The notes below the pieces were generated by a model that made no database searches, had not been told where the DNA came from, and worked only from the letters and a program-made list of their open reading frames with translations. 64,000 bases of DNA, taken from an uncultured Spirochaetia bacterium (GTDB lineage Bacteria > Oederibacteriota > PGYV01). The translations under genes and the position numbers were made by a program. Position 1 is the stretch's first letter. Each line of letters starts with the position of its first letter. Location of the stretch: the NCBI GenBank assembly GCA_964417645.1, contig CAYQIS010000002.1, positions 130,583 to 194,582 on the forward strand, given 5' to 3'. Shown here one piece after another: positions 1 through 64,000 of the stretch.

Positions 1-456
1 AACAAAAAGAACAGGCTCGCCGAATACGGCGAGCCTGTTTTATTTAATTCAAAGATTATTGTCATTAAACCGATTACTTTTATGAATCTTTCGGGCCGGG
101 CTGTGGCGCATTTTAAAAATATGTTTAAGCTGCAGCCTGAAGAAATAGTTGTAATACATGATGAGATGGATGTTCGGCCTTATGATGTAAAAATAAAAAA
201 AGGTGGAGGAGCCGCCGGCCATAACGGCATTGTATCCATAATTGAATGCATAGGCTCTCAGGATTTTATAAGGATAAGAATAGGCATAGGCAGACCCGAT
301 AAAGGCGATAAAACAGATTATGTTTTGGGGAAATTTGCAAAACATGAAATTGAAAATTATAAGCCCGCATTTACGGCGGCATCGGATTTTATTGACAGTT
401 ATATTGAAAAAGGTTATGAAAAGGCCGTGTCTGCTTTTAAACCGCCTGCATTATAA
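1..456 (+). CDS. pth: peptidyl-tRNA hydrolase, 5' end truncated by the window edge
   Basis: The translation from nt 1 in frame with ORF 82..456 reads ...KIIVIKPITFMNLSGRAVA...HDEMD...GGGAAGHNG...RIRIGIGRP, matching the conserved Pth core. No stop codon precedes it, so the gene is cut by the window start. Confidence 0.85.
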   Translation, partial: NKKNRLAEYGEPVLFNSKIIVIKPITFMNLSGRAVAHFKNMFKLQPEEIVVIHDEMDVRPYDVKIKKGGGAAGHNGIVSIIECIGSQDFIRIRIGIGRPDKGDKTDYVLGKFAKHEIENYKPAFTAASDFIDSYIEKGYEKAVSAFKPPAL

Positions 457-472
457 ATTTTAAAGAGGGCAA

Positions 473-799
473 ATGGGGCAGCTTACAAAATCAGAAATTT
501 CAGTTTTATATTCCGTGATTTTATGCATATTAATCGGTGTTTTTATAAATGTTTTTACGGGATATTCCTCGAAACCGGTTTTTCAGGAAAGCAGGCCAAA
601 ACCTCTGCTGATAAATATAAATAATGCCGATTATGATGATTTAATAAAAATTCCTGGAATGGGCAGAACAAACGCAAAAAGGGTCATTGAATACAGGGAA
701 AAACACGGATCTTTTAATGATATATCCGAGATAGTTAAAGTGAAAGGGATTGGACCAAAAAGATATGAAAAAATGAGACCTTATATAACGGTAAAATGA
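473..799 (+). CDS. comEA: ComEA-like helix-hairpin-helix DNA-binding competence protein
   Basis: N-terminal TM segment. C-terminal tandem HhH motif (INNADYDDLIKIPGMGRTNAKRVIEYREKHGSF...VKGIGPKRYEKM) typical of ComEA. Confidence 0.8.
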   Translation: MGQLTKSEISVLYSVILCILIGVFINVFTGYSSKPVFQESRPKPLLININNADYDDLIKIPGMGRTNAKRVIEYREKHGSFNDISEIVKVKGIGPKRYEKMRPYITVK

Positions 800-2406
800 A
801 CAAACCTGTATTTTTTGTTTCTCTGAGTTTTTGTGCCGGAATTTTTATCGGATATTATTCTGATGCGGATATTTTGATTTCTGCTTTTCTGCTTTTGCTT
901 TCTTTTTTAACGGCTGTATTTTTGCGCTTAAAAAAACAATTAAGTTTCAGATATGTTTTGATAATTTTTATATTTTTGGGAATTTTTCTATCTTCTTATA
1001 AATTGGGTTACAGACCCGTGAACAACATAAAAAAACTTGATTCAATGACACTTGAAAATTGCGAGAAAGTATTGATAAAAGTTGAATCAATACCCGATGA
1101 TTCCCCGAAAACAAGCGTTTTTATAGGGGAATTGATTGAAATAATGGGAAAAGAGAAAAAAGTTTCAGGCATTAACGGACGAATTAAAGTTACGGTAATC
1201 AGGAAAGTTAATACGGTTTTTTATTACGGGGATATTCTTGAAATAAAAGGCCGTCTCTTAATTTTGGGGAAAGAAAAAAATGAAAAAAGATTTTATGGAG
1301 CGGGGATTGATGCGGTTATTAAAGCTGACGATACTGCCATAAGGGTGGCGGGACACAAACCAAATAATTTCTTTATGGATTTATCACAAAAAGCCAGGGT
1401 CAAAATGACGGAAGTAATATATGCGTGCGTGCCTTTTGAACAGGCCCGGCTTTGTGAGGGGCTTTTAATGGGAAGCCAGAGAATGGTTTCGGATGAAGTT
1501 TATGAAAGTTTTATAAGAACAGGAACTGTGCATATACTTGCGGTGTCCGGCGCAAACGTTGCCGTAATATGCATTACCGCCCTCGTGTTTCTTGGATTTG
1601 CGGGAATTAATAAAAAAATTGCATCTGTTATAGCCGCTGTTTCTGTATGGGTATTCTGCTGCTCTACAGGGGCTTCGGAATCCGTGGTAAGAGCGTCAAT
1701 AATGGCGACTTTTATACTTGCGGGCTCAATTGCCGGCAGGGATATTGATACGGCTAGTTCTCTCTCTTTGGCCGCTTTTTTTACCGCGGTTGTTTCCCCT
1801 TTGTCTGTTTTGACTTACAGTTTTCAGATGTCATATCTTGCGGCTTTTGGAATAATATACATGTCCGATTGGCTTGACAAAAAATTTATATTTATTTCCG
1901 GGTACATAAGACCGGTGTTTACATCCACAATTGCCGCCCAGCTTTTTGTGATGCCCGTGATTATCAACGGTTTCGGAAGATTAAGCGTAATTTCTTTTGT
2001 TGCAAATCTTTTAATAGTTCCGATAGCATCGCTGATTACTGTGTCGGGATTTTTTATGTGGATTGCCGGTTTTTTAAGCATAAAAGCCGGAATGATTTTT
2101 GGGGCTTCTTGTTGGTTTTTAAGCAAACTGCTTGTTACGGTTAATTCTTTGTTCGCGGCGGCTCCTTGGGCTGTTATTGAAACATCGGCTGTTACGCCGG
2201 TTTTATATCTGCCTTATTATGCGGCTTTGTTGACAATGCCGCACGATGATATTGATTTGTTTGCGGGAAAAATAAGCCTTAAAAAGTTTTTTGCGGTTTT
2301 GGCTTTTGCTTTTGTTTTGCTTTTTGCGCTGTCAAATAAAAAACCTTTACAAAATGATATAATTGAAAGTAATACGGTAAAAACAAAGGAGGGAAAATGG
2401 AAATAA
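796..2406 (+). CDS. comEC: ComEC/Rec2 family DNA internalization channel protein, short form with no C-terminal metallo-beta-lactamase domain
   Basis: Polytopic membrane protein with DUF4131-like N-terminus and competence domain (HILAVSGANVAVI...). Overlaps the comEA stop by 4 nt. 536 aa. Confidence 0.75.
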   Translation: MNKPVFFVSLSFCAGIFIGYYSDADILISAFLLLLSFLTAVFLRLKKQLSFRYVLIIFIFLGIFLSSYKLGYRPVNNIKKLDSMTLENCEKVLIKVESIPDDSPKTSVFIGELIEIMGKEKKVSGINGRIKVTVIRKVNTVFYYGDILEIKGRLLILGKEKNEKRFYGAGIDAVIKADDTAIRVAGHKPNNFFMDLSQKARVKMTEVIYACVPFEQARLCEGLLMGSQRMVSDEVYESFIRTGTVHILAVSGANVAVICITALVFLGFAGINKKIASVIAAVSVWVFCCSTGASESVVRASIMATFILAGSIAGRDIDTASSLSLAAFFTAVVSPLSVLTYSFQMSYLAAFGIIYMSDWLDKKFIFISGYIRPVFTSTIAAQLFVMPVIINGFGRLSVISFVANLLIVPIASLITVSGFFMWIAGFLSIKAGMIFGASCWFLSKLLVTVNSLFAAAPWAVIETSAVTPVLYLPYYAALLTMPHDDIDLFAGKISLKKFFAVLAFAFVLLFALSNKKPLQNDIIESNTVKTKEGKWK

Positions 2407-2690
2407 ATTTCGAAGAAGATAAAAAAGAAAAAAAGCCCGTTTTAAGAAGCATAAACGAGGAATTTGAAGAAATTCCCGAAGGATTTATAATAAGAAGCCG
2501 TGGAGCGGACAAAAAACCTTTGGCAAAGCTTAAAACGGAGGACATTGCATCAATAAAGATAAAGCCTGCAGGCACTCTTTTTGACGGAGAAGTTTTTTTT
2601 GAATTAAAAAAGGGAGGAACTTTGAAATTTGCAATAAAAAAATACCACCAGGAAGATTTCGAAGAGCTGAAGAAAAAGTTGGGCAAATGA
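2397..2690 (+). CDS. hypothetical small Lys/Glu-rich protein
   Basis: 97-aa ORF with its own ATG, overlapping the comEC stop. No recognisable domain. Confidence 0.4.
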   Translation: MEINFEEDKKEKKPVLRSINEEFEEIPEGFIIRSRGADKKPLAKLKTEDIASIKIKPAGTLFDGEVFFELKKGGTLKFAIKKYHQEDFEELKKKLGK

Positions 2691-2749
2691 TATTGAAAAC
2701 AGAGGTTTTAAATTATATAATCATTTAAATTGTCAAAAAAGAGGTGTAA

Positions 2750-3481
2750 ATGAAAGGTATCATACTTGCAGGAGGTCTTGGCACAAGGCTTCATCCGCTT
2801 ACAAGGATAACCAACAAACATCTTTTGCCGGTTTATGACAAGCCAATGATTTATTATCCTGTTGAAATGCTTGTTAAGGCAGGTATTAAGGACATAATGA
2901 TAGTAACTGGAGGAAGCAATTCGGGTGATTTTTTAAGGCTTCTTGGCAACGGCAGGGAATTTGGCTTGAAAAGGCTTCATTATGGCTATCAGGAAGGCGA
3001 AGGCGGCATTGCGGACGCGCTTAATACAGCAAAAGAGTTTGTAGGCAAAGATAAAATGGTTGTGGTTCTTGGAGACAATATAATAGAAAGAAACATTAAA
3101 GATGCGGTTAAGGATTTTTCGAAGCAGAAAAAGGGCGCAAAAATAATTTTAAAAGAGGTTAAAAACCCCAGGGAATATGGCGTTGCGGAGTTTAAAAAAG
3201 GCAGGGTTGTAAAAATAATTGAGAAGCCGAAAAATCCTCCGTCGAATTTTGCCGTCATAGGAATTTATTTTTATCCGCCGGATGTTTTTGATATCATAAA
3301 AACTCTCAAACCCTCCGGAAGAGGAGAGCTTGAAATAACTGATGTAAATAATGTCTATATAAGAAAAAAGACAATGACTTTTTCTGTTCTTGAAGGATGG
3401 TGGATGGATGCGGGGGAATCCAAAGACGCACTTTTAAGGAGCAACATAATAGTAAAAGAAACCGGCGCGAATAAAGATTGA
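2750..3481 (+). CDS. rfbA: glucose-1-phosphate thymidylyltransferase (short RmlA type)
   Basis: MKGIILAGGLGTRLHPLT...KPM nucleotidyltransferase motif. RBS AAGAGGTG upstream. Confidence 0.85.
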   Translation: MKGIILAGGLGTRLHPLTRITNKHLLPVYDKPMIYYPVEMLVKAGIKDIMIVTGGSNSGDFLRLLGNGREFGLKRLHYGYQEGEGGIADALNTAKEFVGKDKMVVVLGDNIIERNIKDAVKDFSKQKKGAKIILKEVKNPREYGVAEFKKGRVVKIIEKPKNPPSNFAVIGIYFYPPDVFDIIKTLKPSGRGELEITDVNNVYIRKKTMTFSVLEGWWMDAGESKDALLRSNIIVKETGANKD

Positions 3482-3505
3482 TAAGATTAAGATTACGGAG
3501 GATGT

Positions 3506-3958
3506 ATGATAGAAGGTGTGAGGACAAAAAAATTAAAAGTAATACCCGATGAGAGGGGAAGGCTTGCCGAGATATTAAGATCCGACGATGAAATTTTTAT
3601 AAAGTTTGGACAGGTTTATTTTACCACCGTATATCCCGGAGTTGTCAAAGCCTGGCATTATCACAAAAAGCAATATGACAATTTTTGTGTTGTCAAAGGA
3701 ATGCTTAAGCTTGTTCTTTATGATACAAGAGAAGACAGCCCCACAAAAGGCGAAATTAACGAATTTTTTATAGGAGACCATAATCCAATGCTGGTTCAGA
3801 TACCCAACAATGTTTATCACGGATTTAAAGGAATTTCGGAAACAGAGACGGTTGTAATAAATATTTCAACTGAACCATATAGCCCTGATAATCCGGATGA
3901 ATTCAGAAAACCGGCTCACGGCGAAATCCCGTACGACTGGTCAAGGCAGGACAGGTAA
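3506..3958 (+). CDS. rfbC: dTDP-4-dehydrorhamnose 3,5-epimerase
   Basis: Cupin-fold RmlC-like sequence (FGQVYFTTVYPGVVKAWHYHK...NVYHGF). RBS GGAGG upstream. Confidence 0.8.
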   Translation: MIEGVRTKKLKVIPDERGRLAEILRSDDEIFIKFGQVYFTTVYPGVVKAWHYHKKQYDNFCVVKGMLKLVLYDTREDSPTKGEINEFFIGDHNPMLVQIPNNVYHGFKGISETETVVINISTEPYSPDNPDEFRKPAHGEIPYDWSRQDR

Positions 3959-3965
3959 ATAAAAC

Positions 3966-4973
3966 ATGAAAATATTGATAACCGGCGGCGCGGGTTTTAT
4001 TGGAAGCAATTTTACAAGAAATATACTCTCGAAATACTCTTCTTATAAAGTTACGGTACTGGACGCTTTGACATATGCTAGCAATCCGGAGACTGTTGAA
4101 GAATTTAAAAAAAATAAAAATTTTTCTTTTGTCAAAGCTGACATAAGGAATATTGAAGCCGTAAAAAAAATTTGCTGCGGATTTGATGCGGTTGTGCACT
4201 TTGCGGCTGAATCACATGTTGACAGATCAATACTTGATCCGGGAGTTTTTGTTGATACCAATGTGCGCGGAACTTTAAATATGCTTGAAGCGGCACGATT
4301 GGCGGGAGTTAAAAAGTTTATACATGTTTCAACGGATGAAGTCTATGGAAGCGTTAAAAAAGGCAAATCCGTTGAAACCGATATGCTTAATCCAACCAGC
4401 CCTTATGCGGCGTCCAAAACAAGTTCTGATTTGATAGCTCTTTCTTATTATAAAACGTACGGGCTTCCGGTTATTGTGACCAGAAGCTCCAATAATTTTG
4501 GGCCGTATCAGCATCCGGAAAAATTTATTCCGCTTTTTATAACGAATGCAATTGAAAACAAGAAGCTGCCGCTTTACGGAGACGGCAGGCAGGTGAGAAA
4601 TTGGATATATGTTGAAGATAATTGTTCGGCAATAGACTGTGTTCTGCACAAAGGCAAAGCCGGTGAAATATACAATATAGGAGGCAGCGTTGAAGTTGCC
4701 AATATAATGGTGGCAAAAATAATTTTAAAAAAGTTGAAAAAACCTTTTTCTTTAATTAAAAGGGTTAATGACAGACTTGCGCATGACAGAAGGTATGCTT
4801 TGTCATCTTTGAAAATAAGAAAACTGGGATGGAAGCCTTTATATACTTTTGAGCGGGCTTTGGAATTGACGGTTGATTGGTATCAAAACAACATTCAGTG
4901 GTGGAAAGTTTTAAAAGACGGAAAATTCAGGGAATATTTAAAAAAAGCTTATAAAGGCGGGAATGACAGATGA
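3966..4973 (+). CDS. rfbB: dTDP-glucose 4,6-dehydratase
   Basis: GGAGFIGSNF Rossmann motif, YASK catalytic tetrad, and RmlB-like C-terminus. Confidence 0.85.
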   Translation: MKILITGGAGFIGSNFTRNILSKYSSYKVTVLDALTYASNPETVEEFKKNKNFSFVKADIRNIEAVKKICCGFDAVVHFAAESHVDRSILDPGVFVDTNVRGTLNMLEAARLAGVKKFIHVSTDEVYGSVKKGKSVETDMLNPTSPYAASKTSSDLIALSYYKTYGLPVIVTRSSNNFGPYQHPEKFIPLFITNAIENKKLPLYGDGRQVRNWIYVEDNCSAIDCVLHKGKAGEIYNIGGSVEVANIMVAKIILKKLKKPFSLIKRVNDRLAHDRRYALSSLKIRKLGWKPLYTFERALELTVDWYQNNIQWWKVLKDGKFREYLKKAYKGGNDR

Positions 4974-5824
4974 AAGTGTTGATTTTTGGCGGAACGGGGC
5001 TTTTGGGCTCGGATATAAAAAAAGTCTGTGATGCATCCGGAAAGTCCGTAAAACCGCTTGACAGCAAAGCTGCGGACATTACGGATTTGGAAATTGTCAT
5101 TAACAAGGTAAAAGCGGAATCGCCGGACGTTGTGATAAATTGTGCCGCTTTAACAGATGTTGACGCCTGTGAGCGTGATCCCGATAAAGCTTTTAAGGTA
5201 AATGCAATCGGCCCTAAAAACATTGCCATTGCATGCAGACAGATGAATATAAAAATGATTCATGTAAGCACCGATTATGTCTTTGACGGCGAAGCCGGAA
5301 GGCCTTATACGGAATTTGAAAAAGTAAACCCTGTAAATCAATACGGAAAATCAAAAGTTGCGGGCGAAGATTTTGTAAAAGCAATAATGAATGATTTTAT
5401 TATTATAAGAACAGCATGGATATTCGGCGAAAAAAGAAATCATTTTGTTGACTATGTGGTAAACGGTTTAAAATCGGGAACTGAAATCATTGCGGTAAGG
5501 GATATGGTAAGCTCTCCCACGTATTCGCTGGATCTTGCCGAACTTATAAATTCTCTGCTTGATACAAATGAAACAGGAATATTCCATGGCTGCAACAAGG
5601 GATATTGTTCAAGGGTTGAAATGGTTGAAGAGATAATGAAAATAATGAACAAGCCGGGACATGTAAAAGTGATGAATCAAAGTCAGTGGAAAAGAGACGC
5701 AAAAAGACCTGTTTTTTCGGCTTTGAAAAATTATCATCTGGATCTTATAGACAAAGATATTATGGCAGGCTGGCGTGATGCGCTTAAAAGATATATAAGA
5801 AATAAAATTGAGAAAAATTTATAA
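4970..5824 (+). CDS. rfbD: dTDP-4-dehydrorhamnose reductase
   Basis: RmlD-like sequence (MKVLIFGGTGLLGSDI...HVSTDYVFDG...YGKSK). Overlaps the rfbB stop (ATGA). Confidence 0.85.
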   Translation: MKVLIFGGTGLLGSDIKKVCDASGKSVKPLDSKAADITDLEIVINKVKAESPDVVINCAALTDVDACERDPDKAFKVNAIGPKNIAIACRQMNIKMIHVSTDYVFDGEAGRPYTEFEKVNPVNQYGKSKVAGEDFVKAIMNDFIIIRTAWIFGEKRNHFVDYVVNGLKSGTEIIAVRDMVSSPTYSLDLAELINSLLDTNETGIFHGCNKGYCSRVEMVEEIMKIMNKPGHVKVMNQSQWKRDAKRPVFSALKNYHLDLIDKDIMAGWRDALKRYIRNKIEKNL

Positions 5825-5838
5825 ATAAGGGAGGATAA

Positions 5839-6867
5839 ATGAAAATTCTTGTCATTGGAGGCGCCGGTTTTATAGGCGCCAATGCCGCCGAAAGGTTTTT
5901 AAAAAGAGGGGACAAGGTTTTTGTTTTTGACAATCTTTCAAGACGCGGAACGGCCTGGAATATAAGCTGGCTTAAAAAATACAGGAATTTTTCTTTTGTT
6001 AAGGGAGATATAAGAAGGTATAAGGATATTTTGAAAATTTTTAAATCCAACAAAGATTTTGACGTTGTGCTTCATTTGGCCGCACAGGTTGCCGTTACAA
6101 CTTCTGTTGCAAATCCAAGAGAAGATTTTGAAATAAACGCTCTTGGCACTTTTAACGTTCTTGAAGCGATAAGGGAAACAAAATTAAACCCCGTAATAAT
6201 ATATTCTTCAACCAATAAAGTTTACGGAGGTATGACAGACATTAAGATAATTGAAAAGAACGGCCGATATGCTTATAAGGATTATCCTCGGGGAATAAGC
6301 GAAGACAGGATACTTGATTTTCATTCACCTTATGGATGCAGCAAAGGCGCTGCGGATCAGTATATGATTGATTATGCAAGAATATACGGCTTAAAGACCG
6401 TTGTTTTCAGGCAAAGCTGCATTTATGGTTACAGACAGTTTGGAATTGAGGATCAGGGATGGGTTGCCTGGTTTACAATAGCGACGATGCTTGACAAAAA
6501 CATAACAATATACGGAGACGGCAAACAGGTAAGAGATGTTTTGTTCATTGAAGACTTAATTGACGCTTACGAAGCCGCGATAAATAACATAGACAAGGCA
6601 AAGGGACAGGCGTTTAATATAGGGGGAGGAGCGGCAAATACAATGTCTCTTCTTGAATTGATTGCTTTTTTGGAAAAATTCTTCGGCAGGAAAATACCGC
6701 TTAAATTCGGAGACTGGAGGCCGGGAGATCAGCCTGTTTTTGTATGCGACATATCTAAAGCAAAACAGGTTCTTGGCTGGGAGCCGAAAATTTCACCCGA
6801 AGAAGGCGTGAAAAAGCTGTATGAATGGGTTAAGGACAACAAGAAACTTTTTGCTGATCTTGGCTGA
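5839..6867 (+). CDS. NAD-dependent sugar epimerase/dehydratase (CDP-paratose/tyvelose 2-epimerase-like)
   Basis: GGAGFIGAN Rossmann motif and YxxxK catalytic motif (YGCSKGAADQY), extended-SDR fold. Confidence 0.7.
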   Translation: MKILVIGGAGFIGANAAERFLKRGDKVFVFDNLSRRGTAWNISWLKKYRNFSFVKGDIRRYKDILKIFKSNKDFDVVLHLAAQVAVTTSVANPREDFEINALGTFNVLEAIRETKLNPVIIYSSTNKVYGGMTDIKIIEKNGRYAYKDYPRGISEDRILDFHSPYGCSKGAADQYMIDYARIYGLKTVVFRQSCIYGYRQFGIEDQGWVAWFTIATMLDKNITIYGDGKQVRDVLFIEDLIDAYEAAINNIDKAKGQAFNIGGGAANTMSLLELIAFLEKFFGRKIPLKFGDWRPGDQPVFVCDISKAKQVLGWEPKISPEEGVKKLYEWVKDNKKLFADLG

Positions 6868-6879
6868 AACAGTTATTTT

Positions 6880-7980
6880 ATGCTAAAGATACTTTTTGTT
6901 TCGCACAGCTCTGTAACCGGCTATCATCAGCAAAAGCTTGTTTTAATGGCAAAGAAGCATGGAGCTGAAATAATTCTTGTCACCCCGCCTTACTGGCCTG
7001 AAGGAGGCGTTGACACGCCTTTGTACAAAGGAAATAATTCCATTAAATACGAGACAGGCAAAACATTTATGTTAAAAAAACGTTTTTTTCATTTTTATCT
7101 GAATTCTTTTGAAATAGTAAAAAAATACAATCCTGATGTTGTATATATCGAGGAAGAACCATTTGTTCCGCCTTGCATGCAGTTCATAAAAGCCGCGAAA
7201 AAAAAAGGAAAGAAATGCGTTTTTTTTACGTGGGAAAACATAAACAGAAAATACAATCTTTTATATAAAAGCATTGAAAAATATTGTCTGGGAAATTCTG
7301 ATGCCGCTGTTGCCGGCAATAATGAAGCCAAAGAAATTTTAAGGTTAAAAGGATTTAAAGCTCCCGTTGAAATTATTCCCCAGTATGGAATCAATCTTGA
7401 GGATTTTAAACCGTGTGTTGGCTTTAAATCGGGAGTAAAAGAAGTTGTATATATTGGCAGGATAACGCCGGAGAAAGGGACGGATATACTGATTCAAGCG
7501 GCCGCCGGACTGCCTGATATAGTTGTTAATCTTGTTGGAACTGGGAAGCCTGAATATGTTGATAAAATGAAAAATCTTGCGGTGAAGCTTGGAATTTCGG
7601 AAAGAGTGAAATTTCACGGATATATGGACAGGCAGACTCTTAATAATTTTATTTTGAATATGCAGGTTCTGGTTCTTCCTTCGATTACAACTGATTCGTG
7701 GAAAGAACAATTTGGAAGAGTGATTATAGAAGCCTTTGCTTCGAAAATGGCTGTTATAGGATCTTCTTCCGGAGAAATTCCTTTTGTAATATCCGATGCA
7801 GGGCTTGTTTTTAAAGAAGGAGATCCGAATGATTTGGCCGCGGCTCTTAATAAGATAAAAAATGACGAATTTTTATACGAAAAGCTTACGGATCTTGGCT
7901 ATAAAAGAGCGGCTGAAAATTACACCAATGAAATAATAGCCGAAAAAATTCTTAAATTGTGCAGTGAATTGACGCGGTAA
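6880..7980 (+). CDS. glycosyltransferase family 4 (GT-B fold)
   Basis: C-terminal GT1/GT4 motif EAFASKMAVIGSSSGEIPFVISD...GLVF. Lies in the rhamnose/surface polysaccharide cluster. Confidence 0.75.
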   Translation: MLKILFVSHSSVTGYHQQKLVLMAKKHGAEIILVTPPYWPEGGVDTPLYKGNNSIKYETGKTFMLKKRFFHFYLNSFEIVKKYNPDVVYIEEEPFVPPCMQFIKAAKKKGKKCVFFTWENINRKYNLLYKSIEKYCLGNSDAAVAGNNEAKEILRLKGFKAPVEIIPQYGINLEDFKPCVGFKSGVKEVVYIGRITPEKGTDILIQAAAGLPDIVVNLVGTGKPEYVDKMKNLAVKLGISERVKFHGYMDRQTLNNFILNMQVLVLPSITTDSWKEQFGRVIIEAFASKMAVIGSSSGEIPFVISDAGLVFKEGDPNDLAAALNKIKNDEFLYEKLTDLGYKRAAENYTNEIIAEKILKLCSELTR

Positions 7981-7990
7981 ATCCGACAAT

Positions 7991-8677
7991 ATGGGTATAA
8001 AAGACGCAATTTTAAGCCTTTTTTTTCCGCAGGAATGTGCATGCTGCGGGAGATACATTAAAGATTTTAAATATGAATACATATGCGGCGAATGTTATAT
8101 AAAAATAAAGCCTGCGGGAAAAGATATTTGCCGCATATGCGGCATCCCGTTTTGCGGCAAAGAATTATGCCCTGAATGCCAAAAAGAAAAAAGAAGTTTT
8201 TCGTTTCTGCGTTCCGCCGGAATTTATGAAGGCGGATTGAAAAGCCTTATTCATGCGCTTAAATTTGAAGGGAAACTTAAAGGCGCAAAAATTATTGCGG
8301 AATATATGGCGGCAAACATTCATCTTGATTTGTCAAAAGCCGTTATTGTGCCTGTGCCTGTATCGGATAAAACAAGAAAAATTAGAGGTTATAATCAAAG
8401 CGAGCAAATTGCAAAAAACATATCGCATATTACGGGAGCGGAAGTCAAAAATTTGCTGATAAAAACAAGGGAAACTTTGCCCCAAAGAGATCTTGATAAA
8501 AAAGAGCGTAAAGAAAATGTAAAAGGTGTTTTTGCGGTTAAAAATAAAGTGGGCGGAAAAATTTTTATAATTGATGATGTTGCAACGACTTGCGCAACAC
8601 TTGATGAAGCGTCAAAAGTTATTTTAAAAGCCGGAGCAGAAGAAGTGATTTGCATTACGGCGGCAAGGGCGATATAA
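7991..8677 (+). CDS. comF: ComF family phosphoribosyltransferase-domain competence protein
   Basis: N-terminal CxxC...CxxC zinc-finger pairs plus C-terminal PRTase motif IFIIDDVATTCATL. Confidence 0.8.
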   Translation: MGIKDAILSLFFPQECACCGRYIKDFKYEYICGECYIKIKPAGKDICRICGIPFCGKELCPECQKEKRSFSFLRSAGIYEGGLKSLIHALKFEGKLKGAKIIAEYMAANIHLDLSKAVIVPVPVSDKTRKIRGYNQSEQIAKNISHITGAEVKNLLIKTRETLPQRDLDKKERKENVKGVFAVKNKVGGKIFIIDDVATTCATLDEASKVILKAGAEEVICITAARAI

Positions 8678-8724
8678 TGCCGTAGTTAAATATATTGTTA
8701 AAAAATAAAAATTAAGGATTTAAA

Positions 8725-9417
8725 ATGAACAAAAATTCCGCTTTGGTGTTATTGTCCGGAGGACAGGATTCTACAACGGCGCTTTTTTGGGCTTTGAAAA
8801 AATTTAATTTTGTTGAAACTTTATCTTTTGATTACGGTCAAAGACACAAAATTGAATTGAAAAGCGCCGAAAAAATAGCAAAGATTGCGGATGTGAAAAA
8901 CACAGTTATTAAAGTTCATGAGTTTAAAACCATTAAAAACAGCGCTTTGCTTGACTTTGAAAAAAAAGTTAATGAAAGACATAATATAAATAGATTTCTG
9001 CCTTCCACTTTTGTGCCGGGCAGGAATATACTTTTTATTACCGTTGCTTCCGCTTTTGCCTATACAAAAGGAATAAAGAATATAGTTATGGGAGTATCAC
9101 AGGTTGATTATTCGGGATATCCTGACTGCAGGATTGAATTTATAAAATCAATGGAAAAATCGCTGGCTTTGGGTATGGATTATGACATAAAAATACTGAC
9201 GCCGCTTATAAAACTTGATAAAAAGCGTACCGTGCTTTTGGCAAAAAAACTTGGAATACTTGATATGATGAAATACACTCATACCTGTTATGAAGGCCGC
9301 GTTAAGCCCTGCGGAAAATGTCCTGCATGTGTTTTAAGGGAAAAGGGCTTCAGGGAAGCGGGCTTAAATGATCCGTTAAACGCTTTGGCGAAAGTGAAAA
9401 ATAAAAAAATTAATTAA
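8725..9417 (+). CDS. queC: 7-cyano-7-deazaguanine synthase
   Basis: PP-loop LLSGGQDSTT, FDYGQRH motif, and C-terminal 4-Cys zinc site (CxxxxxxxxCGKCxxC). Confidence 0.9.
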   Translation: MNKNSALVLLSGGQDSTTALFWALKKFNFVETLSFDYGQRHKIELKSAEKIAKIADVKNTVIKVHEFKTIKNSALLDFEKKVNERHNINRFLPSTFVPGRNILFITVASAFAYTKGIKNIVMGVSQVDYSGYPDCRIEFIKSMEKSLALGMDYDIKILTPLIKLDKKRTVLLAKKLGILDMMKYTHTCYEGRVKPCGKCPACVLREKGFREAGLNDPLNALAKVKNKKIN

Positions 9418-9457
9418 GGCTGTTTTTTTAATGTGATAAAACGGAAGGTGAAATATT

Positions 9458-10000
9458 TTGAAATTAAAGTCTTTTTTGCCTTTGTTTTTGTCTTGCGCGC
9501 TGCATGCGGCTGTTCTTTTTGGAATTGCGGGGATATCTTTACACAAAGAAAATAATCTTAAAAATCAAACCGTTGATGTTGAATTGAATTTAAAAAAAGC
9601 CAAGGAAATACCGGATATCCATATAAGGGGAGAAAAAGACAAATTTAAAGAAAACAAAAGCAATGAGAGTCAAATATCCGATGAAGGGTTAAAGGGCGGA
9701 TTAAGCCGGGAAGGAATTGATGATGAAAACAGTCTTGCTTACAGGTCTTTGGTTTTAAGAAAACTTCAGGAAAACAGAAAATATCCCCCGTTTGCAAGGC
9801 GAAAGGGAATTGAAGGCGTGGCAAGGGTGGGATTTCATATAAATAAGGAAGGGCTGGCGGAAGATATAATGCTTATAAAAAGCACCGGACAAAAAGTTCT
9901 TGATGATGAAGTGTTTTCAATGATAAAGCGCGCTTCGCCTTTTCCTAAACCGGAATCAAAAATATTAATGGATGTTGAAATAATATTCAAACTGAATTAA
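9458..10000 (+). CDS. TonB family C-terminal domain protein
   Basis: N-terminal TM anchor, charged linker, and TonB_C-like fold (GIEGVARVGFHINKEG...KRASPFP). Confidence 0.65.
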   Translation: MKLKSFLPLFLSCALHAAVLFGIAGISLHKENNLKNQTVDVELNLKKAKEIPDIHIRGEKDKFKENKSNESQISDEGLKGGLSREGIDDENSLAYRSLVLRKLQENRKYPPFARRKGIEGVARVGFHINKEGLAEDIMLIKSTGQKVLDDEVFSMIKRASPFPKPESKILMDVEIIFKLN

Positions 10001-10026
10001 TATAATAGCAAAAAGGGGTGTAAAAA

Positions 10027-10722
10027 TTGCGATTGCTTGTGATAAAGCATGAAGTGTTTGAAGGCCCGGCAAGAATTGCCGATTGGGCAAAGGAAAAGGG
10101 GCACGAGATAAGTGAAGTGCTTATTGACAGGGAAAAACTTCCTTTAATTGACACATTTGATTTTCTTGTTTTGATGGGCGGTTCGATGAGTGTTAATGAT
10201 GAACGCCGCTTTGAATGGCTGAAATATGAAAAAGAATATATACTTGAAGCGATTAAAGCGGAAAAACATGTGCTTGGAGTTTGTCTTGGAGCTCAGCTTG
10301 TTTCAAATGCGCTTGGGGGAAGGGTTTTTAAAAACAGAGAAAAAGAAATAGGATGGTTTCCTGTTTATCTTACGGAGGCGGGCAGGGCATCCGCTTTTTT
10401 TAAAGGGCTGCCCGAAGAATTTGTGGCTTTTCACTGGCACGGAGAAACATTTGAAATACCCCCGGGATGCGAACGGCTTGCATATTCCGATGCCTGCGAC
10501 AATCAGGCATTTTCGTACGGCGACAGGGTGTTGGGTCTGCAGTTTCACATAGAAACAACCCCTGAATCGGCTGCCGAAATTGCAAAAGAGTGTTCCGATG
10601 AGCTTGTTCCTTCAAAATATGTTCAGGATGCCGCACAAATTATTTCAAGACAGATGCGTTTTGATGTTGTCAACAGGATTTTGTATGGCGTTCTTGACAA
10701 CCTTACGGACGGGAAAAAATGA
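10027..10722 (+). CDS. class I glutamine amidotransferase-like protein
   Basis: GATase1 Cys elbow (VLGVCLGAQL) and HWH...FQFHIE motif. Confidence 0.75.
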   Translation: MRLLVIKHEVFEGPARIADWAKEKGHEISEVLIDREKLPLIDTFDFLVLMGGSMSVNDERRFEWLKYEKEYILEAIKAEKHVLGVCLGAQLVSNALGGRVFKNREKEIGWFPVYLTEAGRASAFFKGLPEEFVAFHWHGETFEIPPGCERLAYSDACDNQAFSYGDRVLGLQFHIETTPESAAEIAKECSDELVPSKYVQDAAQIISRQMRFDVVNRILYGVLDNLTDGKK

Positions 10723-12764
10723 CGATAAGCGAGATAATCACCTGTTCGATTGTTATTCTGGCCGCGGTTGTAAATGCAATACTTGCTATAATAGCGATAG
10801 CCAGAAGCCGCGAACCAATAAACACATCTTTTTTCTTTATGAGCATACTGCTTGCAGGATGGGGGGTATGCGTTGCCTTGTGGCAGTATTTTGGCATTAA
10901 AATATTTGAGAGCATAAATTTCATGATAGTTTCTTTGATACCCGCCGCAGGAAACGCGCTGGCCATATCTTTGTATAAAAGAAAAAATGTAATAATGGAC
11001 AGAATATTCAAAGTCACTATTATACTTGGGATAATAAGTTCTTTCAGCGCTTTTATGACAATAATAGACAGAAGTTGGTATGAAATCTATTTTTCCGGTC
11101 CTGGAAAACTTGCCGTGTTTATATTTATGTTCGGAGCGCTCTCCATATCCATGGGGTATCTTGTTTATATGTATAATAAGGTCACATATAAACAGGAAAA
11201 AAATAAAATTAAATATGTTATTGCGGGACTTTGGATATTGTTTATAGGAGGCATGCTTGATTTAATAGGCGGCCTTGGATTTACCACCATTGTCAATATA
11301 GGAAACATGTGCAACGGAGTTTATTCCGTCATAATTTTTATTGCCGTATTTAAACTAAGATTGCTGGATCCGGGAATACTTTTCAGGCGCTTTGCGGTTT
11401 ATGTTTTTATGGCGGCGGTGGTGACCGCAATACTGGCGATACCCAATATGTTTGAAGACATACCGCTTCCAATTGTGGTTGCGCTTGATTTTACGGCAAT
11501 AATAGCGGTTATTTATTACGGTTCGGTGATTTTTGAAAAGTTGAATGAATTTGCCCAGCGTATAGGCGGGAAAACAGCTTCGGAAACATTAAAAAAGGAG
11601 TATGATTTTATAAGGTTTGTTCAGGCCCCCGAAGACAGCAAAGTAATGTCTTTTATGAATTCAATAAAAAATAATTTGGATATGGAAACTGCCCTTTACA
11701 TAAAAGAAGGCGATTATATGATAAAAAAGATGTCAACGGGCGGGAATTTTCCGGCAAGTGTTGACAGCAGTTTTGTTCCGGAAAAACCTTTGATAAGATA
11801 CGAGGAATCGGGAAACGGCGGGCAAGGATATGTAAAAAATTTAAACGGATTTGTCAAGGAAGTTATGTCTTCAAAGCAGGATTTTTTGCCGCAAAATATT
11901 GAGTATCTTGATCTTTTTAAAGCGGATTTGATTCTTCCGTTAAGATGCGGAATGGACGATATAGGCATAATGACCGGAAAAAAGATAAACGCCGACATTT
12001 CTTTTACCGCGGATGAAATTAAAGTCATAAACAGCATAACGGAAACAAGCGCTTTTTATATGAAAGCGCATCTTCTTAGCGTGAAACTCCTTGAAAATGA
12101 GAATATGAAGAGAATAGGTATGATGGCAAGGCAGATGGCTCATGAAATAAAAAATCCTCTTGCTTCGCTTTGGGGCGCTGTGCAGCTGTTAACCGCAAAA
12201 ACCAAAGAAGAGGAAGAAAATGTAAGAATAATAAGGGAAGAGATAAAAAGGCTTACCGGAATTCTTGACAGCTGGAACGATTTTGCAAGAGAAGTTAAAC
12301 TTGTGAAGGAAAATTTTGATATTTTAAAACTGGTGGCGGATTCTGTGGCGTTGGTTAACAAGAGAAGCGGTGTCTCGGGAATTCTTTTTACAACGGCCGC
12401 AGTAGACGAGGTTAAGGTTTTTGCCGACAAGGATAAAATAAAGCAGGTTATACTTAATGTTCTTGGCAATGCAATAGATGCCGTTTCTGAAAGCTCTGAC
12501 CCCAGTGTTACCATAGAAGTTATAAAGAAAGAAAATGCGGTTGATTTAAAAATAAGGGATAATGGTCATGGAATAAGCCAGGAAAATCTTGATAAAATAA
12601 AACAGCCGCTTTTTACAACCAAGACAAAAGGGACGGGGCTTGGTCTGGCGATTTCCGACAGAATAATGAAAAGTCACGGAGGCGCGCTTATAATAGAAAG
12701 CAACGGGAAGGATTATACGGAAGTTACAATATCAATTCCGAATCAGGGAAGGCAGGATGACTAA
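10719..12764 (+). CDS. sensor histidine kinase with a large polytopic N-terminal membrane domain
   Basis: About 8 predicted TM helices, then HisKA H-box (MAHEIKNPLASL) and HATPase_c G-boxes (GHGIS...GTGLGLAIS). Confidence 0.85.
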   Translation: MTISEIITCSIVILAAVVNAILAIIAIARSREPINTSFFFMSILLAGWGVCVALWQYFGIKIFESINFMIVSLIPAAGNALAISLYKRKNVIMDRIFKVTIILGIISSFSAFMTIIDRSWYEIYFSGPGKLAVFIFMFGALSISMGYLVYMYNKVTYKQEKNKIKYVIAGLWILFIGGMLDLIGGLGFTTIVNIGNMCNGVYSVIIFIAVFKLRLLDPGILFRRFAVYVFMAAVVTAILAIPNMFEDIPLPIVVALDFTAIIAVIYYGSVIFEKLNEFAQRIGGKTASETLKKEYDFIRFVQAPEDSKVMSFMNSIKNNLDMETALYIKEGDYMIKKMSTGGNFPASVDSSFVPEKPLIRYEESGNGGQGYVKNLNGFVKEVMSSKQDFLPQNIEYLDLFKADLILPLRCGMDDIGIMTGKKINADISFTADEIKVINSITETSAFYMKAHLLSVKLLENENMKRIGMMARQMAHEIKNPLASLWGAVQLLTAKTKEEEENVRIIREEIKRLTGILDSWNDFAREVKLVKENFDILKLVADSVALVNKRSGVSGILFTTAAVDEVKVFADKDKIKQVILNVLGNAIDAVSESSDPSVTIEVIKKENAVDLKIRDNGHGISQENLDKIKQPLFTTKTKGTGLGLAISDRIMKSHGGALIIESNGKDYTEVTISIPNQGRQDD

Positions 12765-14107
12765 TGGCAAGAATACTTGTGGTTGATGATGAATCCAACA
12801 TAAGAACCGTTTTAAAAGGGCTTTTGATAAAAAACGGATTTGCGGATGTGCTTACGGCGGAAAACGGAAGTCAGGCGTATGACATCTTTTATGACAGGGC
12901 AATAGATTTGATAATATCCGATGTAAATATGCCTGTAATGGACGGAATAAAATTGTTTGAAAAAGTCAGGGACAGCGGGGTTATTTTTATAATAATAACC
13001 GCCGTGGGAACAATTGAAATGGCGGTTGACCTGATGAAAAAGGGCGTTTATGACTTTATTTCAAAGCCTTTTGATGAGACCGAACTGGTAAATACCGTAA
13101 GAAAAGCCCTTGCGGGTGCCGGTAAAATAAAAAAATCTTTGGGTGTTTCCGGCGGGATAGAGGAAGTTTTTTTTAAAAGCAAAAACAATGATATTGAATT
13201 GATAAGGGAAAATATTAAAAGGGTTGCAAAAACAAAAGCGGGCGTTCTTATTACCGGGGAAACCGGAACGGGAAAAGGACTTGTTGCGAATTATATACAC
13301 AAATGCGGAAGTGAAAATTCCGCGCCTTTTGTTCATGTAAATTGCGCCGCCATACCGTCCGGACTGATGGAAGCGGAATTGTTTGGATATAAAAAGGGGG
13401 CTTTTACAGGGGCTGTTTGCGACAAGCCCGGAAAATTTGAACTTGCGGACAAGGGGACCATATTTCTTGATGAAATAGGGGAATTGCAGCCGGAGTTACA
13501 GGCCAAACTTCTTACTGTTTTACAGGAAAAAAAGTGTGTAAGGCTTGGGGATATAAAGCCGGTGAGTTTTGACTGCAGGGTTATTGCTGCCACAAATATT
13601 GACATCAGAAAAGCGGTAAGAGACAAAAATTTCAGGGAAGATTTATATTTCAGACTGAACGTTGTTGGGATAGAGATTCCTCCTTTAAGGGCAAGGAAGG
13701 ATGATATACCGGAATTTGTTGAATTTTTCAACAACAAATACTGCGGTGAATATGAAGTTGACAAAAAAATTTTTGAGAATGACGCAATTGAGTATATGAA
13801 AGGATGCCGTTTCAGCGGCAATATAAGGGAGCTTGAAAACGTGATACAAAAAGTTCTTGTTATGGAGAAGGAAAAAAGAGTTGGGGCCCAAGTGATTGAA
13901 AAATATTTGGGAAAAGAAGAGGAAATTTACGATAAGGAAGAAATTGACCTTTCGGAAAAAATGAAAGATGAAAAAGCAAGGGTTGAAGAAGAAATTATTA
14001 GAAAAGCATTGAAAGAAACCGGCGGGAACAGATCTGAAGCCAGCAAACGTCTGGGAATAAGCAGGCGGTCTTTGCTGTATAAGCTTAAGGAATACGGAAT
14101 AGAATAG
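12764..14107 (+). CDS. sigma-54-dependent response regulator (NtrC family)
   Basis: REC domain (DDES...D), AAA+ sigma-54 activator motifs (GETGTGKG, GAFTGA, GNIRELEN) and C-terminal Fis-type HTH. Start overlaps the kinase stop (TAATG). Ends in TAG. Confidence 0.9.
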   Translation: MARILVVDDESNIRTVLKGLLIKNGFADVLTAENGSQAYDIFYDRAIDLIISDVNMPVMDGIKLFEKVRDSGVIFIIITAVGTIEMAVDLMKKGVYDFISKPFDETELVNTVRKALAGAGKIKKSLGVSGGIEEVFFKSKNNDIELIRENIKRVAKTKAGVLITGETGTGKGLVANYIHKCGSENSAPFVHVNCAAIPSGLMEAELFGYKKGAFTGAVCDKPGKFELADKGTIFLDEIGELQPELQAKLLTVLQEKKCVRLGDIKPVSFDCRVIAATNIDIRKAVRDKNFREDLYFRLNVVGIEIPPLRARKDDIPEFVEFFNNKYCGEYEVDKKIFENDAIEYMKGCRFSGNIRELENVIQKVLVMEKEKRVGAQVIEKYLGKEEEIYDKEEIDLSEKMKDEKARVEEEIIRKALKETGGNRSEASKRLGISRRSLLYKLKEYGIE

Positions 14108-14152
14108 AAACAAAAACAATTAATTTTTGTCAAAAAAAGAAAAAAGGAAAAA

Positions 14153-15733
14153 ATGAAACTTTTAAGGGGAATTTTCTTTCAGCTTGCGGCCGGAGTATTT
14201 TTCTTTTGTTCGGTTTTTTCCGGCACAATAAATCTGCAGAAAACAATTGAACCCGAAGTCGGTTTTGTGGGCGACACCGTAACCGTATGTATTTCAATAG
14301 ACCCTCAGGGGGAAACGCCAAAAGCTGACATTGTGTGGGTGATTGACAGAAGCGGTTCAATGAGCACCGGCATAAACAACATAAAAAACAATATAAATTA
14401 TATGACAACACAGCTTGCATCAAAAGGAATTGATTACAGGCAGGGGCTTGTAACTTATGAAGGTTTGCCTGATGACTCTGCAAGTTTTACGCTTTATGGA
14501 TTTGCGTCTTCTGATTCGCAGTTTTCTTCCTGGCTTGCGGGTATAACCGTTGGCGGAGGATATGAACCCGGCCTTGAAGCATTATACAAGGCAAATTCAA
14601 TGGGCTGGCGTCCAGATGCTTCAAAAAGCCTGATTTTAATCACGGATGAGGCGCTTCCCTGCCTTGAGCAGAATTTTTACGCTGTTGACACGCACCTTTC
14701 AATGACTTACACGGCATCAGACCTTTCTTCGCAGGGCGTGGTAATTCACTCCATAAGCAAGGCATATCCGGTGCCGAATGTTTATATGCAGTGCAATCCC
14801 GCGGATCTTCCTCCGCTTGCCGGAGGATTATGGCTTGATTACAGCGCGCCTTCTTCAAGCTGGAATATTTTTCTGTCAACGCTTGGCAATGCAATCAGCA
14901 GCTATACAAATGTGGTAATAAGAGACCCGATGCCGCCGGAATTGATGCCGCTTGCCCCGTACGGAGGAGGTACATATTCCGGCGGAGAAGTTATATGGAC
15001 TTTCAGTTCTGTCGGAAAAGGAGTGCCTTTTCAAGTTTGTTTTCCGGCAGTGATTACAAGCTCTTTTACGGGAACAATCAGCAATACGGCTTATGTTTCC
15101 GCCGACGGTGTTACGGAAACGTCATCAAACCCGGAATATGTTTTTTACCCTACCAACACGGCAACTATAACGCAGACATCAACAAAAACAAGCACACCTA
15201 CCATCACACCCACTCATACAATAACCGAAACCCATACCATAACAAAAACTCATACAGTTTCTCCGACCATAACACAAACATGGACATTTACCCACACCCC
15301 CACAATAACCAAAACGGCAACACAGACAGTAACAGGAACAGCCACACAAACCGCAACACAGACAACCACTCCAAGCGTCACACAAACCATAACACCGACT
15401 TTCACAATAACCCCCACATTTACGCCGACCCCTCCGCCTTTAATTCTTGCGGATTACGGAGGATTTCCAAATCCGTTCAGGGATGACACAAGGATTGTTT
15501 TTTATGTTTCGGTTGAAGCGGATGTTACTGTTAAAATCTACACTGTTTCGGGAGAAGTGGTAAGGGAATCCGAACCCATGGACTGCCCGCGCGGCAGAAA
15601 CAGTTTTTACTGGGACGGGAAAAACAAGAGCAACAAAAAAGTGGCTTCCGGAGTTTTTATTTACAGGATAACCGCGGTGTCAAAAAAAGGAGAAAAGCAG
15701 TTTGCTTTTGGAAAGGTTTCATGCGTTCGATAA
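14153..15733 (+). CDS. secreted von Willebrand factor A domain protein with alternating-Thr linker and canonical T9SS-type C-terminal sorting domain
   Basis: Signal peptide, VWA MIDAS motif (VWVIDRSGSM), about 80 aa of TxT repeats, and a C-terminal Por_Secre_tail-like domain (FPNPF...VKIYTVSGEVV...FYWDG...GVFIYRI). Confidence 0.8.
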   Translation: MKLLRGIFFQLAAGVFFFCSVFSGTINLQKTIEPEVGFVGDTVTVCISIDPQGETPKADIVWVIDRSGSMSTGINNIKNNINYMTTQLASKGIDYRQGLVTYEGLPDDSASFTLYGFASSDSQFSSWLAGITVGGGYEPGLEALYKANSMGWRPDASKSLILITDEALPCLEQNFYAVDTHLSMTYTASDLSSQGVVIHSISKAYPVPNVYMQCNPADLPPLAGGLWLDYSAPSSSWNIFLSTLGNAISSYTNVVIRDPMPPELMPLAPYGGGTYSGGEVIWTFSSVGKGVPFQVCFPAVITSSFTGTISNTAYVSADGVTETSSNPEYVFYPTNTATITQTSTKTSTPTITPTHTITETHTITKTHTVSPTITQTWTFTHTPTITKTATQTVTGTATQTATQTTTPSVTQTITPTFTITPTFTPTPPPLILADYGGFPNPFRDDTRIVFYVSVEADVTVKIYTVSGEVVRESEPMDCPRGRNSFYWDGKNKSNKKVASGVFIYRITAVSKKGEKQFAFGKVSCVR

Positions 15734-15806
15734 ATTAATAAGCCCTTTTTGTTGAAAAAAACCCCTCCCTGGTTTATTATAAATACAAAAATATTCGGAG
15801 AAAAAT

Positions 15807-16862
15807 ATGGAATCGTTGTTTGAAACAAACGCAGGCGGAGCAACAATAGCGGATTATATGAAAGCGCTGATTATATCGGCGGCGGGGATTTTGATTGTAT
15901 TTGTTTTTAACAGAATTATACTTAAATGGATCAAAAAGAAGGCTGCGGAAACGGAAACAAAGCTGGATGATGTTATAGTTGCGCTTGTTGAAAAAATTAT
16001 GCCCTTGTTATATTTTGCCGCTGTTTATTTTGGTTTTAATTCGGTAAGTCTTGGGGACACGGCCGATGCGGTGGTTGACAAGGCCGGAATTATAATTTCA
16101 ACGCTTGTGGGGTTGAATTTTCTTTCAAAGTTCACCGAAGAGGTTCTTAAAATATTCTGGCCGGTGCAGAATGCTGAAGATGCGGAACAGGAAAAGAAAA
16201 ATTTAAGCGGAGTAATGGTTGTAATAAATGTTCTTATATGGGTAATAGGAATTATAGTTTTAATGGACAACCTTGGATATAAGGTTTCAACAATTGTTGC
16301 AGGTCTTGGAATAGGCGGTATTGCCGTTGCTCTTGCCGCACAGGCGGTGCTCGGGGATCTTTTTGCATATTTTTCAATTTTGTTTGACAAACCTTTCAGG
16401 ATAGGGGATGTGATAAGCGTAAACGGAATTACAGGAACGCTTGAAACCATAGGAATTAAAACCGCAAGAATCAGGAATCTAAGGGGGGAAGAAGTTATAA
16501 TACCCACTTCTGATCTTACGAAATCAATGGTTAATAACTTTAAAAAAATGCATGAAAGAAGGGTTGTTGCCTCGATAGGAGTTATTTACGGAACACCTTC
16601 CGAAAAATTAAGAAAAATTCCTGAAATAATAAAAGATATAATCACAAATCATACAGATGTAAGATTTGACAGGGCTCATTTTGCATCTTACGGGGATTAT
16701 TCTTTGAATTTTGAAATTGTATACTATGTTCTTTCTCCTGATTATGCAAAATTCATGGACATACAGCAGGAAGTGAATTTAAAAATTTATGAGGCTTTTG
16801 AACGGGAAAAAATAGAATTTGCATATCCGACAAGCACCGTATATGTAAAAAAAGAAAACTGA
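15807..16862 (+). CDS. mechanosensitive ion channel (MscS family)
   Basis: MscS TM3 and beta-domain pattern (IGGIAVALAAQ...GDLFAYFSILFDKPFRIGDVI). Confidence 0.8.
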   Translation: MESLFETNAGGATIADYMKALIISAAGILIVFVFNRIILKWIKKKAAETETKLDDVIVALVEKIMPLLYFAAVYFGFNSVSLGDTADAVVDKAGIIISTLVGLNFLSKFTEEVLKIFWPVQNAEDAEQEKKNLSGVMVVINVLIWVIGIIVLMDNLGYKVSTIVAGLGIGGIAVALAAQAVLGDLFAYFSILFDKPFRIGDVISVNGITGTLETIGIKTARIRNLRGEEVIIPTSDLTKSMVNNFKKMHERRVVASIGVIYGTPSEKLRKIPEIIKDIITNHTDVRFDRAHFASYGDYSLNFEIVYYVLSPDYAKFMDIQQEVNLKIYEAFEREKIEFAYPTSTVYVKKEN

Positions 16863-16872
16863 GGAGGCCTGT

Positions 16873-17058
16873 ATGAACCTTGGAATGGGGGAATTAATAG
16901 TTATAGGAATAGTGGTGCTTTTGGTTTTTGGGGCTAGCAGGCTTCCCGAGGTGGGCAGATCTCTGGGTGAAGCCGTTAATCAGTTTAAACGCGGTTTAAA
17001 CGGCGAAAAGGAAGAAAAAATTGAAGAAGAAAAGGACAAAAAAAGCCCCAAAAAATGA
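16873..17058 (+). CDS. tatA: twin-arginine translocase subunit TatA/E
   Basis: MNLGMGELIVIGIVVLLVFGASRLPEVGRSLG matches the TatA core. RBS GGAGG upstream. Confidence 0.9.
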   Translation: MNLGMGELIVIGIVVLLVFGASRLPEVGRSLGEAVNQFKRGLNGEKEEKIEEEKDKKSPKK

Positions 17059-17749
17059 ACCGGATTTTGTGACACACCTTGAAGAACTCCGTTCAAGAAT
17101 AATTTTTGTGCTTGTTTTTTTTGTTGTGGCTTTTATTTTAATGTTTTGTTTTTCGCCTGAAATTACTGCTTTGCTTCGTGAGGCCGCCGGAAATCCTTCT
17201 GTTACTCTTGCGTATTTTAAGCCGTACGAAAAATTTATGGCATACATGAAAATCGCTTTTTTTGGATCGGTTTTTGTAAGCGTGCCTGTGGCTGTTTTAC
17301 AGGCGGCTGCTTTTGTGTATCCGGCCCTTAAAGAAAAAGAGAAAAAAACATTTTATATTATAACCGTTGCCGCGCCGTTTATTTTTGTTTTGGGATGCGC
17401 ATTTGGTCTTTTTGTCATAACGCCGGCTGCATTTTCTTTTTTTACCATGTTTATGAAAGGGGACGGAGTGCAGCCTCTTTGGAGTATGGATTCTTTTTAC
17501 GGTCTTATAGCCGGAATATCCGTGATAACAGGGGCTGTTTTTGTGACGCCTCTTCCCGTGGCTTTTCTTGTTAAAACAGGTATAATAAGTAAAGGAATGA
17601 TATCGGCTTTAAGGCCGTATATTATAGTGGCTTGTTTTGTTTTGGCGGCTTTTATTACGCCCGGACCGGACCCCGTAACACAAGTTTTGACGGCGCTGCC
17701 TTTATATTTGCTGTTTGAGTTGTCAGCTCTGGCCGGGAAAATTATATAG
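17021..17749 (+). CDS. tatC: twin-arginine translocase subunit TatC
   Basis: 6-TM TatC with HLEELRSRI N-terminal motif. The first ATG overlaps tatA by 38 nt, so the true start may be a few codons downstream. Ends in TAG. Confidence 0.85.
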   Translation: MKKKRTKKAPKNEPDFVTHLEELRSRIIFVLVFFVVAFILMFCFSPEITALLREAAGNPSVTLAYFKPYEKFMAYMKIAFFGSVFVSVPVAVLQAAAFVYPALKEKEKKTFYIITVAAPFIFVLGCAFGLFVITPAAFSFFTMFMKGDGVQPLWSMDSFYGLIAGISVITGAVFVTPLPVAFLVKTGIISKGMISALRPYIIVACFVLAAFITPGPDPVTQVLTALPLYLLFELSALAGKII

Positions 17750-17758
17750 GAGGCGTAT

Positions 17759-18664
17759 ATGGACAGAAGAGAATTTATTTCAATGTCCGTAAAAATGGCG
17801 GCGATTGCGGGTGCGGCTTCCCTGGGTATTGATAAAAAAATTTTTGCTTCCGGCACATCATTTGATCTTGCCGCAGTAAAGAACGGAACTCCGGTAAAAA
17901 TGCTTGATTCGGCATTGAAGGCTTTGGGAGGAATGGATAAGTTTGTAAAAAAAGGCGGAACCGTTCTTGTGAAGCCAAATATAGGCTGGGATGTTGAACC
18001 GGAACTTGCGGCAAATACCAATCCTGAGCTTGTTGCGGGAGTGGTAAAACACTGTCTTGATGCCGGGGCTTCAAAAGTATATGTAATGGATCATACCTGC
18101 GACGGCTGGAAAAGCGCATACAGAACCAGCGGAATAGAAAAGGCGGCAAAGAATGCCGGCGCCGTTGTGGTAACAGGAAACAGCAGGGGAAATTATCAGG
18201 AAATTGATATTAAAGGGGCAAAAACGCTTAAACGGACAATGGTCCATGAACTTATGATATCCTGTGATTCTTTTATTAACGTTCCAATATTAAAAAGTCA
18301 CGGTTCAACAGGGCTTACAATTGGCATGAAAAATCTTATGGGCACGGTATGGGACAGAGGATGGTGGCACATGAGCGGTCTGCATCAGTGCATAGCGGAT
18401 TTTGCCGCCTACAGAAAACCGGATCTTACAATAGTGGACGCATTCAGGATAATGAAAAGAAACGGGCCGCGGGGGGTCTCAAAGGCTGATGTTGAGGAAA
18501 CCCGTTCTTTAATTGCCTCTGCGGATATGGTGGCTGCCGATGCGGCGGCTGCATCACTGTTTGGAGTAAATCCTGCAAGCATTGATTATATAAAAATTGC
18601 GGCTGACAAAGGTCTTGGAAACATTGACCTTGGCAAATTAAGAATAAGCAGGCAGGTAATGTAG
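17759..18664 (+). CDS. DUF362 domain protein with a twin-arginine (Tat) signal peptide
   Basis: N-terminal MDRREFISMSVKMAAIAGAASLG fits the S/T-R-R-x-F-L-K Tat consensus plus an h-region. The rest has a DUF362-like fold. Lies immediately downstream of tatAC. Confidence 0.7.
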   Translation: MDRREFISMSVKMAAIAGAASLGIDKKIFASGTSFDLAAVKNGTPVKMLDSALKALGGMDKFVKKGGTVLVKPNIGWDVEPELAANTNPELVAGVVKHCLDAGASKVYVMDHTCDGWKSAYRTSGIEKAAKNAGAVVVTGNSRGNYQEIDIKGAKTLKRTMVHELMISCDSFINVPILKSHGSTGLTIGMKNLMGTVWDRGWWHMSGLHQCIADFAAYRKPDLTIVDAFRIMKRNGPRGVSKADVEETRSLIASADMVAADAAAASLFGVNPASIDYIKIAADKGLGNIDLGKLRISRQVM

Positions 18665-18665
18665 T

Positions 18666-20087
18666 TTGTTAAAAAAAATAAGGATTGCGGTATCTTTCTC
18701 GGTATTTGCCCTGCTTGTTTTATTTTTTTTGCTGCCCCATACCGATATAAGACTTTCTTATATTGCAAAATTACAGCTTATACCCCTTATTATGTCGTTG
18801 ATATCGGGCGCGGGAATTATTTACGCAGTTTTTTTTCTTTTTTCAATCATCCCCGCGCTGATTGCGGGAAGGATATACTGCTCTTCCGTTTGTCCGCTTG
18901 GTTTTATTCAGGATATTTTTACGGCTTTAAGGAGAACAGCCTCAAACAGCCGATTTGTTTATAAAAAGAAGATAAAGTGGATTACGCCTTTGATTGCGGC
19001 AATAACTTTTGTATCGCTTGTATCCGGTGCTGGAATTTTTTTCTTTTTATTTGAGCCATATTCCATTGCGGCAAGAATTATTAACGCTTTTGTTTCCTTT
19101 GATACAAATGTATTATACACGGCGGTTTTGTATCTAATTGTAATTGCCTGCGTTTCGGTGATGAAAGGAAGATTGTTTTGCAACACTTTGTGTCCTGCCG
19201 GAAGCGTTCTTTCAATGGCCGCGCATTTTTCATTTTATAAAATTGATTTTGACAAAAAATCATGCATTGCCTGCGGCAGATGCGAATATGTATGCAAGGC
19301 GGAATGTATAAACGTTGTAAATAAAGAAGTTGATTTTGAAAGATGCATAGGGTGCATGAACTGTATTGATGTTTGTCCAAAAAATGCGATAAATTGGACT
19401 GCAAAAAAAAGCGCTGAAAAGAAAGGAAGAAGGGAATTTCTGGAAAAATCCGCGCTGGCTTTTGGAGCCGCCGCTGTTTTGCCTGTTTTAAAATCGGAAA
19501 ACGGGCATCCTGTGATGCCGCCCGGCGCTTTAAACATCAGCCGTTTTAATCGGCTTTGTACGGCTTGTCATACATGCGTAAAGGCATGTCCTCAGAAAGT
19601 TATAACAATAAGCCCGGCAGGGTATGGAATACTTAATCCTTTAAGGCCAATGCTTGATTATGAAGTTTCATACTGCCTTTATGCATGTAATGACTGCACA
19701 AAAAGCTGTCCTACGGGAGCGCTTAAGTTTCTTGATGTAAGAGAAAAGAAAAATACTTCCATCGGAAAAGCCGAACTGAACAAACAAATATGCATCGGAT
19801 ATAACGGCGGAATAACGTGCAATGTATGCGTTGAGCATTGCCCTGTTAAGGCCGTTTATGCCGTAAAATATAAAAAAAATCTTGCCCCGGAAATATTAAA
19901 AGACATATGTACGGGCTGCGGAGCATGTGAAAAAAGCTGTCCTGTAAGGCCTGTAAGGGCAATCAGGGTTAAGCCTTTGGATATTCATGAAAAAATACCT
20001 GATCCGGCCAAAGCCGTAAGACCGGGTGAATACAACCTTAAATTCAGTGAAAAAAAGGGAATTAACGGGGACCCCTTTCCTTTTTGA
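18666..20087 (+). CDS. membrane-bound polyferredoxin (NapH/MauN-like 4Fe-4S protein)
   Basis: 4-5 TM helices with a conserved CSSVCPLG segment, then at least five CxxCxxCxxxCP ferredoxin-type cluster motifs. Confidence 0.7.
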   Translation: MLKKIRIAVSFSVFALLVLFFLLPHTDIRLSYIAKLQLIPLIMSLISGAGIIYAVFFLFSIIPALIAGRIYCSSVCPLGFIQDIFTALRRTASNSRFVYKKKIKWITPLIAAITFVSLVSGAGIFFFLFEPYSIAARIINAFVSFDTNVLYTAVLYLIVIACVSVMKGRLFCNTLCPAGSVLSMAAHFSFYKIDFDKKSCIACGRCEYVCKAECINVVNKEVDFERCIGCMNCIDVCPKNAINWTAKKSAEKKGRREFLEKSALAFGAAAVLPVLKSENGHPVMPPGALNISRFNRLCTACHTCVKACPQKVITISPAGYGILNPLRPMLDYEVSYCLYACNDCTKSCPTGALKFLDVREKKNTSIGKAELNKQICIGYNGGITCNVCVEHCPVKAVYAVKYKKNLAPEILKDICTGCGACEKSCPVRPVRAIRVKPLDIHEKIPDPAKAVRPGEYNLKFSEKKGINGDPFPF

Positions 20088-20218
20088 AATTTCTTAATAT
20101 TAAATATTCTTAAAAAACTTTTCTTTTTAATGCTTTTGCTGATTTTATGAAATTTGATTTTGGAAGATATATTAAGCATAATTGAGGTGAAAGAATAAAA
20201 CGGAAAGAGGTGAGGACA

Positions 20219-20404
20219 ATGTTATTCTACAGGACGCAGGAGGAAATAAGGCGCCGCAGGGAAGAGCCCGAAACCCGTCATGATCATCTGAAAGATTTAA
20301 GGGAAAAAATAAGGGAAAGGGACGACAGACGCAGAATGCGCAGTTTTGACATTGAAAAAATAGACGAATTCTTTGATGACTGGCAGAAAATGAACCGCGC
20401 TTAA
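20219..20404 (+). CDS. hypothetical small, highly charged (Arg/Glu/Asp-rich) protein
   Basis: 61-aa ORF with RBS AAGAGGTGAGG 6 nt upstream of the ATG. No domain match. Confidence 0.35.
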   Translation: MLFYRTQEEIRRRREEPETRHDHLKDLREKIRERDDRRRMRSFDIEKIDEFFDDWQKMNRA

Positions 20405-20449
20405 AGATGTTGTGATATAATGACAGCATCTTTTAACCGCGGAGGCATT

Positions 20450-22285
20450 ATGTCCGGCAAAAAAATACTTGATTTAAATGCTCTTATGTACGCCAAGACG
20501 GCAAAAATATGGGAAAAGTTTGGAGCCATAAAAAGAGCGGGTGTTTTAATGCCCGTTTTTTCTGTTTATTCCGAAAAATCCTGCGGAATCGGTGAAATTT
20601 CTGATATAAATCTTATTGCGGATTTTTGTGTAAAATCAGGGCTTTCAATAATACAATTGCTTCCGATGAATGATACGGGTTTTGATTATGCCCCGTACTC
20701 TGCGCAGAGCACTTTTGCGCTTGATCCCATGTATTTAAGGCTTTATGAAATACAGGGTGTTGATATTTCCCTTTTTAAGAAGGAAATTGCAAAGATAAAG
20801 GAAAAGTTTCCCGCGGGAAAAAAAAGGGTTGATTATCGGATAAAAGAGGAAAAATTAAGGCTGCTTTATGAAATGTTCGTTAAGTTTGATTGTAATAACC
20901 CCGATTACATTAATTATAAGAAAATAAATTCCCCCTGGCTTAATGATTATGCGCTTTATAAAGCAATCAAAGAAATGAACTCTCAAAAAAGCTGGGAAGA
21001 ATGGCCTGAAGAGCTTAAGTTAAGAGAATTTGGAGCGCTTTCGGAATTTGAGGTTAAGAATATTGATACGGTGGAGTTTTATAAATTTCAGCAGTATCAG
21101 CTTTTTATTCAATTTTCCCGGGTTAAAAAAGAATGCAATAAAAAAGGCATATATATTCAGGGTGATCTTCCTTTTCTTGTATCGCGCGACAGCGCTGATG
21201 TATGGGCCAAACAGGGATATTTTAAGCTTAATATGGTTGCAGGGGCTCCTCCTGATATGTACTTTGCAAAAGGCCAGCGCTGGGGCATGCCGCCTTATAA
21301 TTGGGAAATAATTGAACATCACGGCTATGATTATATAAAAGAAAAGGTAAGGTATGCGGAGAATTTTTATGACATGTTCAGAATAGACCATTTTGTGGGT
21401 CTTTTCAGGCTTTGGACAATAAATGAGAACGAACCTCATTCAACATACGGATTAAACGGCAGATTTGACCCTGAAAACGAGGATGAATGGAAAAATCACG
21501 GAACCAAAATTATAGACACAATGCTTGAAGCTTCTTCAATGCTGCCTTGCGCGGAAGACCTTGGAGTTGTTCCGCAGTGCAGTTATGAAACCCTTGATGA
21601 ATACGGGATACCGGGTATGGATGTGCAGAGATGGACAAGGGATTGGGGAAAGACTTATGAATTTAAGAATCCGTCAGACTACAGGGTAAACGCCTCTTCA
21701 ATTATATCAAGTCATGATATGAGCCCTTTGATTTTATGGTGGGAACAGGAAGCAGGCACGGTTGACGCTTTGCTTGTTGAAAAACTTTGTGAAGAAAACG
21801 ACATTGATCACAAAAAAGTTTTAAAGGCGGTTTTTGAAGCGTCGAAACCCGAATCAAAAAGACTAAGATTCAAAAAGAATTTCAAAGAACCGGAAGAAGT
21901 TCTTGAAGCTCTTGAACTTACAAGGGCAGAGGGGTGGATGTTTTATGATTTGTTCAGGGAATCGGCTTTTGAAAAAGAACAGTTTCTTAAGTTTGCGGGC
22001 ATATTCAATAAACCGGAAAATGTGACCCATAAGGAATTGACAAGAGCCGCAATTAAGGCGTCTTTTGAAAGCAGCAGTGTTTTCTCTGTACAGCTTATTC
22101 AGGATTATCTTGGTTTGGGGAATTATTTTGAAGGATATAATATGGAAGAAACAAGAATAAATGTGCCGGGAACCGTATCGCCTTTAAACTGGTCTTTTGT
22201 GCTTCCCGTTTCCCTTGAAAAACTTGCGGAATCGGAAGTATGCGATGAAATAAAAAATCTTGCCGTGTCAGCCGGCAGAAATTAA
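20450..22285 (+). CDS. malQ: 4-alpha-glucanotransferase (amylomaltase, GH77)
   Basis: GH77 motifs (FRIDHFVGLFRLW, GDLPF, catalytic region). ATG at 20450 with GGAGG RBS; the track ORF starts 30 nt earlier. Confidence 0.85.
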   Translation: MSGKKILDLNALMYAKTAKIWEKFGAIKRAGVLMPVFSVYSEKSCGIGEISDINLIADFCVKSGLSIIQLLPMNDTGFDYAPYSAQSTFALDPMYLRLYEIQGVDISLFKKEIAKIKEKFPAGKKRVDYRIKEEKLRLLYEMFVKFDCNNPDYINYKKINSPWLNDYALYKAIKEMNSQKSWEEWPEELKLREFGALSEFEVKNIDTVEFYKFQQYQLFIQFSRVKKECNKKGIYIQGDLPFLVSRDSADVWAKQGYFKLNMVAGAPPDMYFAKGQRWGMPPYNWEIIEHHGYDYIKEKVRYAENFYDMFRIDHFVGLFRLWTINENEPHSTYGLNGRFDPENEDEWKNHGTKIIDTMLEASSMLPCAEDLGVVPQCSYETLDEYGIPGMDVQRWTRDWGKTYEFKNPSDYRVNASSIISSHDMSPLILWWEQEAGTVDALLVEKLCEENDIDHKKVLKAVFEASKPESKRLRFKKNFKEPEEVLEALELTRAEGWMFYDLFRESAFEKEQFLKFAGIFNKPENVTHKELTRAAIKASFESSSVFSVQLIQDYLGLGNYFEGYNMEETRINVPGTVSPLNWSFVLPVSLEKLAESEVCDEIKNLAVSAGRN

Positions 22286-22343
22286 TTGTGGCTGCCGTGC
22301 TGTTAACCGGCAAAAAACAGTATTAAGCATACAGGAGGATTAT

Positions 22344-22778
22344 ATGAAACATTCTTACCTTTTTGAGCAGAGACTTTGGAAAGCAAAGGGTTTTTACATT
22401 GATGAAAATGGCAAAAAGATAAGAACTGAAGGCATTACGGAAGTGCTTCATAAAGGAGGAAATTGGATAATTGAAGGAATAATGAGGCTTCCGATGAAGG
22501 CCAACAAGATGCTTGAATTAAGGGAAGTGTATAAAGTAAAAAAACTCGGCAAAAAAGCTGTTGAAACCGAATGGGTTTCGGATAATCCGGTAACCGGGAA
22601 ATTAAAGGGCAGGTTTCATTTTGCGGGAAATTTTATTGTGTCAACATATTCTTCGCAGGATAAAAAATATTCCGGATTTGAGACAATGGAACTTGTGGGT
22701 GAAAGCAGGTATATAAACAAGGGAAATCTTTTTCTTGACGGCAACAGGGTTTCTTCCTGGGAAGTGGTGCTTATCTGA
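22344..22778 (+). CDS. hypothetical protein (beta-rich, no recognisable domain)
   Basis: 144-aa ORF with strong RBS AGGAGG 6 nt upstream of ATG 22344. Confidence 0.5.
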   Translation: MKHSYLFEQRLWKAKGFYIDENGKKIRTEGITEVLHKGGNWIIEGIMRLPMKANKMLELREVYKVKKLGKKAVETEWVSDNPVTGKLKGRFHFAGNFIVSTYSSQDKKYSGFETMELVGESRYINKGNLFLDGNRVSSWEVVLI

Positions 22779-24151
22779 AGAAAGTTAATGCAAAGTCCGG
22801 AGATATTATAGAAGCTGATGTCGTTGGCCTTGCTTATGGGGGCGATGCTGTTGCTAAGTTTCACGGAAAAAATGTATATATACCATACGCGGTTCCGGGT
22901 TCAATTGTAAAAGCCGCCGTAAAAACCGTTAAAGAAAATTACATCAGGGCTGAAATTAAAGAAATAATTTCGCATTCAGATTTTGAAACAAAGCCTGTAT
23001 GCCCGCATTTTTATGAATGCGGCGGGTGTGATTATCTTAATATATCTTTTGATATGCAGAAAAAATATAAAAAAGAGCTTTTGGAAGGAATAATTAAAGA
23101 CGCCGGATTTTTCAGGGCAAAAGTGCACGATCTGATTTTTTATGAAAAACCATTTAATTACCGCAACAGGGCCGAGTATAAGGCTGTTCTGCATGAAGGG
23201 AAGATTGCTCTTGGATTTAACGCGGCAAAAAGCGTAAAAATAGTGCCGATAAGAAACTGCAGTCTTTTAAAACCTGGCATTAACGAAGCGGCTTCAATAA
23301 TAAGAAGATCACTTGTATCCTCCAAAATAAAAGTTTCGGCTTATGATGAGCGTTCGGGCAAAGGATATTTAAGGCATGTTGTGATTAAAACAAATGAAGC
23401 AGGGGAAGTTCTTTGCATATTTTGTGTAAATTCAAAGGAAATAAAGCCGTTTCTTTATGATGCGTCCGTGGCTTTGTCGGACAGGATAAAAAAGATGTCC
23501 GGTGTTGCCGTGAATTTTAACATGGAACAAGGGCAGGGTGTCTTCGGGCCAAGGACAGAAGTGATAAGCGGGAAGCCTTATATAATTGAAAAGGCGGCAG
23601 GATCTGAATTCAGGATAGGCCATCAGACATTTTTTCAGATAAATACGACAATGCTTGAACATATGATATCTTTTGTGGACAGGCATTTAAAACATGGATA
23701 TTCCGTGCTTGATTTGTACGGAGGCTTGGGCGCTTTGTCTTTCCCGCTTCGGCATAGGATGAGAAGTCTTACTGTTGTTGAGGAAAACAAAGAGGCTGTA
23801 GAATCTCTTGTTATGAACATTAAAAGGACAAAAACAAGAAATGTTACCGCGGTATGCGGTAAATCCGAAGAATACGGGGTTAAAATGTTAAGTGAAAGAA
23901 AGCATGATTTGCTTATTGTTGACCCGCCCCGCTCCGGGCTTCATCCAAAACTTTTAAACGCCATAAATAAAAACGGGCCCGGGTGTCTGGTGTATATATC
24001 GTGTAATCCTCAGACATTTGGAAGGGACATAGAAGAATTAAAGTCAAAATACCGGCTTTTGGAAGCTGTCCCGATGGACCAATTTGCGCAAACCTATCAC
24101 GTGGAAGTAATGGGGTATCTTGAAAGGCAAAAGCCTCAGGACAGATCTTAA
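22775..24151 (+). CDS. rumA: 23S rRNA (uracil-5)-methyltransferase RumA/RlmD family; start codon uncertain
   Basis: TRAM domain (..GDIIEADVVGLAYGGDAVAKFHGKNVYIPYAVPGSIV..), the Fe-S Cys cluster (CPHFYECGGCDY) and the SAM-MTase/catalytic Cys region (VYISCNP) are all present. The TRAM domain lies upstream of the first in-frame ATG (23054) and no canonical start codon precedes it. Confidence 0.7.
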   Translation: MKKVNAKSGDIIEADVVGLAYGGDAVAKFHGKNVYIPYAVPGSIVKAAVKTVKENYIRAEIKEIISHSDFETKPVCPHFYECGGCDYLNISFDMQKKYKKELLEGIIKDAGFFRAKVHDLIFYEKPFNYRNRAEYKAVLHEGKIALGFNAAKSVKIVPIRNCSLLKPGINEAASIIRRSLVSSKIKVSAYDERSGKGYLRHVVIKTNEAGEVLCIFCVNSKEIKPFLYDASVALSDRIKKMSGVAVNFNMEQGQGVFGPRTEVISGKPYIIEKAAGSEFRIGHQTFFQINTTMLEHMISFVDRHLKHGYSVLDLYGGLGALSFPLRHRMRSLTVVEENKEAVESLVMNIKRTKTRNVTAVCGKSEEYGVKMLSERKHDLLIVDPPRSGLHPKLLNAINKNGPGCLVYISCNPQTFGRDIEELKSKYRLLEAVPMDQFAQTYHVEVMGYLERQKPQDRS

Positions 24152-24188
24152 GATTAACGTTTTAAATCGGAACTTCAAGCCTTAATTA

Positions 24189-24217
24189 TTGTCTAAATTT
24201 AAACGTTATGATAAAAT
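24189..24217 (+). promoter_or_regulatory. sigma-70-like promoter of the GH8 gene with an AACGTT-centred imperfect palindrome in the spacer
   Basis: TTGTCT(24189-94)-17 nt-TAAAAT(24212-17). The spacer contains TTTAAACGTTAT. A second related site, ATTAACGTTTTAAAT, lies at 24153-24167. Confidence 0.5.
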
Positions 24218-24245
24218 ATGCATACTAAATAACGGAAGGTGTAAA

Positions 24246-27200
24246 GTGAGATTTAACGTAAAAGCGATTTTATTATCCGCAATAGCGTTTCTTTTTTCGC
24301 TCATTATATATGCGGATACCTGTAATATGCCGTTCCCCCAGGCGGAAACATATCCTTATGGGTTAAAGCCCAATAATTATACCCAGGCACAAATGAACGC
24401 CCATTGTCAGGCATGGTTTGACAAGTGGCGCGCTAAATATCTTACACAAACCAATTGCGCTCCCGGCGAATGGAGAGTTCAAAGGACAGAGACAGGAAAC
24501 TCCATTCACAAAGGGTGCCCTGAAAATGATACGGTAAGCGAAGGCATAGGATATGGCATGTTAATCTGCGCATATATGTCCTCGGTCACAAACAACACAA
24601 AGCAGTATTTTGACGGCTTATGGAATTATTATAAAAATCATCTTGACGGCAACGGCCTTATGAACTGGCAGATACCATACTGCGACAGCGGAGGGGCGGC
24701 AACAGATGCGGATCAGGACGTTGTGTAGGCGCTGATTGTGGCGGACAAGCAGTGGGGAAGCGCCGGCGCAATAAATTATCGCAACGAAGCAATAGCGCTT
24801 GCCGCAAAGGTGCTTCAGCATGAAGTTACGGCATCAAATGATATAAGGCCGGGTGACGGATGGGACGGAGGCAATCCTTCTTACTTTGCCCCTTACACTT
24901 ACAGGATGATAGGTGATTATACCGGAGTTACAAGATGGTACAGTGTGGCAAGCAGAACATATAACACAATTGTCAAATATTATTATACATCATCTTTAAC
25001 CTATGACAGCACACTTAAAATGTACACAGGAATGCAGCCAAACTGGTGCAATTATGACGGAAGCCCGTGGAGCCCAGGGGCGTGGTGCATGAGGGCCGAC
25101 ACATGGTGGTGGGACGCAATACGACATGCCTGGAGGCAGGGTTATGATTATGTTTTATACGGAAGATTAAACAGCGGATATGCCCAGGATAATTCGTTCA
25201 GAATATCAGAATATTTTAAGACAAAGTATAACGGCAATCCCGCTCTTATAAAATCACATTATGAGTTAAACGGAACGGAAACATATTATTGCAGGGGAGA
25301 CAGGACGCCGGATCTTTGCACGGAAGATGTAAAAAACCTGCCGGGTCCTGTTGGTGCGATTGCTGTTGCCGCTATGGCGGGAGAGGATCAGAATTGGCTT
25401 AACGCCCTGTATGACAGGCTTGTTAATATGGATGCAGGAAACGGGCCGGGTGAACTTACTGAAACCGGCGTTATGTGGGGAACGGATTATTTTTGTGACA
25501 TATTAAAAATGCAGTATCTTCTTATTTTAACCGGGAATATGCCAAATCCTCTGGGCAATTATCCCACACCCACGCCTACCAATACATGGAATCCTTTAAC
25601 GCCCACGCCGACACCCGTGCCTCCGGGATTGTTTGATGATTTTGAAACAGGCGCGCTGATGAATCCTGACACATCGGAATCAGGCGGAGGTTCAACCGCC
25701 ACAATAACAAATACAACCGCTGACAAATACGAAGGGGCAAGGTCAATGCGCGTTGACACAACAGGAACGGGCTGGGCTTTGCTTTCGATTGATTCGCCCT
25801 ATGACGGCGGAATCGGTTATAGGAATTTTACCGGCGCAACTGCGCTTACCTTCTATATTAAAGCGCCGGCAAACACCGGGTTTTTCATTCAGCTTACCGA
25901 GGCAATGTCAGGCGGAGGTGACGGCGAAAGGTTCAGCAACAGGAGCACAGGGTTTACGGCAAACGGTTCGTGGCAGTTAATATCCATAAATCTTTCTTCG
26001 CTTACGCGTGACCAGTACACGCCGGCTTACGGCGACAATATTCTTGATATACAGGCGATAAAGTCTTTTGTTGTACAGTTTGACAATCCCGGCACAAAAA
26101 CAATATATATAGACAGAATAATGTTTACCGGAAATTTCCCCACAAGCACGCCTACTTACACAAATACAAACACAAGAACCCCTGCGCTTACTTACACTTT
26201 CACTTCAACGGCAACGTTTACAAGAACCCCCACACAGACAGACACGGTAAACCCGCTTTGGACTCACACTTATACTTTTACAAGCACCAATACGGCAACA
26301 AACACAAACACATATACGGCAACACATACTGCAACGGCAACGCCTTCCGTGATATCTCCGCCGTCGGCCGGAGTTTTTGATGACGCCGAAACAGGCGCGC
26401 TTAAAAATCTTACAATAAACGGAACCGCTGTTTCCGCCGTTGTAAATTCATCCGCGGCCGCACATGCCGGAACAAGGTCCATAAGGGTTACAACAATAAC
26501 AAGCGGCGCATGGGGGGGCTTTACGATTGAATCTCCGTATGTTGCCGGAAGTTACGGTGATTATACCGGCGCAACAGCTTTGAATTTCTGGATTAACGCT
26601 CCCGCGAATTCGGGCAATTTTTTCATAAAAGTTATTGAATATAATGCCGGAGGAAGCGGCGAAGAATATTCAAATCGCGGCGCACAGATAACGCCCACAG
26701 GAACGTGGCAGAACGTAAATATTTTACTTTCTTCTCTTACGAAAGATCAGTACTCGCCCGCGGGAGACGGAAGCAACACGCTGAATTTAAACAAAATACA
26801 ATACGTAATGTTTCAGTGGGATTCTTCAACCGCGGCAACGATATACATTGACGACATAAAATTCGCCGGAATGGCCACATTTACGCCCACAGGCACTTCA
26901 ACCTCAACATACACATATACAAGAACACAAACCGCAACTTCCACTTATTCGGCCACTGCAACATACACATTTACGGCCACCCATACAAATACCGCAACCG
27001 CAACTTATACATCAACAGTTGTTCCTTCAAATACAAGCAGTAATACGGCAAACTATACTGCGACAGGCACCAATACCACCACTCCTTTGCCTTCAAACAC
27101 AAACACAGCAACGCATACTGCAACGGCAACAGGCACGCCTGCATATACAAGTACATACACTTATACGGCAAGCGTAACAAATACCAATACGGCAACATAC

Positions 27201-28028
27201 ACGCCAAGCAATACTGTTACAGGCACCCAGCCCGCAACAAGCACTTTTACGTCCACACATACCGCAAGCTCAACTTATACCCATACAAGGACTTTTACCG
27301 AAACCCAAACTTACACCAATACATTTACTCCTGTATTCACGGATACCGTTACATTGACATTCACATCAACCAACACAGCAAGTTTTACATATACTCCAAG
27401 CAATACGGTTACGCCCGGCGGCCCGACTTTTACCCATACAAACACATTTACGAACACAAACACATTTACGCCAACTTTTACCGCCAGCAGCACATATACC
27501 GCGGCTTTTACCAACACTCCGTCTTATACAAGCACGCCTGTTCCGCCTACACTTACAAATACCGCAACATCCACACATACAAACACCTTTACCAATACAT
27601 TTACCCGGACTTACACTCAAACAGCTGTATTTACGGCAACCAATTCATTTACCCAAATGCCCACTCAGACATATACCAATACACCTGTGGTACAGCAAAG
27701 CAATGAGCAAAAGGCGGAAGTAAAACTGATATATCCGATGCCTTATGATCCGCTAAAAGGCAAACCTCTGTACATTCAATACATGGCAGGCAAAAGCCAT
27801 TCAGGCGTGCGTTTTATGGTTTATTCCTCAAGTTTCAGGCTTATCAGGGAAGTTATATTTGAAAGCAACCTTCCCCCAGGGTTAAATACACTTTCTGTTC
27901 TCCCTCAAAATTTTGAGGGGCTTGCAAACGGCACATATTATTATTTGTTAACTGTTGAAAATGACAATAACGAAAAATCACGGGCAAAAGTTGACAAACT
28001 TATAATTCTTAAAAGTAAAAAAGATTGA
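24246..28028 (+). CDS. secreted GH8 family glycoside hydrolase with two CBM-like modules, alternating-Thr linker and C-terminal sorting domain; interrupted by one in-frame TAG (24726-24728)
   Basis: GTG 24246 with RBS GGAAGGTG, then a signal peptide. GH8 motifs span the TAG (..GAATDADQDVV*ALIVADKQWG..). ORFs 24189-24728 and 24738-28028 are in the same frame. Two FDD(F/A)E...IYIDxIxF modules, a linker of about 270 aa, and a variant C-terminal domain (LIYPMPYD...FMVYSSSFRLIREV...GTYYYLL). Confidence 0.75.
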
Positions 28029-28053
28029 TGAGCGCTCATATTTAAAATAATGC

Positions 28054-28082
28054 TTGCGTTAAAACGTTTTAAATGATATAAA
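28054..28082 (+). promoter_or_regulatory. sigma-70-like promoter of the lacI-GH30 operon with a perfect 14-bp palindrome TTAAAACGTTTTAA (28059-28072) and a second palindrome TAAACGTTTA (28089-28098)
   Basis: TTGCGT-17 nt-TATAAA. The palindrome spans the -35 3' end and the spacer. The AAAACGTTTT core matches the LacI/PurR-family operator archetype. Confidence 0.55.
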
Positions 28083-28115
28083 TTTAGGTAAACGTTTAAC
28101 TAAAAACGGGTGAAT

Positions 28116-29057
28116 ATGAAAAGAGCAACAATAAAAGATATAGCAAAAGCAGCCGGTGTTTCTTTTGTGACGGTATCAAAGGTTTTAAATAATACCGGGT
28201 CAATATCAAAAAAAACATCGGATAAAATAAGAAGACTGGCCAGGGAAATGAATTACATCCCTGATAATGCGGCGCGGGCGCTTGCAAAAGGAAGGCCTGA
28301 TTCAATTGCGATTGTCACGCCAAGTTTTACAACCGGCTTTATGCAGCAGCTTTTTATGGGCATTCAGGAAGAGATGCTGGGGTCTGACAAGGATGTTAAT
28401 TTTCATATTTCCGGAATGTCCGGCGAAGACATAGAAAAATCGCTGAATGTTATCAAGCACGGCAAAAAAGCGGGATCCATAATTGTTATTTCACAGCAGC
28501 CTGATGCGGCGCAGATTGACGGCTTGGTAAAAGCGGGAATACGCGTTGTGCTTGTTGAAGGCAAGCATCCAAAAGCCGTGATGATAAGCGCTGACAATGA
28601 AAACGGGGCAATACTTGCGGCAAGGCGTATGGTTGAAACAGGGGTAAAAAAACCGGGCCTTATTATAGGCGATGTAAAAATGATAAATTCACAGAAAGAA
28701 AGACTTGCGGGATTTAAAAAAATATTTGGAAATAAATTCAGCATTTATGAATTAAGGGAGCATTCATTTAATGACGGAATTAAAGCTTTCAGATATCTTT
28801 CGAATGAAGGTGTTGACTCTGTGTTCTGCGCGGCGGGAGACCTTGTTGCGTACGGTTTCTTATTTGAAGCCGGCAGATATAACAGCAGGATAAAGATAAT
28901 AGGTTTTGATGATGATCAGCTATCCGAAGGTATGGGGCTTACAACGGTAAAACAGGATGTCAAAGGAATGGGAGCGGCGGCATTTAGGGCGGCTGCAAAC
29001 GGTCCTGACTTCGGTGTAATAAATTTTAAAACAGAATTGATTGTAAGGAGGACATAA
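28116..29057 (+). CDS. LacI family transcriptional regulator
   Basis: N-terminal HTH MKRATIKDIAKAAGVSFVTVSKVLNN plus a periplasmic-binding-protein-type ligand domain. The stop directly abuts the ATG of the GH30 gene. Confidence 0.85.
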   Translation: MKRATIKDIAKAAGVSFVTVSKVLNNTGSISKKTSDKIRRLAREMNYIPDNAARALAKGRPDSIAIVTPSFTTGFMQQLFMGIQEEMLGSDKDVNFHISGMSGEDIEKSLNVIKHGKKAGSIIVISQQPDAAQIDGLVKAGIRVVLVEGKHPKAVMISADNENGAILAARRMVETGVKKPGLIIGDVKMINSQKERLAGFKKIFGNKFSIYELREHSFNDGIKAFRYLSNEGVDSVFCAAGDLVAYGFLFEAGRYNSRIKIIGFDDDQLSEGMGLTTVKQDVKGMGAAAFRAAANGPDFGVINFKTELIVRRT

Positions 29058-32021
29058 ATGATTAAAAAGATAACCGGATTTATTGTTCTTTTTGCCGCGT
29101 TTTTTTCCGCGGTATATGCCGCTGACTGCAATATATACGGGTTAACGGACAAGCAGTATATAAGGGGCTTTGGCGCCTCATCCGCATGGAGCGACTGGGG
29201 AGGAAATTCGGCGGGAAATACATGGCTTGTGTCACATGCCGATGAGTTTTTCACAACAACAAGCGGCATAGGGCTTACAATAATAAGGGCGAGGATAAAT
29301 CCCGTCCAAAGCGAATGGGGAAATACGGCTCCGCCTTTGCAGGCCGCACGTGACAGGGGCGCAACGGAAATATTTGCAACTGCCTGGACTCCTCCCGCGC
29401 AGTGGAAAAGCAATAATGCGGTTGACAACCAAAACGGAGGATACCTTCTGCCGCAGTATTATCAAAATTATGCAAATTATCTGAGGGATTATGTAATATA
29501 TATGAGGGATCAAAAACAGGTTAATATAACGGCAATATCACCCGCAAATGAACCTGATTACCGTGTAAGCTATGACGGATGCGACTGGACAGGCGAACAG
29601 CTGCGTGATTTTGTAAAAGGATATCTGGGGCCTACTTTTCAGGCCGCGGGGCTGACAACAAAAATAATTATAGGAGAATCTTTTGCGAATAATTGCGCTT
29701 ATGTAAACCCCACGGTGCTTGATTCCGTTGCAAGAGGTTTTCTTTTTGCCGGGGCCACGCATTTTTACGGGGGAGGACCTTATGACTGCCCAAATCTTGG
29801 TACTTACGGCAAGGAATTCTGGCAGACTGAAAAATCCAATTTCACAGCTTATGACGGCAGCATTACCCACGGCCTTATAACCGCCGAGTGGATTCACAGC
29901 GGGTTTGTGACCGGAAATTACAATGTTTTCCTTTATTGGTGGCTTGCTTCGGATCAGACAAACGAGGGTTTGACTTCGGTTACCCTTGGCACTCCAAAAA
30001 GATATTATACATTCGGAAACTTCAGTAAATTTGTAAGGCCCGGCTATTACAGAATAGACGCAACAGCGGCGCCCACAACAAATGTTTTGGTTACAGCCTA
30101 CAGGTCGGGGGACAGATCAAAATATGTGATTGTTGCAATAAACAAAAATACATCCGCGACTTCGCAAAAGTTTGTGTTAAACAACATTCCTGACGGAACA
30201 TACAATGTTTATGTCACATCTTCAACACAAAATCTTGCACAGGTTTCCAATATCAACGTAACGGGAGGCAGTTTTACATACAGCCTGCCCGCTCAAAGCG
30301 TTGTGTCTTTTGTGTCGCTTGGCGGGCCGACGCCAACGCCGACTTTCACGGTTACAGGAACGCCGCCTACCAATACTCCCACATCAACGGCAACCCCGCT
30401 TCCGGCGTCAATTTTATTTGATGATTTTGAGGATTTAAATTATAAAAATAACTTTAACGGCGACAATTACAAATATAACGGCAACAATTCAAATAATTTT
30501 GCAATGCAGTTTCTGCAGCCGGGCGCCGCATCAACCGGCAATTATATAAGGATTACGGGAACAGTTGCGGATTACGGCGGTTTTGGAATGAACTTTGCGG
30601 CTTCAGGAGCTGCTGATTTGTCCGCTTATCAGGGGATTGAATTCTATATTAAAGGAAGCGGAACATACTGGCTTCAGTTCACCCAGGATTCAATAACGGA
30701 TTATGACTATCATGGAATTGTTGTTACCGCCACATCAACTTGGACAAAAGTGACAGTTTTATTCAGCCAGCTTGCGCAGAAGAACGGCACAAATCCTGTT
30801 GCATTTACAAAAAACGCGCTTAATGCGGTGCAGTGGGCAAGCAACGGCAACGGCGCTTTTGACCTTCAGCTTGACGAAATAAGGCTTTTATACAACAGCA
30901 GCATAACGCCAACTTATACGAATACAATCCCTCCTCCGACAAACACCGCAACAAGGACGTTTACCAACACTTATACGGCAACATACACAAATACGCCGAC
31001 ATTTACCAATACGCCCGTACCCCCAACTTCAACAAATACAAGCACATATACGGCAACAGCAACAAACACCGCAACAAGGACATTTACCAATACCGCAACA
31101 AACACGCCGGTGCCTCCGACATCAACAAACACAAATACTTCCGTGCCTGCAACATCAACACACACCAACACTCAGGTTCCGCCGACTTTAACAAACACAA
31201 GTACAAACACATCGACGGCAACTTATACATACACGATAACTTATACGCCAAGCGAGACGGTTACAACAGGCGGACCCACGCTTACATTTACACAGACTTA
31301 TACAAATACGTATACGGCGACTCATACTGCCACAAACACTTATACAGATATCCCCACAAGCACGCCGACCAATGCGCCGCCGACATCAACTCACACCTCA
31401 ACAGCAACCGCAATTATTCCAACTTCAACAAACACAACCGTGTCTACAAGCACGTATACGCCTGTTAATACGGCAACATTTACACATACAAGCACGAACA
31501 CTTATACAAACACGCCCGTACCGCCGACTGCAACAAACACAGCGTCAAATACAAGCACGCGCACATACACTCAGACACCGACAAACACAATGACACGCAC
31601 GCCCACATATACATTTACCCAAACGTACACATACACGCACACGGAAACAATTGTTCCTTCGTTTACCAATACGCATACATTTACAGCAACAATAACGCCT
31701 ACTCCCACGCCGTCTGATGCAAAAGAGCAGGAGATAAAAGACATACTGCTGTATCCGCATCCGTATGATGCGGCAAAAGACAATTTAAAAATTATGTATA
31801 CAATAACAAAGAGGGCGCAGTCTGTTAAACTTTTGATATATTCATCGGCTTTCCGCCTGATACGCGAGGTTGAAATAGGCAGGGCGCTGTATGCAGGCAC
31901 GCATATCGGGGAGGTAAAGGCTTCACAGATAAGGCAGCTTGCAAACGGAACATATTATTTTGTGGTTAAGGATAATGAAGGCAAAAGGTCAAAAGCCGAT
32001 AAATTGATTGTCTTAAAATAA
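29058..32021 (+). CDS. secreted GH30 (subfamily 8-like glucuronoxylanase) with CBM-like module, alternating-Thr linker and C-terminal sorting domain
   Basis: Signal peptide. XynC-like motifs ([16 protein letters not shown] acid/base, FWQTE nucleophile). PT-linker, an FDDFEDL...LQLDEIRL module, about 265 aa of TxT repeats, and a C-terminal domain (ILLYPHPYD...[14 protein letters not shown]...GTYYFVV...KLIVLK). Confidence 0.75.
31240..32021 (+). repeat. 3' linker plus C-terminal-domain cassette, copy 1 (shared by five CAZyme genes)
   Basis: Roughly 650 bp are nearly identical at nucleotide level to 35770-36441. The cassette begins near the conserved island [16 protein letters not shown]. Confidence 0.8.
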
Positions 32022-32046
32022 CTTTTAACGTTTTAAATTCATTAAA

Positions 32047-32094
32047 GGCCCTTTATATGGTAAAATCAATTAATCCATATAAGGGGCTTTTTTT
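32047..32094 (+). terminator. intrinsic terminator-like hairpin (13-bp stem, 14-nt loop, T7 tract) ending 1 nt before the PL11 start codon; the stem includes the putative SD AAGGGG
   Basis: GGCCCTTTATATGG...CCATATAAGGGGC followed by TTTTTTT then ATG 32095. Confidence 0.6.
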
Positions 32095-35000
32095 ATGAAA
32101 AAGATCCTTTTTTTGTGTTTGACGATGCACCTTGCCTTTACGCTGCATGCGGCAAGGTACATGGAAAAGCTGGACAGGGGAGTTGTTGCTGTGCGCACGG
32201 GCACAAACAATGTGTATGTCGGATGGCGCATGTTTGCAACAGACCCTCAGGATGTTTCATTTAATGTTTACAGAAGCGGAGTAAAGGCAAACGCAACTCC
32301 GATAACCAATTCAACCAATTTTAACGACGTAACGACGGTTAACGGTACATATACCGTAAGGCCGATAATCGGAGGGATTGAACAGGCGGATTCTGAAACA
32401 GCCACGGTGTGGCCGCAGTTTTACATGACAATCCCTATGACCCCGCCTGATATGCTTACAATGCCTGACGGCGTCACCTGCACTTACAGCGCAAATGACT
32501 GTTCTGCGGCTGATTTGGACGGCGACGGCAAGTATGAAATAATAGTGAAATGGGATCCGTCCAATTCAAAGGACAATTCACAAGCCGGTTATACAGGCAA
32601 TGTATATCTTGACGCTTACAAGTTAAACGGCACCAGGCTTTGGAGAATAGACCTTGGAATTAATATCCGCGCCGGCGCCCACTATACGCAGTTTATGGTT
32701 TATGATTTAAACTCTGACGGCAAAGCGGAACTTGCATGCAAGACCGCGCCCGGTACAAAAGATTCATCAGGCGCGTATTTAAGCAGCGGGCCGGCTGCGT
32801 CTGACAATGACCAGGCTGATTACAGGAATTCAAGCGGATATATACTGTCAGGACCGGAATACCTGACTGTTTTTAACGGAGAAACAGGCCGCGAGATTAC
32901 AACAATAAATTATAATCCTCCGCGCGGTACAGTTTCTTCCTGGGGCGACAATTACGGAAACCGCGTTGACAGGTTTCTTGCGTGCATTGCCTATCTTGAC
33001 GGGGTTCATCCCAGTTTGGTCATGTGCCGCGGTTATTATACACGGGCGGTTTTGGTTGCATATGATTTTAACGGGACTGCGTTAAGCCAGCGCTGGATAT
33101 TTGATTCCAATTCGCCCGGTAACAGCGCTTATGCGGGCCAGGGAAACCATAATTTAAGCGTGGGGGATGTTGATAATGACGGCAGGGATGAAATAATATA
33201 CGGAAGCTGCGCAATTGATGACAACGGAACAGGTTTATATTCAACAGGCCTTGGCCACGGAGACGCCAACCATCTTGGCAACATGGACCCTGACAGGCCG
33301 GGACTTGAATACTTTCAGCCGCACGAGGAATATCCGCTTTCCGCCGGCGCTGAATACAGAGACCCTGCAACAGGAGCGCTTTTATGGGGATATCCTTCAA
33401 CTGCTGATGTGGGGCGCGGGCTTGCGGCCGACATAGACGGAAATTACAGGGGCTGGGAAATGTGGGCGTCTAATACGGACGGTATTTATAATGTAAAAGG
33501 AACAAGAATTTCAACTACAAAGCCTTCAATTAATTTCAGGATTTACTGGGACGGGGATCTATTGGATGAACTTCTTGACGGAACCAAACTTGACAAATGG
33601 AACGGAAACGGAACGACAAGACTTGTGACGATTTATAATTATGCGGGCGCAACGGAAAACAACGGCACAAAGGCAAATCCCGGATTAACCGCTGACTTGC
33701 TGGGCGACTGGCGTGAAGAAATGGTTTACAGAAATTCAACAAGCACCAATCTGATCATTTTTACCACAACAACACTTACAAATTACAGGTTCTATACATT
33801 TATGCATGACTTTCAATACCGTGTTTCCGTGGCCTGGCAGAATGTGGCTTATAATCAGCCCCCTCATGTGTCTTTTTATCTGGCCGACGGACCTTCCGCC
33901 CAGCCCGCGGGAAACATTATTTATCCTGCTTTAGGTGCAACCGCAACCCACACAGCCACACGCACCAATACCGCAACAAATACTCCCTCATTTACGTTTA
34001 CCGCAACAAGGACATTTACACACACACAAACACCCACTGCGACCGTAATTGCATCGGTAAATACGGATTTAATTGCAGGCTTTGCCACGCAAAACGGCGG
34101 CACAACAGGCGGTGCCGGCGGCCCGGAAGTGACAGTTACAAATCTTACTGACTTCATAACTTATGTGACAGATGATAATCCAAGGATAATAAAAGTTAAC
34201 GGTGAACTAAACAGCGGAGATGACAAGGGCAAGTCAGTGCGCGTGGGCTCCAATAAAAGCATAATTGGATGCGGTGCGGGCGCGTTTTTTAACGGTGTGG
34301 GTTTAATGATAAGCAATGACAGCAATATAATAATAAGAAACTGCAAATTTACACTGACTTCAATTACAAATACCACAGACCCCGCGGTATATGACCCGGA
34401 CGGGGATGAAGGCAGGCCGCAGATAATAGTAAACGGCGGGGACTGTATCAGCATTCAGAATACCAGCACAAATATATGGATAGATCATTGTGAGTTCTAT
34501 CAGGTTGACCCTGCCGTACAGACAAACCAGGATTTATATGACGGCCTTATTGACATAAAAAACAATTCAGATTACATAACCATATCATGGTGCTGTTTCC
34601 ATGACCATCATAAATGCCATTTAGTCGGAAGTTCAGATACTGATAACTATGACAGAAAGACCACCTTTCACCATAACTACTACAACAATATAAAAGAAAG
34701 AATGCCCAGCTACCGTTTTGGTACAGGGCATGTGTTTAATAATTATTATAACAGGGTATTAAGTTCTGCGGTAAATACAAGAATGGAAGCCGTGCTGCGT
34801 GTTGAGAACAATTATTTTGAAAATTCAATTGACTGCATAGTGGCAAAAAACAGCTTATTAAACGGTTTTTGGGATTTAAGAAGCGGCATAACAGGGCTTG
34901 ATAATTCAAATTTATATGTCTCCTGTTCGGGCAGCCAGCCGACCGTGTCAAACGGCACTTTTAACCCTTCTTATTCATATGCCGCAGTGCTTGAAGCGGC

Positions 35001-36441
35001 ATCAAATGTTAAGACAACGGTAATTAATAATGCGGGTGTGGGGAAATTAAATATCCCTTGCGGGGCAACTCCGGTAATTACAAACACCAACACTTCAACA
35101 AATACGGCCACAAATACGGCAACACGCACCTTTACATATACGGCAACCGCAACGGCCACACATTCGGCAACCAATACGCCGTTGCCTTCGGGATACAAAG
35201 AAATGCAGGCGGAAAACGCGTGCTCGTTTGACGGTGTATACGAAACAATTAATGCCGGATATACTGGCAGCAGTTATCTGAATTTGTATAACACAACAGG
35301 TTCTTCGGTTATGTTCTTTGTTGATTCGGCATCGGCGCAGGCATTAACCATAAATTACAGATATGCCAATGGGAGCGCTAACGCAAGGGGAATGCGTGTT
35401 ATTGTAAACGGAATTGTGCAATCAGCCCAGCTTAGTTTTGCGTCAACCGGCGCGTGGACTGTTTGGCAATATGAAAGCGTAAGCGTAAACTTAAACGCGG
35501 GGAGAAATGAGATTACAATAGAAGCCTTAACGGCCGAGGGCGGGCCAAACATTGACATGATTTATTTTGTGTCAGCCGCGGCTTCTTTTGCTTCCTGTGT
35601 TGAACCCACTTCAACGCCTTATGACACCGAAACACCGACTTTAACGGAAACTCCGGAGAATACGCATACAAATACAGCCACATACACATACACAATTACA
35701 GTGTCGTTCACCGCGACGTATACAAATACCGCTTCTTTTACATTAACTGCAACAAAAACATATACAAACATTCCAACAAATACGGCAACCAATGCGCCGC
35801 CGACATCAACGCACACATCAACATCAACCGCAATTGCGCCCACTTCAACAAACACAACCGTGTTTACAAATACGCACACGCCTGTTAATACGGCAACATT
35901 TACACATACAGGCACAAATACTTATACAAACACGCCGGTGCCGCCGACTGCGACAAACACGGCGTCAAATACAAGCACGCGCACATACACTCATACACCG
36001 ACAAACACAATGACACGCACGCCCACATATACATTTACCCAAACGTATACATACACGCACACGGAAACAATTGTTCCTTCGTTTACCAATACGCATACAT
36101 TTACAGCAACAATAACGCCTACTCCCACGCCGTCTGATGCAAAAGAGCAGGAGATAAAAGACATACTGCTGTATCCGCATCCGTATGATGCGGCAAAAGA
36201 CAATTTAAAAATTATGTATACAATAACAAAGAGGGCGCAGTCTGTTAAACTTTTGATATATTCATCGGCTTTCCGCCTGATACGCGAGGTTGAAATAGGC
36301 AGGGAATTGTATGCAGGCACGCATATCGGGGAAGTAAAGGCCTCGCAGATAAGACAGCTTGCAAACGGAACATATTATTTTGTGGTTAAGGATAATGAAG
36401 GAATAAGGTCCAAGGCCGATAAATTAATAATAATCAAATAG
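32095..36441 (+). CDS. bimodular pectin lyase: PL11 rhamnogalacturonan lyase + PL1 pectate lyase + CBM35/6-like module + alternating-Thr linker + C-terminal sorting domain
   Basis: The N-terminal ~600 aa align closely with YesW-type PL11 (LDRGVVAVRTG..., YSANDCSAADLDGDGKYEIIVKWDPSNSKDNSQAGYTGNVYLDAYKLNGTRLWRIDLGINIRAGAHYTQFMVYDL, YNQPPH). The middle has PL1 pectate-lyase motifs (SNKSIIG...DCISIQN...WIDHC..., HHNYYNN...R.P..RFG). Then a beta-sandwich CBM (EMQAENAC...IDMIYF), TxT linker and C-terminal domain. Ends in TAG. Confidence 0.85.
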   Translation: MKKILFLCLTMHLAFTLHAARYMEKLDRGVVAVRTGTNNVYVGWRMFATDPQDVSFNVYRSGVKANATPITNSTNFNDVTTVNGTYTVRPIIGGIEQADSETATVWPQFYMTIPMTPPDMLTMPDGVTCTYSANDCSAADLDGDGKYEIIVKWDPSNSKDNSQAGYTGNVYLDAYKLNGTRLWRIDLGINIRAGAHYTQFMVYDLNSDGKAELACKTAPGTKDSSGAYLSSGPAASDNDQADYRNSSGYILSGPEYLTVFNGETGREITTINYNPPRGTVSSWGDNYGNRVDRFLACIAYLDGVHPSLVMCRGYYTRAVLVAYDFNGTALSQRWIFDSNSPGNSAYAGQGNHNLSVGDVDNDGRDEIIYGSCAIDDNGTGLYSTGLGHGDANHLGNMDPDRPGLEYFQPHEEYPLSAGAEYRDPATGALLWGYPSTADVGRGLAADIDGNYRGWEMWASNTDGIYNVKGTRISTTKPSINFRIYWDGDLLDELLDGTKLDKWNGNGTTRLVTIYNYAGATENNGTKANPGLTADLLGDWREEMVYRNSTSTNLIIFTTTTLTNYRFYTFMHDFQYRVSVAWQNVAYNQPPHVSFYLADGPSAQPAGNIIYPALGATATHTATRTNTATNTPSFTFTATRTFTHTQTPTATVIASVNTDLIAGFATQNGGTTGGAGGPEVTVTNLTDFITYVTDDNPRIIKVNGELNSGDDKGKSVRVGSNKSIIGCGAGAFFNGVGLMISNDSNIIIRNCKFTLTSITNTTDPAVYDPDGDEGRPQIIVNGGDCISIQNTSTNIWIDHCEFYQVDPAVQTNQDLYDGLIDIKNNSDYITISWCCFHDHHKCHLVGSSDTDNYDRKTTFHHNYYNNIKERMPSYRFGTGHVFNNYYNRVLSSAVNTRMEAVLRVENNYFENSIDCIVAKNSLLNGFWDLRSGITGLDNSNLYVSCSGSQPTVSNGTFNPSYSYAAVLEAASNVKTTVINNAGVGKLNIPCGATPVITNTNTSTNTATNTATRTFTYTATATATHSATNTPLPSGYKEMQAENACSFDGVYETINAGYTGSSYLNLYNTTGSSVMFFVDSASAQALTINYRYANGSANARGMRVIVNGIVQSAQLSFASTGAWTVWQYESVSVNLNAGRNEITIEALTAEGGPNIDMIYFVSAAASFASCVEPTSTPYDTETPTLTETPENTHTNTATYTYTITVSFTATYTNTASFTLTATKTYTNIPTNTATNAPPTSTHTSTSTAIAPTSTNTTVFTNTHTPVNTATFTHTGTNTYTNTPVPPTATNTASNTSTRTYTHTPTNTMTRTPTYTFTQTYTYTHTETIVPSFTNTHTFTATITPTPTPSDAKEQEIKDILLYPHPYDAAKDNLKIMYTITKRAQSVKLLIYSSAFRLIREVEIGRELYAGTHIGEVKASQIRQLANGTYYFVVKDNEGIRSKADKLIIIK
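35765..36441 (+). repeat. 3' linker plus C-terminal-domain cassette, copy 2
   Basis: Over 95% identical to 31345-32021 by inspection; only a handful of substitutions. Confidence 0.8.
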
Positions 36442-36522
36442 AAAATATTCAAGAAATCCGAATGCTATTCGTAACAAAACAGATTTTTTAATGTCTAAAG
36501 AATGTAAGTTATCGGAGGACAA

Positions 36523-39500
36523 ATGAAAAAATTAATTATAAGTTTTTTGTTTTTTTTGGCCGCTATCCCGCTTTTCGCGGTTAATATATCAATAAACGTA
36601 AACCAGGAGCGCGCGCCGATATCGCCGCATATTTACGGCGCGAATATAGCCGGTGACCCTGAAGACCCGACACAGTATCAGCTTGCGGATGCTGTTAACT
36701 GGGCGTCGCGCAGGCAGGGCGGAAACCGTTTCACGGCATACAACTGGGAAAATAACGCCAGCAATGCCGGCGCTGATTACGGGCCTAACAGTTCAGACCC
36801 GTATCTTTGCATGGCATACGGGGTTACGAATTGTGACATTCCGGGTGAAGTGCTTACACGTTTTCATAATCAATGCCTGGCGCGCGGGCAAAGCGACCTT
36901 GTGACGCTGCAGATGGCAGGTTTTGCGGCTGCTGATAAAATATGGAATAACGGCGACCCGGGTGTTGCAACCGCAGACCTTACAACTGACAGGTGGAAGA
37001 CGGTTGTATATAAAAAACCGGGCGGACCTGCAAGCTTTGTAACCAATCCAAATACAACCGATGAATATGTTTATATGGATGAATATGTGAACTGGATGAA
37101 GAACAAGTTCGGGGGCGCAAACAGTCCCAACGGCATAAAAATGATATCATTGGACAATGAACCCACACTTTGGGCAACAACACACCCCAGAGTGCATCCC
37201 ACCCCCGTGACATACCTTGAACTAAAAAATAAAAGCATACAGCTTGCAACCGCGATAAAGGATGTTGACCCTGATGTGCTGATATTTGGCGCCGCTGATT
37301 TTGGCTGGTCCGCATTTATGAACTTAAACAATGCAACCGACAGAACAACCGAAGGCGCGGGGTACAGCTGGTTTATAGATTATTACCTTGATAAATTCAG
37401 GGCGGCTTCTTTGGCTTACGGCCGCAGGCTGCTTGATGTTTTGGATATTCATTGGTATCCTGAAGACAATGGAAATTCCTGCCGAATAGTATACACGGAA
37501 TATGACAGCGACTGCCCGAATAAAACAGACCCGTCAATAAATGCCGATGCGCGCATGCAGGCCCCCAGAACACTGTGGGACAGCACTTATAATCAGTCTT
37601 CCTGGATACCAAATCCCGTGAGATTAATTCCAAGACTTCAGAGTTCAATAGACGCTTATTATCCCGGAACAAAAATTGCAATAACAGAATATGATTTTGG
37701 AGGCGGAACTCATTTTTCGGGAGGTATTGCACAAGCGGATGCGCTTGGCGTATTTGGAAAATACGGCGTGTTTGCCGCATATTACTGGGATATTGCGCCG
37801 GGCCCGTACACGATTGCCGGTGTAAAATTATACAGGAACTATGACGGCGCAAAACACACATACGGCGACACAAAAGTAAAAGCTGACACGGATGATGTGG
37901 CCTCCATGCCCGTATATGCCTCGCAGTTTAACGGTGATGACAGCAAGCTTCATATAATAGTGATTAACAGAAGTTCCTCCGCCAAGCCGGCAAACATAAC
38001 AATTACAGGCCCTTATGCTTTTGATTCTGGCAGCGTTTGGGGTTTTGATTCAACCAGCTATACCATAACGGCAAGGGCGGGAATTACATCAATTACAGGA
38101 AATGCTTTTACCTATAATGTGCCTGCTTATACCGCGCTTCATATGGTTCTTAATTCTTCAATGATTACGCCCACATATACGAATACAGTAAATCCTTTAT
38201 TTACACACACCTTCACTCCAACCTCTACCAATACTCCGGAACCCGGGTTTATTTTTGATGACTTTGAAGACTTGAATTATAAAAACAATTTAAACGGGGA
38301 CAATTACAAATATAACGGCGCCAATTCAAATAATTTTGCAATGCAGTTTCTGCAGCCGGGCGCGGCATCAACAGGCAATTACATAAGAATTACCGGAACA
38401 GTTGCGGATTACGGCGGTTTTGGAATGAACTTTGCGCCATCAGGCGCTGCTGATTTGTCCGCTTATCAGGGGATTGAATTCTACATTAAAGGAAGCGGAA
38501 CATATTGGCTTCAGTTTACCCAGGATTCAATCACCGATTATGATTATTATGGAACGGTTGTGACGGCGACATCAACATGGACAAAAGTGACTGTTTTATT
38601 CAGCCAGCTTGCGCAAAAAAACGGCACAAATCCTGTTGCATTCACGAAGAACGCGCTTAACGCGGTTCAGTGGGCAAGCAACGGTAACGGCACATTTGAC
38701 ATAGCATTGGATGAAATTAAATTAATGCCGGTGATTGCAAGCACCCCCACATATACACATACCCTTACATACACTCAGACTGCAACCAATACGGCAACTT
38801 TTACGAATACCGCGACCCGTACAAATACAGCTGTTAATACAGCAACGAACACATATACAAATACATACACTTCCACATACACATTAACGCATACGGCCAC
38901 ATACACAAATACATTAACGGCAACATATACTTACACGGTTACCCATACCCCCAGCGAAACAGTCACAACAGGCGGACCCACACTTACATTTACCCATACA
39001 TTTACAAACACTTATACAAGCACAAGCACGTATACCGCGACACATACAGCTACAAGCACTGCGACAAATGTTCCTCCCTCTTCAACAAATACAAGCGTTT
39101 TTACAAGCACGCACACCCCTGTTAATATGGCAACATTTACACATACAGGCACAAACACTTATACAAACACGCCGGTTCCGCCGACTGCAACAAGTACAGC
39201 GTCAAATACAAGCACGCGCACATACACTCAGACACCGACAAACACAATGACACGAACGCCCACGCATACATTTACCAATACGTATACATACACGCACACG
39301 GAAACCGTAGTTCCTTCGTCTACCAACACGTATACATTTACGGCAACAATAACGCCTACTCCTACGCCGTCTGACGCAAAAGAGCAGGAGATAAAAGACA
39401 TACTGCTGTATCCGCACCCGTATGACGCAAAGAACGGGAATTTAAAGATAAAGTACACGATAACAAAAAGGGCGCAGTCAGTAAAGCTTTTGATATATTC

Positions 39501-39678
39501 ATCGGCGTTCCGATTGATACGCGAGGTTGAAATAGGCATGGAGCTGCATGCGGGGACGCATATCGGGGAAGTAAAGTCCTCGCAGATAAAAACGCTTGCG
39601 AACGGAACATATTATTTTGTGGTTAAGGACAGCGAAGGAACAAGGTCAAAAGCGGATAAAATAATAGTATTGAAATGA
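36523..39678 (+). CDS. secreted GH44 family glycoside hydrolase (endoglucanase/xyloglucanase type) with CBM-like module, alternating-Thr linker and C-terminal sorting domain
   Basis: GH44 hallmarks ([95 protein letters not shown]). An FDDFEDL module about 90% identical in DNA to the one in the GH30 gene. Confidence 0.8.
38245..38735 (+). repeat. CBM-like module DNA repeat (paralogous copy of 30411-30900)
   Basis: About 490 bp at roughly 90% nucleotide identity between the GH30 and GH44 genes. Encodes [12 protein letters not shown]...[28 protein letters not shown]... Confidence 0.75.
38935..39678 (+). repeat. 3' linker plus C-terminal-domain cassette, copy 3
   Basis: Shares the [16 protein letters not shown] island and a C-terminal domain at roughly 85-90% DNA identity to the other copies. 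Confidence 0.7.
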
Positions 39679-39707
39679 TTTAAAAAGATGCCTGATATAT
39701 CTGACAG

Positions 39708-39736
39708 TTGACAATATAAAATTTTCTGTGTATATT
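39708..39736 (+). promoter_or_regulatory. sigma-70-like promoter of the GH5 gene
   Basis: TTGACA-17 nt-TATATT about 40 nt upstream of ATG 39776 (RBS GGAGA). Confidence 0.55.
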
Positions 39737-39775
39737 TATGCAAACGATTGTTTAAAATATTACATGGAGAATTTT

Positions 39776-42688
39776 ATGATAAAACAAACTACTAAAGCAT
39801 TTTCGTTAAAAATTTTTAACTTTTTTTGTATTTCCATACTTTTATTATCAACTAATCTTTTTGCAGATATGATTTATGACGGGGATACGGCAGGATATCG
39901 GCTGTCGGACGGAACGGTAATAAACGGCTCGCCGGGCACCATGACCGAAACAACAGGCGGAAATCCCGGAAATCTTATGCGTCTTACATACACTTCCATA
40001 TCAAGCTGGTGGCAGGAACACAGGTGGGATAAAACAGTTAATATACCGTTTGGAGCAAACACTCATTTAAGATTCAATGTAAGACGCGCTCCCACAAGTC
40101 CGGGCACTGTAAGCGTTTTTCGTGTAAGAATAGATTACAACGGAAATTATGTTGATGTTGCAAATTATCTTTTGGAAGGCGGTTCAATTGACTCCACTTG
40201 GAAAACAGCCAATATACCTTTGGCTGATATAAAAGGCCCATCTCAGACACAGATAGATTTCATTAATTTTATAGCAAACTGGAATTCTGATTACACTGTT
40301 GATATTGATAACATTTCAATTGAAGGCGCTTATACTCCCACATATACATATACCGTAAACCCTTTGTTTACGGCAACATACACTCCAACCCCCGCGCCAA
40401 CGTCTGCAGGCATGCCGCGCATATCAATCAACGGCACGGAATTCAGGGCATGCGGCCAGAGAATCTGGATGTGCGGCGCCAACACGCCGTGGGATAATTG
40501 GAATGATTTTGGCGGGAATTATGACCCTGACTTTTGGAACACTCATTACGCTCAATTTAATGCTTACGGGCTTAATTCCTCACGCGTCTGGATAACCTGT
40601 TCGGGCGAAGTGGGAATCAACATAGATACAGCAGGATATGTATCAGGCGCAACCGCCGCGCACTGGGCGAACCTGGATGATTTTTTTGCAAAAGCCCAGG
40701 CAAAAGGCGTTTACATTAAAGCAACCCTTATTTCATTTGACCATTTTAAAAGTTCGTATACAACATATCAGCGCTGGAGAAACTGGATAAATTCCGACGC
40801 CAATATTGATTCTTACATAAACAATTATCTTATTCCTTTTGTTAACAGGTACAAGAACAATACCGCCCTTTGGTGCATTGACATGACAAATGAACCCGAG
40901 TGGGCAACAACATCGGAAGGCGGAACAATAACATGGGACAGGTTCCAGAAATTCTGGGCAAAGGCCGCAAAGGCAATACATGATAACAGCGAAATACTTG
41001 TAACAGTTGGAATTGGTGTAATTAAATATAACAGCGACAATCCGGGAATGAACGGCAATAAGGTAAGCGATGCGGCCCTTCAGGCGCAGCTTAATGATCC
41101 AAAGGCAAAACTGGATTTTTATTCGCCCCATTGGTATTCGTGGATGGATCCTTACTGGACTATATTGATGTATACAACGCCTTCTTCTTTTGGAATAGGG
41201 ACAAAGCCGTGTATTGTGGGCGAAGCGCCGGGAACAGCTTCAACAGGGCACACGCTTGCCCAGGATTATGAAGCGGCTTATACCAACGGCTGGCAGGGTT
41301 TTATGCCGTGGACTTCAAACGGTGTTGACAATTTTGGCAACTGGAGCAATGTTTCGCCGGCTTCCAATTCTTTTAAAAACAATCACTATAATCTTGTGTT
41401 CCCGCCATGCTCAACATCAACCCCCACAAATACAGGAACATATACAAAAACAAGCACTCCTGTGCCGCCAACGGCAACCAACACTTCAACCAATACAAAC
41501 ACTGCAACATTTACTTTTACGGCAACAGGCACAAATACTGCTGTTCCCACAAATACAAGCACTCGTACAAACACCAACACCGCAACATACACTTATACTG
41601 CAACATTAACTCCTGTGAATACAAACACCTTAACCGCGACAAATACAGCTGTGCCTTCCACATACACTTTTACCGCCACAAATACCGCCACGTCAACCGC
41701 AACCCACACGGCGGTTAACACAAGCACCAATACAAGTGTTCCTTCGGCAACGTTTACCAATACTTCAATAAATACGCCGGTAAACACCGCAACAGGCACT
41801 TTTACAAGCACATACACTTTCACATACACATTAACGCATACTTCAACACACACAAACACATCAACGGCAAATTATACTTACACGGTTACCTATACCCCCA
41901 GCGAAACAGTCACAACGGGCGGGCCAACGCTTACATTTACGCACACATTTACGCAGACTTATACAAGCACAAGCACATATACGGCAGCATCAACTGCAAC
42001 AAGCACTTATACAAATGTTCCCACAGACACAGCAACCAATATTCCCGCAACATCAACATACACCTCAACAGCAACCGCAATTATTCCAACTTCAACAAAC
42101 ACAAGCGTGTTCACAAATACGCATACGCCTGTTAATACGGCAACATTTACACATACAGGCACAAACACTTATACAAACACGCCGGTGCCGCCGACAGCAA
42201 CAAGTACAGCGTCAAATACAAGCACGCGCACATACACGCATACGCTGACAAACACAATGACACGAACACCTACGCATACATTTACCAATACGTATACATA
42301 CACGCACACGGAAACCGCAGTTCCTTCGTTTGCCAATACTTATACATTTACAGCAACAATAACGCCTACTCCGACGCCGTCTGATTCAAAAGAGCAGGAA
42401 ATAAAGGACATATTGCTGTATCCGAACCCGTATGATGCAAAGAACGGGAATTTAAAGATAAAGTACACGATAACAAAAAGGGCGCAGACAGTTAAGCTTT
42501 TGATATATTCATCGGCGTTTCGCCTGATACGCGAGATTGAAATAGGCAGGGAAATGCATGCGGGAACGCGTATCGGAGAAGTAAAGGCTTCACAGATAAA
42601 AACGCTTGCAAACGGAACATATTATTTTGTTATTACGGAAAGCGAAGGAAAAAGGTCAAAAGCGGATGAAATAATAATATTAAAATAA
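39776..42688 (+). CDS. secreted GH5 family glycoside hydrolase (clan GH-A, mannanase/glucanase-like) with N-terminal CBM-like module, about 330-aa alternating-Thr linker and C-terminal sorting domain
   Basis: Signal peptide from ATG 39776. Beta-sandwich module, then a TIM-barrel region with a NEPEW acid/base motif and a ...GEAPG nucleophile region. Long TxT linker and C-terminal domain. Confidence 0.7.
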   Translation: MIKQTTKAFSLKIFNFFCISILLLSTNLFADMIYDGDTAGYRLSDGTVINGSPGTMTETTGGNPGNLMRLTYTSISSWWQEHRWDKTVNIPFGANTHLRFNVRRAPTSPGTVSVFRVRIDYNGNYVDVANYLLEGGSIDSTWKTANIPLADIKGPSQTQIDFINFIANWNSDYTVDIDNISIEGAYTPTYTYTVNPLFTATYTPTPAPTSAGMPRISINGTEFRACGQRIWMCGANTPWDNWNDFGGNYDPDFWNTHYAQFNAYGLNSSRVWITCSGEVGINIDTAGYVSGATAAHWANLDDFFAKAQAKGVYIKATLISFDHFKSSYTTYQRWRNWINSDANIDSYINNYLIPFVNRYKNNTALWCIDMTNEPEWATTSEGGTITWDRFQKFWAKAAKAIHDNSEILVTVGIGVIKYNSDNPGMNGNKVSDAALQAQLNDPKAKLDFYSPHWYSWMDPYWTILMYTTPSSFGIGTKPCIVGEAPGTASTGHTLAQDYEAAYTNGWQGFMPWTSNGVDNFGNWSNVSPASNSFKNNHYNLVFPPCSTSTPTNTGTYTKTSTPVPPTATNTSTNTNTATFTFTATGTNTAVPTNTSTRTNTNTATYTYTATLTPVNTNTLTATNTAVPSTYTFTATNTATSTATHTAVNTSTNTSVPSATFTNTSINTPVNTATGTFTSTYTFTYTLTHTSTHTNTSTANYTYTVTYTPSETVTTGGPTLTFTHTFTQTYTSTSTYTAASTATSTYTNVPTDTATNIPATSTYTSTATAIIPTSTNTSVFTNTHTPVNTATFTHTGTNTYTNTPVPPTATSTASNTSTRTYTHTLTNTMTRTPTHTFTNTYTYTHTETAVPSFANTYTFTATITPTPTPSDSKEQEIKDILLYPNPYDAKNGNLKIKYTITKRAQTVKLLIYSSAFRLIREIEIGREMHAGTRIGEVKASQIKTLANGTYYFVITESEGKRSKADEIIILK
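41690..42688 (+). repeat. 3' linker plus C-terminal-domain cassette, copy 4 (extended about 1 kb of similarity with 48497-49432)
   Basis: Near-identical stretches, e.g. AACCCACACGGCGGTTAACACAAGCACCAATACAAGTGTTCCTTCGGCAACGTTTAC, are shared with the beta-helix gene. Confidence 0.7.
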
Positions 42689-42698
42689 ACGACATATA

Positions 42699-42727
42699 TT
42701 GATTTAAATTTTTTGTATTTGTATAAT
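42699..42727 (+). promoter_or_regulatory. sigma-70-like promoter of the second lacI gene
   Basis: TTGATT-17 nt-TATAAT, then RBS AAGAGG and TTG start 42752. Confidence 0.5.
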
Positions 42728-42751
42728 GGTTCAAAAAATTAAGAGGAAAAA

Positions 42752-43780
42752 TTGAAGCCGACCACAATAAAAGACATAGCAAGAAGACTTGATCTTAGTT
42801 TTACGACGGTATCAAGGGCCCTTAATAATGACATCAAAATTAAGCTTTCAACAAGGGAATTGGTAAAGAAAACGGCCGAAGAAATGAATTATTTCCCGAA
42901 TATGGCGGCCAGGGGTCTTGTAAGACGAAAATCCGAAACAATAGCGTTTATGAGCACCCGTTTTGCCGCACCTTTTATTTCAAATGTACTTGATGCTTTT
43001 GAACAAAAAGCATTTTATACCGGAAGATATGTGCACGGGATTATTCCTTATTCAACAAGAAACGAGGAAGCTGTTAAAGAAATGCTTTTAAAGCGCATTT
43101 TAAGGGGAAGGATGGCGGATGCTCTTGTTATGCTGTCGCAAAGACCTTCGGAAAAAATATTGGAAGAGTTTAACATGGCCGGAGTTCCTGTTTTGTTGAT
43201 AGAAAATAGAATGCCCGGCGCACACTCCATAACCGTTGACAATGCCCACGGAGCGCGCTCCGCCGCGCAGTATCTTGTAAAAACCGGAAGAAAAAGAATA
43301 TGCCTGATAACCGGTGAAATAATACAGCCGCCAAGCAGGGATATAAACACGGCGGCCGTTGAAAGAAAAGAAGCTTTTGTGTCCGAGGTGCTTGAAAGCG
43401 GAATATTTTTTAATGAAAGCAACATAGAAACAATACATGCATATAAATATGAAGAAGGCATGACAGCTTTGGATAATTTTATAAAAAAAGGAATAAAACC
43501 TGACGCAATATTCTGCGCGGCGGGTGACATTGTTGCAATGGGAGTGCTGGAGCGTGCAAGAGAAAAAGGAATAAGCATTCCCGAAGACATGGCAATTATA
43601 GGATATGACGATATACTTTCAGCCAAAAATCTTAATCCTCCACTTACAACCATAAGACAGCCTCTTCATGAAATCGGGGAAATGGCTTTTGAGATGATTC
43701 TTGATGCGGTGGACGGAAAATTAAAAGAGACAAAAAATGTGGTAATTAAACCGGAATTAATAATACGCAAATCCGCGTGA
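42752..43780 (+). CDS. LacI family transcriptional regulator
   Basis: HTH (TIKDIARRLDLSFTTVSRALNN) plus a type-I PBP ligand-binding domain. Confidence 0.85.
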   Translation: MKPTTIKDIARRLDLSFTTVSRALNNDIKIKLSTRELVKKTAEEMNYFPNMAARGLVRRKSETIAFMSTRFAAPFISNVLDAFEQKAFYTGRYVHGIIPYSTRNEEAVKEMLLKRILRGRMADALVMLSQRPSEKILEEFNMAGVPVLLIENRMPGAHSITVDNAHGARSAAQYLVKTGRKRICLITGEIIQPPSRDINTAAVERKEAFVSEVLESGIFFNESNIETIHAYKYEEGMTALDNFIKKGIKPDAIFCAAGDIVAMGVLERAREKGISIPEDMAIIGYDDILSAKNLNPPLTTIRQPLHEIGEMAFEMILDAVDGKLKETKNVVIKPELIIRKSA

Positions 43781-43781
43781 A

Positions 43782-44210
43782 ATGATGAATTTCGAAAAAG
43801 AATTTGACATATGGAAAAACAGATATTTTCAAAATTTTTGCATAAATAAATGTTCTGACACATGCTGCAATATGAGCAGTTTCTCGCTGCATTTAACGGA
43901 GAAAGAACTTATAAAAATGCTCGGGGAAAAAAAGGAAAAAGCGGAACTTAAAGCAATGGGGATAAAGCATGACGGGGGCGCTTATTTTTTCGACAATGCG
44001 GGCTTCTGCCCGAAGTTTGATCAAAAAACACGGATGTGTTTGTCTTATGAAAGCAGGCCGAACAGCTGCAGGGAATACCCTTTTATTGTTGAACCTGACG
44101 CGATTATTATTAAGAAGGGATGCTCTCTTGCAAAGGGGTACGTTGAATATCAAAAACTTTCAGAGCTTGGGTTGCGGCACGGAAAAGTTATAGTTAAAAA
44201 AGACAGATAA
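43782..44210 (+). CDS. YkgJ-family Cys-cluster protein (putative Zn/Fe-chelating CxxxCxxxCC domain, PF03692-like)
   Basis: FCINKCSDTCCN...C..F......CLSYESRPNSCREYPF pattern. Confidence 0.55.
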   Translation: MMNFEKEFDIWKNRYFQNFCINKCSDTCCNMSSFSLHLTEKELIKMLGEKKEKAELKAMGIKHDGGAYFFDNAGFCPKFDQKTRMCLSYESRPNSCREYPFIVEPDAIIIKKGCSLAKGYVEYQKLSELGLRHGKVIVKKDR

Positions 44211-44299
44211 AAATTTTCAAACACAACCTTACAAAATACTTCCAATTGACATTATTAAAAATTAATTTTATAATTGTTAAAGGATATAAGGAGGCTGTG

Positions 44300-45169
44300 A
44301 TGAGCGAAATAGACCACAGAAACGCCACAATTGCATTTGTCAGCCCGCGATTTACATCCCCTTTTATGATAGAAATCCTTACGGCCGCCGAGGAAGAAGC
44401 ATATAAAAGCGAGAGATTCCGCGGGGGAATTCTTCCTTTTTCAACATGGAACATAGACAGCGAACGCGACAGGATACTTCATTCCCTGATTGATGAAAAA
44501 AAAGCAGACGCAATTGTATTGATAACCACATGGCCTGTTCCGGGTTTTGTTGAAGCGTGCGCGCAAAAAAATATTCCTTTGATTGTGGTTGAATACAGCA
44601 TAAACGGTGTTTTTTCGATAATGAATGACAATTTTACGGGCGGATATATCGCCGGCGAATATCTTTCGCAAAAATATGGCGAGGATACAGTTATAGTAAA
44701 CGGCCTTACATCGCATGAAAAAGGCAAGGACATACATCCGGCGGCAATTGACCGTCTTAAAGGTTTTAAGGTGGCTTTTTCCAATTTTGGATTCCAGCCT
44801 GAATCAATAAAAAACATAAATGTGCTTGCATATACAAGGCAGGAAGGTTCTGAGATAATGCGCAGTCTTGCCCGTGAAACAAAGATGCCCCGTTCGGTGT
44901 TTTGCGCGGCGGGAGATGAAACGGCAATAGGCATAATTGAAGCCGCATTAAAGCTTGGATTAAAAGTTCCTGAAGATATTGCAATAATGGGCTATGACGA
45001 CATAGAAGCCGCCGGTTTGATGAAACCGGGATTAACCACAATAAGGCAGCCGCTTGCGGAAATAGGAAGGATTGCATTTGAAGCGGCTTCGAAAATGGCG
45101 GACGGGGAATCTGTTGAAAAGGGGGTTGTTACTGTAAAACCTGAACTTATAGTGCGAGAATCAGCATAA
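44300..45169 (+). CDS. LacI-type ligand-binding-domain protein lacking the N-terminal HTH (HTH-less LacI paralog)
   Basis: Clear homology to the sugar-binding core of the 42752 regulator (IAFVSPRFTSPFM.. versus IAFMSTRFAAPFI..; shared C-terminal YDDI..A and TTIRQPL motifs). Begins at ATG 44300 with RBS AAGGAGG. No signal peptide and no HTH. Confidence 0.75.
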   Translation: MSEIDHRNATIAFVSPRFTSPFMIEILTAAEEEAYKSERFRGGILPFSTWNIDSERDRILHSLIDEKKADAIVLITTWPVPGFVEACAQKNIPLIVVEYSINGVFSIMNDNFTGGYIAGEYLSQKYGEDTVIVNGLTSHEKGKDIHPAAIDRLKGFKVAFSNFGFQPESIKNINVLAYTRQEGSEIMRSLARETKMPRSVFCAAGDETAIGIIEAALKLGLKVPEDIAIMGYDDIEAAGLMKPGLTTIRQPLAEIGRIAFEAASKMADGESVEKGVVTVKPELIVRESA

Positions 45170-45180
45170 CTTATATAAAC

Positions 45181-45215
45181 AAAAAGCCCGTCCTTTCAAG
45201 GACGGGCTTTTTGTT
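45181..45215. terminator. bidirectional intrinsic terminator
   Basis: AAAAAGCCCGTCC-TTTCAA-GGACGGGCTTTTTGTTTTTTT, lying between convergent genes. Confidence 0.8.
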
Positions 45216-45224
45216 TTTTTGCCG

Positions 45225-46052
45225 TTATTCGGCAGAGGCTTTTGTGTCTTCTGGTTTGCTTTCCTTTTGACCAATGGTGAAATTGTAATTAATCATCAAA
45301 GAACCTGAGGCCAGGTTTTTATATAATTTTCCGGTTTCCTCTTCTTTTGCGTCGTTTATTCCAAACTGCATAAAAACAGAAGGAGTAATTGTGAAGTCTC
45401 CGATCTTGTAATTTGCATAAAGGTTAAGTCCGGCCGCGGAGAGTTTTGCTTCTTCGGTTTCCTTTGTTTCCGCCGTAATTTCGTCAATTTCATATTTGAC
45501 GAAATTAAGGTCCATGCCTATGCTTGCTTCCGCACCGAAGGCGATATTGCCGCCGAGCATCTCGCCAATTTCATATTCGTATGAAACGCCCGCTTCAAGG
45601 TAATTGTATTTTGTGGCTACGTTAATGCTGTGTATTATCGTCACGTAAGGGTTTGAAATTACATCTGCACTTAAAGTGACATACACTTCTTCGCTAAGTT
45701 CTTTTGTTAAGAACGGGAAGTTTGATTTCGGGTTATAAAAAGTGGCTTCATATCCCGCGGTTAAACTTAAAAACTCCGCATAAGGTATTGCCTGCTTGCA
45801 GCTTGCATACAGTCCCCATTCGTCAAACATGTCCGGTGATGCAAAACCGTGGCAGGAAGACCATGTTTCCAGTGTTACCCCGTAAGACGAAAGGCTTAAT
45901 CCGGGCTGAATTGCCGGGCCGTCGTTTACAACAAGACCCCTGTCAAGATACCTTGTCACCCCTGCCGTATAAATGCTGCCGTCAATTGAAAAAGCAAAAG
46001 ACATTGAAACAAGAACCAAACAAATTACTCCTGCAAGTGCTGTTTTTTTCAT
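45225..46052 (-). CDS. putative outer-membrane beta-barrel protein (hypothetical)
   Basis: Signal peptide (MKKTALAGVICLVLVSMSFA), alternating amphipathic beta-strand pattern, aromatic-rich C-terminal region. The only minus-strand gene in the window. Confidence 0.55.
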   Translation of the reverse strand: MKKTALAGVICLVLVSMSFAFSIDGSIYTAGVTRYLDRGLVVNDGPAIQPGLSLSSYGVTLETWSSCHGFASPDMFDEWGLYASCKQAIPYAEFLSLTAGYEATFYNPKSNFPFLTKELSEEVYVTLSADVISNPYVTIIHSINVATKYNYLEAGVSYEYEIGEMLGGNIAFGAEASIGMDLNFVKYEIDEITAETKETEEAKLSAAGLNLYANYKIGDFTITPSVFMQFGINDAKEEETGKLYKNLASGSLMINYNFTIGQKESKPEDTKASAE

Positions 46053-46149
46053 TTGTTCCTCCGTTTATTATTTTTACCGCCCAAAAATAATTTAGCATAA
46101 ATCAGGACATAAGGTTACCTGAAAATTATTTTGATACATTGAAGGTTTT

Positions 46150-46178
46150 TTGTTATGTTTGATAAAATATGTTATAAT
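46150..46178 (+). promoter_or_regulatory. sigma-70-like promoter of the beta-helix CAZyme gene
   Basis: TTGTTA-17 nt-TATAAT, then RBS AAGGGAG and GTG 46208. Confidence 0.5.
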
Positions 46179-46207
46179 TATTGTAATAAAACCAAAGGGA
46201 GTAATGA

Positions 46208-49200
46208 GTGAGAAAAAACATTTATTTTATTTTTGTTTTCTTACAATTTTTTTATTCCTTAATATACGGCTGGGAATCACAGCTTTTTCCTTTTAATTCG
46301 GTAACAGGAAAATATCAGGAAGCTGTTGTGAATTTTAACGGAAGAAACTGGAAGCTTCTTGATTACTCATACACAGGATATAATCTTGGAAATACGGGTT
46401 TAAGAAAAAACATACCCTGCAATATACAGACAATTACGGGTTCAGGAGACATAACAGCTGAACTTCAGACAAAAATTGACGCGGTTGGCGCGGCAGGAGG
46501 GGGAATAGTAAGGATACCTGCAGGAACATTTACGATAACAGAGCACACTCTTCACGGCGGATTAAAGCCAATCGGCATTAATTATCCAAATGTATCAATA
46601 GAAGGGGCCGGAAGCGGCAGGACAATAATAAATGTTCCGCCAACCCACACTTACAGCAGCGATGCAAACGCTTTTGAAGGCGTGTTTACTTTTGAAAAAT
46701 CAAGATGGGCGTGGAACAAGGGCTGGGTTGACAGGGGAACCGTGCTTTCCGGAATTACCCAGCCGATAGCTGAAGGGGCAACGTATTTGACCGGTGTCAC
46801 CAATCTTGCGGGTATAGCGGTTAATGACTGGATAATTATATAGCAGTACTGGTGGCAGACTTTTTCCCAGCAGAATTCTGCCGGAGTGTGGCAGTATTAT
46901 CCGCCCAACACAAACAGGGAAACAAATTTTGTGTATTTAAGAAAAGTAATTGCAAAGGACGCTGGCGGAATAACGATTGACGCGCCTATCCCTTTTTACC
47001 TTGACCCCGCAAACAATCCCATAACAATAAGAAGAAGCGGCCCCGATACCACATCTTATCAGATGCTTGAAAATGTGGGCATATCGGGGCTGACCATACA
47101 GTTTCAGGACGTAAATATAGGAGCAACAGGCAGGCCGGAAGGCGCGGGTATTGTTATGGAAGGCGTTGTGAACGGCTGGGTGTATGACGTTCATGTAAAA
47201 AACTTTCCGCGATACGGTTTTTATTTTGAATATGACGCGCGTCTTTCTTTTGTAAATTGCGTGGCCAAAAAAACCCAGGATTACGGGGGGGACGGTTACG
47301 GATACGGTTATCATAATTATGCATCGCAGAATGTCCTGATAAAAAACTGTTATGCCGAAGACGTAAGGCACGCTTATATATTCCAAAAGCCCCTTGCCAA
47401 TTACTGCGCCGTTGTTGATTCCGATTCAATTGACTGCCGCCAGGGAGAAGACACGCATCATTCTTTCTGCCATGCCATTTTGCGGGACAATGTGCGCCAC
47501 AGCCACGGCAACAAGATGGTTGGTTATAACAGGGGAACAACCAGCACAAATGCTTACGAAACTTACGGTACGGGAGTAAATTGGAATGTGACGGGTGACG
47601 GCATTGGGGGTGTGTGGGAAAGCGCGATTTTCTCAATGAATCCTGCGCCGTATCCCGCTCTTTACACGCACGGAATCATGGTCGGGGGGCCGGGTTTATA
47701 CAGGGTGTTTGACAACGGTTCTCACATAAGCGGAACCTATGTTGAAGGCGATCAGATTTTTCCGTCCCCCGGATTTCAGGTTGGGATTAGTGGGGATAAA
47801 AATATGCTGTATGAAGGGCTGGGACAAACAGGCCTTATGCCTTACTCGCTTTATAACACACAGCTTTCAAACAGGCTGGGTACGGTTCCTGCCGTATGGG
47901 ACAATACCTGCGGCGATGCGCCCGCATTGCCTGCGGCAACACCGACCCCTGCTTTGTCAGGAGAACTAATATTTGACAGCGAATACGCTGCATGGGGTTT
48001 CAGCTTCGGAAGCTCCTGCCCGCTGCCTTTAAACACACTGACACCGGGCACCAATCCCGATGATATGGGGCAGGTTCACAGCGGTATTGAGGCAATGCGT
48101 GTTGATGTAAGCGCGGGAAGCAACTGGACGCCCATGTTCGTGTTCGGGGGGCCGGACCTTAAGGCAACGGATTTTACAAATATAGAGTTTTGGATATATC
48201 CAACAAACACAGCCATGCAGTGTTATGTAAATTTGATGGATGATGATGCGGGAACATCGCTTGGAAGCACGGTTACATTAAGCGGCAGCTATGCCCAGGG
48301 AGGCGCTTTTATTGCCAATACATGGAATAAAGTTACCATACCTCTTACCGCATTTGCTTATTCAGGCACATTCAGCGGAATCCGTTTTTCGCGAACGGGC
48401 ACAGCGCCGGGAACTTTTTATCTTGACGATATGTATCTTACAGGGGGCGCACCAACCGCCACACCCACAAACACAAGCACCCAGACCGCAACAAATACCG
48501 CAACCCACACGGCGGTTAACACAAGCACCAATACAAGTGTTCCTTCGGCAACGTTTACGAATACTTCAACAAATACACCCGCAAACACCGCAACAGGCAC
48601 TTTTACAAACACATACACTTCCACATACACATTAACGCATACGTCAACACACACAAACACATCAACGGCAACATATACTTACACGGTTACCCATACCCCC
48701 AGCGAAACAGTCACAACGGGCGGGCCAACGCTTACTTTCACGTACACATTTACAAACACTTATACAAGCACAAGCACGCATACTGCAACATCAACATACA
48801 CCTCAACAGCAACCGCAATTATTCCAACTTCAACAAATACAAGCGTGTTTACAAGCACGCACACCCCTGTTAATACGGCAACATACACACATACAAGCAC
48901 AAATACTTATACAAATACGCCCGTGCCGCCGACTGCAACAAATACCGCGTCAAATACAAGCACGCGCACATACACGCAAACAACGACAAACACAATGACA
49001 CGCACGCCCACATATACAGTCACAAATACGTATACATACACGCACACGGAAACCGCAGTTCCTTCGTTTGCCAATACTTATACATTTACAGCAACAATAA
49101 CGCCTACCCCGATAACGCCTGATACAAAAGAGCAGGAAATAAAGGATATATTACTGTATCCGAATCCTTATGACGGTAAGAACCAAAATTTAAAGGTAAG

Positions 49201-49432
49201 TTACACAATAACAAAGAGTGCAACATCAATAAGGTTCAGGATATATTCATCGGCGTTCAGATTGATACAGGAAACTGAAATAGGCAGGGCATTGCATGCA
49301 GGGATACATACGGGAGAAGTGAATGCATCACAGCTTAAGCTTCTTGCAAATGGAACATATTACTTTGTAATTACGGACAATGAAGGTGCAAGGTCTAAGG
49401 CGGACAAATTTATTATAATTAAATTTCACTAA
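46208..49432 (+). CDS. secreted right-handed beta-helix protein (pectate-lyase-superfamily / GH28-GH55-like) with CBM-like module, alternating-Thr linker and C-terminal sorting domain; interrupted by one in-frame TAG (46841-46843)
   Basis: N-terminal [35 protein letters not shown] is the signature opening of Pectate_lyase_3-type beta-helix enzymes. ORFs 46208-46843 and 46886-49432 are in the same frame. [11 protein letters not shown]...[10 protein letters not shown] module, TxT linker and C-terminal domain follow. Confidence 0.7.
48497..49432 (+). repeat. 3' linker plus C-terminal-domain cassette, copy 5
   Basis: See copy 4. The C-terminal domain here is more diverged (..[18 protein letters not shown]..). 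Confidence 0.7.
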
Positions 49433-49494
49433 ACTTGATTATCCTTCTTTTTGCTGATATATTTTATTTTAGGAGATTGTAAAGGGGGATAATA

Positions 49495-50340
49495 ATGAAG
49501 TTTAAAGATGAAAACCGTAAAATTACGCCCGGAAGAATAGCCGTAATAAAACCAACCATAAATTCCATATACGAAATGAGTCTTGTCAGCGCCGTTGAAT
49601 CGCATTTATCGGATATTGGGGCAAATCTTGCGGTTTTAACCGCGGAAAATGACAATGTTAAGGTTGTGGAAACAATTATGGACGTTATAAAAACGGGCTG
49701 GGCAGGCGCGATTATTACAGTGAATGTCAAGCCGCAGGAAATAATTTCAAGGCATTGTGAAGCTGCAAGGATTCCTCTTGTTATGATAGACGGAGGAGAG
49801 GCTGTATACACAAACACCATAAATATAGATGATTATCACAGCGGTTTTACCGCTGTGGATTATTTGATAAAAAGCGGCAGAAAAAAAATTGTGGTTACAT
49901 CAGGAGACCCGAAACACGGCTACTCACAGGAAATGCGGCTTCTTGGATGCAGGCAGGCTTTTTATGAAAATCAGGTTTCTGAAAGCAGATATTCTTTTTT
50001 GAATTATTTTCTTTATTCAAGGGAAGACGGCATAGCCGCATTTGGGGATATAATAAAAGAAAAACCTGACGCTGTTTTTTGCGCAAACGGCGACAATTTT
50101 GCAATAGGTTTTATGGAAGAAGCAATGGAAAACAGGGTGTCAATACCGGATAATATAGCTGTTGTGGGACATGATGACATAGGTCTCTCCGGTGTGCTTG
50201 GGCTTACAACAATGCGCCAGCCTGTAGGGCTGATGGGGGAAAGGGCTGTTGAAATAATAGCGGATATAATTAACGAGAAAACAAAAACTCCTGTGTCTGA
50301 AGTGTTTAAGGCTGACCTGATAAAAAGGCAAAGCGCCTGA
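49495..50340 (+). CDS. second HTH-less LacI-type ligand-binding-domain protein
   Basis: Type-I PBP / LacI sugar-binding core with conserved ..VVGHDDI..TTMRQP.. C-terminal motifs. No HTH and no signal peptide. Confidence 0.7.
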   Translation: MKFKDENRKITPGRIAVIKPTINSIYEMSLVSAVESHLSDIGANLAVLTAENDNVKVVETIMDVIKTGWAGAIITVNVKPQEIISRHCEAARIPLVMIDGGEAVYTNTINIDDYHSGFTAVDYLIKSGRKKIVVTSGDPKHGYSQEMRLLGCRQAFYENQVSESRYSFLNYFLYSREDGIAAFGDIIKEKPDAVFCANGDNFAIGFMEEAMENRVSIPDNIAVVGHDDIGLSGVLGLTTMRQPVGLMGERAVEIIADIINEKTKTPVSEVFKADLIKRQSA

Positions 50341-50342
50341 TA

Positions 50343-50372
50343 TTGACTTGAAACCCCACAACGCTGTATAAT
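50343..50372 (+). promoter_or_regulatory. sigma-70-like promoter followed by an approximately 130-nt leader upstream of the SulP gene
   Basis: TTGACT-18 nt-TATAAT. Confidence 0.5.
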
Positions 50373-50505
50373 CCAAGATGAAAATTAAAATGGTAATATA
50401 AAAATTAATATATATTTATGAAATGCCGCCAGGCCATCAAACAAGACCGGACGACAAATCAAAAGGAAGTAAGGAAAAATTCTTTGCCCTTTTGGAGCGC
50501 AGCCG

Positions 50506-52179
50506 ATGAAGTACAGATATTCGTTAATGCCAAAAATAGTGACTGTTTTTAAGGAAGGTTATGGCTTAAAGGATTTTCAGAAAGACCTTAACTCCGGAGT
50601 TATAGTGGGGATAGTGGCAATACCGCTTGCAATCGCCTTTGCGATAGCATCAGGAGTAAAACCCGAGCAAGGCCTTTATACCGCTATAGTTGCAGGGTTT
50701 TTGATATCTCTTCTTGGTGGAAGCCGTTTTCAGATAGGCGGCCCAACCGGAGCCTTTGTTGTTGTTGTTTATTCAATTATGTCCAAGTTCGGTTATGAAG
50801 GTCTTGCAGCCGCAACAATTCTTGCGGGCTTGATGCTTATAATTATGGCTGTTATGAAAGTGGGAACATACATAAAGTTTATACCTTACCCGGTAACGGT
50901 TGGTTTTACCAGCGGTATTGCCCTTATAATATTTACGTCCCAGCTGCGTGATTTTTTTGGGCTTAAAATGAATGAATTGCCGCCTGATTTTCTTCATAAA
51001 ATAATTGCATACGCGGGCAGCATTGGCACTGTTAATATACAGGCGTTAATTCTTGGCACCGTGTCACTTTTAATTCTGCGGCTTTGGCCGAAAAAGATAA
51101 AAAAAATACCGGCATCTTTGGTTGTTATCATACTTGGCACTGCGGCCGCGAATTTTATGGGTTTAAATGTTGAAACAATACAGTCAAGGTTTGGAGAAAT
51201 GCCGCATAATCTCCCTTCGGTTAAAATTCCTTCTTTTAATATGGAAATGATACGCCAGGTTTTTCCCGCGGCAATCACAATAGCGCTTCTGGCGGGAATT
51301 GAATCCCTGCTGTCAGCTGTTGTTGCGGACGGCATGACAGGCCGCAGGCACAGAAGCAATGCCGAGATAATGGCTCAGGGATTTGCAAATATAGGCTCAA
51401 TAATTTTCGGGGGAATACCCGCAACCGGCGCCATAGCAAGAACGGCCACAAATATAAGAAACGGGGCCGTAAGCCCTGTTTCGGGAATAATACACGCCAT
51501 AACAGTACTGCTGATAATGTTGCTGTTCGGGAAATGGGCCGGCATGATTCCTCTTTGTGTTCTGGCGGCAATATTGATATCTGTTTCATACCATATGAGC
51601 GAGTGGCGCACAATTGCGGGCATATTTAAATATCCCAAAAGCGACGTTGCGGTTATGGCTGCAACTTTTTTTCTGACGGTTTTTGTTGACCTTACTGTTG
51701 CCATACAGGTGGGGGTTCTGCTTGCCATGTTCCTGTTAATGCACAGAATTTCTGAAGTTACTCACGCGGGATATATAACAAACTCCCTTCACGAGGAAGA
51801 GGATAAGGGCTTTGCCGAAGCGGTAAGCAAGGCAGATGTTCCGGAAGGCGTTGAGGTTTTTCAGATAGACGGGGTTTTCTTTTTTGGGGCGGTTGACCTT
51901 TTTAAGGACGCTGTTGACGGGCTTAAAAGAAGGCCAAAAGTGTTCATTCTTCAAATGAGCAAGGTTTTGTCAATTGACGGCGCAGGCATTAAGGCGCTTG
52001 AAGAAATACAGGAAAGAATGGAAAAAGAAAAAACGGTTCTTGTTTTGTGCGGGGTTCACGCGCAGCCTCTTCATGCTCTTGAAAAGGACGGGTTTATAGA
52101 AAAAATAGGCAAGGGAAATGTGGTCGGCAACATTGACATGGCGCTTAACAGGGCAAGAAAAATCATAGCTTCCTTATGA
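50506..52179 (+). CDS. SulP family anion transporter with C-terminal STAS domain
   Basis: Sulfate_transp motifs (LNSGVIVGIVAIPLAIAFAIASGV..) and a C-terminal STAS domain. Confidence 0.9.
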   Translation: MKYRYSLMPKIVTVFKEGYGLKDFQKDLNSGVIVGIVAIPLAIAFAIASGVKPEQGLYTAIVAGFLISLLGGSRFQIGGPTGAFVVVVYSIMSKFGYEGLAAATILAGLMLIIMAVMKVGTYIKFIPYPVTVGFTSGIALIIFTSQLRDFFGLKMNELPPDFLHKIIAYAGSIGTVNIQALILGTVSLLILRLWPKKIKKIPASLVVIILGTAAANFMGLNVETIQSRFGEMPHNLPSVKIPSFNMEMIRQVFPAAITIALLAGIESLLSAVVADGMTGRRHRSNAEIMAQGFANIGSIIFGGIPATGAIARTATNIRNGAVSPVSGIIHAITVLLIMLLFGKWAGMIPLCVLAAILISVSYHMSEWRTIAGIFKYPKSDVAVMAATFFLTVFVDLTVAIQVGVLLAMFLLMHRISEVTHAGYITNSLHEEEDKGFAEAVSKADVPEGVEVFQIDGVFFFGAVDLFKDAVDGLKRRPKVFILQMSKVLSIDGAGIKALEEIQERMEKEKTVLVLCGVHAQPLHALEKDGFIEKIGKGNVVGNIDMALNRARKIIASL

Positions 52180-52270
52180 TTTTATTTAAAAATTTATTAA
52201 ATTTTTGTTTTTTGTCATTGTGTAATTTTTTGTTGTGTTGTAAATATCCAAATAATCGCGGAGAAACATT

Positions 52271-54061
52271 ATGTTTTGTATCACGGAAATTACTTTGATA
52301 CATTTTGGGGCATTCTGCCTTTATTTTGCCGCGGCAGTGCTTTTGGCCGGCGACGGCTTAAATGATATGACACGGCGCAGTATTTTTGTTGTGCTGGTTA
52401 TTGCGGCTTTTGGAAGCATCAATAAGATGCTTCTTCAAAACCCTTGCATATCCTTGGATTTTGCCGAAACAGTATATGACATCAGCAATTTTTTTTGGAG
52501 GGCCAATTCGCCGTTTGCGTTTATTGTGGGATTGTCATTTTCCGGTTTGGCGGGAAGAAAAACAATAACATGGGCAATGATTGCTGTGGGGGTTTATACG
52601 GCTTTTACGGCGGTTTTGGGATACAGCGGGCAAATTGATGTGCTTGTAAAAAAAGACTTTGGTTACATAGCGGTTTATGCAGACGGACTGCTGCCTTGGG
52701 CTTTAAAACTGCTTGATGATATATGCAATATCGGCGTTGTTGTGTTTCTTATATATGGAACATTGAAAACAAAAAATAAATTAAAAAGAATACAGGGTGT
52801 TATATTTCTTGCGGGTACGGCAATAAGCGTTGCTCTTGTTTATATAACAAGGCATTTTTCAGAAAATTTTTTAATGAATTCCGCGAATATTGAAATGCTG
52901 CCGGCTCTTTTTGCCATGTTTATAGCAATGAAACTTTACGGCTTTATAGAAGACACAAAGGCCGCCGCCGCTTCATATGTGTTTGACGCTTCACTTGAAA
53001 TGATGGCAATACTTGATTCGGAAAAAAAAGTAACCGAAGCAAACAGCGCATTTTTAAGCATAAAACCTGAAGGTTTCAAAAACGGCAATAAGCCTTACTT
53101 TGGTTTTGTTGTGGGAATGGAAGAGAGCGAAAAAATAACAGGTGCACTTGAAAAAGAGGGCGCAATCAAAGGCAGGGAAACAGTGTTTGAGGCCGGAGGC
53201 AGGACTTTTCACGGGCTGATATCCGGATACCTTATAAAACGCAGCGGAATAATCTCGGGGTATGCAATTGTTATTACGGACATAACAAGGATAAAGGAAG
53301 CGGAAGAAGAACTTAAAAGCTACAGGGACCATCTGGAGGAAATGATAGCAGAAAGGACGAAAGAGCTTGATTCCGCGAATGCAAGTTTAAGGATAAAGGT
53401 AAGGACATCGGAAGATTTTATACGGGCGTCACATCACGATATAATGGAACCCATAAGGGCTGTGTCAAAAATGCTGCAGCTTGCATTGAAAAAGGACATT
53501 CCACAAGGTTCGCAGGCAAGGGCTCTTGTTGAAGACTCGGTTAATTATGTGAACAGACTTGAAAGTTTAATTTATGATATCAGGGAATACACCATGATAG
53601 AAGGCGGGCCGGAGACACACAGGATATTTAAACTTAAGGACGCATTGTATGACGCCGTGGTTGAAATGCAGTCAATGATAAGGGATTCAGGCGCGGATAT
53701 AATCATGGGTGATGACGTTCAGGTTTACGGGAACAGGAATCAGATTAAACAGGTTTTCTTGCAGCTTCTTGGGAATTCCATAAAATTCCGTTCCGGTGAA
53801 AACCCAAGGATAGAAATAAAAGCGGAAAAAAGAAACGGAAGGGTTTATGTTTCGGTTTCCGACAACGGTATAGGGATACCTGAAGAATACAAGGAAAGGG
53901 TTTTTGGGGCATTTGAAAGGCTGCATTCAAGGGAAGCATACGAAGGCAATGGAATAGGCCTTGCAATTTGTGCTAAAATAATGGAGCTTCACGGTACCCG
54001 CATATGGGCTGAAAAGGGAACAAGGAAAGGCGCTGTAATCAGTTTTGAAATGGAGGGTTAA
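52271..54061 (+). CDS. membrane sensor histidine kinase (PAS + HisKA + HATPase_c)
   Basis: N-terminal TM helices, PAS-like region, coiled coil, H-box (RASHHDIMEP) and G-boxes (DNGIGIP, GNGIGLAIC). Confidence 0.8.
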   Translation: MFCITEITLIHFGAFCLYFAAAVLLAGDGLNDMTRRSIFVVLVIAAFGSINKMLLQNPCISLDFAETVYDISNFFWRANSPFAFIVGLSFSGLAGRKTITWAMIAVGVYTAFTAVLGYSGQIDVLVKKDFGYIAVYADGLLPWALKLLDDICNIGVVVFLIYGTLKTKNKLKRIQGVIFLAGTAISVALVYITRHFSENFLMNSANIEMLPALFAMFIAMKLYGFIEDTKAAAASYVFDASLEMMAILDSEKKVTEANSAFLSIKPEGFKNGNKPYFGFVVGMEESEKITGALEKEGAIKGRETVFEAGGRTFHGLISGYLIKRSGIISGYAIVITDITRIKEAEEELKSYRDHLEEMIAERTKELDSANASLRIKVRTSEDFIRASHHDIMEPIRAVSKMLQLALKKDIPQGSQARALVEDSVNYVNRLESLIYDIREYTMIEGGPETHRIFKLKDALYDAVVEMQSMIRDSGADIIMGDDVQVYGNRNQIKQVFLQLLGNSIKFRSGENPRIEIKAEKRNGRVYVSVSDNGIGIPEEYKERVFGAFERLHSREAYEGNGIGLAICAKIMELHGTRIWAEKGTRKGAVISFEMEG

Positions 54062-54486
54062 TGGTGAGTGACTGCAATCCTTTTGTCCTCTTGGTTGAAG
54101 ACAACAGAAATGACGCAATGCTTGCGGTTATGGCCATGGAAGAAAGCGGTTTTAACGCAAATTTTGTGCATGTTGCCGACGGTGTTGAGGCGACGGATTT
54201 TCTTTTTAAAGAAAAAGAAAAGTCAAAACTTCCGGACATAATTTTGCTGGATTTAAATATGCCGAGGGTTGACGGGAGACAGCTGCTTTCAAGAATAAGA
54301 AAAGACAGGCGGTTTGACAAGACTGCGGTTTATATTCTTTCAACATCTGACAATATAAAGGATGTTGAAAATGCATATAAAGAAAAAGCGGATTGTTACA
54401 TTGTAAAGCCCATGAATGTGGATGATTTTTTTGAAGCCGTCAAAAAAGCATGTTTTTTTTGGTGCAACGTTGTAAGACGTATTTAA
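54061..54486 (+). CDS. single-domain response regulator (CheY-like receiver)
   Basis: Receiver-domain residues DD, D (LLDLNMP), T, K. Start overlaps the kinase stop. Confidence 0.8.
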   Translation: MVSDCNPFVLLVEDNRNDAMLAVMAMEESGFNANFVHVADGVEATDFLFKEKEKSKLPDIILLDLNMPRVDGRQLLSRIRKDRRFDKTAVYILSTSDNIKDVENAYKEKADCYIVKPMNVDDFFEAVKKACFFWCNVVRRI

Positions 54487-54553
54487 TAAAAATGCAACCA
54501 AAAAGACTTTTATTACGTCCAAATATATATAAAAATACAATAAGGAGGATTAT

Positions 54554-55129
54554 ATGAAAAAAGCTTTTCTTGTGGCGTTATCGATTTTTGCCGTTGCTTT
54601 ATTTGCTTTCGCGGCGGAATCAAAGAAAACATCCGAAAAAGAAAGAAAAGGGGCGATAAAGATTACGGGGGCCGGAGGCGCAATAAATATAACCAAAGAA
54701 TCTCTTACGCCGGAACCCGCGGTTAAGCAATTAAGAAATATGGAAAAAAAAAAAAAAGAAGCGGTTAACAAGGAATCCATACTTAAGGTTGACATAGATG
54801 AAGCCGAGATTTTATACAAAAGCGGAAAGGCGCTGTTTGTTGATGCGCGCGGAGCTTTTGAATTTGATGACGCCAGAATTAAGGGCGCGATAAACATACC
54901 CGCGGGAGACGCTGAAAGAAGGATTGAAGCCCAGAAAGAGCTGCTTAAAGACAAAATACTTGTTACATATTGTTCCGGAGCAGGCTGTCATCTTGCCGAC
55001 AAGGTTGCCAATGCCCTGTTTGATTCGGGTTACAGAAAAGTTGTAATATTTTTTGGCGGCTGGCCAAAGTGGACAAGCGCCGGGCTGCCTGTTGAGGGCA
55101 AGAAAACAAAAGACGGAAAGCTTCAGTAA
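54554..55129 (+). CDS. secreted rhodanese-domain protein (sulfurtransferase-like)
   Basis: Signal peptide. Rhodanese active-site loop YCSGAGCHLA. Confidence 0.65.
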   Translation: MKKAFLVALSIFAVALFAFAAESKKTSEKERKGAIKITGAGGAINITKESLTPEPAVKQLRNMEKKKKEAVNKESILKVDIDEAEILYKSGKALFVDARGAFEFDDARIKGAINIPAGDAERRIEAQKELLKDKILVTYCSGAGCHLADKVANALFDSGYRKVVIFFGGWPKWTSAGLPVEGKKTKDGKLQ

Positions 55130-55138
55130 AAATTTATA

Positions 55139-55180
55139 AAAGCCGCTTAAGCATTTAGCTTAAGCGGCTTTTTGTTTTTT
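55139..55180 (+). terminator. intrinsic terminator
   Basis: AAGCCGCTTAAGC-ATTTA-GCTTAAGCGGCTTTTTGTTTTTT. Confidence 0.8.
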
Positions 55181-55259
55181 ACACGGGGCTCCGTTTGTGG
55201 TATATTATTCAATGTTTTGATTCAAAATATAAAAATATAATATTCAGGAGGAGGCCTAA

Positions 55260-56555
<1,296 letters not shown>

Positions 56556-56571
56556 ACTTGTAAAAACAAAA

Positions 56572-56608
56572 GGCCCCGCAGGCGTTTATGGTCTGCGGGG
56601 CTTTTTTA
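56572..56608 (+). terminator. intrinsic terminator
   Basis: GGCCCCGCAG-loop-CTGCGGGGCTTTTTT. Confidence 0.8.
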
Positions 56609-56652
56609 TTGTATAATCTTCCCTGATATTCAAAATTACAGGAGGTCATAAT

Positions 56653-58203
56653 ATGCCTAAAAAAGTTGTTTTAATAATACGTGACGGCTGGGGGATAGGG
56701 CCTGATTCCCCTTATAACGCCGTTAAGAACGCCAATAAACCCCGCACTGATGAGTTCCTTAAAAAATATCCGAACTGTGTGCTTGAAGCGTCGGGATTGT
56801 CGGTTGGTGTGCCTGCCGGCTATATGGGAAGTTCGGAAGTGGGACATTTAAATATGGGCGCGGCCAGGATAGTGAAACAGGAGGTTGTCCGAATAAACGA
56901 AGCAATTGAAGAGGGTACGGTTTTCGGCAACCCCAACATGAAAAGGGTGTTTGATGCCGCTAAAAAAAGCGGGAACCTTCATGTTATGGGGTTGGTTCAG
57001 GACGAAGGAGTTCATGCGCATCAGGAACACCTTTATGCAATAATTAAAGAAGCCGCAAAGCAGAACATAAAAAATGTATACATTCATTTTTTTGCGGACG
57101 GCCGCGACACATACCCGCGCTCAAGCTTAACTTATCTTGAACAGCTTGAAAACAAAATAAAAGAATACGGCAAAGGCACAATAGGAACAGTTATGGGACG
57201 CTATTATGCAATGGACAGGGGAAAGAATTGGGATTTAACCGATAAAGCTTATAACTGCCTTGTAAAATGCGAAGGCAAACGCGCAAAAACAGCCCGCGAA
57301 GCAATAGAGGAAAGCTATAAAAACGACAAGCTGCCTGACGGAACAGATATGACTGATGAATATATACCCCCCACTGTAATAGGAGATTATCCCGGCATAA
57401 AGGACGGCGACGGTGTGATACATTTCAATTACCGCCAGGACAGGGCCATACAGTTAACCAATGCTTTTGTAGATGACGTGTACGCAGGCAAGCGCGAGCG
57501 TAAATTAGATATAGCCTACTGCGGTCTCACAAGATACTATGATGCCTTTAAATTTAATGTTCTTCCTCCTTTGGATGAAGGCGGGGACATGGCAAATCTT
57601 GTAGGCGAAGAAATATCAAAACACGGCATGAAACAGCTTCGTATAACGGAAACGCAGAAATTCAAGCATGTCACATCTTTTTTCAACGGAAAAATGCTTG
57701 AGCCATATAAAGGCGAAGACAGAATAGAATTAAAAGGGCGTTTTGATCCTTCGGCTTTTGCGGAACATCCTGAAATGGAAGCGTATCTTGTTGCTGACAG
57801 GGCAATAGAGGAGATTAACAGGAAGTATTATGATTTCATAGCCATTAATTTTGCGAATTGTGATATGGTGGGCCATACCGGAGTATATGAAGCGGCCAAA
57901 AAGGCGGTGGAAGTTGTTGATGAATGCACCGGAAAAGTAACCGACGCTGCGCTTAAAGCGGGTTACACTGTATTGATATCGGCGGACCACGGAAATGCCG
58001 AAGAAATGGCCGATGCAAAAACAGGCGCCCCAAAAACAGCCCATACAACTTATCCGGTGGAGTTTATTTATGTTGCGGATGATGCGGACAAGGTAAAATT
58101 AAGGCCGCACGGTGTTCTGGCCGATATTGGCGCGACAATACTTGATTTGCTTGAAATACCAAAGCCAAAAGAAGCAACGGCAGAGAGCCTGATAATCAGA
58201 TAG
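56653..58203 (+). CDS. gpmI: 2,3-bisphosphoglycerate-independent phosphoglycerate mutase
   Basis: iPGM motifs (IRDGWGI, metal-binding region, DHGN). Ends in TAG. Confidence 0.9.
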   Translation: MPKKVVLIIRDGWGIGPDSPYNAVKNANKPRTDEFLKKYPNCVLEASGLSVGVPAGYMGSSEVGHLNMGAARIVKQEVVRINEAIEEGTVFGNPNMKRVFDAAKKSGNLHVMGLVQDEGVHAHQEHLYAIIKEAAKQNIKNVYIHFFADGRDTYPRSSLTYLEQLENKIKEYGKGTIGTVMGRYYAMDRGKNWDLTDKAYNCLVKCEGKRAKTAREAIEESYKNDKLPDGTDMTDEYIPPTVIGDYPGIKDGDGVIHFNYRQDRAIQLTNAFVDDVYAGKRERKLDIAYCGLTRYYDAFKFNVLPPLDEGGDMANLVGEEISKHGMKQLRITETQKFKHVTSFFNGKMLEPYKGEDRIELKGRFDPSAFAEHPEMEAYLVADRAIEEINRKYYDFIAINFANCDMVGHTGVYEAAKKAVEVVDECTGKVTDAALKAGYTVLISADHGNAEEMADAKTGAPKTAHTTYPVEFIYVADDADKVKLRPHGVLADIGATILDLLEIPKPKEATAESLIIR

Positions 58204-58404
58204 TATCTTCTCTTTGATTGGGTTATACAGCGGAAAAATTTAATTGGATCGGATTATTTTTGCGCCGGATACCGTTTTTGTCAAAGCCGGATTCAGGCGA
58301 TAAATTTAATGCGGGAATATTTCATTATTTATTGAAAGATAAAAAAGGTGCAAAGGATTGATTTTTTGCATCTTTGTGCTATAATATCACTAAATAGGTG
58401 ATAT

Positions 58405-59436
58405 ATGAAAAGAAAATTAATTTTAAAAGTTTTTTTTATTATCCTTTTCACTGCAATGAATATATGTGCCCAAAAAGGCGGTGATATTGTGCTGAAAAAA
58501 GCTTATTTTGCCGGCGGCTGTTTTTGGTGCATGGAAGGTCCTTTTGAAGCGGAGCCGGGAGTAACAGCGGTAAAATCAGGATATACAGGCGGCAAAACTG
58601 AAAACCCCACTTATGAAGAAGTATCAACAGGTTCAACAGGGCATTACGAAGCAATTGAAGTCACATATGATCCTTCAAAAGTTTCCTATGAAAGACTCCT
58701 TGAAATTTTCTGGAGACAAATTGATCCGACTGACAGCACAGGGCAATTCGCTGACAAGGGAACGCAGTATTACACTGCTGTTTTTTATAATGATGAAAAA
58801 GAAAGAGCAGCCGCTGAAAAATCAAAAGCAGAGCTTGCAGCTTCAGGCATATTTAAAAAACCCATTGTGACAGAGATCAGGCCTGCGCAGAAATTTTATT
58901 ACGCGGAAGAGTATCATCAGAATTATTATAAGAAGAACCCTTTCCATTACAATGCCTACAAGGCGGCATCAGGCAGGGAAAGCTTTTTACATAGAGTGTG
59001 GGGTAATGTGAAAAAACAGGAATTAAAGAAAAAACTGACGGATATGCAGTATAAGGTTACGCAGGAATGCGGAACAGAACCTCCTTTTAAAAACGAGTAC
59101 TGGGATAATCATAAAGAAGGCATTTACGTGGATGTGGTTACAGGCGAGCCGCTTTTTAGTTCAACGGACAAGTTTGATTCGGGCACAGGCTGGCCGTCAT
59201 TCACAAAGCCAATAGATAAAAGTAATATCATTAAGAAAACAGACAAGAGCCATTTTATGGTGCGCATAGAAGTAAAAAGCAAAAAAGGCGATTCACATCT
59301 TGGCCATGTATTTGATGACGGCCCCGCGCCAACAGGCGAGCGCTATTGCATAAATTCCGCAGCGCTTAAGTTTATACCAAAAGAAGAAATGGAAAAGCGC
59401 GGCTACGGAGAATATTTGAAGTTATTTAAGAAATAG
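58405..59436 (+). CDS. msrAB: secreted bifunctional peptide methionine sulfoxide reductase MsrA/MsrB
   Basis: Signal peptide. MsrA GCFWCMEG motif and Msr[11 protein letters not shown]...RYCINS motif. Confidence 0.9.
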
Positions 59437-59512
59437 GTATAATAAATCAGGCCTTTAAGTCTTAAATCATTTGTTCCCCCGCAGCTTTTTAAGGCGGGAA
59501 AAGGGGTAAATA

Positions 59513-60259
59513 ATGCATAAATTAATTCTTTTAAGACACGGAGAATCAACCTGGAATAAAGAAAACCGTTTTACCGGCTGGACAGATGTTGATCTGTCTG
59601 AAAAGGGTTTTGCGGAAGCTCATAAAGCCGGCCAGATATTGAAAAAAGAAAATCTTAAATTTGATATTGCTTTCACTTCGCGGTTAAAACGCGCAATTAA
59701 AACGCTGAACATTGTGCAGGAGGAAACAGATCTTTTGTGGGTGCCCGTATGGCGCGCCTGGGAGCTTAATGAAAGGCATTATGGCGCTTTGCAGGGCCTG
59801 AATAAAAGCGAGATGGCTCAAAAATACGGGGAAGAACAGGTTAAAATATGGCGCCGCAGTTATGATGTAAGGCCGCCGGCACTGGATATTAATGACGAAC
59901 GGCATCCTTCTAAAGAAGAAAAATATGCGGATCTTCCGGCAAGTGTTCTTCCTTCAACGGAATGTCTTAAAGACACGGTTGAGCGTGTTGTGCCTTTTTA
60001 TGAAAAAAATATTGCGCCTTATATTAAACAGGGCAAAACGGCTGTTGTGGCGGCGCACGGCAATTCGCTCAGGGCTTTGGTTAAATATCTGGACAATGTG
60101 TCTGAATCGGAAATAACCGAATTAAACATACCTACAGGAATGCCTTTGGTGTATGAATTGGATGACAGATTAAATGCCGTGAATCATTATTATCTTGGCG
60201 ACCCGGAAGAAGTTAAAAAAGCCATGGAAGCCGTTGCAAATCAGGGAAAAGCAAAATGA
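59513..60259 (+). CDS. gpmA: 2,3-bisphosphoglycerate-dependent phosphoglycerate mutase
   Basis: [20 protein letters not shown] histidine-phosphatase motif. Confidence 0.9.
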
Positions 60260-61014
60260 AGCTGATATCGTGGAATGTAAACGGCATACGCGCGGTGCAT
60301 AATAAGGGACTGTTCATGCCGATATTCAAGGACAAGCCTGAAATTGTGTGCATTCAGGAAACAAAAGCACAGGACGATGTATTCCCAAAAGAGCTGAAGG
60401 AAATACAGGGATATCATTTTTACCTTTGTTCCGCGGAAAAAAAGGGCTACAGCGGCACGGCTATGTGGAGCAAAGAAAAACCAATAACGGTGAAATATGG
60501 TTTTGGCAAAAAGAAATTTGACAATGACGGCAGGATAATGATAGCGGAACTTAAGGATTTCTTTTTATATAACATATATTTCCCAAACGGAGGGCGCGGG
60601 CCTGAATGGGTGGATTTTAAAATTGAATTTTATGAAGAATTTTTAAAACACGCGGAAAAAAACAGAAAATTAAAGCCAATAGTTGTATGCGGGGATGTTA
60701 ACACCGCCCATAAGGAAATAGACCTGGCAAGGCCGAAAGAGAACGAGAATTCAACCGGCTTTCTTCCCGTGGAAAGGGCTTTTTTGGATAAATTGGTTTC
60801 AAAAGGGTATATAGACACTTTCCGTGAATTCAACAAAAAAGGCGGGAATTATACATGGTGGGATTATAAAACGAAAGCCCGTGATAGGAACATAGGCTGG
60901 CGTATTGATTACTTTTATATAAGCGAAGAACTTAAAGAAAAATTAAAGTCAGCATCAATTCATTCCGATGTGATGGGGTCTGATCACTGCCCTGTAAGCA
61001 TAGAGCTTCGCTGA
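60256..61014 (+). CDS. xth: exodeoxyribonuclease III
   Basis: [13 protein letters not shown]... and C-terminal SDHCPV motif. Overlaps the gpmA stop. Confidence 0.9.
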
Positions 61015-61055
61015 AAATTATGAAACTGTGGTTTCCATGTTAAAACCATTAAATA

Positions 61056-61085
61056 TTGACAAAAACCCTTCCGATAAACTATAAT
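61056..61085 (+). promoter_or_regulatory. sigma-70-like promoter
   Basis: TTGACA-18 nt-TATAAT upstream of the 61143 gene. Confidence 0.5.
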
Positions 61086-61142
61086 ATAATTTGTTTCCGT
61101 GATTTTTATCACATTTATCTTTTTCAAGGAGGAAAGTTACGA

Positions 61143-61448
61143 ATGGGCGCAACGCAGGCAGAAGCAATTGCAGAAAGACTGAAAGGCGAGGCAAAAAGGC
61201 TTTATCCGGGGGCACTTATAAGAGTTTCTCTTGAACCATATCCGAATGATGACGGGGCCGATGTTTATATTTATGCTCCGAGGAAATTTGCCGATATGCT
61301 TCTTACAAAATTAAAAGCGGCAAAGATGTCATTTTTAAAGGGTACAAAGGTTAATTCTGACAAGCTCAGGATCTTTATGGAAGATATTGAAAGCTTAACG
61401 CCTGAAGTAAGGGCAAGAATAGAAGCGGAATTGGGCGGGAAAAAATAA
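61143..61448 (+). CDS. hypothetical small protein
   Basis: 101-aa ORF with RBS AAGGAGG 8 nt upstream of the ATG; the track ORF starts earlier at 61056. Confidence 0.5.
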   Translation: MGATQAEAIAERLKGEAKRLYPGALIRVSLEPYPNDDGADVYIYAPRKFADMLLTKLKAAKMSFLKGTKVNSDKLRIFMEDIESLTPEVRARIEAELGGKK

Positions 61449-61515
61449 TAAAAAGCGCGGCAGCGCCAAAAGTTGCTGCCGCGGTTAATTTGGAAAGTAT
61501 TACAGGGGGAGCGTA

Positions 61516-62436
61516 ATGCGAGGTAAAAAAAGGCCAAGAAGCTTTACTGTGCTTCTGGTGCCTGACGACAACTCAAAGGTTGTCGGTTTTAAGTTAAGAG
61601 GAACAACCCTTCTTGCAGCGGTCATACTTTGGACTGTCAGTGTAATTACAGCGGCTTTTATAATATCCCGTCATGCGAACTACAGGGCCACAATAGAATA
61701 CAACAAAATATTAAACGAAAAGCACAAGGCATTTACAAAAGAAGTGCTTGAAGCCAGGGAAAGTGTAAAAAGAACCCGTGAGCTTGAAGGTCAGCTTCGC
61801 GCAATGCTTAAGCTTAAAAACAAAGACGGTGTAATTAAATATACGGGTTTTGGCGGACCGTCCGACATTGATACAAGAATGCTTGAAGCTCAAATAAAAG
61901 ACAGAGACAAGGATATTGACAGACAAAGTTTTGAATTGGCTGTAAAATATGTGGACGAGCAGTCGCGTGCTGCTGAGAAAAGTTATCAGGAAATAATTAA
62001 ATATGTCACGGAACAAAGGGCAAGGATTACGGCCGTGCCAAAAGGATGGCCTGTTAAAGGATGGATTACAGCGGGTTTTGGCAGCAGGCTTGATCCTTTT
62101 ACAGGAGGTCTTTCGTTTCATGAAGGCGTTGATATTGCAAATGACGAAGGAACACCTGTTAAGGCAACTGCTGACGGAGTTGTGACACAGGCCGGTTTTG
62201 AAAGAGGATATGGAAACGTTGTTAATATAAATCATGCCAACGGTTATATGACTCGTTTTGGGCATCTGCAAAAATACACTGTCGTGACGGGTCAGCATAT
62301 AAAGAAAGGGCAGATAATAGGTTATGTTGGAAACACCGGAAGATCAACCGCGCCGCATCTTCACTATGAAGTAAGGCTTAACGGCGTGTCTGTTAATCCG
62401 GTAAGATTCATGCGCGAAGAAGTTGCGCTTAAATAA
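61516..62436 (+). CDS. M23 family (LytM-domain) peptidoglycan peptidase with N-terminal membrane anchor and coiled coil
   Basis: HxxxD and HxH motifs of M23 (FHEGVDIA...GYGNVVNINHANGYMTRFGHL...TAPHLHYEV). Confidence 0.85.
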   Translation: MRGKKRPRSFTVLLVPDDNSKVVGFKLRGTTLLAAVILWTVSVITAAFIISRHANYRATIEYNKILNEKHKAFTKEVLEARESVKRTRELEGQLRAMLKLKNKDGVIKYTGFGGPSDIDTRMLEAQIKDRDKDIDRQSFELAVKYVDEQSRAAEKSYQEIIKYVTEQRARITAVPKGWPVKGWITAGFGSRLDPFTGGLSFHEGVDIANDEGTPVKATADGVVTQAGFERGYGNVVNINHANGYMTRFGHLQKYTVVTGQHIKKGQIIGYVGNTGRSTAPHLHYEVRLNGVSVNPVRFMREEVALK

Positions 62437-62450
62437 AAAGGCGGGTAAAA

Positions 62451-62801
62451 TTGTCGCATAAACTTACGGGAAACATAGGAAGTGTTATATCAAAAGATTG
62501 CGAAGTAAAGGGTCACATAACATCCAAAACGTCAATAAGGGTTGACGGAAAGGTTGAAGGCAATGTGATATCGTCTGACGGGGTTTTTATCGGGGAACAT
62601 GCCGTTGTTAAGGGCGATGTATCGGGGAAACATGTGGTTATCGGCGGCAAGGTTACCGGCGATGTAACCGCAACGGCCAAATTGGAAATATTAAACACGG
62701 GCAAACTTCACGGGGATATAAGTTCGCCAAAACTTATGATGTCCGAAGGAGTTGTTTTTGAAGGCAGTGTTGTAATGTCAAAACAGGAACATAAGCAGTA
62801 A
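62451..62801 (+). CDS. bactofilin family cytoskeletal protein
   Basis: DUF583 beta-helical repeat pattern (ISKDCEVKGHITSKTSIRVDGKVEGNVIS...VKGDVSGKHVVIGGKVTGDV...). TTG start. Confidence 0.8.
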   Translation: MSHKLTGNIGSVISKDCEVKGHITSKTSIRVDGKVEGNVISSDGVFIGEHAVVKGDVSGKHVVIGGKVTGDVTATAKLEILNTGKLHGDISSPKLMMSEGVVFEGSVVMSKQEHKQ

Positions 62802-62845
62802 TCCTTTCTTTTAATTCGTTAAAAAAATCATAACGGAGAAAAATA

Positions 62846-64000
62846 ATGGTAAAAGTGCGTTTTGCGCCAAGCCCGACCGGCTACCTTCATATTGGCGGGG
62901 CAAGGACAGCTTTGTTTAACTGGCTTTTTGCCAGACATAATAAAGGAAAGTTTATCCTGAGGATAGAAGACACGGATCAGGAAAGGAATTCCGAAGAGTC
63001 GGTTAAAGCAATATTGGATTCAATGAAATGGATGGGTCTTGATTGGGATGAAGGTCCCGGCAAAGAAGGCGAAAGCGGGCCTTATTTTCAGACACAAAGG
63101 CTTGATATTTACAGAAAATATGTTGAAAAACTTTTGGCCGAGAAAAAAGCATATAAATGTTTCTGCACAAAAGAAGAACTGGACGATGCAAGAAAAGCCG
63201 CGGAAGCAAACAAGACAGCTTTTAAATACGACGGAAGGTGCTCGCGTTTAACCGAAGAAGAGGTAAAGGCCAAGGAAGCCTCAGGCGCGGGCTATACAAT
63301 AAGGATTAAGATACCGCAGGAAGGCGAGACAACAATAAATGACATTGTGCGCGGGGATGTTAAATTTAACAACAGTGTGCTTGATGATTTTATAATAAGT
63401 CGCGCCAGCGGCATGCCAATGTATAACTTTGTTGTTGTGGTTGACGACGCATTGATGGGGATTACACATGTTATAAGAGGGGAAGACCATTTAAGCAACA
63501 CGCCAAAGCAGGTGCACATATACAAGGCGCTTGGTTTTCCCGTGCCGCAGTTTGCGCATATTCCGCTTATATTGGGGCCTGATAGAAGCAAATTAAGCAA
63601 GAGACACGGAAAGACATCCGTAGGTGAGTATAAAACAATGGGAATTGATCCGCGAGCTTTTATAAATTTTCTTGCCCTTCTTGGATGGTCATCTGAGGAT
63701 GGCGCGGATGTTATGAGCGTTGAGGAAATAATTTCAAAATTCTCGCTTGAACGCATTCACAAAGCGGGCGCCATGTTTGACAATGAAAAACTTTTGTGGC
63801 TGAACGGAATATATATAAGAAAAATGACCCCGGAAGAGCTTTTTGAGAAGTGTTCTCCTTATTTGGTAAGTTCCGGGCTTGTGAAAGAAGATGAGATTTT
63901 ATCAAAAAGGGAATACCTTATAAAAATCACAAAATTGCAGCAGGAAAAAATACGCTCTTTTTCGGAATTGCCGCAGATTTCCGGATATTTTTTCGGAGAG
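62846..64000 (+). CDS. gltX: glutamate--tRNA ligase, 3' end truncated by the window edge
   Basis: Class I aaRS HIGH motif (PSPTGYLHIGGARTALFNW) and KLSKR (KMSKS-type) motif. Open to the window end. Confidence 0.9.
   Translation, partial: MVKVRFAPSPTGYLHIGGARTALFNWLFARHNKGKFILRIEDTDQERNSEESVKAILDSMKWMGLDWDEGPGKEGESGPYFQTQRLDIYRKYVEKLLAEKKAYKCFCTKEELDDARKAAEANKTAFKYDGRCSRLTEEEVKAKEASGAGYTIRIKIPQEGETTINDIVRGDVKFNNSVLDDFIISRASGMPMYNFVVVVDDALMGITHVIRGEDHLSNTPKQVHIYKALGFPVPQFAHIPLILGPDRSKLSKRHGKTSVGEYKTMGIDPRAFINFLALLGWSSEDGADVMSVEEIISKFSLERIHKAGAMFDNEKLLWLNGIYIRKMTPEELFEKCSPYLVSSGLVKEDEILSKREYLIKITKLQQEKIRSFSELPQISGYFFGE

Follow-up and report, generated by a model that had tools for sequence, protein, structure and literature searches.

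The closest described counterparts of the proteins analysed here are the T9SS type A cargo proteins of the Fibrobacteres-Chlorobi-Bacteroidetes (FCB) group, such as the Cytophaga hutchinsonii and Fibrobacter CAZymes with PF18962/TIGR04183 domains and PorU, PorZ and the gingipains of P. gingivalis. Like our proteins, they combine a Sec signal peptide with a single C-terminal seven-strand beta-sandwich of ~80-100 aa, which likewise occurs on homologous catalytic domains, in the same position, and on both CAZymes and proteases. To our knowledge, T9SS has been described for the FCB group only, and Candidatus Goldbacteria, the host of the present locus, lies outside it. In gene organization, the Caldicellulosiruptor glucan degradation locus, with CBM3 and linkers in common, and dockerin-bearing cellulosomal clusters are comparable. 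These are likewise clusters of modular CAZymes with unrelated catalytic domains, with linkers and non-catalytic modules at high DNA identity, and the near-identity of the non-catalytic modules is attributed to recombination and domain shuffling. The FlgD Ig-like (PF13860) proteins belong to the same fold class as the C-terminal domain studied here. For the same phylum, Doud et al. 2020 (PMC7031533) described a cellulolytic repertoire with GH5, GH8, GH44 and many CBM11, the same enzyme families as in our locus; linker, C-terminal domain, threonine and secretion route are unmentioned in the full text of that paper.

A polysaccharide-degradation gene array in Goldbacteria

In the 64-kb stretch of DNA that we analysed (the window), an uncultured Candidatus Goldbacteria bacterium (Goldiibacteriota) encodes an array of genes for polysaccharide degradation. 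The proteins of the window are themselves singletons from one 196-kb NCBI contig, and the host was recognized from their orthologue clusters and from the named CTD family members (see below). The six plus-strand genes of the array, g1 to g6, have N-terminal catalytic parts unrelated to each other and a common layout, consisting of a Sec signal peptide, catalytic domain(s), CBM-like module(s), a Thr-X-Thr linker and a C-terminal domain (CTD) of ~100 aa (Table 1). The original prediction of six genes with unrelated catalytic domains and the same tail was thus borne out, as linker and CTD were found in 6/6. The signal peptides were judged by inspecting the N-termini.

Table 1. Positions of the genes and sequence features of the array in the window
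Feature	Position	Strand	Description
g1	24246-28028	+	signal peptide, GH8, two CBM-like beta-sandwich modules, Thr-rich linker 26856-27692, divergent CTD 27693-28025
candidate LacI operator	28059-28072	.	palindrome TTAAAACGTTTTAA; half-sites 24156-24165, 24198-24207, 32027-32036 related
LacI-family regulator	28110-29057	+	HTH and sugar-binding domain; Pfam LacI 63.5 bits, Peripla_BP_4; ends one base before g2 start
g2	29058-32021	+	signal peptide, GH30 (XynC-like), CBM11/CIA30-like module, Thr-rich linker 30894-31730, CTD 31731-32018
CBM11/CIA30-like module, copy 1	g2 30417-30863	+	447 nt, 90.6% nt identity to copy 2
shared 3' cassette (distal linker + CTD), reference copy	g2 31203-32021	+	blastn, mosaic identity profile, runs and PHI tests
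g3	32095-36441	+	signal peptide, PL11 rhamnogalacturonan lyase, PL1 pectate lyase, further module, Thr-rich linker 35593-36150, CTD 36151-36438
g4	36523-39678	+	signal peptide, GH44, CBM11/CIA30-like module, Thr-rich linker 38722-39387, CTD 39388-39675
CBM11/CIA30-like module, copy 2	g4 38254-38700	+	pair of copy 1
g5	39776-42688	+	signal peptide, N-terminal CBM-like module, GH5 beta-mannanase-like domain, Thr-rich linker 41393-42397, CTD 42398-42685
LacI-family regulator, second full-length	42752-43780	+	Pfam LacI 48.9 bits, Peripla_BP_3 119 bits
g6	46208-49432	+	signal peptide, beta-helix protein without assigned activity, CBM-like module, Thr-rich linker 48428-49141, CTD 49142-49429
shared 3' cassette, other copies	g3 35741-36441; g4 38792-39678; g5 41696-42688; g6 48497-49432	+	blastn

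The catalytic assignments rest on Pfam matches for g1 (Glyco_hydro_8, 52 bits, on 24246-24728), g3 (RGL11_C, 777 bits; RGI_lyase; Pectate_lyase_4, 132 bits) and g4 (Glyco_hydro_44, 193.6 bits), and on Pfam GH30_2 (46.8 bits) together with NCBIfam XynC (208.9 bits, below the XynC cut-off) for g2. The GH5 domain of g5, which from its start codon is identical to the database protein P0003, was recognized by PDB sequence matches to the GH5 mannanases 5y6t (5.8e-24) and 2c0h (2.3e-21). The beta-helix call of g6 is sub-threshold (Pfam Beta_helix, 21.3 bits), and the protein is 57% identical to the Goldiibacteriota protein family P0093. A Pfam search gave no match to dockerin (PF00404), cohesin or CBM3 in any of the six proteins. 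The absence of SusC/SusD genes had been taken to set the locus apart from a canonical Bacteroidetes polysaccharide utilisation locus. Indeed, neither a SusC-like TonB-dependent transporter nor a SusD-like lipoprotein was found among the Pfam and NCBIfam matches of the window genes, but the Bacteroidetes frame was not supported, and in a Candidatus Goldbacteria host this absence is expected and unremarkable. Scanning a genome collection (GTDB representatives) gave one locus, at 33% identity; exact look-ups of g4 and g2 located no contig, and only that of the enolase gene yielded two short Logan contigs.

Two of the six genes contain an in-frame TAG codon, g1 at 24726-24728, within the GH8 signature, and g6 at 46841-46843. 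Reassignment of TAG was considered and rejected, as TAG terminates seven other window ORFs and the aligned residues differ, being Phe in the homologues of g1 and Gln in the P0093 family; tRNA genes were absent from the window.

Besides the two full-length LacI genes, the array holds two LacI-like genes without a helix-turn-helix (HTH). The sequence AACGTTTWAA has five matches in the window, all intergenic and upstream of g1, lacI/g2 and g3, where 1.4 would be expected for the whole window; five were reached in 2/100 shuffles. A LacI gene also lies directly upstream of the GH30 gene in L004, a syntenic relative with orthologous GH8, GH5, GH30 and GH44 genes. LacI control of the array is plausible, judging from the LacI and LacI-like genes and the intergenic motif.

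Tails of the six genes

The Thr-rich linkers of the six genes span 186-335 aa and contain 40-42% Thr. By blastn, the tails of g2-g6 are DNA repeats of 0.6-1.0 kb with 77-94% identity, confirming the five repeats of 0.7-1.0 kb noticed originally, and their CTDs share 71-96% aa identity. The tail of g1 belongs to the same family and lies outside the DNA repeat; its CTD, picked up by the CTD family profile, is 43-46% identical in aa sequence to those of g2-g6. The similarity of the tails is not a low-complexity artefact, because the g1 linker, of equal composition, is only ~63% identical to the other linkers, and because the cassette homology ends precisely at the stop codons. A tandem-repeat search of the linkers yielded three weak arrays only, and the linkers are thus not simple DNA tandem repeats. 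The contig comes from a metagenome assembly, and mis-assembly is in principle conceivable for tracts identical over 250 nt.

The copies in g2 and g3 had been described as differing by a few bases. In fact, 44/683 positions differ (31326-32008 vs 35746-36428, 93.6% identity), but a 250-nt tract is free of differences, synonymous ones included. Likewise, the supposedly near-identical copies in g5 and g6 (41696-42686 vs 48497-49424) are 81% identical overall, and reach 90-100% in the first ~250 nt, in the upstream linker, and in two short tracts, against 70-80% in the CTD. Between cassette copies, dS ranges over 0.14-0.32 for the linker and 0.22-1.5 for the CTD, with dN/dS well under 1 in both; between the CTD of g6 and the others it reaches 1.0-1.5, so that homogenisation has been uneven.

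In an AF2 prediction of linker plus CTD, made from a shallow alignment of five sequences, the linker had a pLDDT of ~30 and a folded beta-solenoid was unsupported. On this model, the linker is probably an extended stalk, which may be glycosylated.

Concerted evolution of the tails and CBM modules

Comparison of the window with L004 by blastn aligned the catalytic parts at 71-75% DNA identity, whereas tail-to-tail DNA alignment was not detected. At the protein level, the CTDs of orthologues in the window and its relatives share 43-52% identity, against 59-82% for the catalytic domains. With L004 as the outgroup locus, the tails and CBM modules sort by genome and not by enzyme. The CBM modules of g2 and g4 are 92% identical in aa sequence to each other and 54-58% identical to the corresponding L004 modules, which in turn share 93% aa and 86.7% DNA identity. 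The exchange pattern suspected for the CBM-like module was thereby recovered. Furthermore, the L004 GH5 and GH30 tails share 83% DNA identity, and together with the CBM value this indicates that the same process has been independently at work there. The locus L005, from a second sample, is identical to L004 and yields the same tail pattern, so that a strain-level comparison of the two is uninformative; L001 displays the pattern too.

The identity profile across the five tails is a mosaic of 100%-identical tracts, in which the nearest partner switches between segments. In a Sawyer-type runs test, g2 and g3 have 70 consecutive polymorphic sites in common (global P<0.0002), and the g4-g5 and g5-g6 tracts gave pairwise P values of 0.002 and 0.0002, respectively; the PHI test on the tails gave P=0.001. 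Thus, paralogous segments are closer within a genome than orthologues are between genomes, the flanking parts follow orthology, and the mosaic tracts have different partners. The grouping by genome and the significant runs and PHI tests support concerted evolution by repeated gene conversion as the source of the within-genome likeness of tails and CBM modules, in agreement with the cassette exchange originally proposed. The conversion may be ongoing, as had also been claimed.

The comparisons thus show the mode of evolution of the array. Recurrent non-allelic gene conversion keeps the distal linker and CTD of five genes alike in this genome and, separately, homogenises the CBM module of two genes, while the catalytic parts evolve vertically. 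The exchanged tracts have their 3' limit at or before the stop codon, and 5' limits that vary within the linker.

Other origins of the pattern were weighed against this mechanism. A single recent burst of domain shuffling, in which one tail was grafted onto several genes soon after the L004 split and has simply diverged since, predicts grouping by genome as well. Shuffling does occur in this lineage, since orthologues differ in domain order (CBM-GH5 in g5 and GH5-CBM in P0007/L004; PL11-PL1-CBM in g3 and PL11-CBM-PL1 in P0010). However, the strongly heterogeneous divergence along the cassette, with the nearest partner changing by segment, makes one such burst improbable; the significant shared tracts and the PHI result require several exchanges of different ages, and L004 stands at the same 83-87% level for tail and CBM, as a steady state would give. 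We regard it as very improbable that the tails are collapsed or chimeric short-read products or mixed strains, with a mosaic that is not biological. The contig source is a metagenome assembly, two genes carry in-frame stop codons, and many CTD database matches are fragments of 95-150 aa, suggesting that assemblies often break at repeats. Nevertheless, the five cassettes are all distinct and in frame with homology ending at the stop codons, the gene order agrees with that of the independent locus L004, and the pattern recurs in L004 (= L005, two samples) and L001. Purifying selection and codon bias alone, without exchange between genes, would fit the low dN/dS, but has a negligible probability in view of the 250-nt tract with zero synonymous differences, the dS of 0.14-0.3 in a low-complexity linker, and L004 orthologous tails too diverged for DNA alignment beside alignable catalytic parts. 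Repeated non-allelic gene conversion of the tails and the CBM module, with vertically inherited catalytic parts and a CTD that probably serves as a sorting or anchoring tag, is, taken as a whole, the best explanation and a likely one.

Family and probable role of the C-terminal domain

A six-frame hmmsearch of the window detected exactly six CTD copies, every one at a gene end, 0-4 residues short of the stop codon, and one per protein with an N-terminal signal peptide. The AF2 model of the CTD (pLDDT 89) is a seven-strand beta-sandwich, for which the PorU CTD was the best structural match, and other T9SS CTDs matched this model too. Against curated HMMs, the window copies scored 15.9-20.3 bits for PF18962 (Por_Secre_tail; cut-off 27), 18.9 bits for TIGR04183 (cut-off 23) and 16.5-20.3 bits for FlgD_ig (PF13860; threshold 27; E about 6e-4, whole-domain), and their match to CHU_C was also below the curated threshold. 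All the HMM matches were to T9SS-CTD or FlgD_ig models, and each covered the whole domain. A word-index search with the CTD found no match, and a PDB sequence search with the CTD profile returned noise only (designed helical repeat proteins).

The CTD family was defined by an exhaustive profile search (profile A2), which gave 577 clusters at E<=1e-3. Among 20 family members, 5/20 matched PF18962 at E<0.01 (best 4.8e-8) and 6/20 matched TIGR04183 (best 1.4e-5), while the PorU C-terminus HMM reached a best E of 3.3e-9 among CTD family members. The retrieved proteins include 156 C-terminal copies, and in all but about 24 proteins the CTD is present once, at the very C-terminus; Thr makes up a median of 40% of the 200 aa preceding it. 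Proteases, including M6 metalloproteases, and DVUA0089 proteins are also members, so that Goldbacteria have the CTD on secreted proteins of many kinds. All members with both a source name and a full-length terminal CTD are from Goldbacteria, and the orthologue clusters are labelled 'Candidatus Goldbacteria/Goldiibacteriota'. At the position of this CTD, proteins homologous to the catalytic domain of g5 have PF18962 (Cytophaga, Fibrobacter-type and KSB1 proteins) or dockerin (Firmicutes).

The CTD also shares its motif order with T9SS type A CTDs, with YPNP near strand 1, IY..(G/F)R.I midway, then G.YY, and a last strand that is basic. It differs from them in that the window copies fall below the curated cut-offs, the domain is about 15-25 residues longer than the Pfam/TIGRFAM models (72-75 positions), it always follows a very long Thr-X-Thr linker, and its host is outside the FCB group. 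A window gene at 14153-15733 also encodes a Thr-rich linker and a C-terminal FlgD_ig domain, at a clear score of 37 bits; the CTD family profile misses the FlgD_ig domain of the VWA protein, which makes the two domains distinct classes. The CTD belongs with the T9SS type A CTD/FlgD-Ig fold group, as a divergent relative.

The tail had been called a secretion and anchoring module. This reading is partly supported by the closeness of the AF2 model to T9SS CTDs and by the HMM scores of other family members, although the window copies themselves are all sub-threshold. The CTD would most likely act as a sorting or cell-surface anchoring tag, and the enzymes, exported by way of their Sec signal peptide, may then be displayed at the cell surface, held at the tip of the Thr-X-Thr stalk. 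The window includes a TonB gene, which implies an outer membrane, and binding enzymes displayed at the surface would fit the finding that Goldbacteria cells were captured through their adhesion to cellulose particles (PMC7031533). No T9SS component was found among the annotated genes of the window, and we found no paper in which T9SS or this tail is connected with Goldbacteria or Elusimicrobia. In a tentative alternative, the CTD would be an Ig-like domain with a structural or binding role, its ligand being for example a polysaccharide or cell-envelope polymer, or an oligomerisation module, with export across the outer membrane by another route such as T2SS. The window copies indeed match FlgD_ig as well as T9SS-CTD models, the profile partially matches FlgD-Ig repeat proteins of Firmicutes, a group without T9SS, and Goldbacteria are beyond the known T9SS range. 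However, the single copy at the extreme C-terminus in most of the retrieved proteins, its presence on proteases and other non-CAZymes, the dedicated CBM-like modules that the proteins already have, and the fact that the top structural matches and all NCBIfam matches are T9SS CTDs argue against this alternative.

Discussion

The array illustrates cleanly, in a phylum that has received little study, an evolutionary process already known. In contrast to the Caldicellulosiruptor and cellulosomal loci, the unit concerned, from a diderm candidate phylum, is a C-terminal sorting-like domain with a Thr-rich stalk; no dockerin, cohesin or CBM3 was detected in the six genes, and the concerted evolution of the unit is traced against an orthologous outgroup locus. 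The tail repeats fragment metagenome assemblies and sit below annotation thresholds; profile A2 could be used for predicting the Goldbacteria surface proteome.

More speculatively, Goldbacteria may display their secreted proteome (CAZymes, proteases and adhesin-like proteins) on Thr-X-Thr stalks of 200-300 aa via a CTD of their own, handled by a highly divergent T9SS-like machine not recognised to date or by a different, undescribed system for sorting and anchoring, with gene conversion keeping the tags of co-expressed enzymes matched to that machinery. If Goldbacteria have T9SS genes, the known T9SS range would grow; if not, T9SS-like CTDs would have a second use. The sorting-like tail, linker and binding module evolve in concert and the catalytic domains do not, which amounts to a natural 'plug-and-play' cassette, relevant to enzyme engineering and to the question of how modular CAZymes evolve. 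Finally, the locus offers a hypothesis for how a cellulolytic candidate phylum without a cultured member may hold its enzymes on the cell.

Architecture of the enzyme array

The six plus-strand secreted-enzyme genes (g1-g6) are listed in the table together with their regulators and other features of the window. All six open with a typical Sec signal peptide, as judged by inspection of the sequences, and end in a Thr-rich linker (186-335 aa, 40-42% Thr) followed by a C-terminal domain (CTD) of ~100 aa. A six-frame hmmsearch with a profile built on the CTD family detected exactly six copies in the 64 kb window, every one at a gene end. The array of six enzyme genes with a common tail, as the original prediction had described it, is thus real. 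For g6, a sequence search for a solved relative found none.

Features of the enzyme array and its surroundings (window positions)
Feature	Position	Strand	Description
Rhamnose genes	2750-7980		dTDP-rhamnose synthesis-like genes (rmlA, rmlC, rmlB, rmlD types), further epimerase/dehydratase, GT4 glycosyltransferase
VWA protein	14153-15733		VWA domain, 107 aa Thr-rich linker (43% Thr), FlgD_ig C-terminal domain (37 bits)
AACGTTTWAA sites	24156-24207, 28059-28100, 32027-36		intergenic
g1	24246-28028	+	GH8, Pfam 52 bits over first 160 aa
TAG in g1	24726-24728	+	in frame
LacI	28110-29057		full-length; ends one base before g2 start
g2	29058-32021	+	GH30, XynC-like
g3	32095-36441	+	PL11 (777 bits) and PL1 (132 bits)
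g4	36523-39678	+	GH44 (194 bits)
g5	39776-42688	+	no Pfam match; resembles solved GH5 beta-mannanases (5y6t at 5.8e-24)
LacI	42752-43780		full-length
LacI-like ORF	44246-45169		sugar-binding domain without N-terminal HTH
g6	46208-49432	+	weak beta-helix signal only
TAG in g6	46841-46843	+	in frame
LacI-like ORF	49495-50340		sugar-binding domain without N-terminal HTH

Both g1 and g6 contain a single in-frame TAG. That of g1 lies inside the GH8 signature, aligned with a Phe of the homologues and followed by 1096 open codons, and that of g6 is aligned with a Gln (CAG to TAG is one transition) and followed by 848 open codons; the sequence on both sides is conserved and open in both genes. Seven further ORFs of the window terminate in TAG, and no tRNA gene was found within the window. 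The two codons probably arose by nonsense mutation very recently, or reflect polymorphism among strains or errors in the sequence, and read-through is possible.

The linker yielded no confident predicted fold (pLDDT about 30, alignment of five sequences), and its DNA has little tandem-repeat structure. On the conventional reading, it would form an extended, possibly O-glycosylated stalk. The dTDP-rhamnose synthesis-like genes are located 16 kb upstream of the array; they may serve to glycosylate these stalks, or may only supply polysaccharide of the cell envelope.

Concerted evolution of the tails

A blastn comparison among the genes revealed that the 3' cassettes (linker plus CTD) of g2-g6 are 77-94% identical, with 93.6% identity over 683 nt for g2/g3 (44 mismatches, no gaps), 88% for g3/g4, 86% for g3/g5, and about 81% over 890-990 nt for g4/g5, g4/g6 and g5/g6. 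The original prediction, in which the g2 and g3 copies differed by only a few bases and those of g5 and g6 were near-identical, therefore holds for sub-tracts and not overall: 250 nt of g2 and g3 lack any difference, and g5 and g6 are 90-100% identical at 41700-41950 / 48500-48750, with CTDs only 70-80% identical. The CBM-like modules of g2 and g4 share 90.6% identity over 447 nt. The g1 tail is a diverged family member, with 43-46% amino acid identity of its CTD to the others. Since its linker, which has the same composition, reaches only ~63% DNA identity, the low complexity of the Thr codons is not the source of the high identities. The homology of the cassettes extends no further than the stop codons; the sequences flanking them on the 3' side are unrelated.

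As an outgroup, we used the orthologous array of a related genome (L004; JGI Ga0209717_1001508), reached via the profile search and a GH5 search, with a GC content of 47.5% versus 41.6% for the window and with GH8, GH5, LacI, GH30 and GH44 orthologues in a similar array. At the DNA level, the catalytic parts of the two loci align at 71-75%, whereas no pair gave a tail-to-tail alignment. In amino acid sequence, orthologues share 59-82% identity across their catalytic domains and only 43-52% across their CTDs, whereas paralogous CTDs share 71-96% within the window and 84% within L004; likewise, the CBM11-like module is 92-93% identical inside a genome and 54-58% across genomes. Within L004, identity is 83% between the GH5 and GH30 tails (621 nt) and 86.7% between the GH30 and GH44 CBMs (540 nt), and therefore the two lineages each keep their own tails and CBMs at similar identity. 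Vertical inheritance of the tails was excluded, because tails and CBMs are alike within genomes and not across them. Such likeness is what repeated gene conversion would predict, and concerted evolution of both the tail and the CBM is well supported.

The cassettes were further subjected to mosaic tests on a 600-nt gapless block common to all five, with 161 polymorphic sites. A Sawyer-type runs test detected 70 consecutive shared sites in g2-g3 (global P<0.0002), 22 in g4-g5 (pairwise P 0.002) and 13 in g5-g6 (pairwise P 0.0002), and a PHI-type test on the five cassettes gave P=0.001. Over the final 300 nt of the linker, all pairs have a synonymous divergence of 0.14-0.32, and in the CTD the values range from 0.22 (g2-g3) up to about 1.5 (g2-g6); in the identity profile, the closest partner of a cassette shifts along its length. 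Taken together, these signals require several exchanges of different age and extent, and fit poorly with one graft of the tail after which the copies diverged in a clock-like manner. Another explanation is misassembly, since the contig derives from a metagenome, in the assembly of which such repeats can be joined wrongly. However, each of the five cassettes has its own sequence and lies in frame, the gene order of L004 agrees with that of the window, L004 was recovered identically in two samples, and the locus of a third lineage (L001; CALAOR010000008.1, GC 48%) has the same architecture, with five consecutive CAZyme genes with Thr-rich linkers, four of which end in the same CTD family. The predicted gene conversion or cassette exchange of the tail and the CBM-like module was thus supported by the outgroup comparison and by the runs and PHI-type tests. 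In addition to being converted, whole modules are being shuffled.

Several differences in module content were observed among the loci. The order is CBM-GH5 in g5 and GH5-CBM in its relatives (P0007 and L004 3284-6187), and PL11-PL1-CBM-like in g3 and PL11-CBM-like-PL1 in its relative P0010. In L004, the GH30 orthologue is longer by an insert of ~380 aa and by a second CBM, and the GH44 orthologue carries an added GH16. In L001 (76-2931 and 5305-7713), the first gene ends in a different domain, FlgD-Ig-like by eye, and two of the genes have in common an internal module of ~125 aa, whose translations look identical by eye.

Identity of the C-terminal domain

When scanned alone, the window CTDs matched no models other than Por_Secre_tail, CHU_C and FlgD_ig. 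These matches covered the whole domain, with E-values of 1e-2 to 8e-5, and all fell under the 27-bit thresholds. In the wider family (n=20), Por_Secre_tail matched five members (best 4.8e-8), FlgD_ig eight and CHU_C five, and the NCBIfam models for the PorU C-terminus, TIGR04183 and the PorZ C-terminus matched nine (best 3.3e-9), six and five, respectively. An exhaustive profile search with the CTD returned 577 clusters at E<=1e-3; the fetched proteins included 156 with the CTD at the very C-terminus, preceded by 200 aa with 40% Thr at the median. Partial, multi-copy matches were more distant relatives, the FlgD-Ig repeat proteins of Firmicutes such as Acetivibrio cellulolyticus. A large share of the matches are fragments of 95-160 aa, hardly more than the CTD itself (e.g. 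P0009, P0014, P0027 and P0038). It appears that the repeated linker and tail often interrupt metagenome assemblies, and that full-length entries for these proteins are therefore under-represented.

Homologues of the g5 catalytic domain among Cytophaga, Fibrobacter-type and KSB1 proteins carry the T9SS sorting domain PF18962, and those of Firmicutes a dockerin, where Goldbacteria have the CTD. Judging from these sequences, the CTD occupies a location where sorting or anchoring modules sit and would work like one of them, and we read it as a divergent member of the wider T9SS type A CTD / FlgD-Ig relationship that is specific to Goldbacteria; the window copies stay below the thresholds for membership in TIGR04183/PF18962. 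The proposed secretion and anchoring role agrees with the position and structure of the domain, and may reasonably be inferred from this supportive structure and the sub-threshold matches.

A seventh secreted protein, absent from the list in the original prediction, contains a VWA domain. Its clearly scoring FlgD_ig domain also matches the PorU and PorZ C-termini and was undetected by the profile of the six CTDs. Its design is that of g1-g6, but with a tail of a different class.

Regulatory genes and candidate operators

The GH30 gene of L004, like that of the window, follows a LacI gene. The last LacI-like ORF starts only 62 nt past the end of g6, a gap too short to encode an HTH, and both HTH-less ORFs may be truncated remnants or ligand-binding-only paralogues. 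The motif AACGTTTWAA has five matches in the window, all intergenic and upstream of g1, lacI/g2 and g3, against 1.4 expected; five were reached in 2 of 100 shuffles. One match is part of a perfect palindrome, TTAAAACGTTTTAA, at 28059. These half-sites and the palindrome are plausible candidate LacI operators.

Host and significance

The window proteins are singletons, all of them from a single NCBI contig of 195,982 bp. Their orthologue clusters are labelled Candidatus Goldbacteria / Goldiibacteriota (PKL92874.1, HRQ44610.1 and others), and the named members with a complete C-terminal CTD, including a GH44, an M6 metalloprotease and a DVUA0089 protein, are all Goldbacteria. The earlier Bacteroidetes framing was accordingly wrong, and comparison with a Bacteroidetes polysaccharide utilisation locus is therefore not applicable. 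The window encodes TonB, in keeping with an outer membrane. Doud et al. 2020 (PMC7031533) demonstrated that cells of Goldbacteria stick to cellulose and recorded GH5, GH8, GH9, GH44 and CBM11 in large numbers; linkers, C-terminal domains, threonine and secretion routes all go unmentioned in the text of that study.

The pattern fits known kinds, namely loci whose modular CAZymes share non-catalytic modules, and surface enzymes tagged with a CTD; what is new here is the variant of these patterns and the phylum in which it occurs. The finding would gain interest if Goldbacteria have a T9SS, or if they use the CTD without one.

Follow-up and report, generated by a model that had tools for sequence, protein, structure and literature searches.

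Nonsense polymorphisms and very young pseudogenes are a common type of event in bacterial populations (Belinky et al. 2021, PMC7918605). The lead worked example of that study is an alternation between TAG and CAG, and carbohydrate metabolism is its second most populated category. The locus described here resembles these cases closely: a single in-frame stop lies in an otherwise intact, conserved carbohydrate-metabolism gene, it is found in one genome but not in near-identical ones, and TAG alternates with CAG. No substantive difference from these cases was found, with the reservation that the allele described here is a singleton for which a base error is possible. The amber variant belongs to an ordinary class of event.

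An amber codon may also be decoded as glutamine. E. coli supE is a glutamine-inserting amber suppressor tRNA with the anticodon CUA, and we know of no free-living bacterium in which UAG has been reassigned to glutamine. For phages infecting standard-code hosts, such a reassignment is documented (PMC10879173). The cellulose paper on 'Candidatus Goldbacteria' (PMC7031533) makes no mention of GH8, stop codons or pseudogenes.

In this study we analyzed a stretch of DNA of 64,000 nucleotides, referred to as the window. This DNA is chromosomal and carries the housekeeping genes enolase, iPGM, TatC and Pth. As a taxonomic probe, enolase gave no more than 71% identity, to species of many phyla, and so did not point to one lineage. 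The GH77 protein of the window shares 60% identity with 'Candidatus Goldbacteria' MAG proteins, a weak hint at most. It contains a GH8 gene interrupted by an in-frame TAG. The GH8 gene belongs to a large gene cluster for secreted enzymes that degrade polysaccharides.

Organization of the interrupted GH8 gene

The ORFs at 24189-24728 and 24738-28028 lie in a single frame and are parted by one TAG alone, in the context GAC GTT GTG TAG GCG CTG ATT GTG (forward strand). The original prediction had described this codon as the only separator of the two ORFs, and both the sequence and its translation bear this out. The most likely start of the gene is the GTG at 24246, which has a GGAAGG ribosome-binding motif upstream. 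Downstream of the TAG, no further stop or frameshift was found in 1099 codons until the TGA at 28026-28028. Thus, the CBMs, the linker and the C-terminal domain are intact after the TAG, as had also been proposed.

The Pfam GH8 profile (PF01270) scored 89.1 bits against a cut-off of 24. Its match extends over residues 28-310, crossing the TAG, and confirms the earlier placement of the stop inside the catalytic domain. Identity to the homologue P0001 was 68.8% on the 5' side of the stop and 68.7% on the 3' side. Together, a profile match that runs across the TAG and equal identity on both sides argue that the interrupted frame is not a chance open frame, and on these comparisons this possibility is excluded. 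The features of the gene and the contigs of the same organism are collected in Table 1.

Table 1. Features of the GH8 gene in window coordinates, and same-organism contigs compared with the window. For contigs, the position is the part of the window covered.
Feature	Position	Strand	Description and basis
GH8 multi-domain secreted glucanase gene	24246..28028	+	1260 codons, one TAG at codon 161 (translation, Pfam)
Sec-type signal peptide (aa 1-23), MRFNVKAILLSAIAFLFSLIIYA	24246..24314	+	Read from sequence; homologues have equivalent N-termini
GH8 (alpha/alpha)6 catalytic domain	24315..25562	+	phmmer alignment to 1CEM and 1KWF, E = 1e-45
In-frame amber codon	24726..24728	+	T at 24726 is C in L094 and L097 (CAG, Gln161)
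CBM11-like module 1 (aa 456-640)	25611..26165	+	Pfam CBM_11, 29.3 bits, cut-off 27
CBM11-like module 2 (aa 704-875)	26355..26870	+	Pfam CBM_11, 36.4 bits, cut-off 27
Run of seven G in CBM module 2	26512..26518	+	Six G in L094
Thr-rich linker and C-terminal domain of ~110 aa	26871..28025	+	blastp between window proteins, Pfam
Contig L097 (SRR12997673)	22597..30190		7593/7594 bases matched; C at 24726
Contig L094 (SRR12997672)	17942..30506		99.92% over 12,565 bases; C at 24726
Contig L099 (SRR8581213)	27124..30514		100%, 3391/3391; outside 24726
Contig L100 (SRR12976788)	27346..30025		100%, 2680/2680; outside 24726
Contig L095 (SRR12997672)			6069/6069 bases identical; second TAG present
Contig L096 (SRR8581213)			1/4002 bases differ; second TAG present

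The closest described enzyme is the C. thermocellum endoglucanase CelA, a GH8 enzyme with which the predicted protein shares the catalytic fold and the aligned catalytic residues. Glu99, Asp154 (in the ATDAD motif) and Asp290 align with CelA Glu95, Asp152 and Asp278 (1CEM, 1KWF), and all three occupy invariant columns of the first homologue alignment. By analogy with CelA, Glu99 is taken to be the catalytic acid and Asp290 the catalytic base. The 1KWF chain displays a Gln in the VSEG motif, matching the E95Q change. Both the profile match and the catalytic residues indicate that the protein is a member of GH8. A further feature of the family, an unbroken frame for the whole barrel, is absent in the window owing to the TAG at codon 161, and present in the L097 allele.

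The two proteins differ outside the catalytic core. In place of the CelA dockerin, the window protein carries two CBM11-like modules that share 46% identity, together with a long Thr-rich linker and a C-terminal domain. The window protein also has extra loops compared with CelA, for example NSIHKGCPEN and the TYYCRGDRTPDLCTED insertion. The TAG position is aligned with CelA Leu159, and the stop site therefore corresponds to Leu in CelA versus Gln in the window lineage. The C-terminal tail of the GH8 protein is common to five other secreted proteins of the window (blastp). At a relaxed Pfam threshold, the C-terminal domain resembled the CHU_C type IX secretion signal only faintly, with a score below the cut-off.

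The intact allele in near-identical assemblies

Logan contigs of the same organism were reached by searches with neighbouring proteins, including GH77, and came from four sequencing runs. Only two other assemblies cover position 24726, L097 and L094, and both have C. Indeed, the base at 24726 is the sole mismatch between L097 and the window, with C in L097 and T in the window. Gene calling on L097 gives an unbroken GH8 protein of 1260 aa with Gln161, reading ...DQDVVQALIVADK.... The amber codon is a single-base C-to-T singleton (CAG, Gln161, to TAG) that is private to the window assembly, the T allele being found in neither of the two other assemblies covering the site. The intact 1260-aa secreted GH8-CBM11-CBM11 enzyme is the normal allele of the organism.

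A look-up of the exact 160-aa N-terminal fragment returned no record anywhere, and the exact product look-up of the GH30 neighbour also returned none. Exact DNA-pattern scans around the TAG, in which the codon was wild-carded, gave no match in genome or metagenome contigs.

The six-G run of L094 frameshifts the GH8 gene, which is split into 778 and 482 aa. Three states of the gene are found among the near-identical assemblies: intact (L097), amber (the window) and frameshifted in the G run (L094). Strain variation in these samples is also supported by a cluster of 8 SNPs that separates the window from L094 (21418-21559), and by one SNP at 46020 between the window and L096. As expected for a recent nonsense variant, the window gene differs by a single base from the intact allele of a near-identical genome and shows no other lesion.

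The ancestral codon and the age of the stop

The first search gave no protein more than 67% identical, and closer orthologues were obtained by scanning metagenome contigs. At residues 160-161, L084 (syntenic upstream, 85% amino acid identity) reads GTG CAG, and L091-L093 (syntenic, 76% identity over 1272 aligned residues) read GTA CAG. The same residues are encoded by GCG CAG in L082 (78-82% identity) and by GCG GCC in L083 (76-77% identity), which has Ala at 161. The frames of all these orthologues are open through the stop site. The presence of CAG in both the near-identical assemblies and the close orthologues indicates that CAG (Gln) is the ancestral codon of the lineage, from which TAG is one C-to-T transition away.

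The original prediction had expected TAT, TAC or TGG as the ancestral codon. This was not the case, CAG being found in L097, L094, L084, L082 and L091-L093. It had also named reads with one of these three codons as evidence against it; a sense codon was seen in other assemblies, but as CAG. In the wider family (n=120), the column at the TAG contains F 60, M 25, L 19, V 8, Y 4, I 3 and H 1. The earlier statement that an aromatic residue or Ala is usual at the site holds for its first part, since the 120 homologues have aromatic or hydrophobic residues, but Ala is absent there and occurs only in L083.

A multi-nucleotide event was also suspected, Val160 being odd compared with Ala in 118/120 homologues. 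This idea was dropped because the Val-Gln pair is shared by L084 and L091-L093. Judged from these orthologues, Val160 is a trait of the lineage and not part of the lesion.

Compared with L084, dN was 0.087 on the 5' side of the stop and 0.104 on the 3' side, with synonymous sites saturated. Dating of the stop by dN/dS was dropped because synonymous sites were saturated against every orthologue. The comparison indicates that both halves of the gene have long been under purifying selection, over essentially the whole divergence. Since an identical intact allele exists and both halves are equally constrained, the stop has essentially no evolutionary age.

Origin of the T at position 24726

We infer that the T most likely reflects true variation and not a base error, with the consequences for the protein given below. 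In the explanation that we favor, and consider reasonably probable, it is a real, very recent strain-level nonsense variant present in the consensus. In this view, the T allele is a very recent loss-of-function change present in a single strain or sub-population and picked up in the consensus by the assembler. The original prediction had proposed a recent nonsense mutation or an assembly or strain polymorphism, and the C found in L097 and L094 supports these jointly.

In cells carrying the T allele, translation would stop after residue 160 and yield a secreted fragment of 137 residues, in which Glu99 would be kept while ~60% of the barrel and Asp290 would be missing. Because the catalytic base and this part of the barrel would be lost, the fragment is predicted to be inactive. 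At most, trace amounts of full-length wild-type protein might be made through occasional misreading of UAG by the normal Gln tRNA.

Alternatively, the consensus base may be wrong as the result of a sequencing, assembly or polishing error, the organism itself having CAG. We regard this as unlikely, although it is the most serious of the alternatives. The T stands alone: C is present in both other assemblies that cover the site, L097 is otherwise 100% identical to the window, and the truncated product is without record in any other assembly. C-to-T is moreover a typical damage-type error, and cytosine deamination damage or low local coverage are possible causes. However, the window is identical to Logan contigs elsewhere (6069, 3391 and 2680 bases in L095, L099 and L100), and this perfect agreement indicates that the window assembly is not error-prone. 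Judged by Pfam, ~45 other genes of the window are intact, except for the one with the reproducible second TAG described below. Finally, real strain SNPs do occur in these samples.

A second in-frame TAG

The window contains another in-frame TAG, at 46841-46843, which splits a beta-helix glycosidase-like gene (46208-49432). It joins the same-frame ORFs 46208-46843 (211 aa, with a signal peptide) and 46886-49432 (848 aa). Homologues span the junction at 46841 as one protein, P0121 covering 99% of the fused query, and many homologues of the fused product carry PF12708 (pectate-lyase-3 / GH28-related beta-helix family). The column at this TAG is Gln in 18/28 homologues, within the motif GDWIVLQQYFW, and the two closest homologues have CAG at the codon. 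Unlike the GH8 stop, the second TAG recurs in every other same-organism assembly covering it, namely L095, L096 and a third contig with the same neighbouring genes.

Both internal TAGs (24726 and 46841) are located exactly at CAG/Gln positions of their relatives. This could mean that a deep-branching bacterium tolerates UAG at Gln codons, through a Gln-inserting amber suppressor tRNA or unusual misreading, which we consider very improbable. If true, such tolerance would explain both the TAGs at Gln sites and the recurrence of the 46841 TAG. In secreted glycosidases with low expression, replacement of CAG by TAG would then be almost neutral or would serve to dim expression. Its probability is kept small but nonzero only because the two TAGs coincide at CAG/Gln sites.

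The weight of this coincidence was estimated with simple mutation models based on window codon usage. In these models, two nonsense events would both be CAG-to-TAG with a probability of 0.2-5%, a range that depends on the transition and GC-to-AT bias and derives from a post hoc test on two events. When only C-to-T and G-to-A changes are considered, our own estimate from codon counts, also post hoc, is ~13%. The window contains 326 CAG vs 100 CAA codons. C-to-T bias and the predominance of CAG explain most of the two-TAG coincidence.

Use of TAG in the window and amber readthrough

Stop usage was counted at 48 ORF ends of the window, giving TAA 25, TGA 14 and TAG 9 (the two internal TAGs included). 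At least six of the seven true TAG terminators are located at natural family C-termini. In the NtrC-type regulator, the HTH_8 domain ends at residue 444/447. The family matches end at 227/242 in TatC, 265/301 in the DUF362 protein, 503/516 in iPGM and 325/343 in MsrAB, and the tail of the RGL11 lyase can be aligned with the GH8 tail as far as its end. The window uses the standard genetic code. A change of genetic code was rejected because other genes end normally at TAG. No back-up stops were seen near the TAG-terminated genes of the window.

Among the TAGs at ORF ends on the + strand, 3/7 are open in frame into the next ORF, one of them being the second internal TAG. The other two lead from the NtrC-type regulator to a VWA protein and from TatC to the DUF362 protein; the families are unrelated and both open junctions were treated as chance. 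A ribosome-binding motif and an ATG are present at the TatC/DUF362 junction.

These data bear on whether the amber codon is subject to tolerated or programmed readthrough, by a Gln-inserting suppressor tRNA (CUA) or by high near-cognate readthrough. Full-length enzyme would in that case be made despite TAG at Gln positions, and a CAG-to-TAG change would be nearly neutral or regulatory. The Gln positions of both TAGs and the low chance calculated above favor this, as does the occurrence of the second TAG in all three other same-organism contigs covering it, from at least two sequencing runs. Nevertheless, we consider it very improbable. Even assemblies that are 99.9-100% identical lack the TAG at 24726, as do the orthologues. 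TAG also ends at least six window genes normally, and since two TAG-ended genes are open into the next gene, efficient suppression would give harmful fusions at both.

No tRNA gene was detected by ARAGORN in the 64-kb window, and no Pyl genes were present among its ORFs. No stable RNA structure follows the TAG: the fold of 24700-24840 had z = -0.21, and 75/200 shuffles were at least as stable. Thus conservation, rarity of TAG and a stimulatory structure, the signs of programmed recoding that were looked for in the window, all failed to appear. Programmed readthrough had been put forward in the original prediction; it is contradicted by the CAG of near-identical assemblies and orthologues, by normal TAG termination, and by the lack of a structure or restart signal. 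As in code 15 phages and E. coli supE, both internal TAGs of the window are at Gln (CAG) positions. Unlike in these systems, TAG terminates in the window, the stop is not conserved, a suppressor tRNA was not seen in the window, and the DNA is chromosomal.

The least probable alternative, which we consider close to negligible, is that the gene is a pseudogene that has long been decaying, or that it works as a split gene with a separate, re-initiated downstream part, given the intact allele in the otherwise identical L097 genome, the absence of further lesions and the equal conservation on either side of the stop. Downstream frameshifts had been suggested as the mark of an old pseudogene; there are none up to the TGA, and an old pseudogene is rejected. 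For the split gene, the GTG at 24738, three codons past the TAG, is a formal restart candidate. However, over the next ~930 bases the best Shine-Dalgarno match at 15 in-frame restart codons is 4/6 to AGGAGG, whereas GGAGG-type motifs precede most true starts checked in the window. A restarted product would moreover be devoid of the signal peptide and of the catalytic Glu99.

Consequences for annotation

The amber codon reflects neither recoding nor an old pseudogene, and is a real but ordinary finding. In annotation, it would be wrong to discard the GH8 gene as a pseudogene of the species or to propose it as a recoding case. Wider interest rests only on the small residual chance of Gln amber suppression. 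If real, the three states of the GH8 gene would suggest, speculatively, a population in which a secreted "public-good" enzyme has loss-of-function variants in circulation.

Table. Coordinates of the features considered here.
Feature	Position	Strand	Remarks
Genuine TAG terminator, NtrC-type regulator	14105-14107		Next gene in same frame, no stop between
Genuine TAG terminator, TatC	17747-17749		Next gene in same frame, no stop between
VWA protein	14153-15733		FlgD_ig above cut-off; weaker CHU_C-like matches below threshold
Mismatch cluster, window vs contig L094	21418-21559		Within GH77 gene (20420-22285)
Run of seven G	26512-26518		CBM11 module 2 of GH8 gene
LacI-family sugar-binding-domain ORF	44246-45169		N-terminal HTH absent
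LacI-family sugar-binding-domain ORF	49495-50340		N-terminal HTH absent
Second internal TAG	46841-46843	+	Inside gene 46208-49432

In-frame TAG codons elsewhere in the window

A second internal TAG divides the gene of a secreted beta-helix protein into ORFs of 211 and 848 aa. Homologues of this protein, which are PF12708/GH28-related, span the junction; 18 of 28 have Gln at the site of the TAG, and both closest homologues have CAG. The TAG itself was also found in Logan contigs of SRR12997672 and SRR8581213, as well as in a third contig. In this it differs from the GH8 stop (24726-24728).

Two genuine TAG terminators, those of the NtrC-type regulator and TatC, are also followed by an open frame. 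Because the next gene lies in frame in both cases, amber readthrough would join unrelated proteins. We judged these open frames to be due to chance.

Alternative states of the GH8 gene

The window was compared with L094, a near-identical Logan contig (SRR12997672) from the same organism. Eight of the nine mismatches were packed into 142 bases of the GH77 gene, a pattern that suggests a strain variant or a recombined segment. Over the remaining ~12.4 kb, the only differences were at position 24726 and in the G run. This run has six G in L094 (8571 region), producing a frameshift that breaks the GH8 gene into 778 and 482 aa, and seven in L097, the corresponding contig of SRR12997673. Thus, three states of the gene are seen across near-identical assemblies: intact, interrupted by the amber codon, or frameshifted. 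Either slippage variation or a homopolymer error may account for the G-run difference.

In a related organism, with a GH77 75% identical to that of the window, gene calling gives the GH8 orthologue as two parts of 685 and 597 aa on one contig (L091, 4203-8050) but as an intact protein of 1277 aa on another (L092, 4198-8031). This is a further split or frameshift state of the GH8 gene family in metagenome assemblies.

P0001, the closest database homologue of the GH8 protein, has a C-terminal tail that is basic and poor in Thr (…STIRALRRLSARRQTPLLLHIPAQTRLFIPPL; C-terminus at 11900-12049 of its contig, L001). As this tail sits where the Thr-rich linker is expected to start, it suggests a frameshift or an assembly fault in the repetitive linker of L001.

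Secreted-enzyme cluster and lineage

Large secreted polysaccharide-degrading enzymes are clustered at 24246-42688 and 46208-49432, with LacI regulators in between. The members are GH8, GH30-like, RGL11+PL1 and GH44 proteins, a 986-aa protein without Pfam match and the beta-helix protein. Common to the six are a Thr-rich linker and a ~100-aa C-terminal domain; in the GH8 protein, this domain matched the CHU_C type IX secretion signal only faintly.

When the window's two intact LacI HTHs were used as tblastn queries, they matched only themselves, and no HTH-like sequence was detected upstream of the two LacI-type ORFs. These may be truncated regulators or HTH-less binding proteins.

The window organism belongs to a deep lineage. 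No GTDB species representative has an enolase with more than 71% identity to its own, and its GH77 shares 60% identity with proteins from 'Candidatus Goldbacteria' MAGs. The organism itself was found at 99.9-100% identity in the Logan assemblies SRR12997672, SRR12997673, SRR8581213 and SRR12976788.

Follow-up and report, generated by a model that had tools for sequence, protein, structure and literature searches.

The window, by which we mean the whole 64-kb stretch of DNA that was analysed, contains four LacI-like open reading frames. Two of these, LacI-A and LacI-B, encode full-length LacI regulators, and the other two, referred to here as A' and B', encode a LacI/GalR regulatory core and nothing else. 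A' begins 520 bp after the end of LacI-A, with only the gene of a CxxCxxCC protein between them. The relevant genes are as follows:

28110..29057, + strand: LacI-B, full-length LacI regulator of 315 aa (PF00356 plus core)
42752..43780, + strand: LacI-A, full-length LacI regulator of 342 aa (PF00356 plus core), candidate partner of A'
43782..44210, + strand: CxxCxxCC (YkgJ-type) Zn/Fe-binding protein (PF03692), located between LacI-A and A'
44300..45169, + strand: A', LacI/GalR regulatory core of 289 aa, without HTH or hinge
49495..50340, + strand: B', LacI/GalR regulatory core of 281 aa, without HTH or hinge

The placement of A' and B' within a CAZyme array, as given in a preliminary description of this DNA, is borne out by the genes around them, which encode GH30+CBM11, RGL11+PL1, GH44+CBM11 and a beta-helix protein. 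The neighbours of the two genes comprise the CxxCxxCC protein, a porin-like gene (Gcw_chp), the beta-helix CAZyme and SulP, and no ABC permease or ATPase genes adjoin either of them. Two CAZyme genes in the window are interrupted by in-frame TAG codons.

The LacI/GalR regulatory core corresponds to the classical "tryptic core" of LacI. Pfam searches with A' and B' returned matches to Peripla_BP_1/3/4 only (E-values of 2.7e-25 and 2.6e-18), and PF00356, the LacI-type HTH that is present in both LacI-A and LacI-B, was not detected in either protein. A four-way alignment placed the first beta-strand of the core only 9-14 residues after the start of A' and B', which leaves neither with an HTH or a hinge; the hinge helix/linker (Y-x-P-N-x-x-A-x-x-L) is absent from the alignment of the two proteins, which start past it. 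We also built an HMM of the LacI HTH from the N-termini of 99 full-length relatives and ran it unfiltered (--max) against a six-frame translation of all 64 kb. Only the HTHs of LacI-A and LacI-B were recovered (E 1e-24 to 1e-25), all else having E>1, and a scan of the window together with five related loci found nothing apart from the known full-length genes. The gaps upstream of A' and B' are 89 bp and 62 bp, respectively, and these are taken up by promoters and Shine-Dalgarno sites, so that there is no room for an HTH head ahead of either gene. Both N-termini are hydrophilic, with a maximum 12-residue hydropathy of 1.0-1.2 vs. 2.7 in the neighbouring secreted GH30, and neither protein has a signal peptide or lipobox, or any Cys within its first 40 residues. 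The preliminary description, which had A' and B' as LacI ligand cores lacking an HTH and a signal peptide and had seen no in-frame sequence for an HTH upstream, is thus confirmed, and the two findings that it named as refuting, a frameshifted or upstream HTH and a signal peptide, were both looked for and not found. We conclude that A' and B' are genuine stand-alone LacI cores that reside in the cytoplasm and have no DNA-binding domain, an architecture that we refer to below as headless. With that domain missing they cannot be operator-binding repressors on their own, and sequence-specific operator binding by A' or B' alone is expected to be absent. As the DNA-binding features that define LacI/GalR regulators are lacking, it would be wrong to class A' and B' among the LacI transcription factors.

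Each gene has a predicted promoter of the sigma-70 type and a Shine-Dalgarno sequence of its own, in keeping with the good ribosome-binding sites that had been reported for them:

44246..44274, + strand: A' promoter, TTGACA - 17 nt - TATAAT (12/12 match to consensus)
44288..44294, + strand: A' Shine-Dalgarno sequence AAGGAGG, 5 nt ahead of the ATG at 44300, kept in contig L001 of a sister genome
45177..45216, + strand: A' intrinsic terminator, 18-bp stem followed by a T run (dG -28.8 kcal/mol, z = -8.9)
49435..49463, + strand: B' promoter, TTGATT - 17 nt - TATATT
49484..49489, + strand: B' Shine-Dalgarno sequence GGGGGA, conserved in L001

The hexamers and spacing of the putative A' promoter are the same in L001 despite a different upstream gene there, and the counterpart of the B' promoter in L001 reads TTGATA-17-TATATT. 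A TTG at 44246 was considered as a start codon for A' and rejected, being the -35 hexamer of the conserved promoter. The strong terminator directly after A' marks this gene as a self-contained monocistronic unit. A search for LacI-type operator motifs found none in the A' or B' promoters; in the same search, palindromes centred on CG turned up close to LacI-B and to two of the CAZyme genes, the overall count by itself being not above chance (four found vs. 1.8 expected).

The A' chain was modelled with AlphaFold2 at high confidence (pLDDT 93.9, pTM 0.91), and a Foldseek comparison of the model with the PDB gave the cores of PurR, RbsR and CcpA and a reconstructed LacI ancestor as best matches, with TM-scores of about 0.8. 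Similarly, the best NCBIfam matches of A' and B' were to PurR (1e-32) and RbsR (1e-31 to 1e-37), with YtfQ and RbsB (the latter at E 7e-14 for A') as weak matches; NCBIfam holds no dedicated model for headless LacI cores. Pocket and interface positions were mapped from a LacI sequence and a list of its residues, and are given in a LacI numbering that is to be taken as provisional. On this basis A' and B' keep the equivalents of R197, D274, Q291 and an aromatic residue at 220 (W220 being represented by Tyr), along with F at 75 and an acidic residue at 149, such that the effector pocket appears intact in both. The pocket of A' differs from that of LacI-A at six lining positions (e.g., 161 V->N and 248 I->E). 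In the strand that forms the interface between N-subdomains (LacI 94-100), all members of the A' clade defined below share the sequence I-x-P-F-S-T-W with a full-length protein, P0003, the counterpart in LacI-A being IIPYSTR, and a hydrophobic residue stands in for Y282 in the A' clade, P0003 and LacI-A alike. These features would fit retained competence for dimerisation and compatibility with the sister protein; they would fit shared ancestry and the constraint of homodimer formation equally well. Thus the fold, the Pfam core, the pocket residues and the repressor-like C-terminus (...ELIVRESA) of A' and B' are those of the LacI/GalR repressors (PurR, RbsR, CcpA, LacI), from which the two differ in lacking the HTH (PF00356) and the hinge helix at the level of the gene.

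For comparative purposes we used a sister genome represented by the JGI metagenome contigs L001-L004. There A' and B' occur in the same order and with identical lengths (289 and 281 aa), at amino acid identities of 90% and 78%, respectively. Values of dN/dS against L001 (Nei-Gojobori) were 0.037 for A', 0.073 for B', 0.044 for LacI-A and 0.051 for the SulP transporter, as determined at a dS of about 1.9, at which synonymous sites are near saturation. More distant headless orthologues were traceable down to 46-52% identity. A' and B' are therefore intact genes under purifying selection, the dN/dS values and conservation together ruling out that they are pseudogenes.

The preliminary description had called A' and B' closely related to the full-length regulators at 42752 and 28116, respectively, a claim that did not hold. 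A' is only 36% identical to LacI-A, and B' is 27-29% identical to LacI-B, LacI-A and A' alike, its pairing with LacI-B having a bootstrap of 29/100. In a neighbour-joining tree computed from the core domain and bootstrapped 100 times on a 60-taxon subset, headless proteins fell into three separate clades, and all headless proteins were monophyletic in 0/100 bootstraps. The first clade (100/100) comprises A', P0001, P0002 and P0004 plus one full-length protein, P0003; the grouping of these five is supported, their inner branching order is not. This group nests inside a cluster of full-length LacI proteins from Goldbacteria. Among full-length proteins, P0003 is the one closest to A' (50% identity), and it is 49% identical to P0004. 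The A' lineage shares its ancestor with a full-length sister gene of the P0003 type. Neither the window nor the protein matches attributable to this genome include a gene of this type. The second clade (100/100) consists of B', which is identical to P0121, and P0122-P0125, all from Candidatus Goldbacteria/Goldiibacteriota, all headless, 281-286 aa in length and as little as 46% identical; the tree contains no specific full-length sister of this clade. The third clade (99/100) is widespread, with proteins of 275-279 aa from many lineages. Headless cores have arisen more than once from full-length LacI genes.

Headless cores are also not as rare as the preliminary description had implied. When a profile of the third clade was searched against 1.84 billion representatives clustered at 50% identity, ~45 of the best 150 matches, by manual count, were proteins of <=300 aa that start at the core, which makes this a recurrent architecture that is not peculiar to the window. 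Headless LacI cores make up at least three clades, and at 50% identity they fall into dozens of clusters. A further profile search added no new members to the A'/P0003 clade, and scans with an alignment of the A' clade gave 11 loci in genome contigs, all of them full-length LacIs (from FCPU426, Spirochaetia and Chlorobiales, none from Goldbacteria), and nothing in metagenome contigs. Our survey of related genomes relies on the contigs that encode the matched proteins, and the statements on gene context that follow are drawn from about a dozen loci.

In every locus examined (the window, L001 and L021), the gene of the A' clade has a LacI-A orthologue at a distance of no more than about 5 kb. 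In L001-L003 there are two LacI genes <=5.5 kb upstream of the A' orthologue, and the CxxCxxCC gene has the same position after the LacI genes. The closest arrangement is that of L021/L022, where the gene of headless P0004 ends 1 nt before that of full-length P0003 (TAA-C-ATG), with a LacI-A-like gene next. An independent case is that of a Spirochaetia MAG (L035), in which a headless gene of 282 aa with a -10 box of its own and an in-frame stop upstream is followed after 154 bp by a full-length LacI gene, whose product is 41% identical and which has a perfect CG-centred palindromic operator. Furthermore, P0231, one of the clustered representatives, combines one LacI HTH and two successive cores in a single chain (HTH-core-core). 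These coupled, tandem and fused cases show that the local duplication of a LacI gene is how headless cores arise, and that they can stay coupled or fused to their full-length relatives. No LacI gene occurs within about 10-20 kb of B' or its counterparts in the window, L001 or L010; B' follows a CAZyme gene and precedes SulP both in the window and in L001, and the arrangement in another Goldbacteria MAG is RluA-like - B'-like - GH3. Genes of the third clade are found in housekeeping or two-component-system contexts without LacI neighbours, one locus having a tandem headless pair, and it is clear from this clade that headless cores can have roles that are independent of a partner or do not involve LacI.

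A precedent for a LacI-type core without a working head is provided by the lacI(-d) alleles of Escherichia coli, the products of which have a working oligomerisation core and no functional DNA-binding head, and are trans-dominant by poisoning mixed oligomers. A headless subunit with an oligomerisation core is what we propose for A' as well; however, lacI(-d) alleles are laboratory alleles with a core that is 100% identical to that of their partner, whereas A'-type proteins are separate, ancient paralogues of 36-49% identity whose mixed dimers are hypothetical. A different precedent is AmiC, a cytoplasmic amide sensor with the periplasmic-binding-protein (PBP) fold, which sequesters the antiterminator AmiR. 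A' and B' resemble AmiC in being cytoplasmic type-I PBP-fold proteins with neither signal peptide nor DNA-binding domain, but AmiC is of the LivJ-like branch and A' and B' are of the LacI branch, and there is no ANTAR- or AmiR-like partner gene among their immediate neighbours in the window or L001.

Natural antagonist paralogues that lack a DNA-binding domain are known in other families, in the pairs TrlR/TraR, CerN/CerM and FleT/FleQ (PMC11655674). In terms of function, these antagonists and AmiC are the documented systems that come closest to A' and B'. TrlR and CerN are headless LuxR paralogues that antagonise TraR and CerM, respectively, CerN being 31% identical to CerM; TrlR, CerN and FleT keep the ligand and dimerisation domain, are encoded near the full-length regulator and inactivate it via heteromers (PMC11655674). 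A' and B' likewise keep a ligand/oligomerisation domain without a DNA-binding domain, and the 36% identity of A' and LacI-A is comparable to that of CerN and CerM. They belong to a family other than those of TrlR and CerN (LuxR type) or FleQ (NtrC type), and proximity to the gene of a full-length regulator is seen for A', but not for B'. The full-text literature that we searched yielded no work on the function of any LacI-family protein without its DNA-binding domain, nor any member of the family shown to act in the way of TrlR, CerN or FleT, in accord with the statement in the preliminary description that a role as anti-repressor or dedicated sensor had not been established for LacI paralogues. 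Regulators are not a topic of the Goldbacteria single-cell paper.

Our preferred explanation, which we advance tentatively and consider plausible rather than probable, is that A' is a sugar-sensing anti-repressor that works through mixed dimers with a full-length LacI paralogue. A' and B' probably influence sugar-responsive regulation via contacts with other proteins; a core that keeps the monomer-monomer interface of the family would act in this way and not on DNA. The partner of A' in mixed dimers would be a LacI paralogue encoded in the same cluster, namely LacI-A in the window and the P0003-type sister in relatives. Such a dimer would have a single HTH and hinge and should be inactive on the operator, since LacI-family proteins need two HTH/hinge units to clamp it. 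A' would then be a natural equivalent of a trans-dominant lacI(-d) product and provide a second input to the control of the CAZyme genes. B' may act on the same principle, this being the weaker part of the proposal as B' has no identifiable full-length partner. The linkage of the A' clade to LacI genes and the coupled, tandem and fused genes lend circumstantial support to the idea of heterodimers and titration, which had been raised in the preliminary description. Two aspects of A' appear to go against it. The perfect consensus promoter without a recognisable operator fits poorly with a simple constitutive titrator, and an abundant titrator of this kind would permanently disable its partner unless the mixing of dimers were ligand-dependent. 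The pairing of A' with LacI-A in particular is disfavoured by their identity of just 36% and by the absence from the window of the closest full-length type, P0003. The gene contexts of B' and of the third clade, as well as a lineage in which a small HTH_17 gene precedes the headless one, likewise speak against a partner of the LacI type. A broader version of the proposal, which seems to us possible but somewhat doubtful, is that headless LacI cores in general are recurrent, natural "subunit-poisoning" anti-repressors, a bacterial counterpart of the microProteins of plants, that originate from tandem LacI duplication and loss of the head. Repressor and anti-repressor would each sense a different oligosaccharide, giving sugar regulons a second ligand input; the HTH-core-core fusion and the pairs seen in Spirochaetia and as P0004-P0003 would then show the class at different moments, with A' and B' as its members in a CAZyme array of Goldbacteria.

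An alternative that we hold to be nearly as likely as action through mixed dimers, although in itself rather less than an even prospect, is that A' and B' are autonomous cytoplasmic sugar-binding homodimers that make no contact with LacI proteins, and which either buffer the inducer and so set the induction threshold, or serve as the sensor for a partner other than LacI in the manner of AmiC. The intact pocket residues are consistent with this, as are the six positions at which the pocket of A' differs from that of LacI-A, and the very strong and apparently unregulated promoter of A' would suit an abundant binding protein. The lack of LacI neighbours around B' and in the large 275-aa clade also points in this direction, and the A' orthologues in L001-L004 are followed by a gene for a HAMP-domain protein. 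However, the window has no HAMP gene and neighbours vary by lineage, leaving no conserved candidate for a partner, and we know of no precedent for LacI-type cores as buffers. Autonomous binding would also leave the translational coupling and fusion with full-length paralogues unexplained. It is also conceivable, but in our view improbable, that a headless core forms one half of a split regulator, in which DNA is bound by a non-covalent complex of the core and a small DNA-binding protein from a gene of its own. This notion derives from the lineage of P0174/P0176, where two divergent genomes have a conserved HTH_17 gene of 64 aa located 145-235 bp ahead of that of the headless core, from P0248, in which a related core is fused to a GerE-type HTH according to Pfam, and from P0278, the N-terminal segment of which looks GntR-like by eye from its sequence and was not called by Pfam. 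Against it, the window has no small HTH gene beside A' or B', and no stand-alone LacI-type HTH was found in the 64 kb.

Two further explanations are both highly improbable. One is that they are decaying remnants, either 5'-truncated pseudogenes or genes with their HTH frameshifted or displaced upstream. The two TAG-interrupted CAZyme genes do indicate some local decay or sequence error, but dN/dS values of 0.04-0.07 at a dS of about 1.9, the unchanged lengths in the sister genome, headless orthologues as distant as 46-52% identity, and promoters and Shine-Dalgarno sites that are conserved and their own are not expected of remnants, nor is there a trace of an HTH in any frame or space for one in upstream gaps of just 89 and 62 bp. 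The other, that they are exported and serve a sugar ABC transporter as ordinary solute-binding proteins, could draw on the type-I PBP fold that is common to both groups and on the weak matches to RbsB and YtfQ. It is contradicted by N-termini that begin at the core with no signal peptide or lipobox, by a profile similarity that is far stronger to the PurR and RbsR repressors, by the repressor-like C-terminus and by the lack of adjacent ABC permease and ATPase genes.

Headless LacI proteins are visible in databases and their existence as such is not new; it is their role and the coupled pairs found here that appear undescribed. LacI/GalR proteins are textbook one-component sugar switches, heavily used in synthetic biology, and to our knowledge they vary in nature in their specificity for operators and ligands but not in architecture. 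A headless core that is under selection and independently expressed points to a level of control over the genes of polysaccharide degradation that has gone unrecognised, whether by anti-repression, ligand buffering or a new partner, and this applies especially to those cores that are translationally coupled or fused to a full-length sister. With the selection signal, the independent origins and the coupled and fused pairs, natural regulation of the I(-d) type becomes directly testable, and the tandem pairs P0004/P0003 and P0178 with its neighbour offer immediate material for a hypothesis that dates to lacI(-d) genetics. In public annotation, headless cores are given either as "substrate-binding domain-containing protein" or as "LacI family DNA-binding transcriptional regulator"; the latter label is wrong for them and inflates regulon predictions.

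The sequence directly 5' of A' (the 289-aa LacI core in the window that lacks the DNA-binding HTH, hereafter headless) is conserved over approximately 75 bp between the window (44211-44299) and contig L001 of the sister genome (9928-10000), and this conservation persists despite near-saturated synonymous sites in the coding sequence and a different upstream gene in each. The conserved stretch contains a block, ..TTACAAAATA-N5-CAATTGACA.., which overlaps the -35 box and could be a binding site. A' behaves like a mobile promoter-gene-terminator module. Directly 3' of its A' orthologue, the sister genome carries a HAMP-domain gene (189-270 aa) and an 84-aa ORF:

L001 10948-12038, HAMP-domain gene and small ORF after the A' orthologue
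L003 7183-7995, HAMP-domain gene and small ORF after the A' orthologue
L004 1059-1871, HAMP-domain gene and small ORF after the A' orthologue

The window lacks both genes; what comes after A' there is its terminator, then a Gcw_chp gene in the opposite orientation.

CG-centered, AT-rich palindromes of the LacI-operator type were identified in the window, although their number by itself does not exceed chance expectation:

28059-28072, palindrome
28087-28100, palindrome
32023-32036, palindrome
24154-24167, palindrome

Their sequences, as listed, are TTAAAACGTTTTAA (perfect), GGTAAACGTTTAAC, TTTTAACGTTTTAA and TTAACGTTTTAAAT, and the genes downstream are the full-length regulator LacI-B, an RGL11/PL1 gene and a GH8-like gene. 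These putative operators are likely the signature of a LacI-B regulon. No such CG-centered palindrome was found at the promoter of either A' or B', the 281-aa headless core.

On other contigs, headless cores were found beside one another and beside a gene for a different type of HTH:

L016 5059-5886 and 6001-6828, headless LacI cores P0082 and P0083, 275 aa each
L034 5572-6846, HTH_17 gene and headless core
L036/L037 5662-6846, HTH_17 gene and headless core

The P0082 and P0083 genes, in a MAG, are in tandem with a spacing of 114 bp and adjoin carbamoyl-phosphate synthase genes; one member of the 90%-identity cluster to which P0083 belongs carries the name Bacteroidota. The two products may form a headless heterodimer. 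At the other loci a 64-aa HTH_17 (PF12728) gene immediately 5' of a 281-aa headless core, with a pectate-lyase-superfamily gene after the two, is kept in two divergent genomes and may represent a split regulator with a different DNA-binding module. Some natural proteins (P0231, P0250, P0278, P0248 and P0252/P0274) have two tandem LacI-type cores within a single chain, preceded by a LacI HTH in P0231, followed by a GerE/LuxR-type HTH in P0248 and with no HTH in P0250. The cores of P0278 follow an N-terminal segment that has no Pfam call and looks GntR-like by eye. It is possible that these double-core chains, known from protein sequences alone, are products of gene-calling read-through.

All of the large CAZyme ORFs in the window have a shared ending:

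24738-28028, large CAZyme ORF
29058-32021, large CAZyme ORF
36523-39678, large CAZyme ORF
39728-42688, large CAZyme ORF
46886-49432, large CAZyme ORF

Near the C-terminus of each is a long, low-complexity linker rich in Thr, Asn and Pro (..TNTATYTYT..), near-identical from gene to gene over long stretches and overlapped by many spurious ORFs on both strands, after which comes a conserved module of approximately 90 residues (including ...NGTYYFVI...) that is presumably a cell-surface or sorting domain. A lone in-frame TAG interrupts each of two large secreted CAZyme-type genes (24726-24728 and 46841-46843). The TAG at 24726 falls within the motif ..ATDADQDVV*ALIVADKQWG.., which we take to resemble the GH8 type, in a gene for which GTG 24246 is the probable start codon, giving a product with a signal peptide. 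ORFs 46208-46843 and 46886-49432 share one frame and are joined across the TAG at 46841, where the L001 orthologue has Gln (..DWIVIQQYWWQ.. vs. ..DWIII*QYWWQ.. in the window). Each interruption could be a nonsense mutation, a sequence error or a site of read-through of TAG, a codon that is also the stop of 7 of 40 long ORFs.

Follow-up and report, generated by a model that had tools for sequence, protein, structure and literature searches.

Does a stop codon lying within an otherwise well-preserved bacterial gene change the way in which the genetic code is read there, serve as a switch, or simply mark a gene that has been lost? The question is raised by a stretch of 64,000 nucleotides – referred to below as the window – in which a premature in-frame amber codon, TAG at positions 46841–46843 of the + strand, falls within a secreted-type β-helix gene. 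The open reading frames on either side of it (46208–46843 and 46886–49432) lie in the same frame, as had been claimed in a preliminary description of this DNA, and the sequence across their junction reads GAC TGG ATA ATT ATA TAG CAG TAC TGG TGG CAG. The whole frame, 46208–49432, comprises 1,075 codons, with this TAG as the sole internal stop and TAA at 49430–49432 as its end. The homologues P0003 and P0004 run across the junction as unbroken single proteins (E ~1e-170, 100% query coverage), which places the shared frame of the two reading frames beyond chance. The TAG itself reflects a point substitution, in sequence that is not repetitive – there is no simple-sequence repeat or invertible element – and hence does not qualify as a phase-variable switch.

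The layout of the gene, all of it on the + strand, can be followed from its 5′ end. A Shine–Dalgarno sequence, AAGGGAG, read directly from the DNA (46195–46201), precedes the GTG start at 46208 by 6 nt, and the encoded N-terminus – MRK..., a hydrophobic stretch and then W-x-SQLFPFN – resembles those of the homologues, so that no extra frameshift has to be invoked. A second 5′ lesion, suggested by an ATG at 46204 that opens a hydrophobic peptide in another frame, was dismissed on the same grounds, GTG 46208 having both the correct Shine–Dalgarno spacing and a homologue-aligned N-terminus. The 211 codons upstream of the amber (46208–46840), delimited from the reading frame and its translation, encode a predicted signal peptide (residues 1–21; 46208–46270), the cap and the first β-helix coils. 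Signal peptidase probably cleaves before W22, which, together with S24 and L26, is close to invariant in the homologue alignment. This N-terminal fragment is present in databases as a separate 211-amino-acid protein (P0194).

Downstream of the amber, residues 213–570 (46844–47917) make up the rest of the β-helix catalytic-type domain, as judged from the structure model, Foldseek and conserved columns, and contain most of its coils and most of its invariant residues. They are followed by a domain of ~175 residues (47918–48442), which aligns with the closest homologues P0002–P0004, P0006 and P0011, had no match in a Pfam search and is presumably a carbohydrate-binding-like module. Next comes a linker of the TxT type, recognised by its composition (48443–49111; 223 residues, 43% Thr), in which short-read assemblies break, two of them (L005 and L006, discussed below) at the same position, 48526. 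The C-terminal sorting-type domain (49160–49417) is marked by a weak, sub-threshold match to CHU_C, a type IX secretion signal (PF13585; 19.1 bits, the cut-off being 27), and similar C-termini are found on the locus's other secreted enzymes. Gene callers start the downstream reading frame at GTG 46886, giving an 848-residue database entry (P0001); the sole Shine–Dalgarno-like element there, GGAG, overlaps the start codon with no spacer at all (GGAGTG, 46883–46888), and no signal peptide follows. Public annotation lists two separate proteins, one from each reading frame.

What kind of protein has been interrupted? An AlphaFold model predicts one compact β-helix (pTM 0.90, mean pLDDT 83.5) with residue 212 inside it, so that, on this model, neither fragment would amount to a complete fold. 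A Foldseek search of the PDB returned 111 matches at E ≤ 1e-3 and identified the fold as a parallel β-helix, the best 50 of these 111 being β-helix depolymerases, lyases, epimerases and glycoside hydrolases; profile matches to PDB entries were limited to the N-terminal cap. The Pfam family Beta_helix (PF13229) reaches 22.6 bits in the window protein, against a cut-off of 25.9, and 31.9 bits in its orthologue L002, while PF12708 stays below threshold in P0010. The word CAZyme, used in the preliminary description, is thus borne out as far as the right-handed β-helix fold and the surrounding GH/PL locus go; it goes further than the family searches, in which no catalytic family of CAZy or Pfam rose above threshold for the window protein, and is best taken as a suggestion from fold and context. 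A more specific assignment of substrate or family was tried and dropped, as only generic fold matches emerged.

The reality of the codon has to be settled before its meaning. The contig, which belongs to a metagenome-assembled genome (MAG), gives some reason for suspicion: it has a probable consensus artefact elsewhere, an A14 run at 54744–54757 where two Logan assemblies have AAATTTTTGAAAAA, and a companion TAG in its GH8 gene, considered below, is missing from two other assemblies. Against this, the focal TAG recurs base for base in contigs that were assembled separately, from two or more sequencing runs – contrary to the absence from the underlying reads that the preliminary description had envisaged as a refutation. 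Logan contig L005 (SRR12997672) carries it and is 100% identical to the window over 6,069 bp, and L006 (SRR8581213) carries it together with one unrelated, distinguishing SNP in 4,002 bp; moreover, all three contigs on record that contain the neighbouring gene also have the 211-residue truncated product (3/3, two of the sequences being readable). As a Logan contig follows the dominant path of its assembly graph and no other, this allele evidence consists of assemblies, not of read frequencies. The focal TAG is no assembly artefact, then, and a sequencing or assembly error concealing a true CAG at 46841 is most improbable; within the population sampled, the TAG allele appears to be either fixed or dominant. 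A literature search yielded no paper in which the SRA runs are named, and a single-cell paper on Goldbacteria contained nothing on stop codons.

The ancestral state of the codon can be read from its relatives. In all seven of them the aligned codon specifies Gln – CAG in six (L002, L003 and L009–L012), CAA in one (L001) and TAG in none (0/7) – so that the focal TAG arose most simply by a single C>T transition. It falls within a conserved motif, W-[IV]-x-[IV]-Q-Q-Y-[WF]-W. The gene is otherwise intact, as previously described: 100 of the 102 columns conserved in at least 90% of homologues are kept, 33/34 before the TAG and 67/68 after it, and since the gene shows no further decay, the lesion is a recent one. 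Comparison with the relatives gives pN of 0.13–0.30 and pS of 0.68–0.87, reported in this form and not as dN/dS because synonymous sites are saturated against every one of them; values of pN so far below pS indicate that purifying selection acted over a long time before the lesion arose, very recently. No sense allele at 46841 turned up in the protein database, a one-genome-per-species set or JGI metagenomes, where only ~70%-identical relatives were found, an absence that is weak evidence because the protein search is non-exhaustive (the 211-residue fragment was unlisted as well). Decay of copies does occur in the lineage, given that a related Goldiibacteriota species has a deletion-truncated paralogue of the same β-helix family. 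A stand-alone N-terminal fragment of ~190 residues, fused to a C-terminal tail, was observed in a relative, in three assemblies.

How, then, is TAG read in the rest of the window? It ends seven of the 46 genes (15% of terminators), all at expected lengths: at 14105, 17747, 18662, 36439, 58201 and 59434 – the six already listed, correctly, in the preliminary description – and, on the minus strand, at 63292–63294. Pfam models finish near these stops, and gpmI, at 516 residues, compares with 515–518 in its homologues; gpmI and tatC are among the essential genes that end in this way, and six of the seven TAG terminators are not followed within 10 codons by another in-frame stop. In-frame stops in the window's ~19,800 codons amount to two TAGs, with none in housekeeping genes. 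The earlier exclusion of a global reassignment is therefore upheld; among bacterial genomes, every stop-codon reassignment known so far affects UGA (PMC8629427). The internal stops in many other genes that general pseudogenisation would bring are equally missing, no further disrupted gene having been found in the window, and ~80 kb of related loci held no comparable case of an in-frame TAG.

Searches for the machinery of recoding were negative within their respective scopes: a tRNA scan found none in the 64-kb window or the near-identical Logan contigs, an Rfam search gave no match, the window contains no pyl genes, and the RNA downstream of the TAG has an unremarkable folding energy (MFE –27.5 kcal/mol; z = –0.62 against shuffles). 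A programmed read-through or pyrrolysine site was rejected, as TAG is shared by none of the seven relatives and no stimulatory structure lies downstream. A third same-frame junction, at TAA 29055, was likewise set aside as a true terminator separating a LacI-family gene from a GH30 gene.

The companion amber, TAG at 24726–24728 (+ strand) in the GH8 gene (24246–28028), tells a different story. Where the window has TAG at 24726, two sibling assemblies have CAG, and in one of these that base is the sole difference from the window over 7.6 kb; in addition, a G7 run in the same gene (26512–26518) is G6 in one assembly. The GH8 TAG either segregates as a variant or stems from a MAG consensus error, and the earlier view that the two ambers are independent holds good. 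On/off variation within a population, another early suggestion, fits 24726 with its two alleles but not 46841, at which TAG is the only allele among the assemblies on record, and the notion that such ambers are confined to secreted CAZymes was overstated, with only two cases of which one may be a consensus error. In homologues, the GH8 amber column is occupied by L/F/M/W/Y, with Gln in 1/67; the proposal that TAG encodes one and the same amino acid at both sites was discarded, the homologue columns disagreeing (Gln at the focal site, L/F/M/W/Y here), although the species' own GH8 sense allele is CAG. That both window TAGs replace CAG has a probability of ~0.002–0.016 under a generic mutation spectrum, and of ~0.13 if GC>AT transitions alone are counted (from window codon counts), figures that describe a post-hoc pattern with n=2 and carry little weight. 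Look-ups of the window's GH8 fragments, gpmI, the histidine kinase and P0001 returned no records.

Taken together, these observations make the focal TAG very probably a genuine and recent nonsense mutation – one C>T change, most simply CAG to TAG – that has inactivated the gene; of the possibilities raised in the preliminary description, recent decay accounts best for 46841, with no further damage in the gene. On this account, a Gln codon would have been converted to TAG in an uncultured member of the Goldbacteria/Goldiibacteriota, within a gene whose intact product would have consisted of signal peptide, β-helix, accessory domain, Thr-rich linker and C-terminal sorting domain. Because TAG acts as an ordinary terminator in this organism, translation would stop after residue 211 and leave an exported stub of the cap and first helix coils, the remaining 862 codons having neither a usable ribosome-binding site nor a signal peptide. 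Judging from its sequence context, the downstream GTG would not support re-initiation, and a functional exported enzyme would be lacking except for any basal read-through. A loss of function is what the predicted break inside one compact fold, together with a downstream part devoid of Shine–Dalgarno sequence and signal peptide, would suggest. Too little time would have passed for further damage to build up, and the loss is probably tolerated owing to the many other polysaccharide-degrading enzymes and paralogues of the locus and genome. It would be an ordinary gene inactivation, with the reading of the genetic code unchanged.

Two other readings would let the interrupted gene keep a function. 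The amber might be leaky or suppressed, with a useful amount of full-length enzyme made through near-cognate tRNA-Gln(CUG) or a supE-like tRNA-Gln(CUA); the inserted Gln would restore the ancestral protein, and CAG>TAG would be nearly neutral or act as a dimmer of expression. Both window ambers do occupy Gln codons of the sense allele or of relatives, and the replacement of CAG at both is what a Gln-inserting suppressor predicts (weakly, given n=2); the TAG allele is common to two slightly different haplotypes and runs, and the gene is otherwise pristine – although an intact gene is equally expected after a very recent mutation. A TAG followed by C at +4 is the weakest termination context in E. 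coli, and as the base after the focal TAG is C, some full-length product is possible. Yet TAG terminators occur at their ordinary frequency, essential genes and unbacked stops included, the focal TAG is conserved in no relative, the scanned sequence offers no tRNA, Rfam match or unusual fold, and the GH8 site is tied to Gln only via the species' own CAG allele. Low-level suppression, as first suggested, thus finds no support, and we regard a leaky amber as unlikely; a natural suppressor that inserts Gln, or near-cognate read-through of UAG at an unusually high level, in a Goldbacteria-type host is very unlikely indeed. Barely credible is a functional split gene, whose two reading frames would be translated separately and joined into an active enzyme: both are called as proteins in public annotation, and the relative's ~190-residue fragment offers a parallel of sorts, but the break would fall within a single compact β-helix (as modelled), the downstream product, with neither a spaced Shine–Dalgarno sequence nor a signal peptide, would have no route to the periplasm, where its exported partner would be, and no relative is split at this position.

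A further proposal concerns the cause of the loss. Loss-of-function alleles of secreted enzymes – public goods – could be favoured, or segregate freely, in a near-clonal population through adaptive or frequency-dependent loss, the TAG at 46841 being one such allele that has gone to fixation. Over ~27 kb, the window and near-identical assemblies differ by only five variant events, two of which are the GH8 loss-of-function changes already described (TAG/CAG at 24726, G7/G6 at 26512–26518), and the locus encodes six secreted enzymes with overlapping roles. The numbers are tiny, however, both GH8 changes (G7/G6 and the TAG seen only in the MAG) may be technical, and relaxed selection without any benefit fits equally well; the proposal, which we consider possible though doubtful, refines the recent nonsense mutation and supplies no alternative mechanism.

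As a textbook amber mutation, the case is of little import in itself. Annotators should join the two reading frames and flag a pseudogene, not list two ‘hypothetical proteins’, and some caution is due in counting this β-helix enzyme, which from the sequence is probably not made, within the polysaccharide-degrading repertoire, just as the neighbouring GH8 ‘amber’ should be treated as allele- or assembly-specific. Were a near-clonal population truly to harbour several segregating loss-of-function alleles, the locus would offer a natural case, on a small scale, of secreted public-good enzymes being turned over in a cellulolytic lineage that is uncultured. Were a suppressor present, CAG>TAG changes would be tolerated and would dim particular secreted enzymes, TAG continuing to end most genes – a bifunctional UAG in a free-living bacterium.

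Several known systems invite comparison. Right-handed β-helix polysaccharide-active enzymes – phage tailspike depolymerases, the K1 capsule lyase, AlgE epimerases, GH110, GH87 and GH28 – have their overall fold in common with the window protein, down to the N-terminal cap motif G-D-I-T...GGG-I-V-x-I-P-x-G, but in structure the similarity is generic only (TM 0.2–0.4, 9–16% identity). The recoding of TAG to Gln in some phages and in the nuclear codes of ciliates resembles the present case in having TAG at a Gln position; such genomes contain many in-frame TAGs, avoid ending genes with TAG and encode suppressor tRNAs, whereas the window has its two in-frame TAGs and uses TAG as a regular terminator. 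Pyrrolysine and programmed read-through sites also place an in-frame UAG within a coding gene; here, however, the codon is not conserved in orthologues, has no significant downstream structure and no pyl gene in the window, and belongs to a gene family unrelated to the methylamine methyltransferases of pyrrolysine systems. With supE (glnV) suppression or near-cognate read-through, the insertion of Gln would restore the wild-type protein, Gln being ancestral here, but a search of the available sequence revealed no suppressor tRNA, and TAG ends essential genes normally. The closest likeness is to the classical amber (CAG>TAG) mutations and young bacterial pseudogenes, in which a Gln codon becomes a terminator, relatives keep the sense codon and no other damage is seen. 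From these the focal TAG differs in nothing essential, except that it has been encountered in an uncultured population, over several metagenomic runs, and not in a laboratory mutant.

A single amber codon interrupts the beta-helix gene at 46208–49432 on the + strand. The window reads GAC TGG ATA ATT ATA TAG CAG TAC TGG TGG CAG at 46826–46858, with TAG at 46841–46843, and a single-frame translation of 46208–49432 runs to 1,075 codons, closed by TAA and broken internally by this TAG only – which confirms the in-frame amber of the preliminary description. The start codon is GTG 46208, with AAGGGAG 6 nt before it; as full-length homologues have N-termini that align with its product, the out-of-frame ATG at 46204, considered as a sign of a second lesion, was rejected. 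A mechanical scan of the window for single-stop junctions joining long same-frame segments returned three of interest on the + strand: TAG 46841, TAG 24726 in the GH8 gene (described earlier as the first amber) and TAA 29055, rejected as a third interruption, being the genuine terminator at the boundary between a LacI-family regulator and the GH30 gene.

Public annotation splits the gene into an upstream protein of 211 aa (P0194) and a downstream one of 848 aa (P0001). The joined protein, used as a database query, found 73 relatives, many of them full-length and spanning both sides of the stop; two (P0003 and P0004) match at E about 1e-170, with 50–51% identity and 100% coverage. Pfam gave a sub-threshold match to Beta_helix and a weak one to the CHU_C type IX sorting domain, and a profile search of the PDB matched nothing beyond the cap motif found at the N-terminus in AlgE epimerases and pectin-lyase-like proteins. 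The AlphaFold model of residues 1–570 is a single compact right-handed beta-helix (pTM 0.90, mean pLDDT 83.5), whose Foldseek matches (TM 0.2–0.4) are generic for the fold; the helix is followed by a domain of about 175 aa that homologues share, a linker of 223 aa (43% threonine) and a C-terminal sorting-type domain. The beta-helix assignment is thus confirmed, and the label CAZyme can reasonably be inferred from the fold and the surrounding genes, short of demonstrated family membership. The gene is also a mosaic, its N-terminal part closer to L002 and its C-terminal part closer to L001, both DNA contigs of relatives.

Three contigs on record encode the truncated product of 211 aa, and a look-up of the neighbouring gene returned the same three, so that the TAG is present in every assembly on record for the region. 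Two of the three were read as DNA: the Logan contig L005 (SRR12997672) matches the window at 100% identity across 42458–48526, TAG included, and L006 (SRR8581213), which also carries the TAG, departs from it over 4,002 bp at a single base, 46020, where an A/G difference in the gene next door is synonymous. This agreement argues against the TAG being absent from the underlying reads, a doubt raised at the outset. No sense allele was found for this species in the protein database, among genomes taken at one per species or in JGI metagenomes, an absence that counts for little, since the 211-aa fragment was likewise missed by the protein search.

In the alignment the TAG takes the place of the first Q in the conserved stretch W-[IV]-x-[IV]-Q-Q-Y-[WF]-W, where the second Q (Q213) hardly varies. 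DNA was recovered for seven relatives, and each encodes Gln at the aligned position – CAA in L001, CAG in L002, L003, L009, L010, L011 and L012 – and none has TAG; the simplest history would be a single C>T transition from CAG to TAG. Among columns at least 90% conserved in 17 homologues, the gene keeps 100 of 102 (33 of 34 before the stop, 67 of 68 after), and its pN against relatives (0.13–0.30) lies far below pS (0.68–0.87, saturated values). On this evidence the gene has been under purifying selection for nearly all its history, and the lesion is recent; recent decay, one of the explanations first offered, fits 46841.

Termination at codon 212 would leave the signal peptide, the cap and the first helix coils; most of the helix, with the majority of the invariant residues, is encoded after the stop. 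The first start after the TAG, GTG 46886, has as its only GGAG one that overlaps the start codon, and no signal peptide lies behind it, so that a separately made C-terminal part would remain cytoplasmic. The TAG has C as its +4 base, which in E. coli makes for the weakest termination, and since near-cognate read-through of UAG inserts mostly Gln, any leak would yield the ancestral protein; nothing in the present data shows a leak above basal at this codon.

Global reassignment of TAG is excluded, as first proposed, because TAG ends seven of 46 window genes (TAA 25, TGA 14). Six have complete terminal domains and normal lengths: those for an NtrC-type regulator, whose HTH_8 ends 3 residues ahead of the stop, a DUF362 protein and the PL11-PL1 enzyme, together with tatC, msrAB and gpmI (516 aa versus 515–518 aa in homologues); the seventh, a 154-aa ORF (63292–63756, - strand), has no Pfam match. 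General pseudogenisation, which had also been considered, is absent, since all other genes examined in the window give full-length domain matches; across the roughly 19,800 codons of the window, no in-frame stop other than the two TAGs occurs. Low-level suppression could draw on the likeness of the two ambers. Under a generic mutation model with window codon usage, that both are TAG is unremarkable (P about 0.10–0.16), and that both are CAG>TAG is less likely, with P about 0.002–0.016. GC>AT transitions are the dominant mutation class in bacteria; when these only are counted, CAG>TAG makes up 331 of 921 nonsense targets, and two in a row have P about 0.13. The pattern leaves suppression a residual probability and does not justify invoking it, as n=2, the pattern is post hoc and one site is possibly technical. 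Other checks give recoding no support: the window and near-identical contigs hold no tRNA gene, there is no Rfam match, and no stimulatory fold was found by the TAG, the 130 nt from just before it being no better than shuffled (z = -0.62). 

On/off variation within a population, also suggested earlier, is seen at the GH8 site only (TAG versus CAG) and not at 46841, where all assemblies on record have TAG. In the GH8 gene (24246–28028, + strand) the window reads GTG TAG GCG inside the GH8 signature region, and the Logan contigs L007 (SRR12997672) and L008 (SRR12997673) read GTG CAG GCG; over 7,594 bp the amber base is the sole difference between L008, which encodes an intact 1,260-aa GH8, and the window. 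Because these near-identical contigs read CAG, the GH8 TAG must be one of two things, a nonsense SNP that segregates in the population or an error in the MAG consensus. L007 has G6 in place of G7 at 26512–26518, a GH8 frameshift leaving ORFs of 778 and 482 aa, and the SRR12997673 assembly has G7 and an intact GH8; this difference could be slipped-strand variation or homopolymer error. The window's A14 run at 54744–54757, in a rhodanese-like gene (54554–55129), reads AAATTTTTGAAAAA at the same length in two independent Logan assemblies, L020 and L021 (protein MEKKKKEA in the window versus MEIFEKEA); it is a probable consensus artefact of the source MAG, which lessens trust in MAG-only alleles. 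L007, otherwise near-identical to the window, also differs by 8 SNPs within 142 bp (21418–21559) of the GH77 4-alpha-glucanotransferase gene (20420–22285), with one amino-acid change only (S373Y), a cluster that points to recombination over a short tract or to a second strain.

The locus has further secreted enzymes built along the same lines – GH8, GH30, PL11-PL1 and GH44 – with LacI-type proteins interspersed among them. A 986-aa protein (39728–42688) with no Pfam or NCBIfam match shares this build; in its C-terminal region it resembles the neighbouring genes, with 89.5% identity at the DNA level across 229 bp. The LacI-family proteins at 28110–29057 and 42752–43780 have an HTH; those with the sugar-binding domain that flank the beta-helix gene (44246–45169, 49495–50340) lack the N-terminal HTH, and could be either regulators that have been truncated or binding proteins that act alone. 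A 275-aa protein (45225–46052, - strand) begins with a hydrophobic segment and matches no family. Long Thr-rich (TxT-type) linkers, which reverse local GC skew, occur on all secreted enzymes (~25.6–28.0, 30–32, 34–36.4, 38–42.6 and 48.4–49.1 kb). The short-read contigs examined tend to stop inside them (L005 and L006 at 48526, L016 and L017 in that of GH8). As the source contig, of 196 kb, spans them, it may come from long reads or hybrid assembly.

The organism belongs to Goldbacteria/Goldiibacteriota: its nearest named gpmI homologues are from Candidatus Goldbacteria (87%), Goldiibacteriota (71%) and then Elusimicrobia (about 62%), and the beta-helix gene likewise has its closest relatives in Goldiibacteriota MAGs. 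The closest orthologue, with 81% identity in the part after the TAG, is labelled 'uncultured Spirochaetia bacterium' as contig L001 (CAYNMZ010000211.1) and Candidatus Goldiibacteriota as protein P0002; one of these bins is probably mislabelled. A related Goldiibacteriota species has, almost unchanged in three assemblies (L004 9914–10624, L013, L014), a truncated beta-helix paralogue, in which the N-terminal ~190 aa – an extent close to the 211-aa fragment left by the TAG – are joined directly to the last ~25 aa of the C-terminal domain.

The amber nonsense mutation at 46841 is real, recent and of an ordinary kind; it probably abolishes the activity of one secreted beta-helix enzyme, or else leaves very little of it, and the polysaccharide-degradation locus around it is redundant. 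The observation in the preliminary description is confirmed and its interpretation partly supported: the absence of reassignment and the recent decay stand, population variation is shown at the other site only, and no evidence was found for suppression. The TAG involves no recoding and is not novel in kind; known bacterial stop-codon reassignments all concern UGA (PMC8629427). The fold of the interrupted protein bears a generic likeness, by Foldseek, to phage tailspike depolymerases, K1 capsule lyase, AlgE, GH110, GH87 and GH28.
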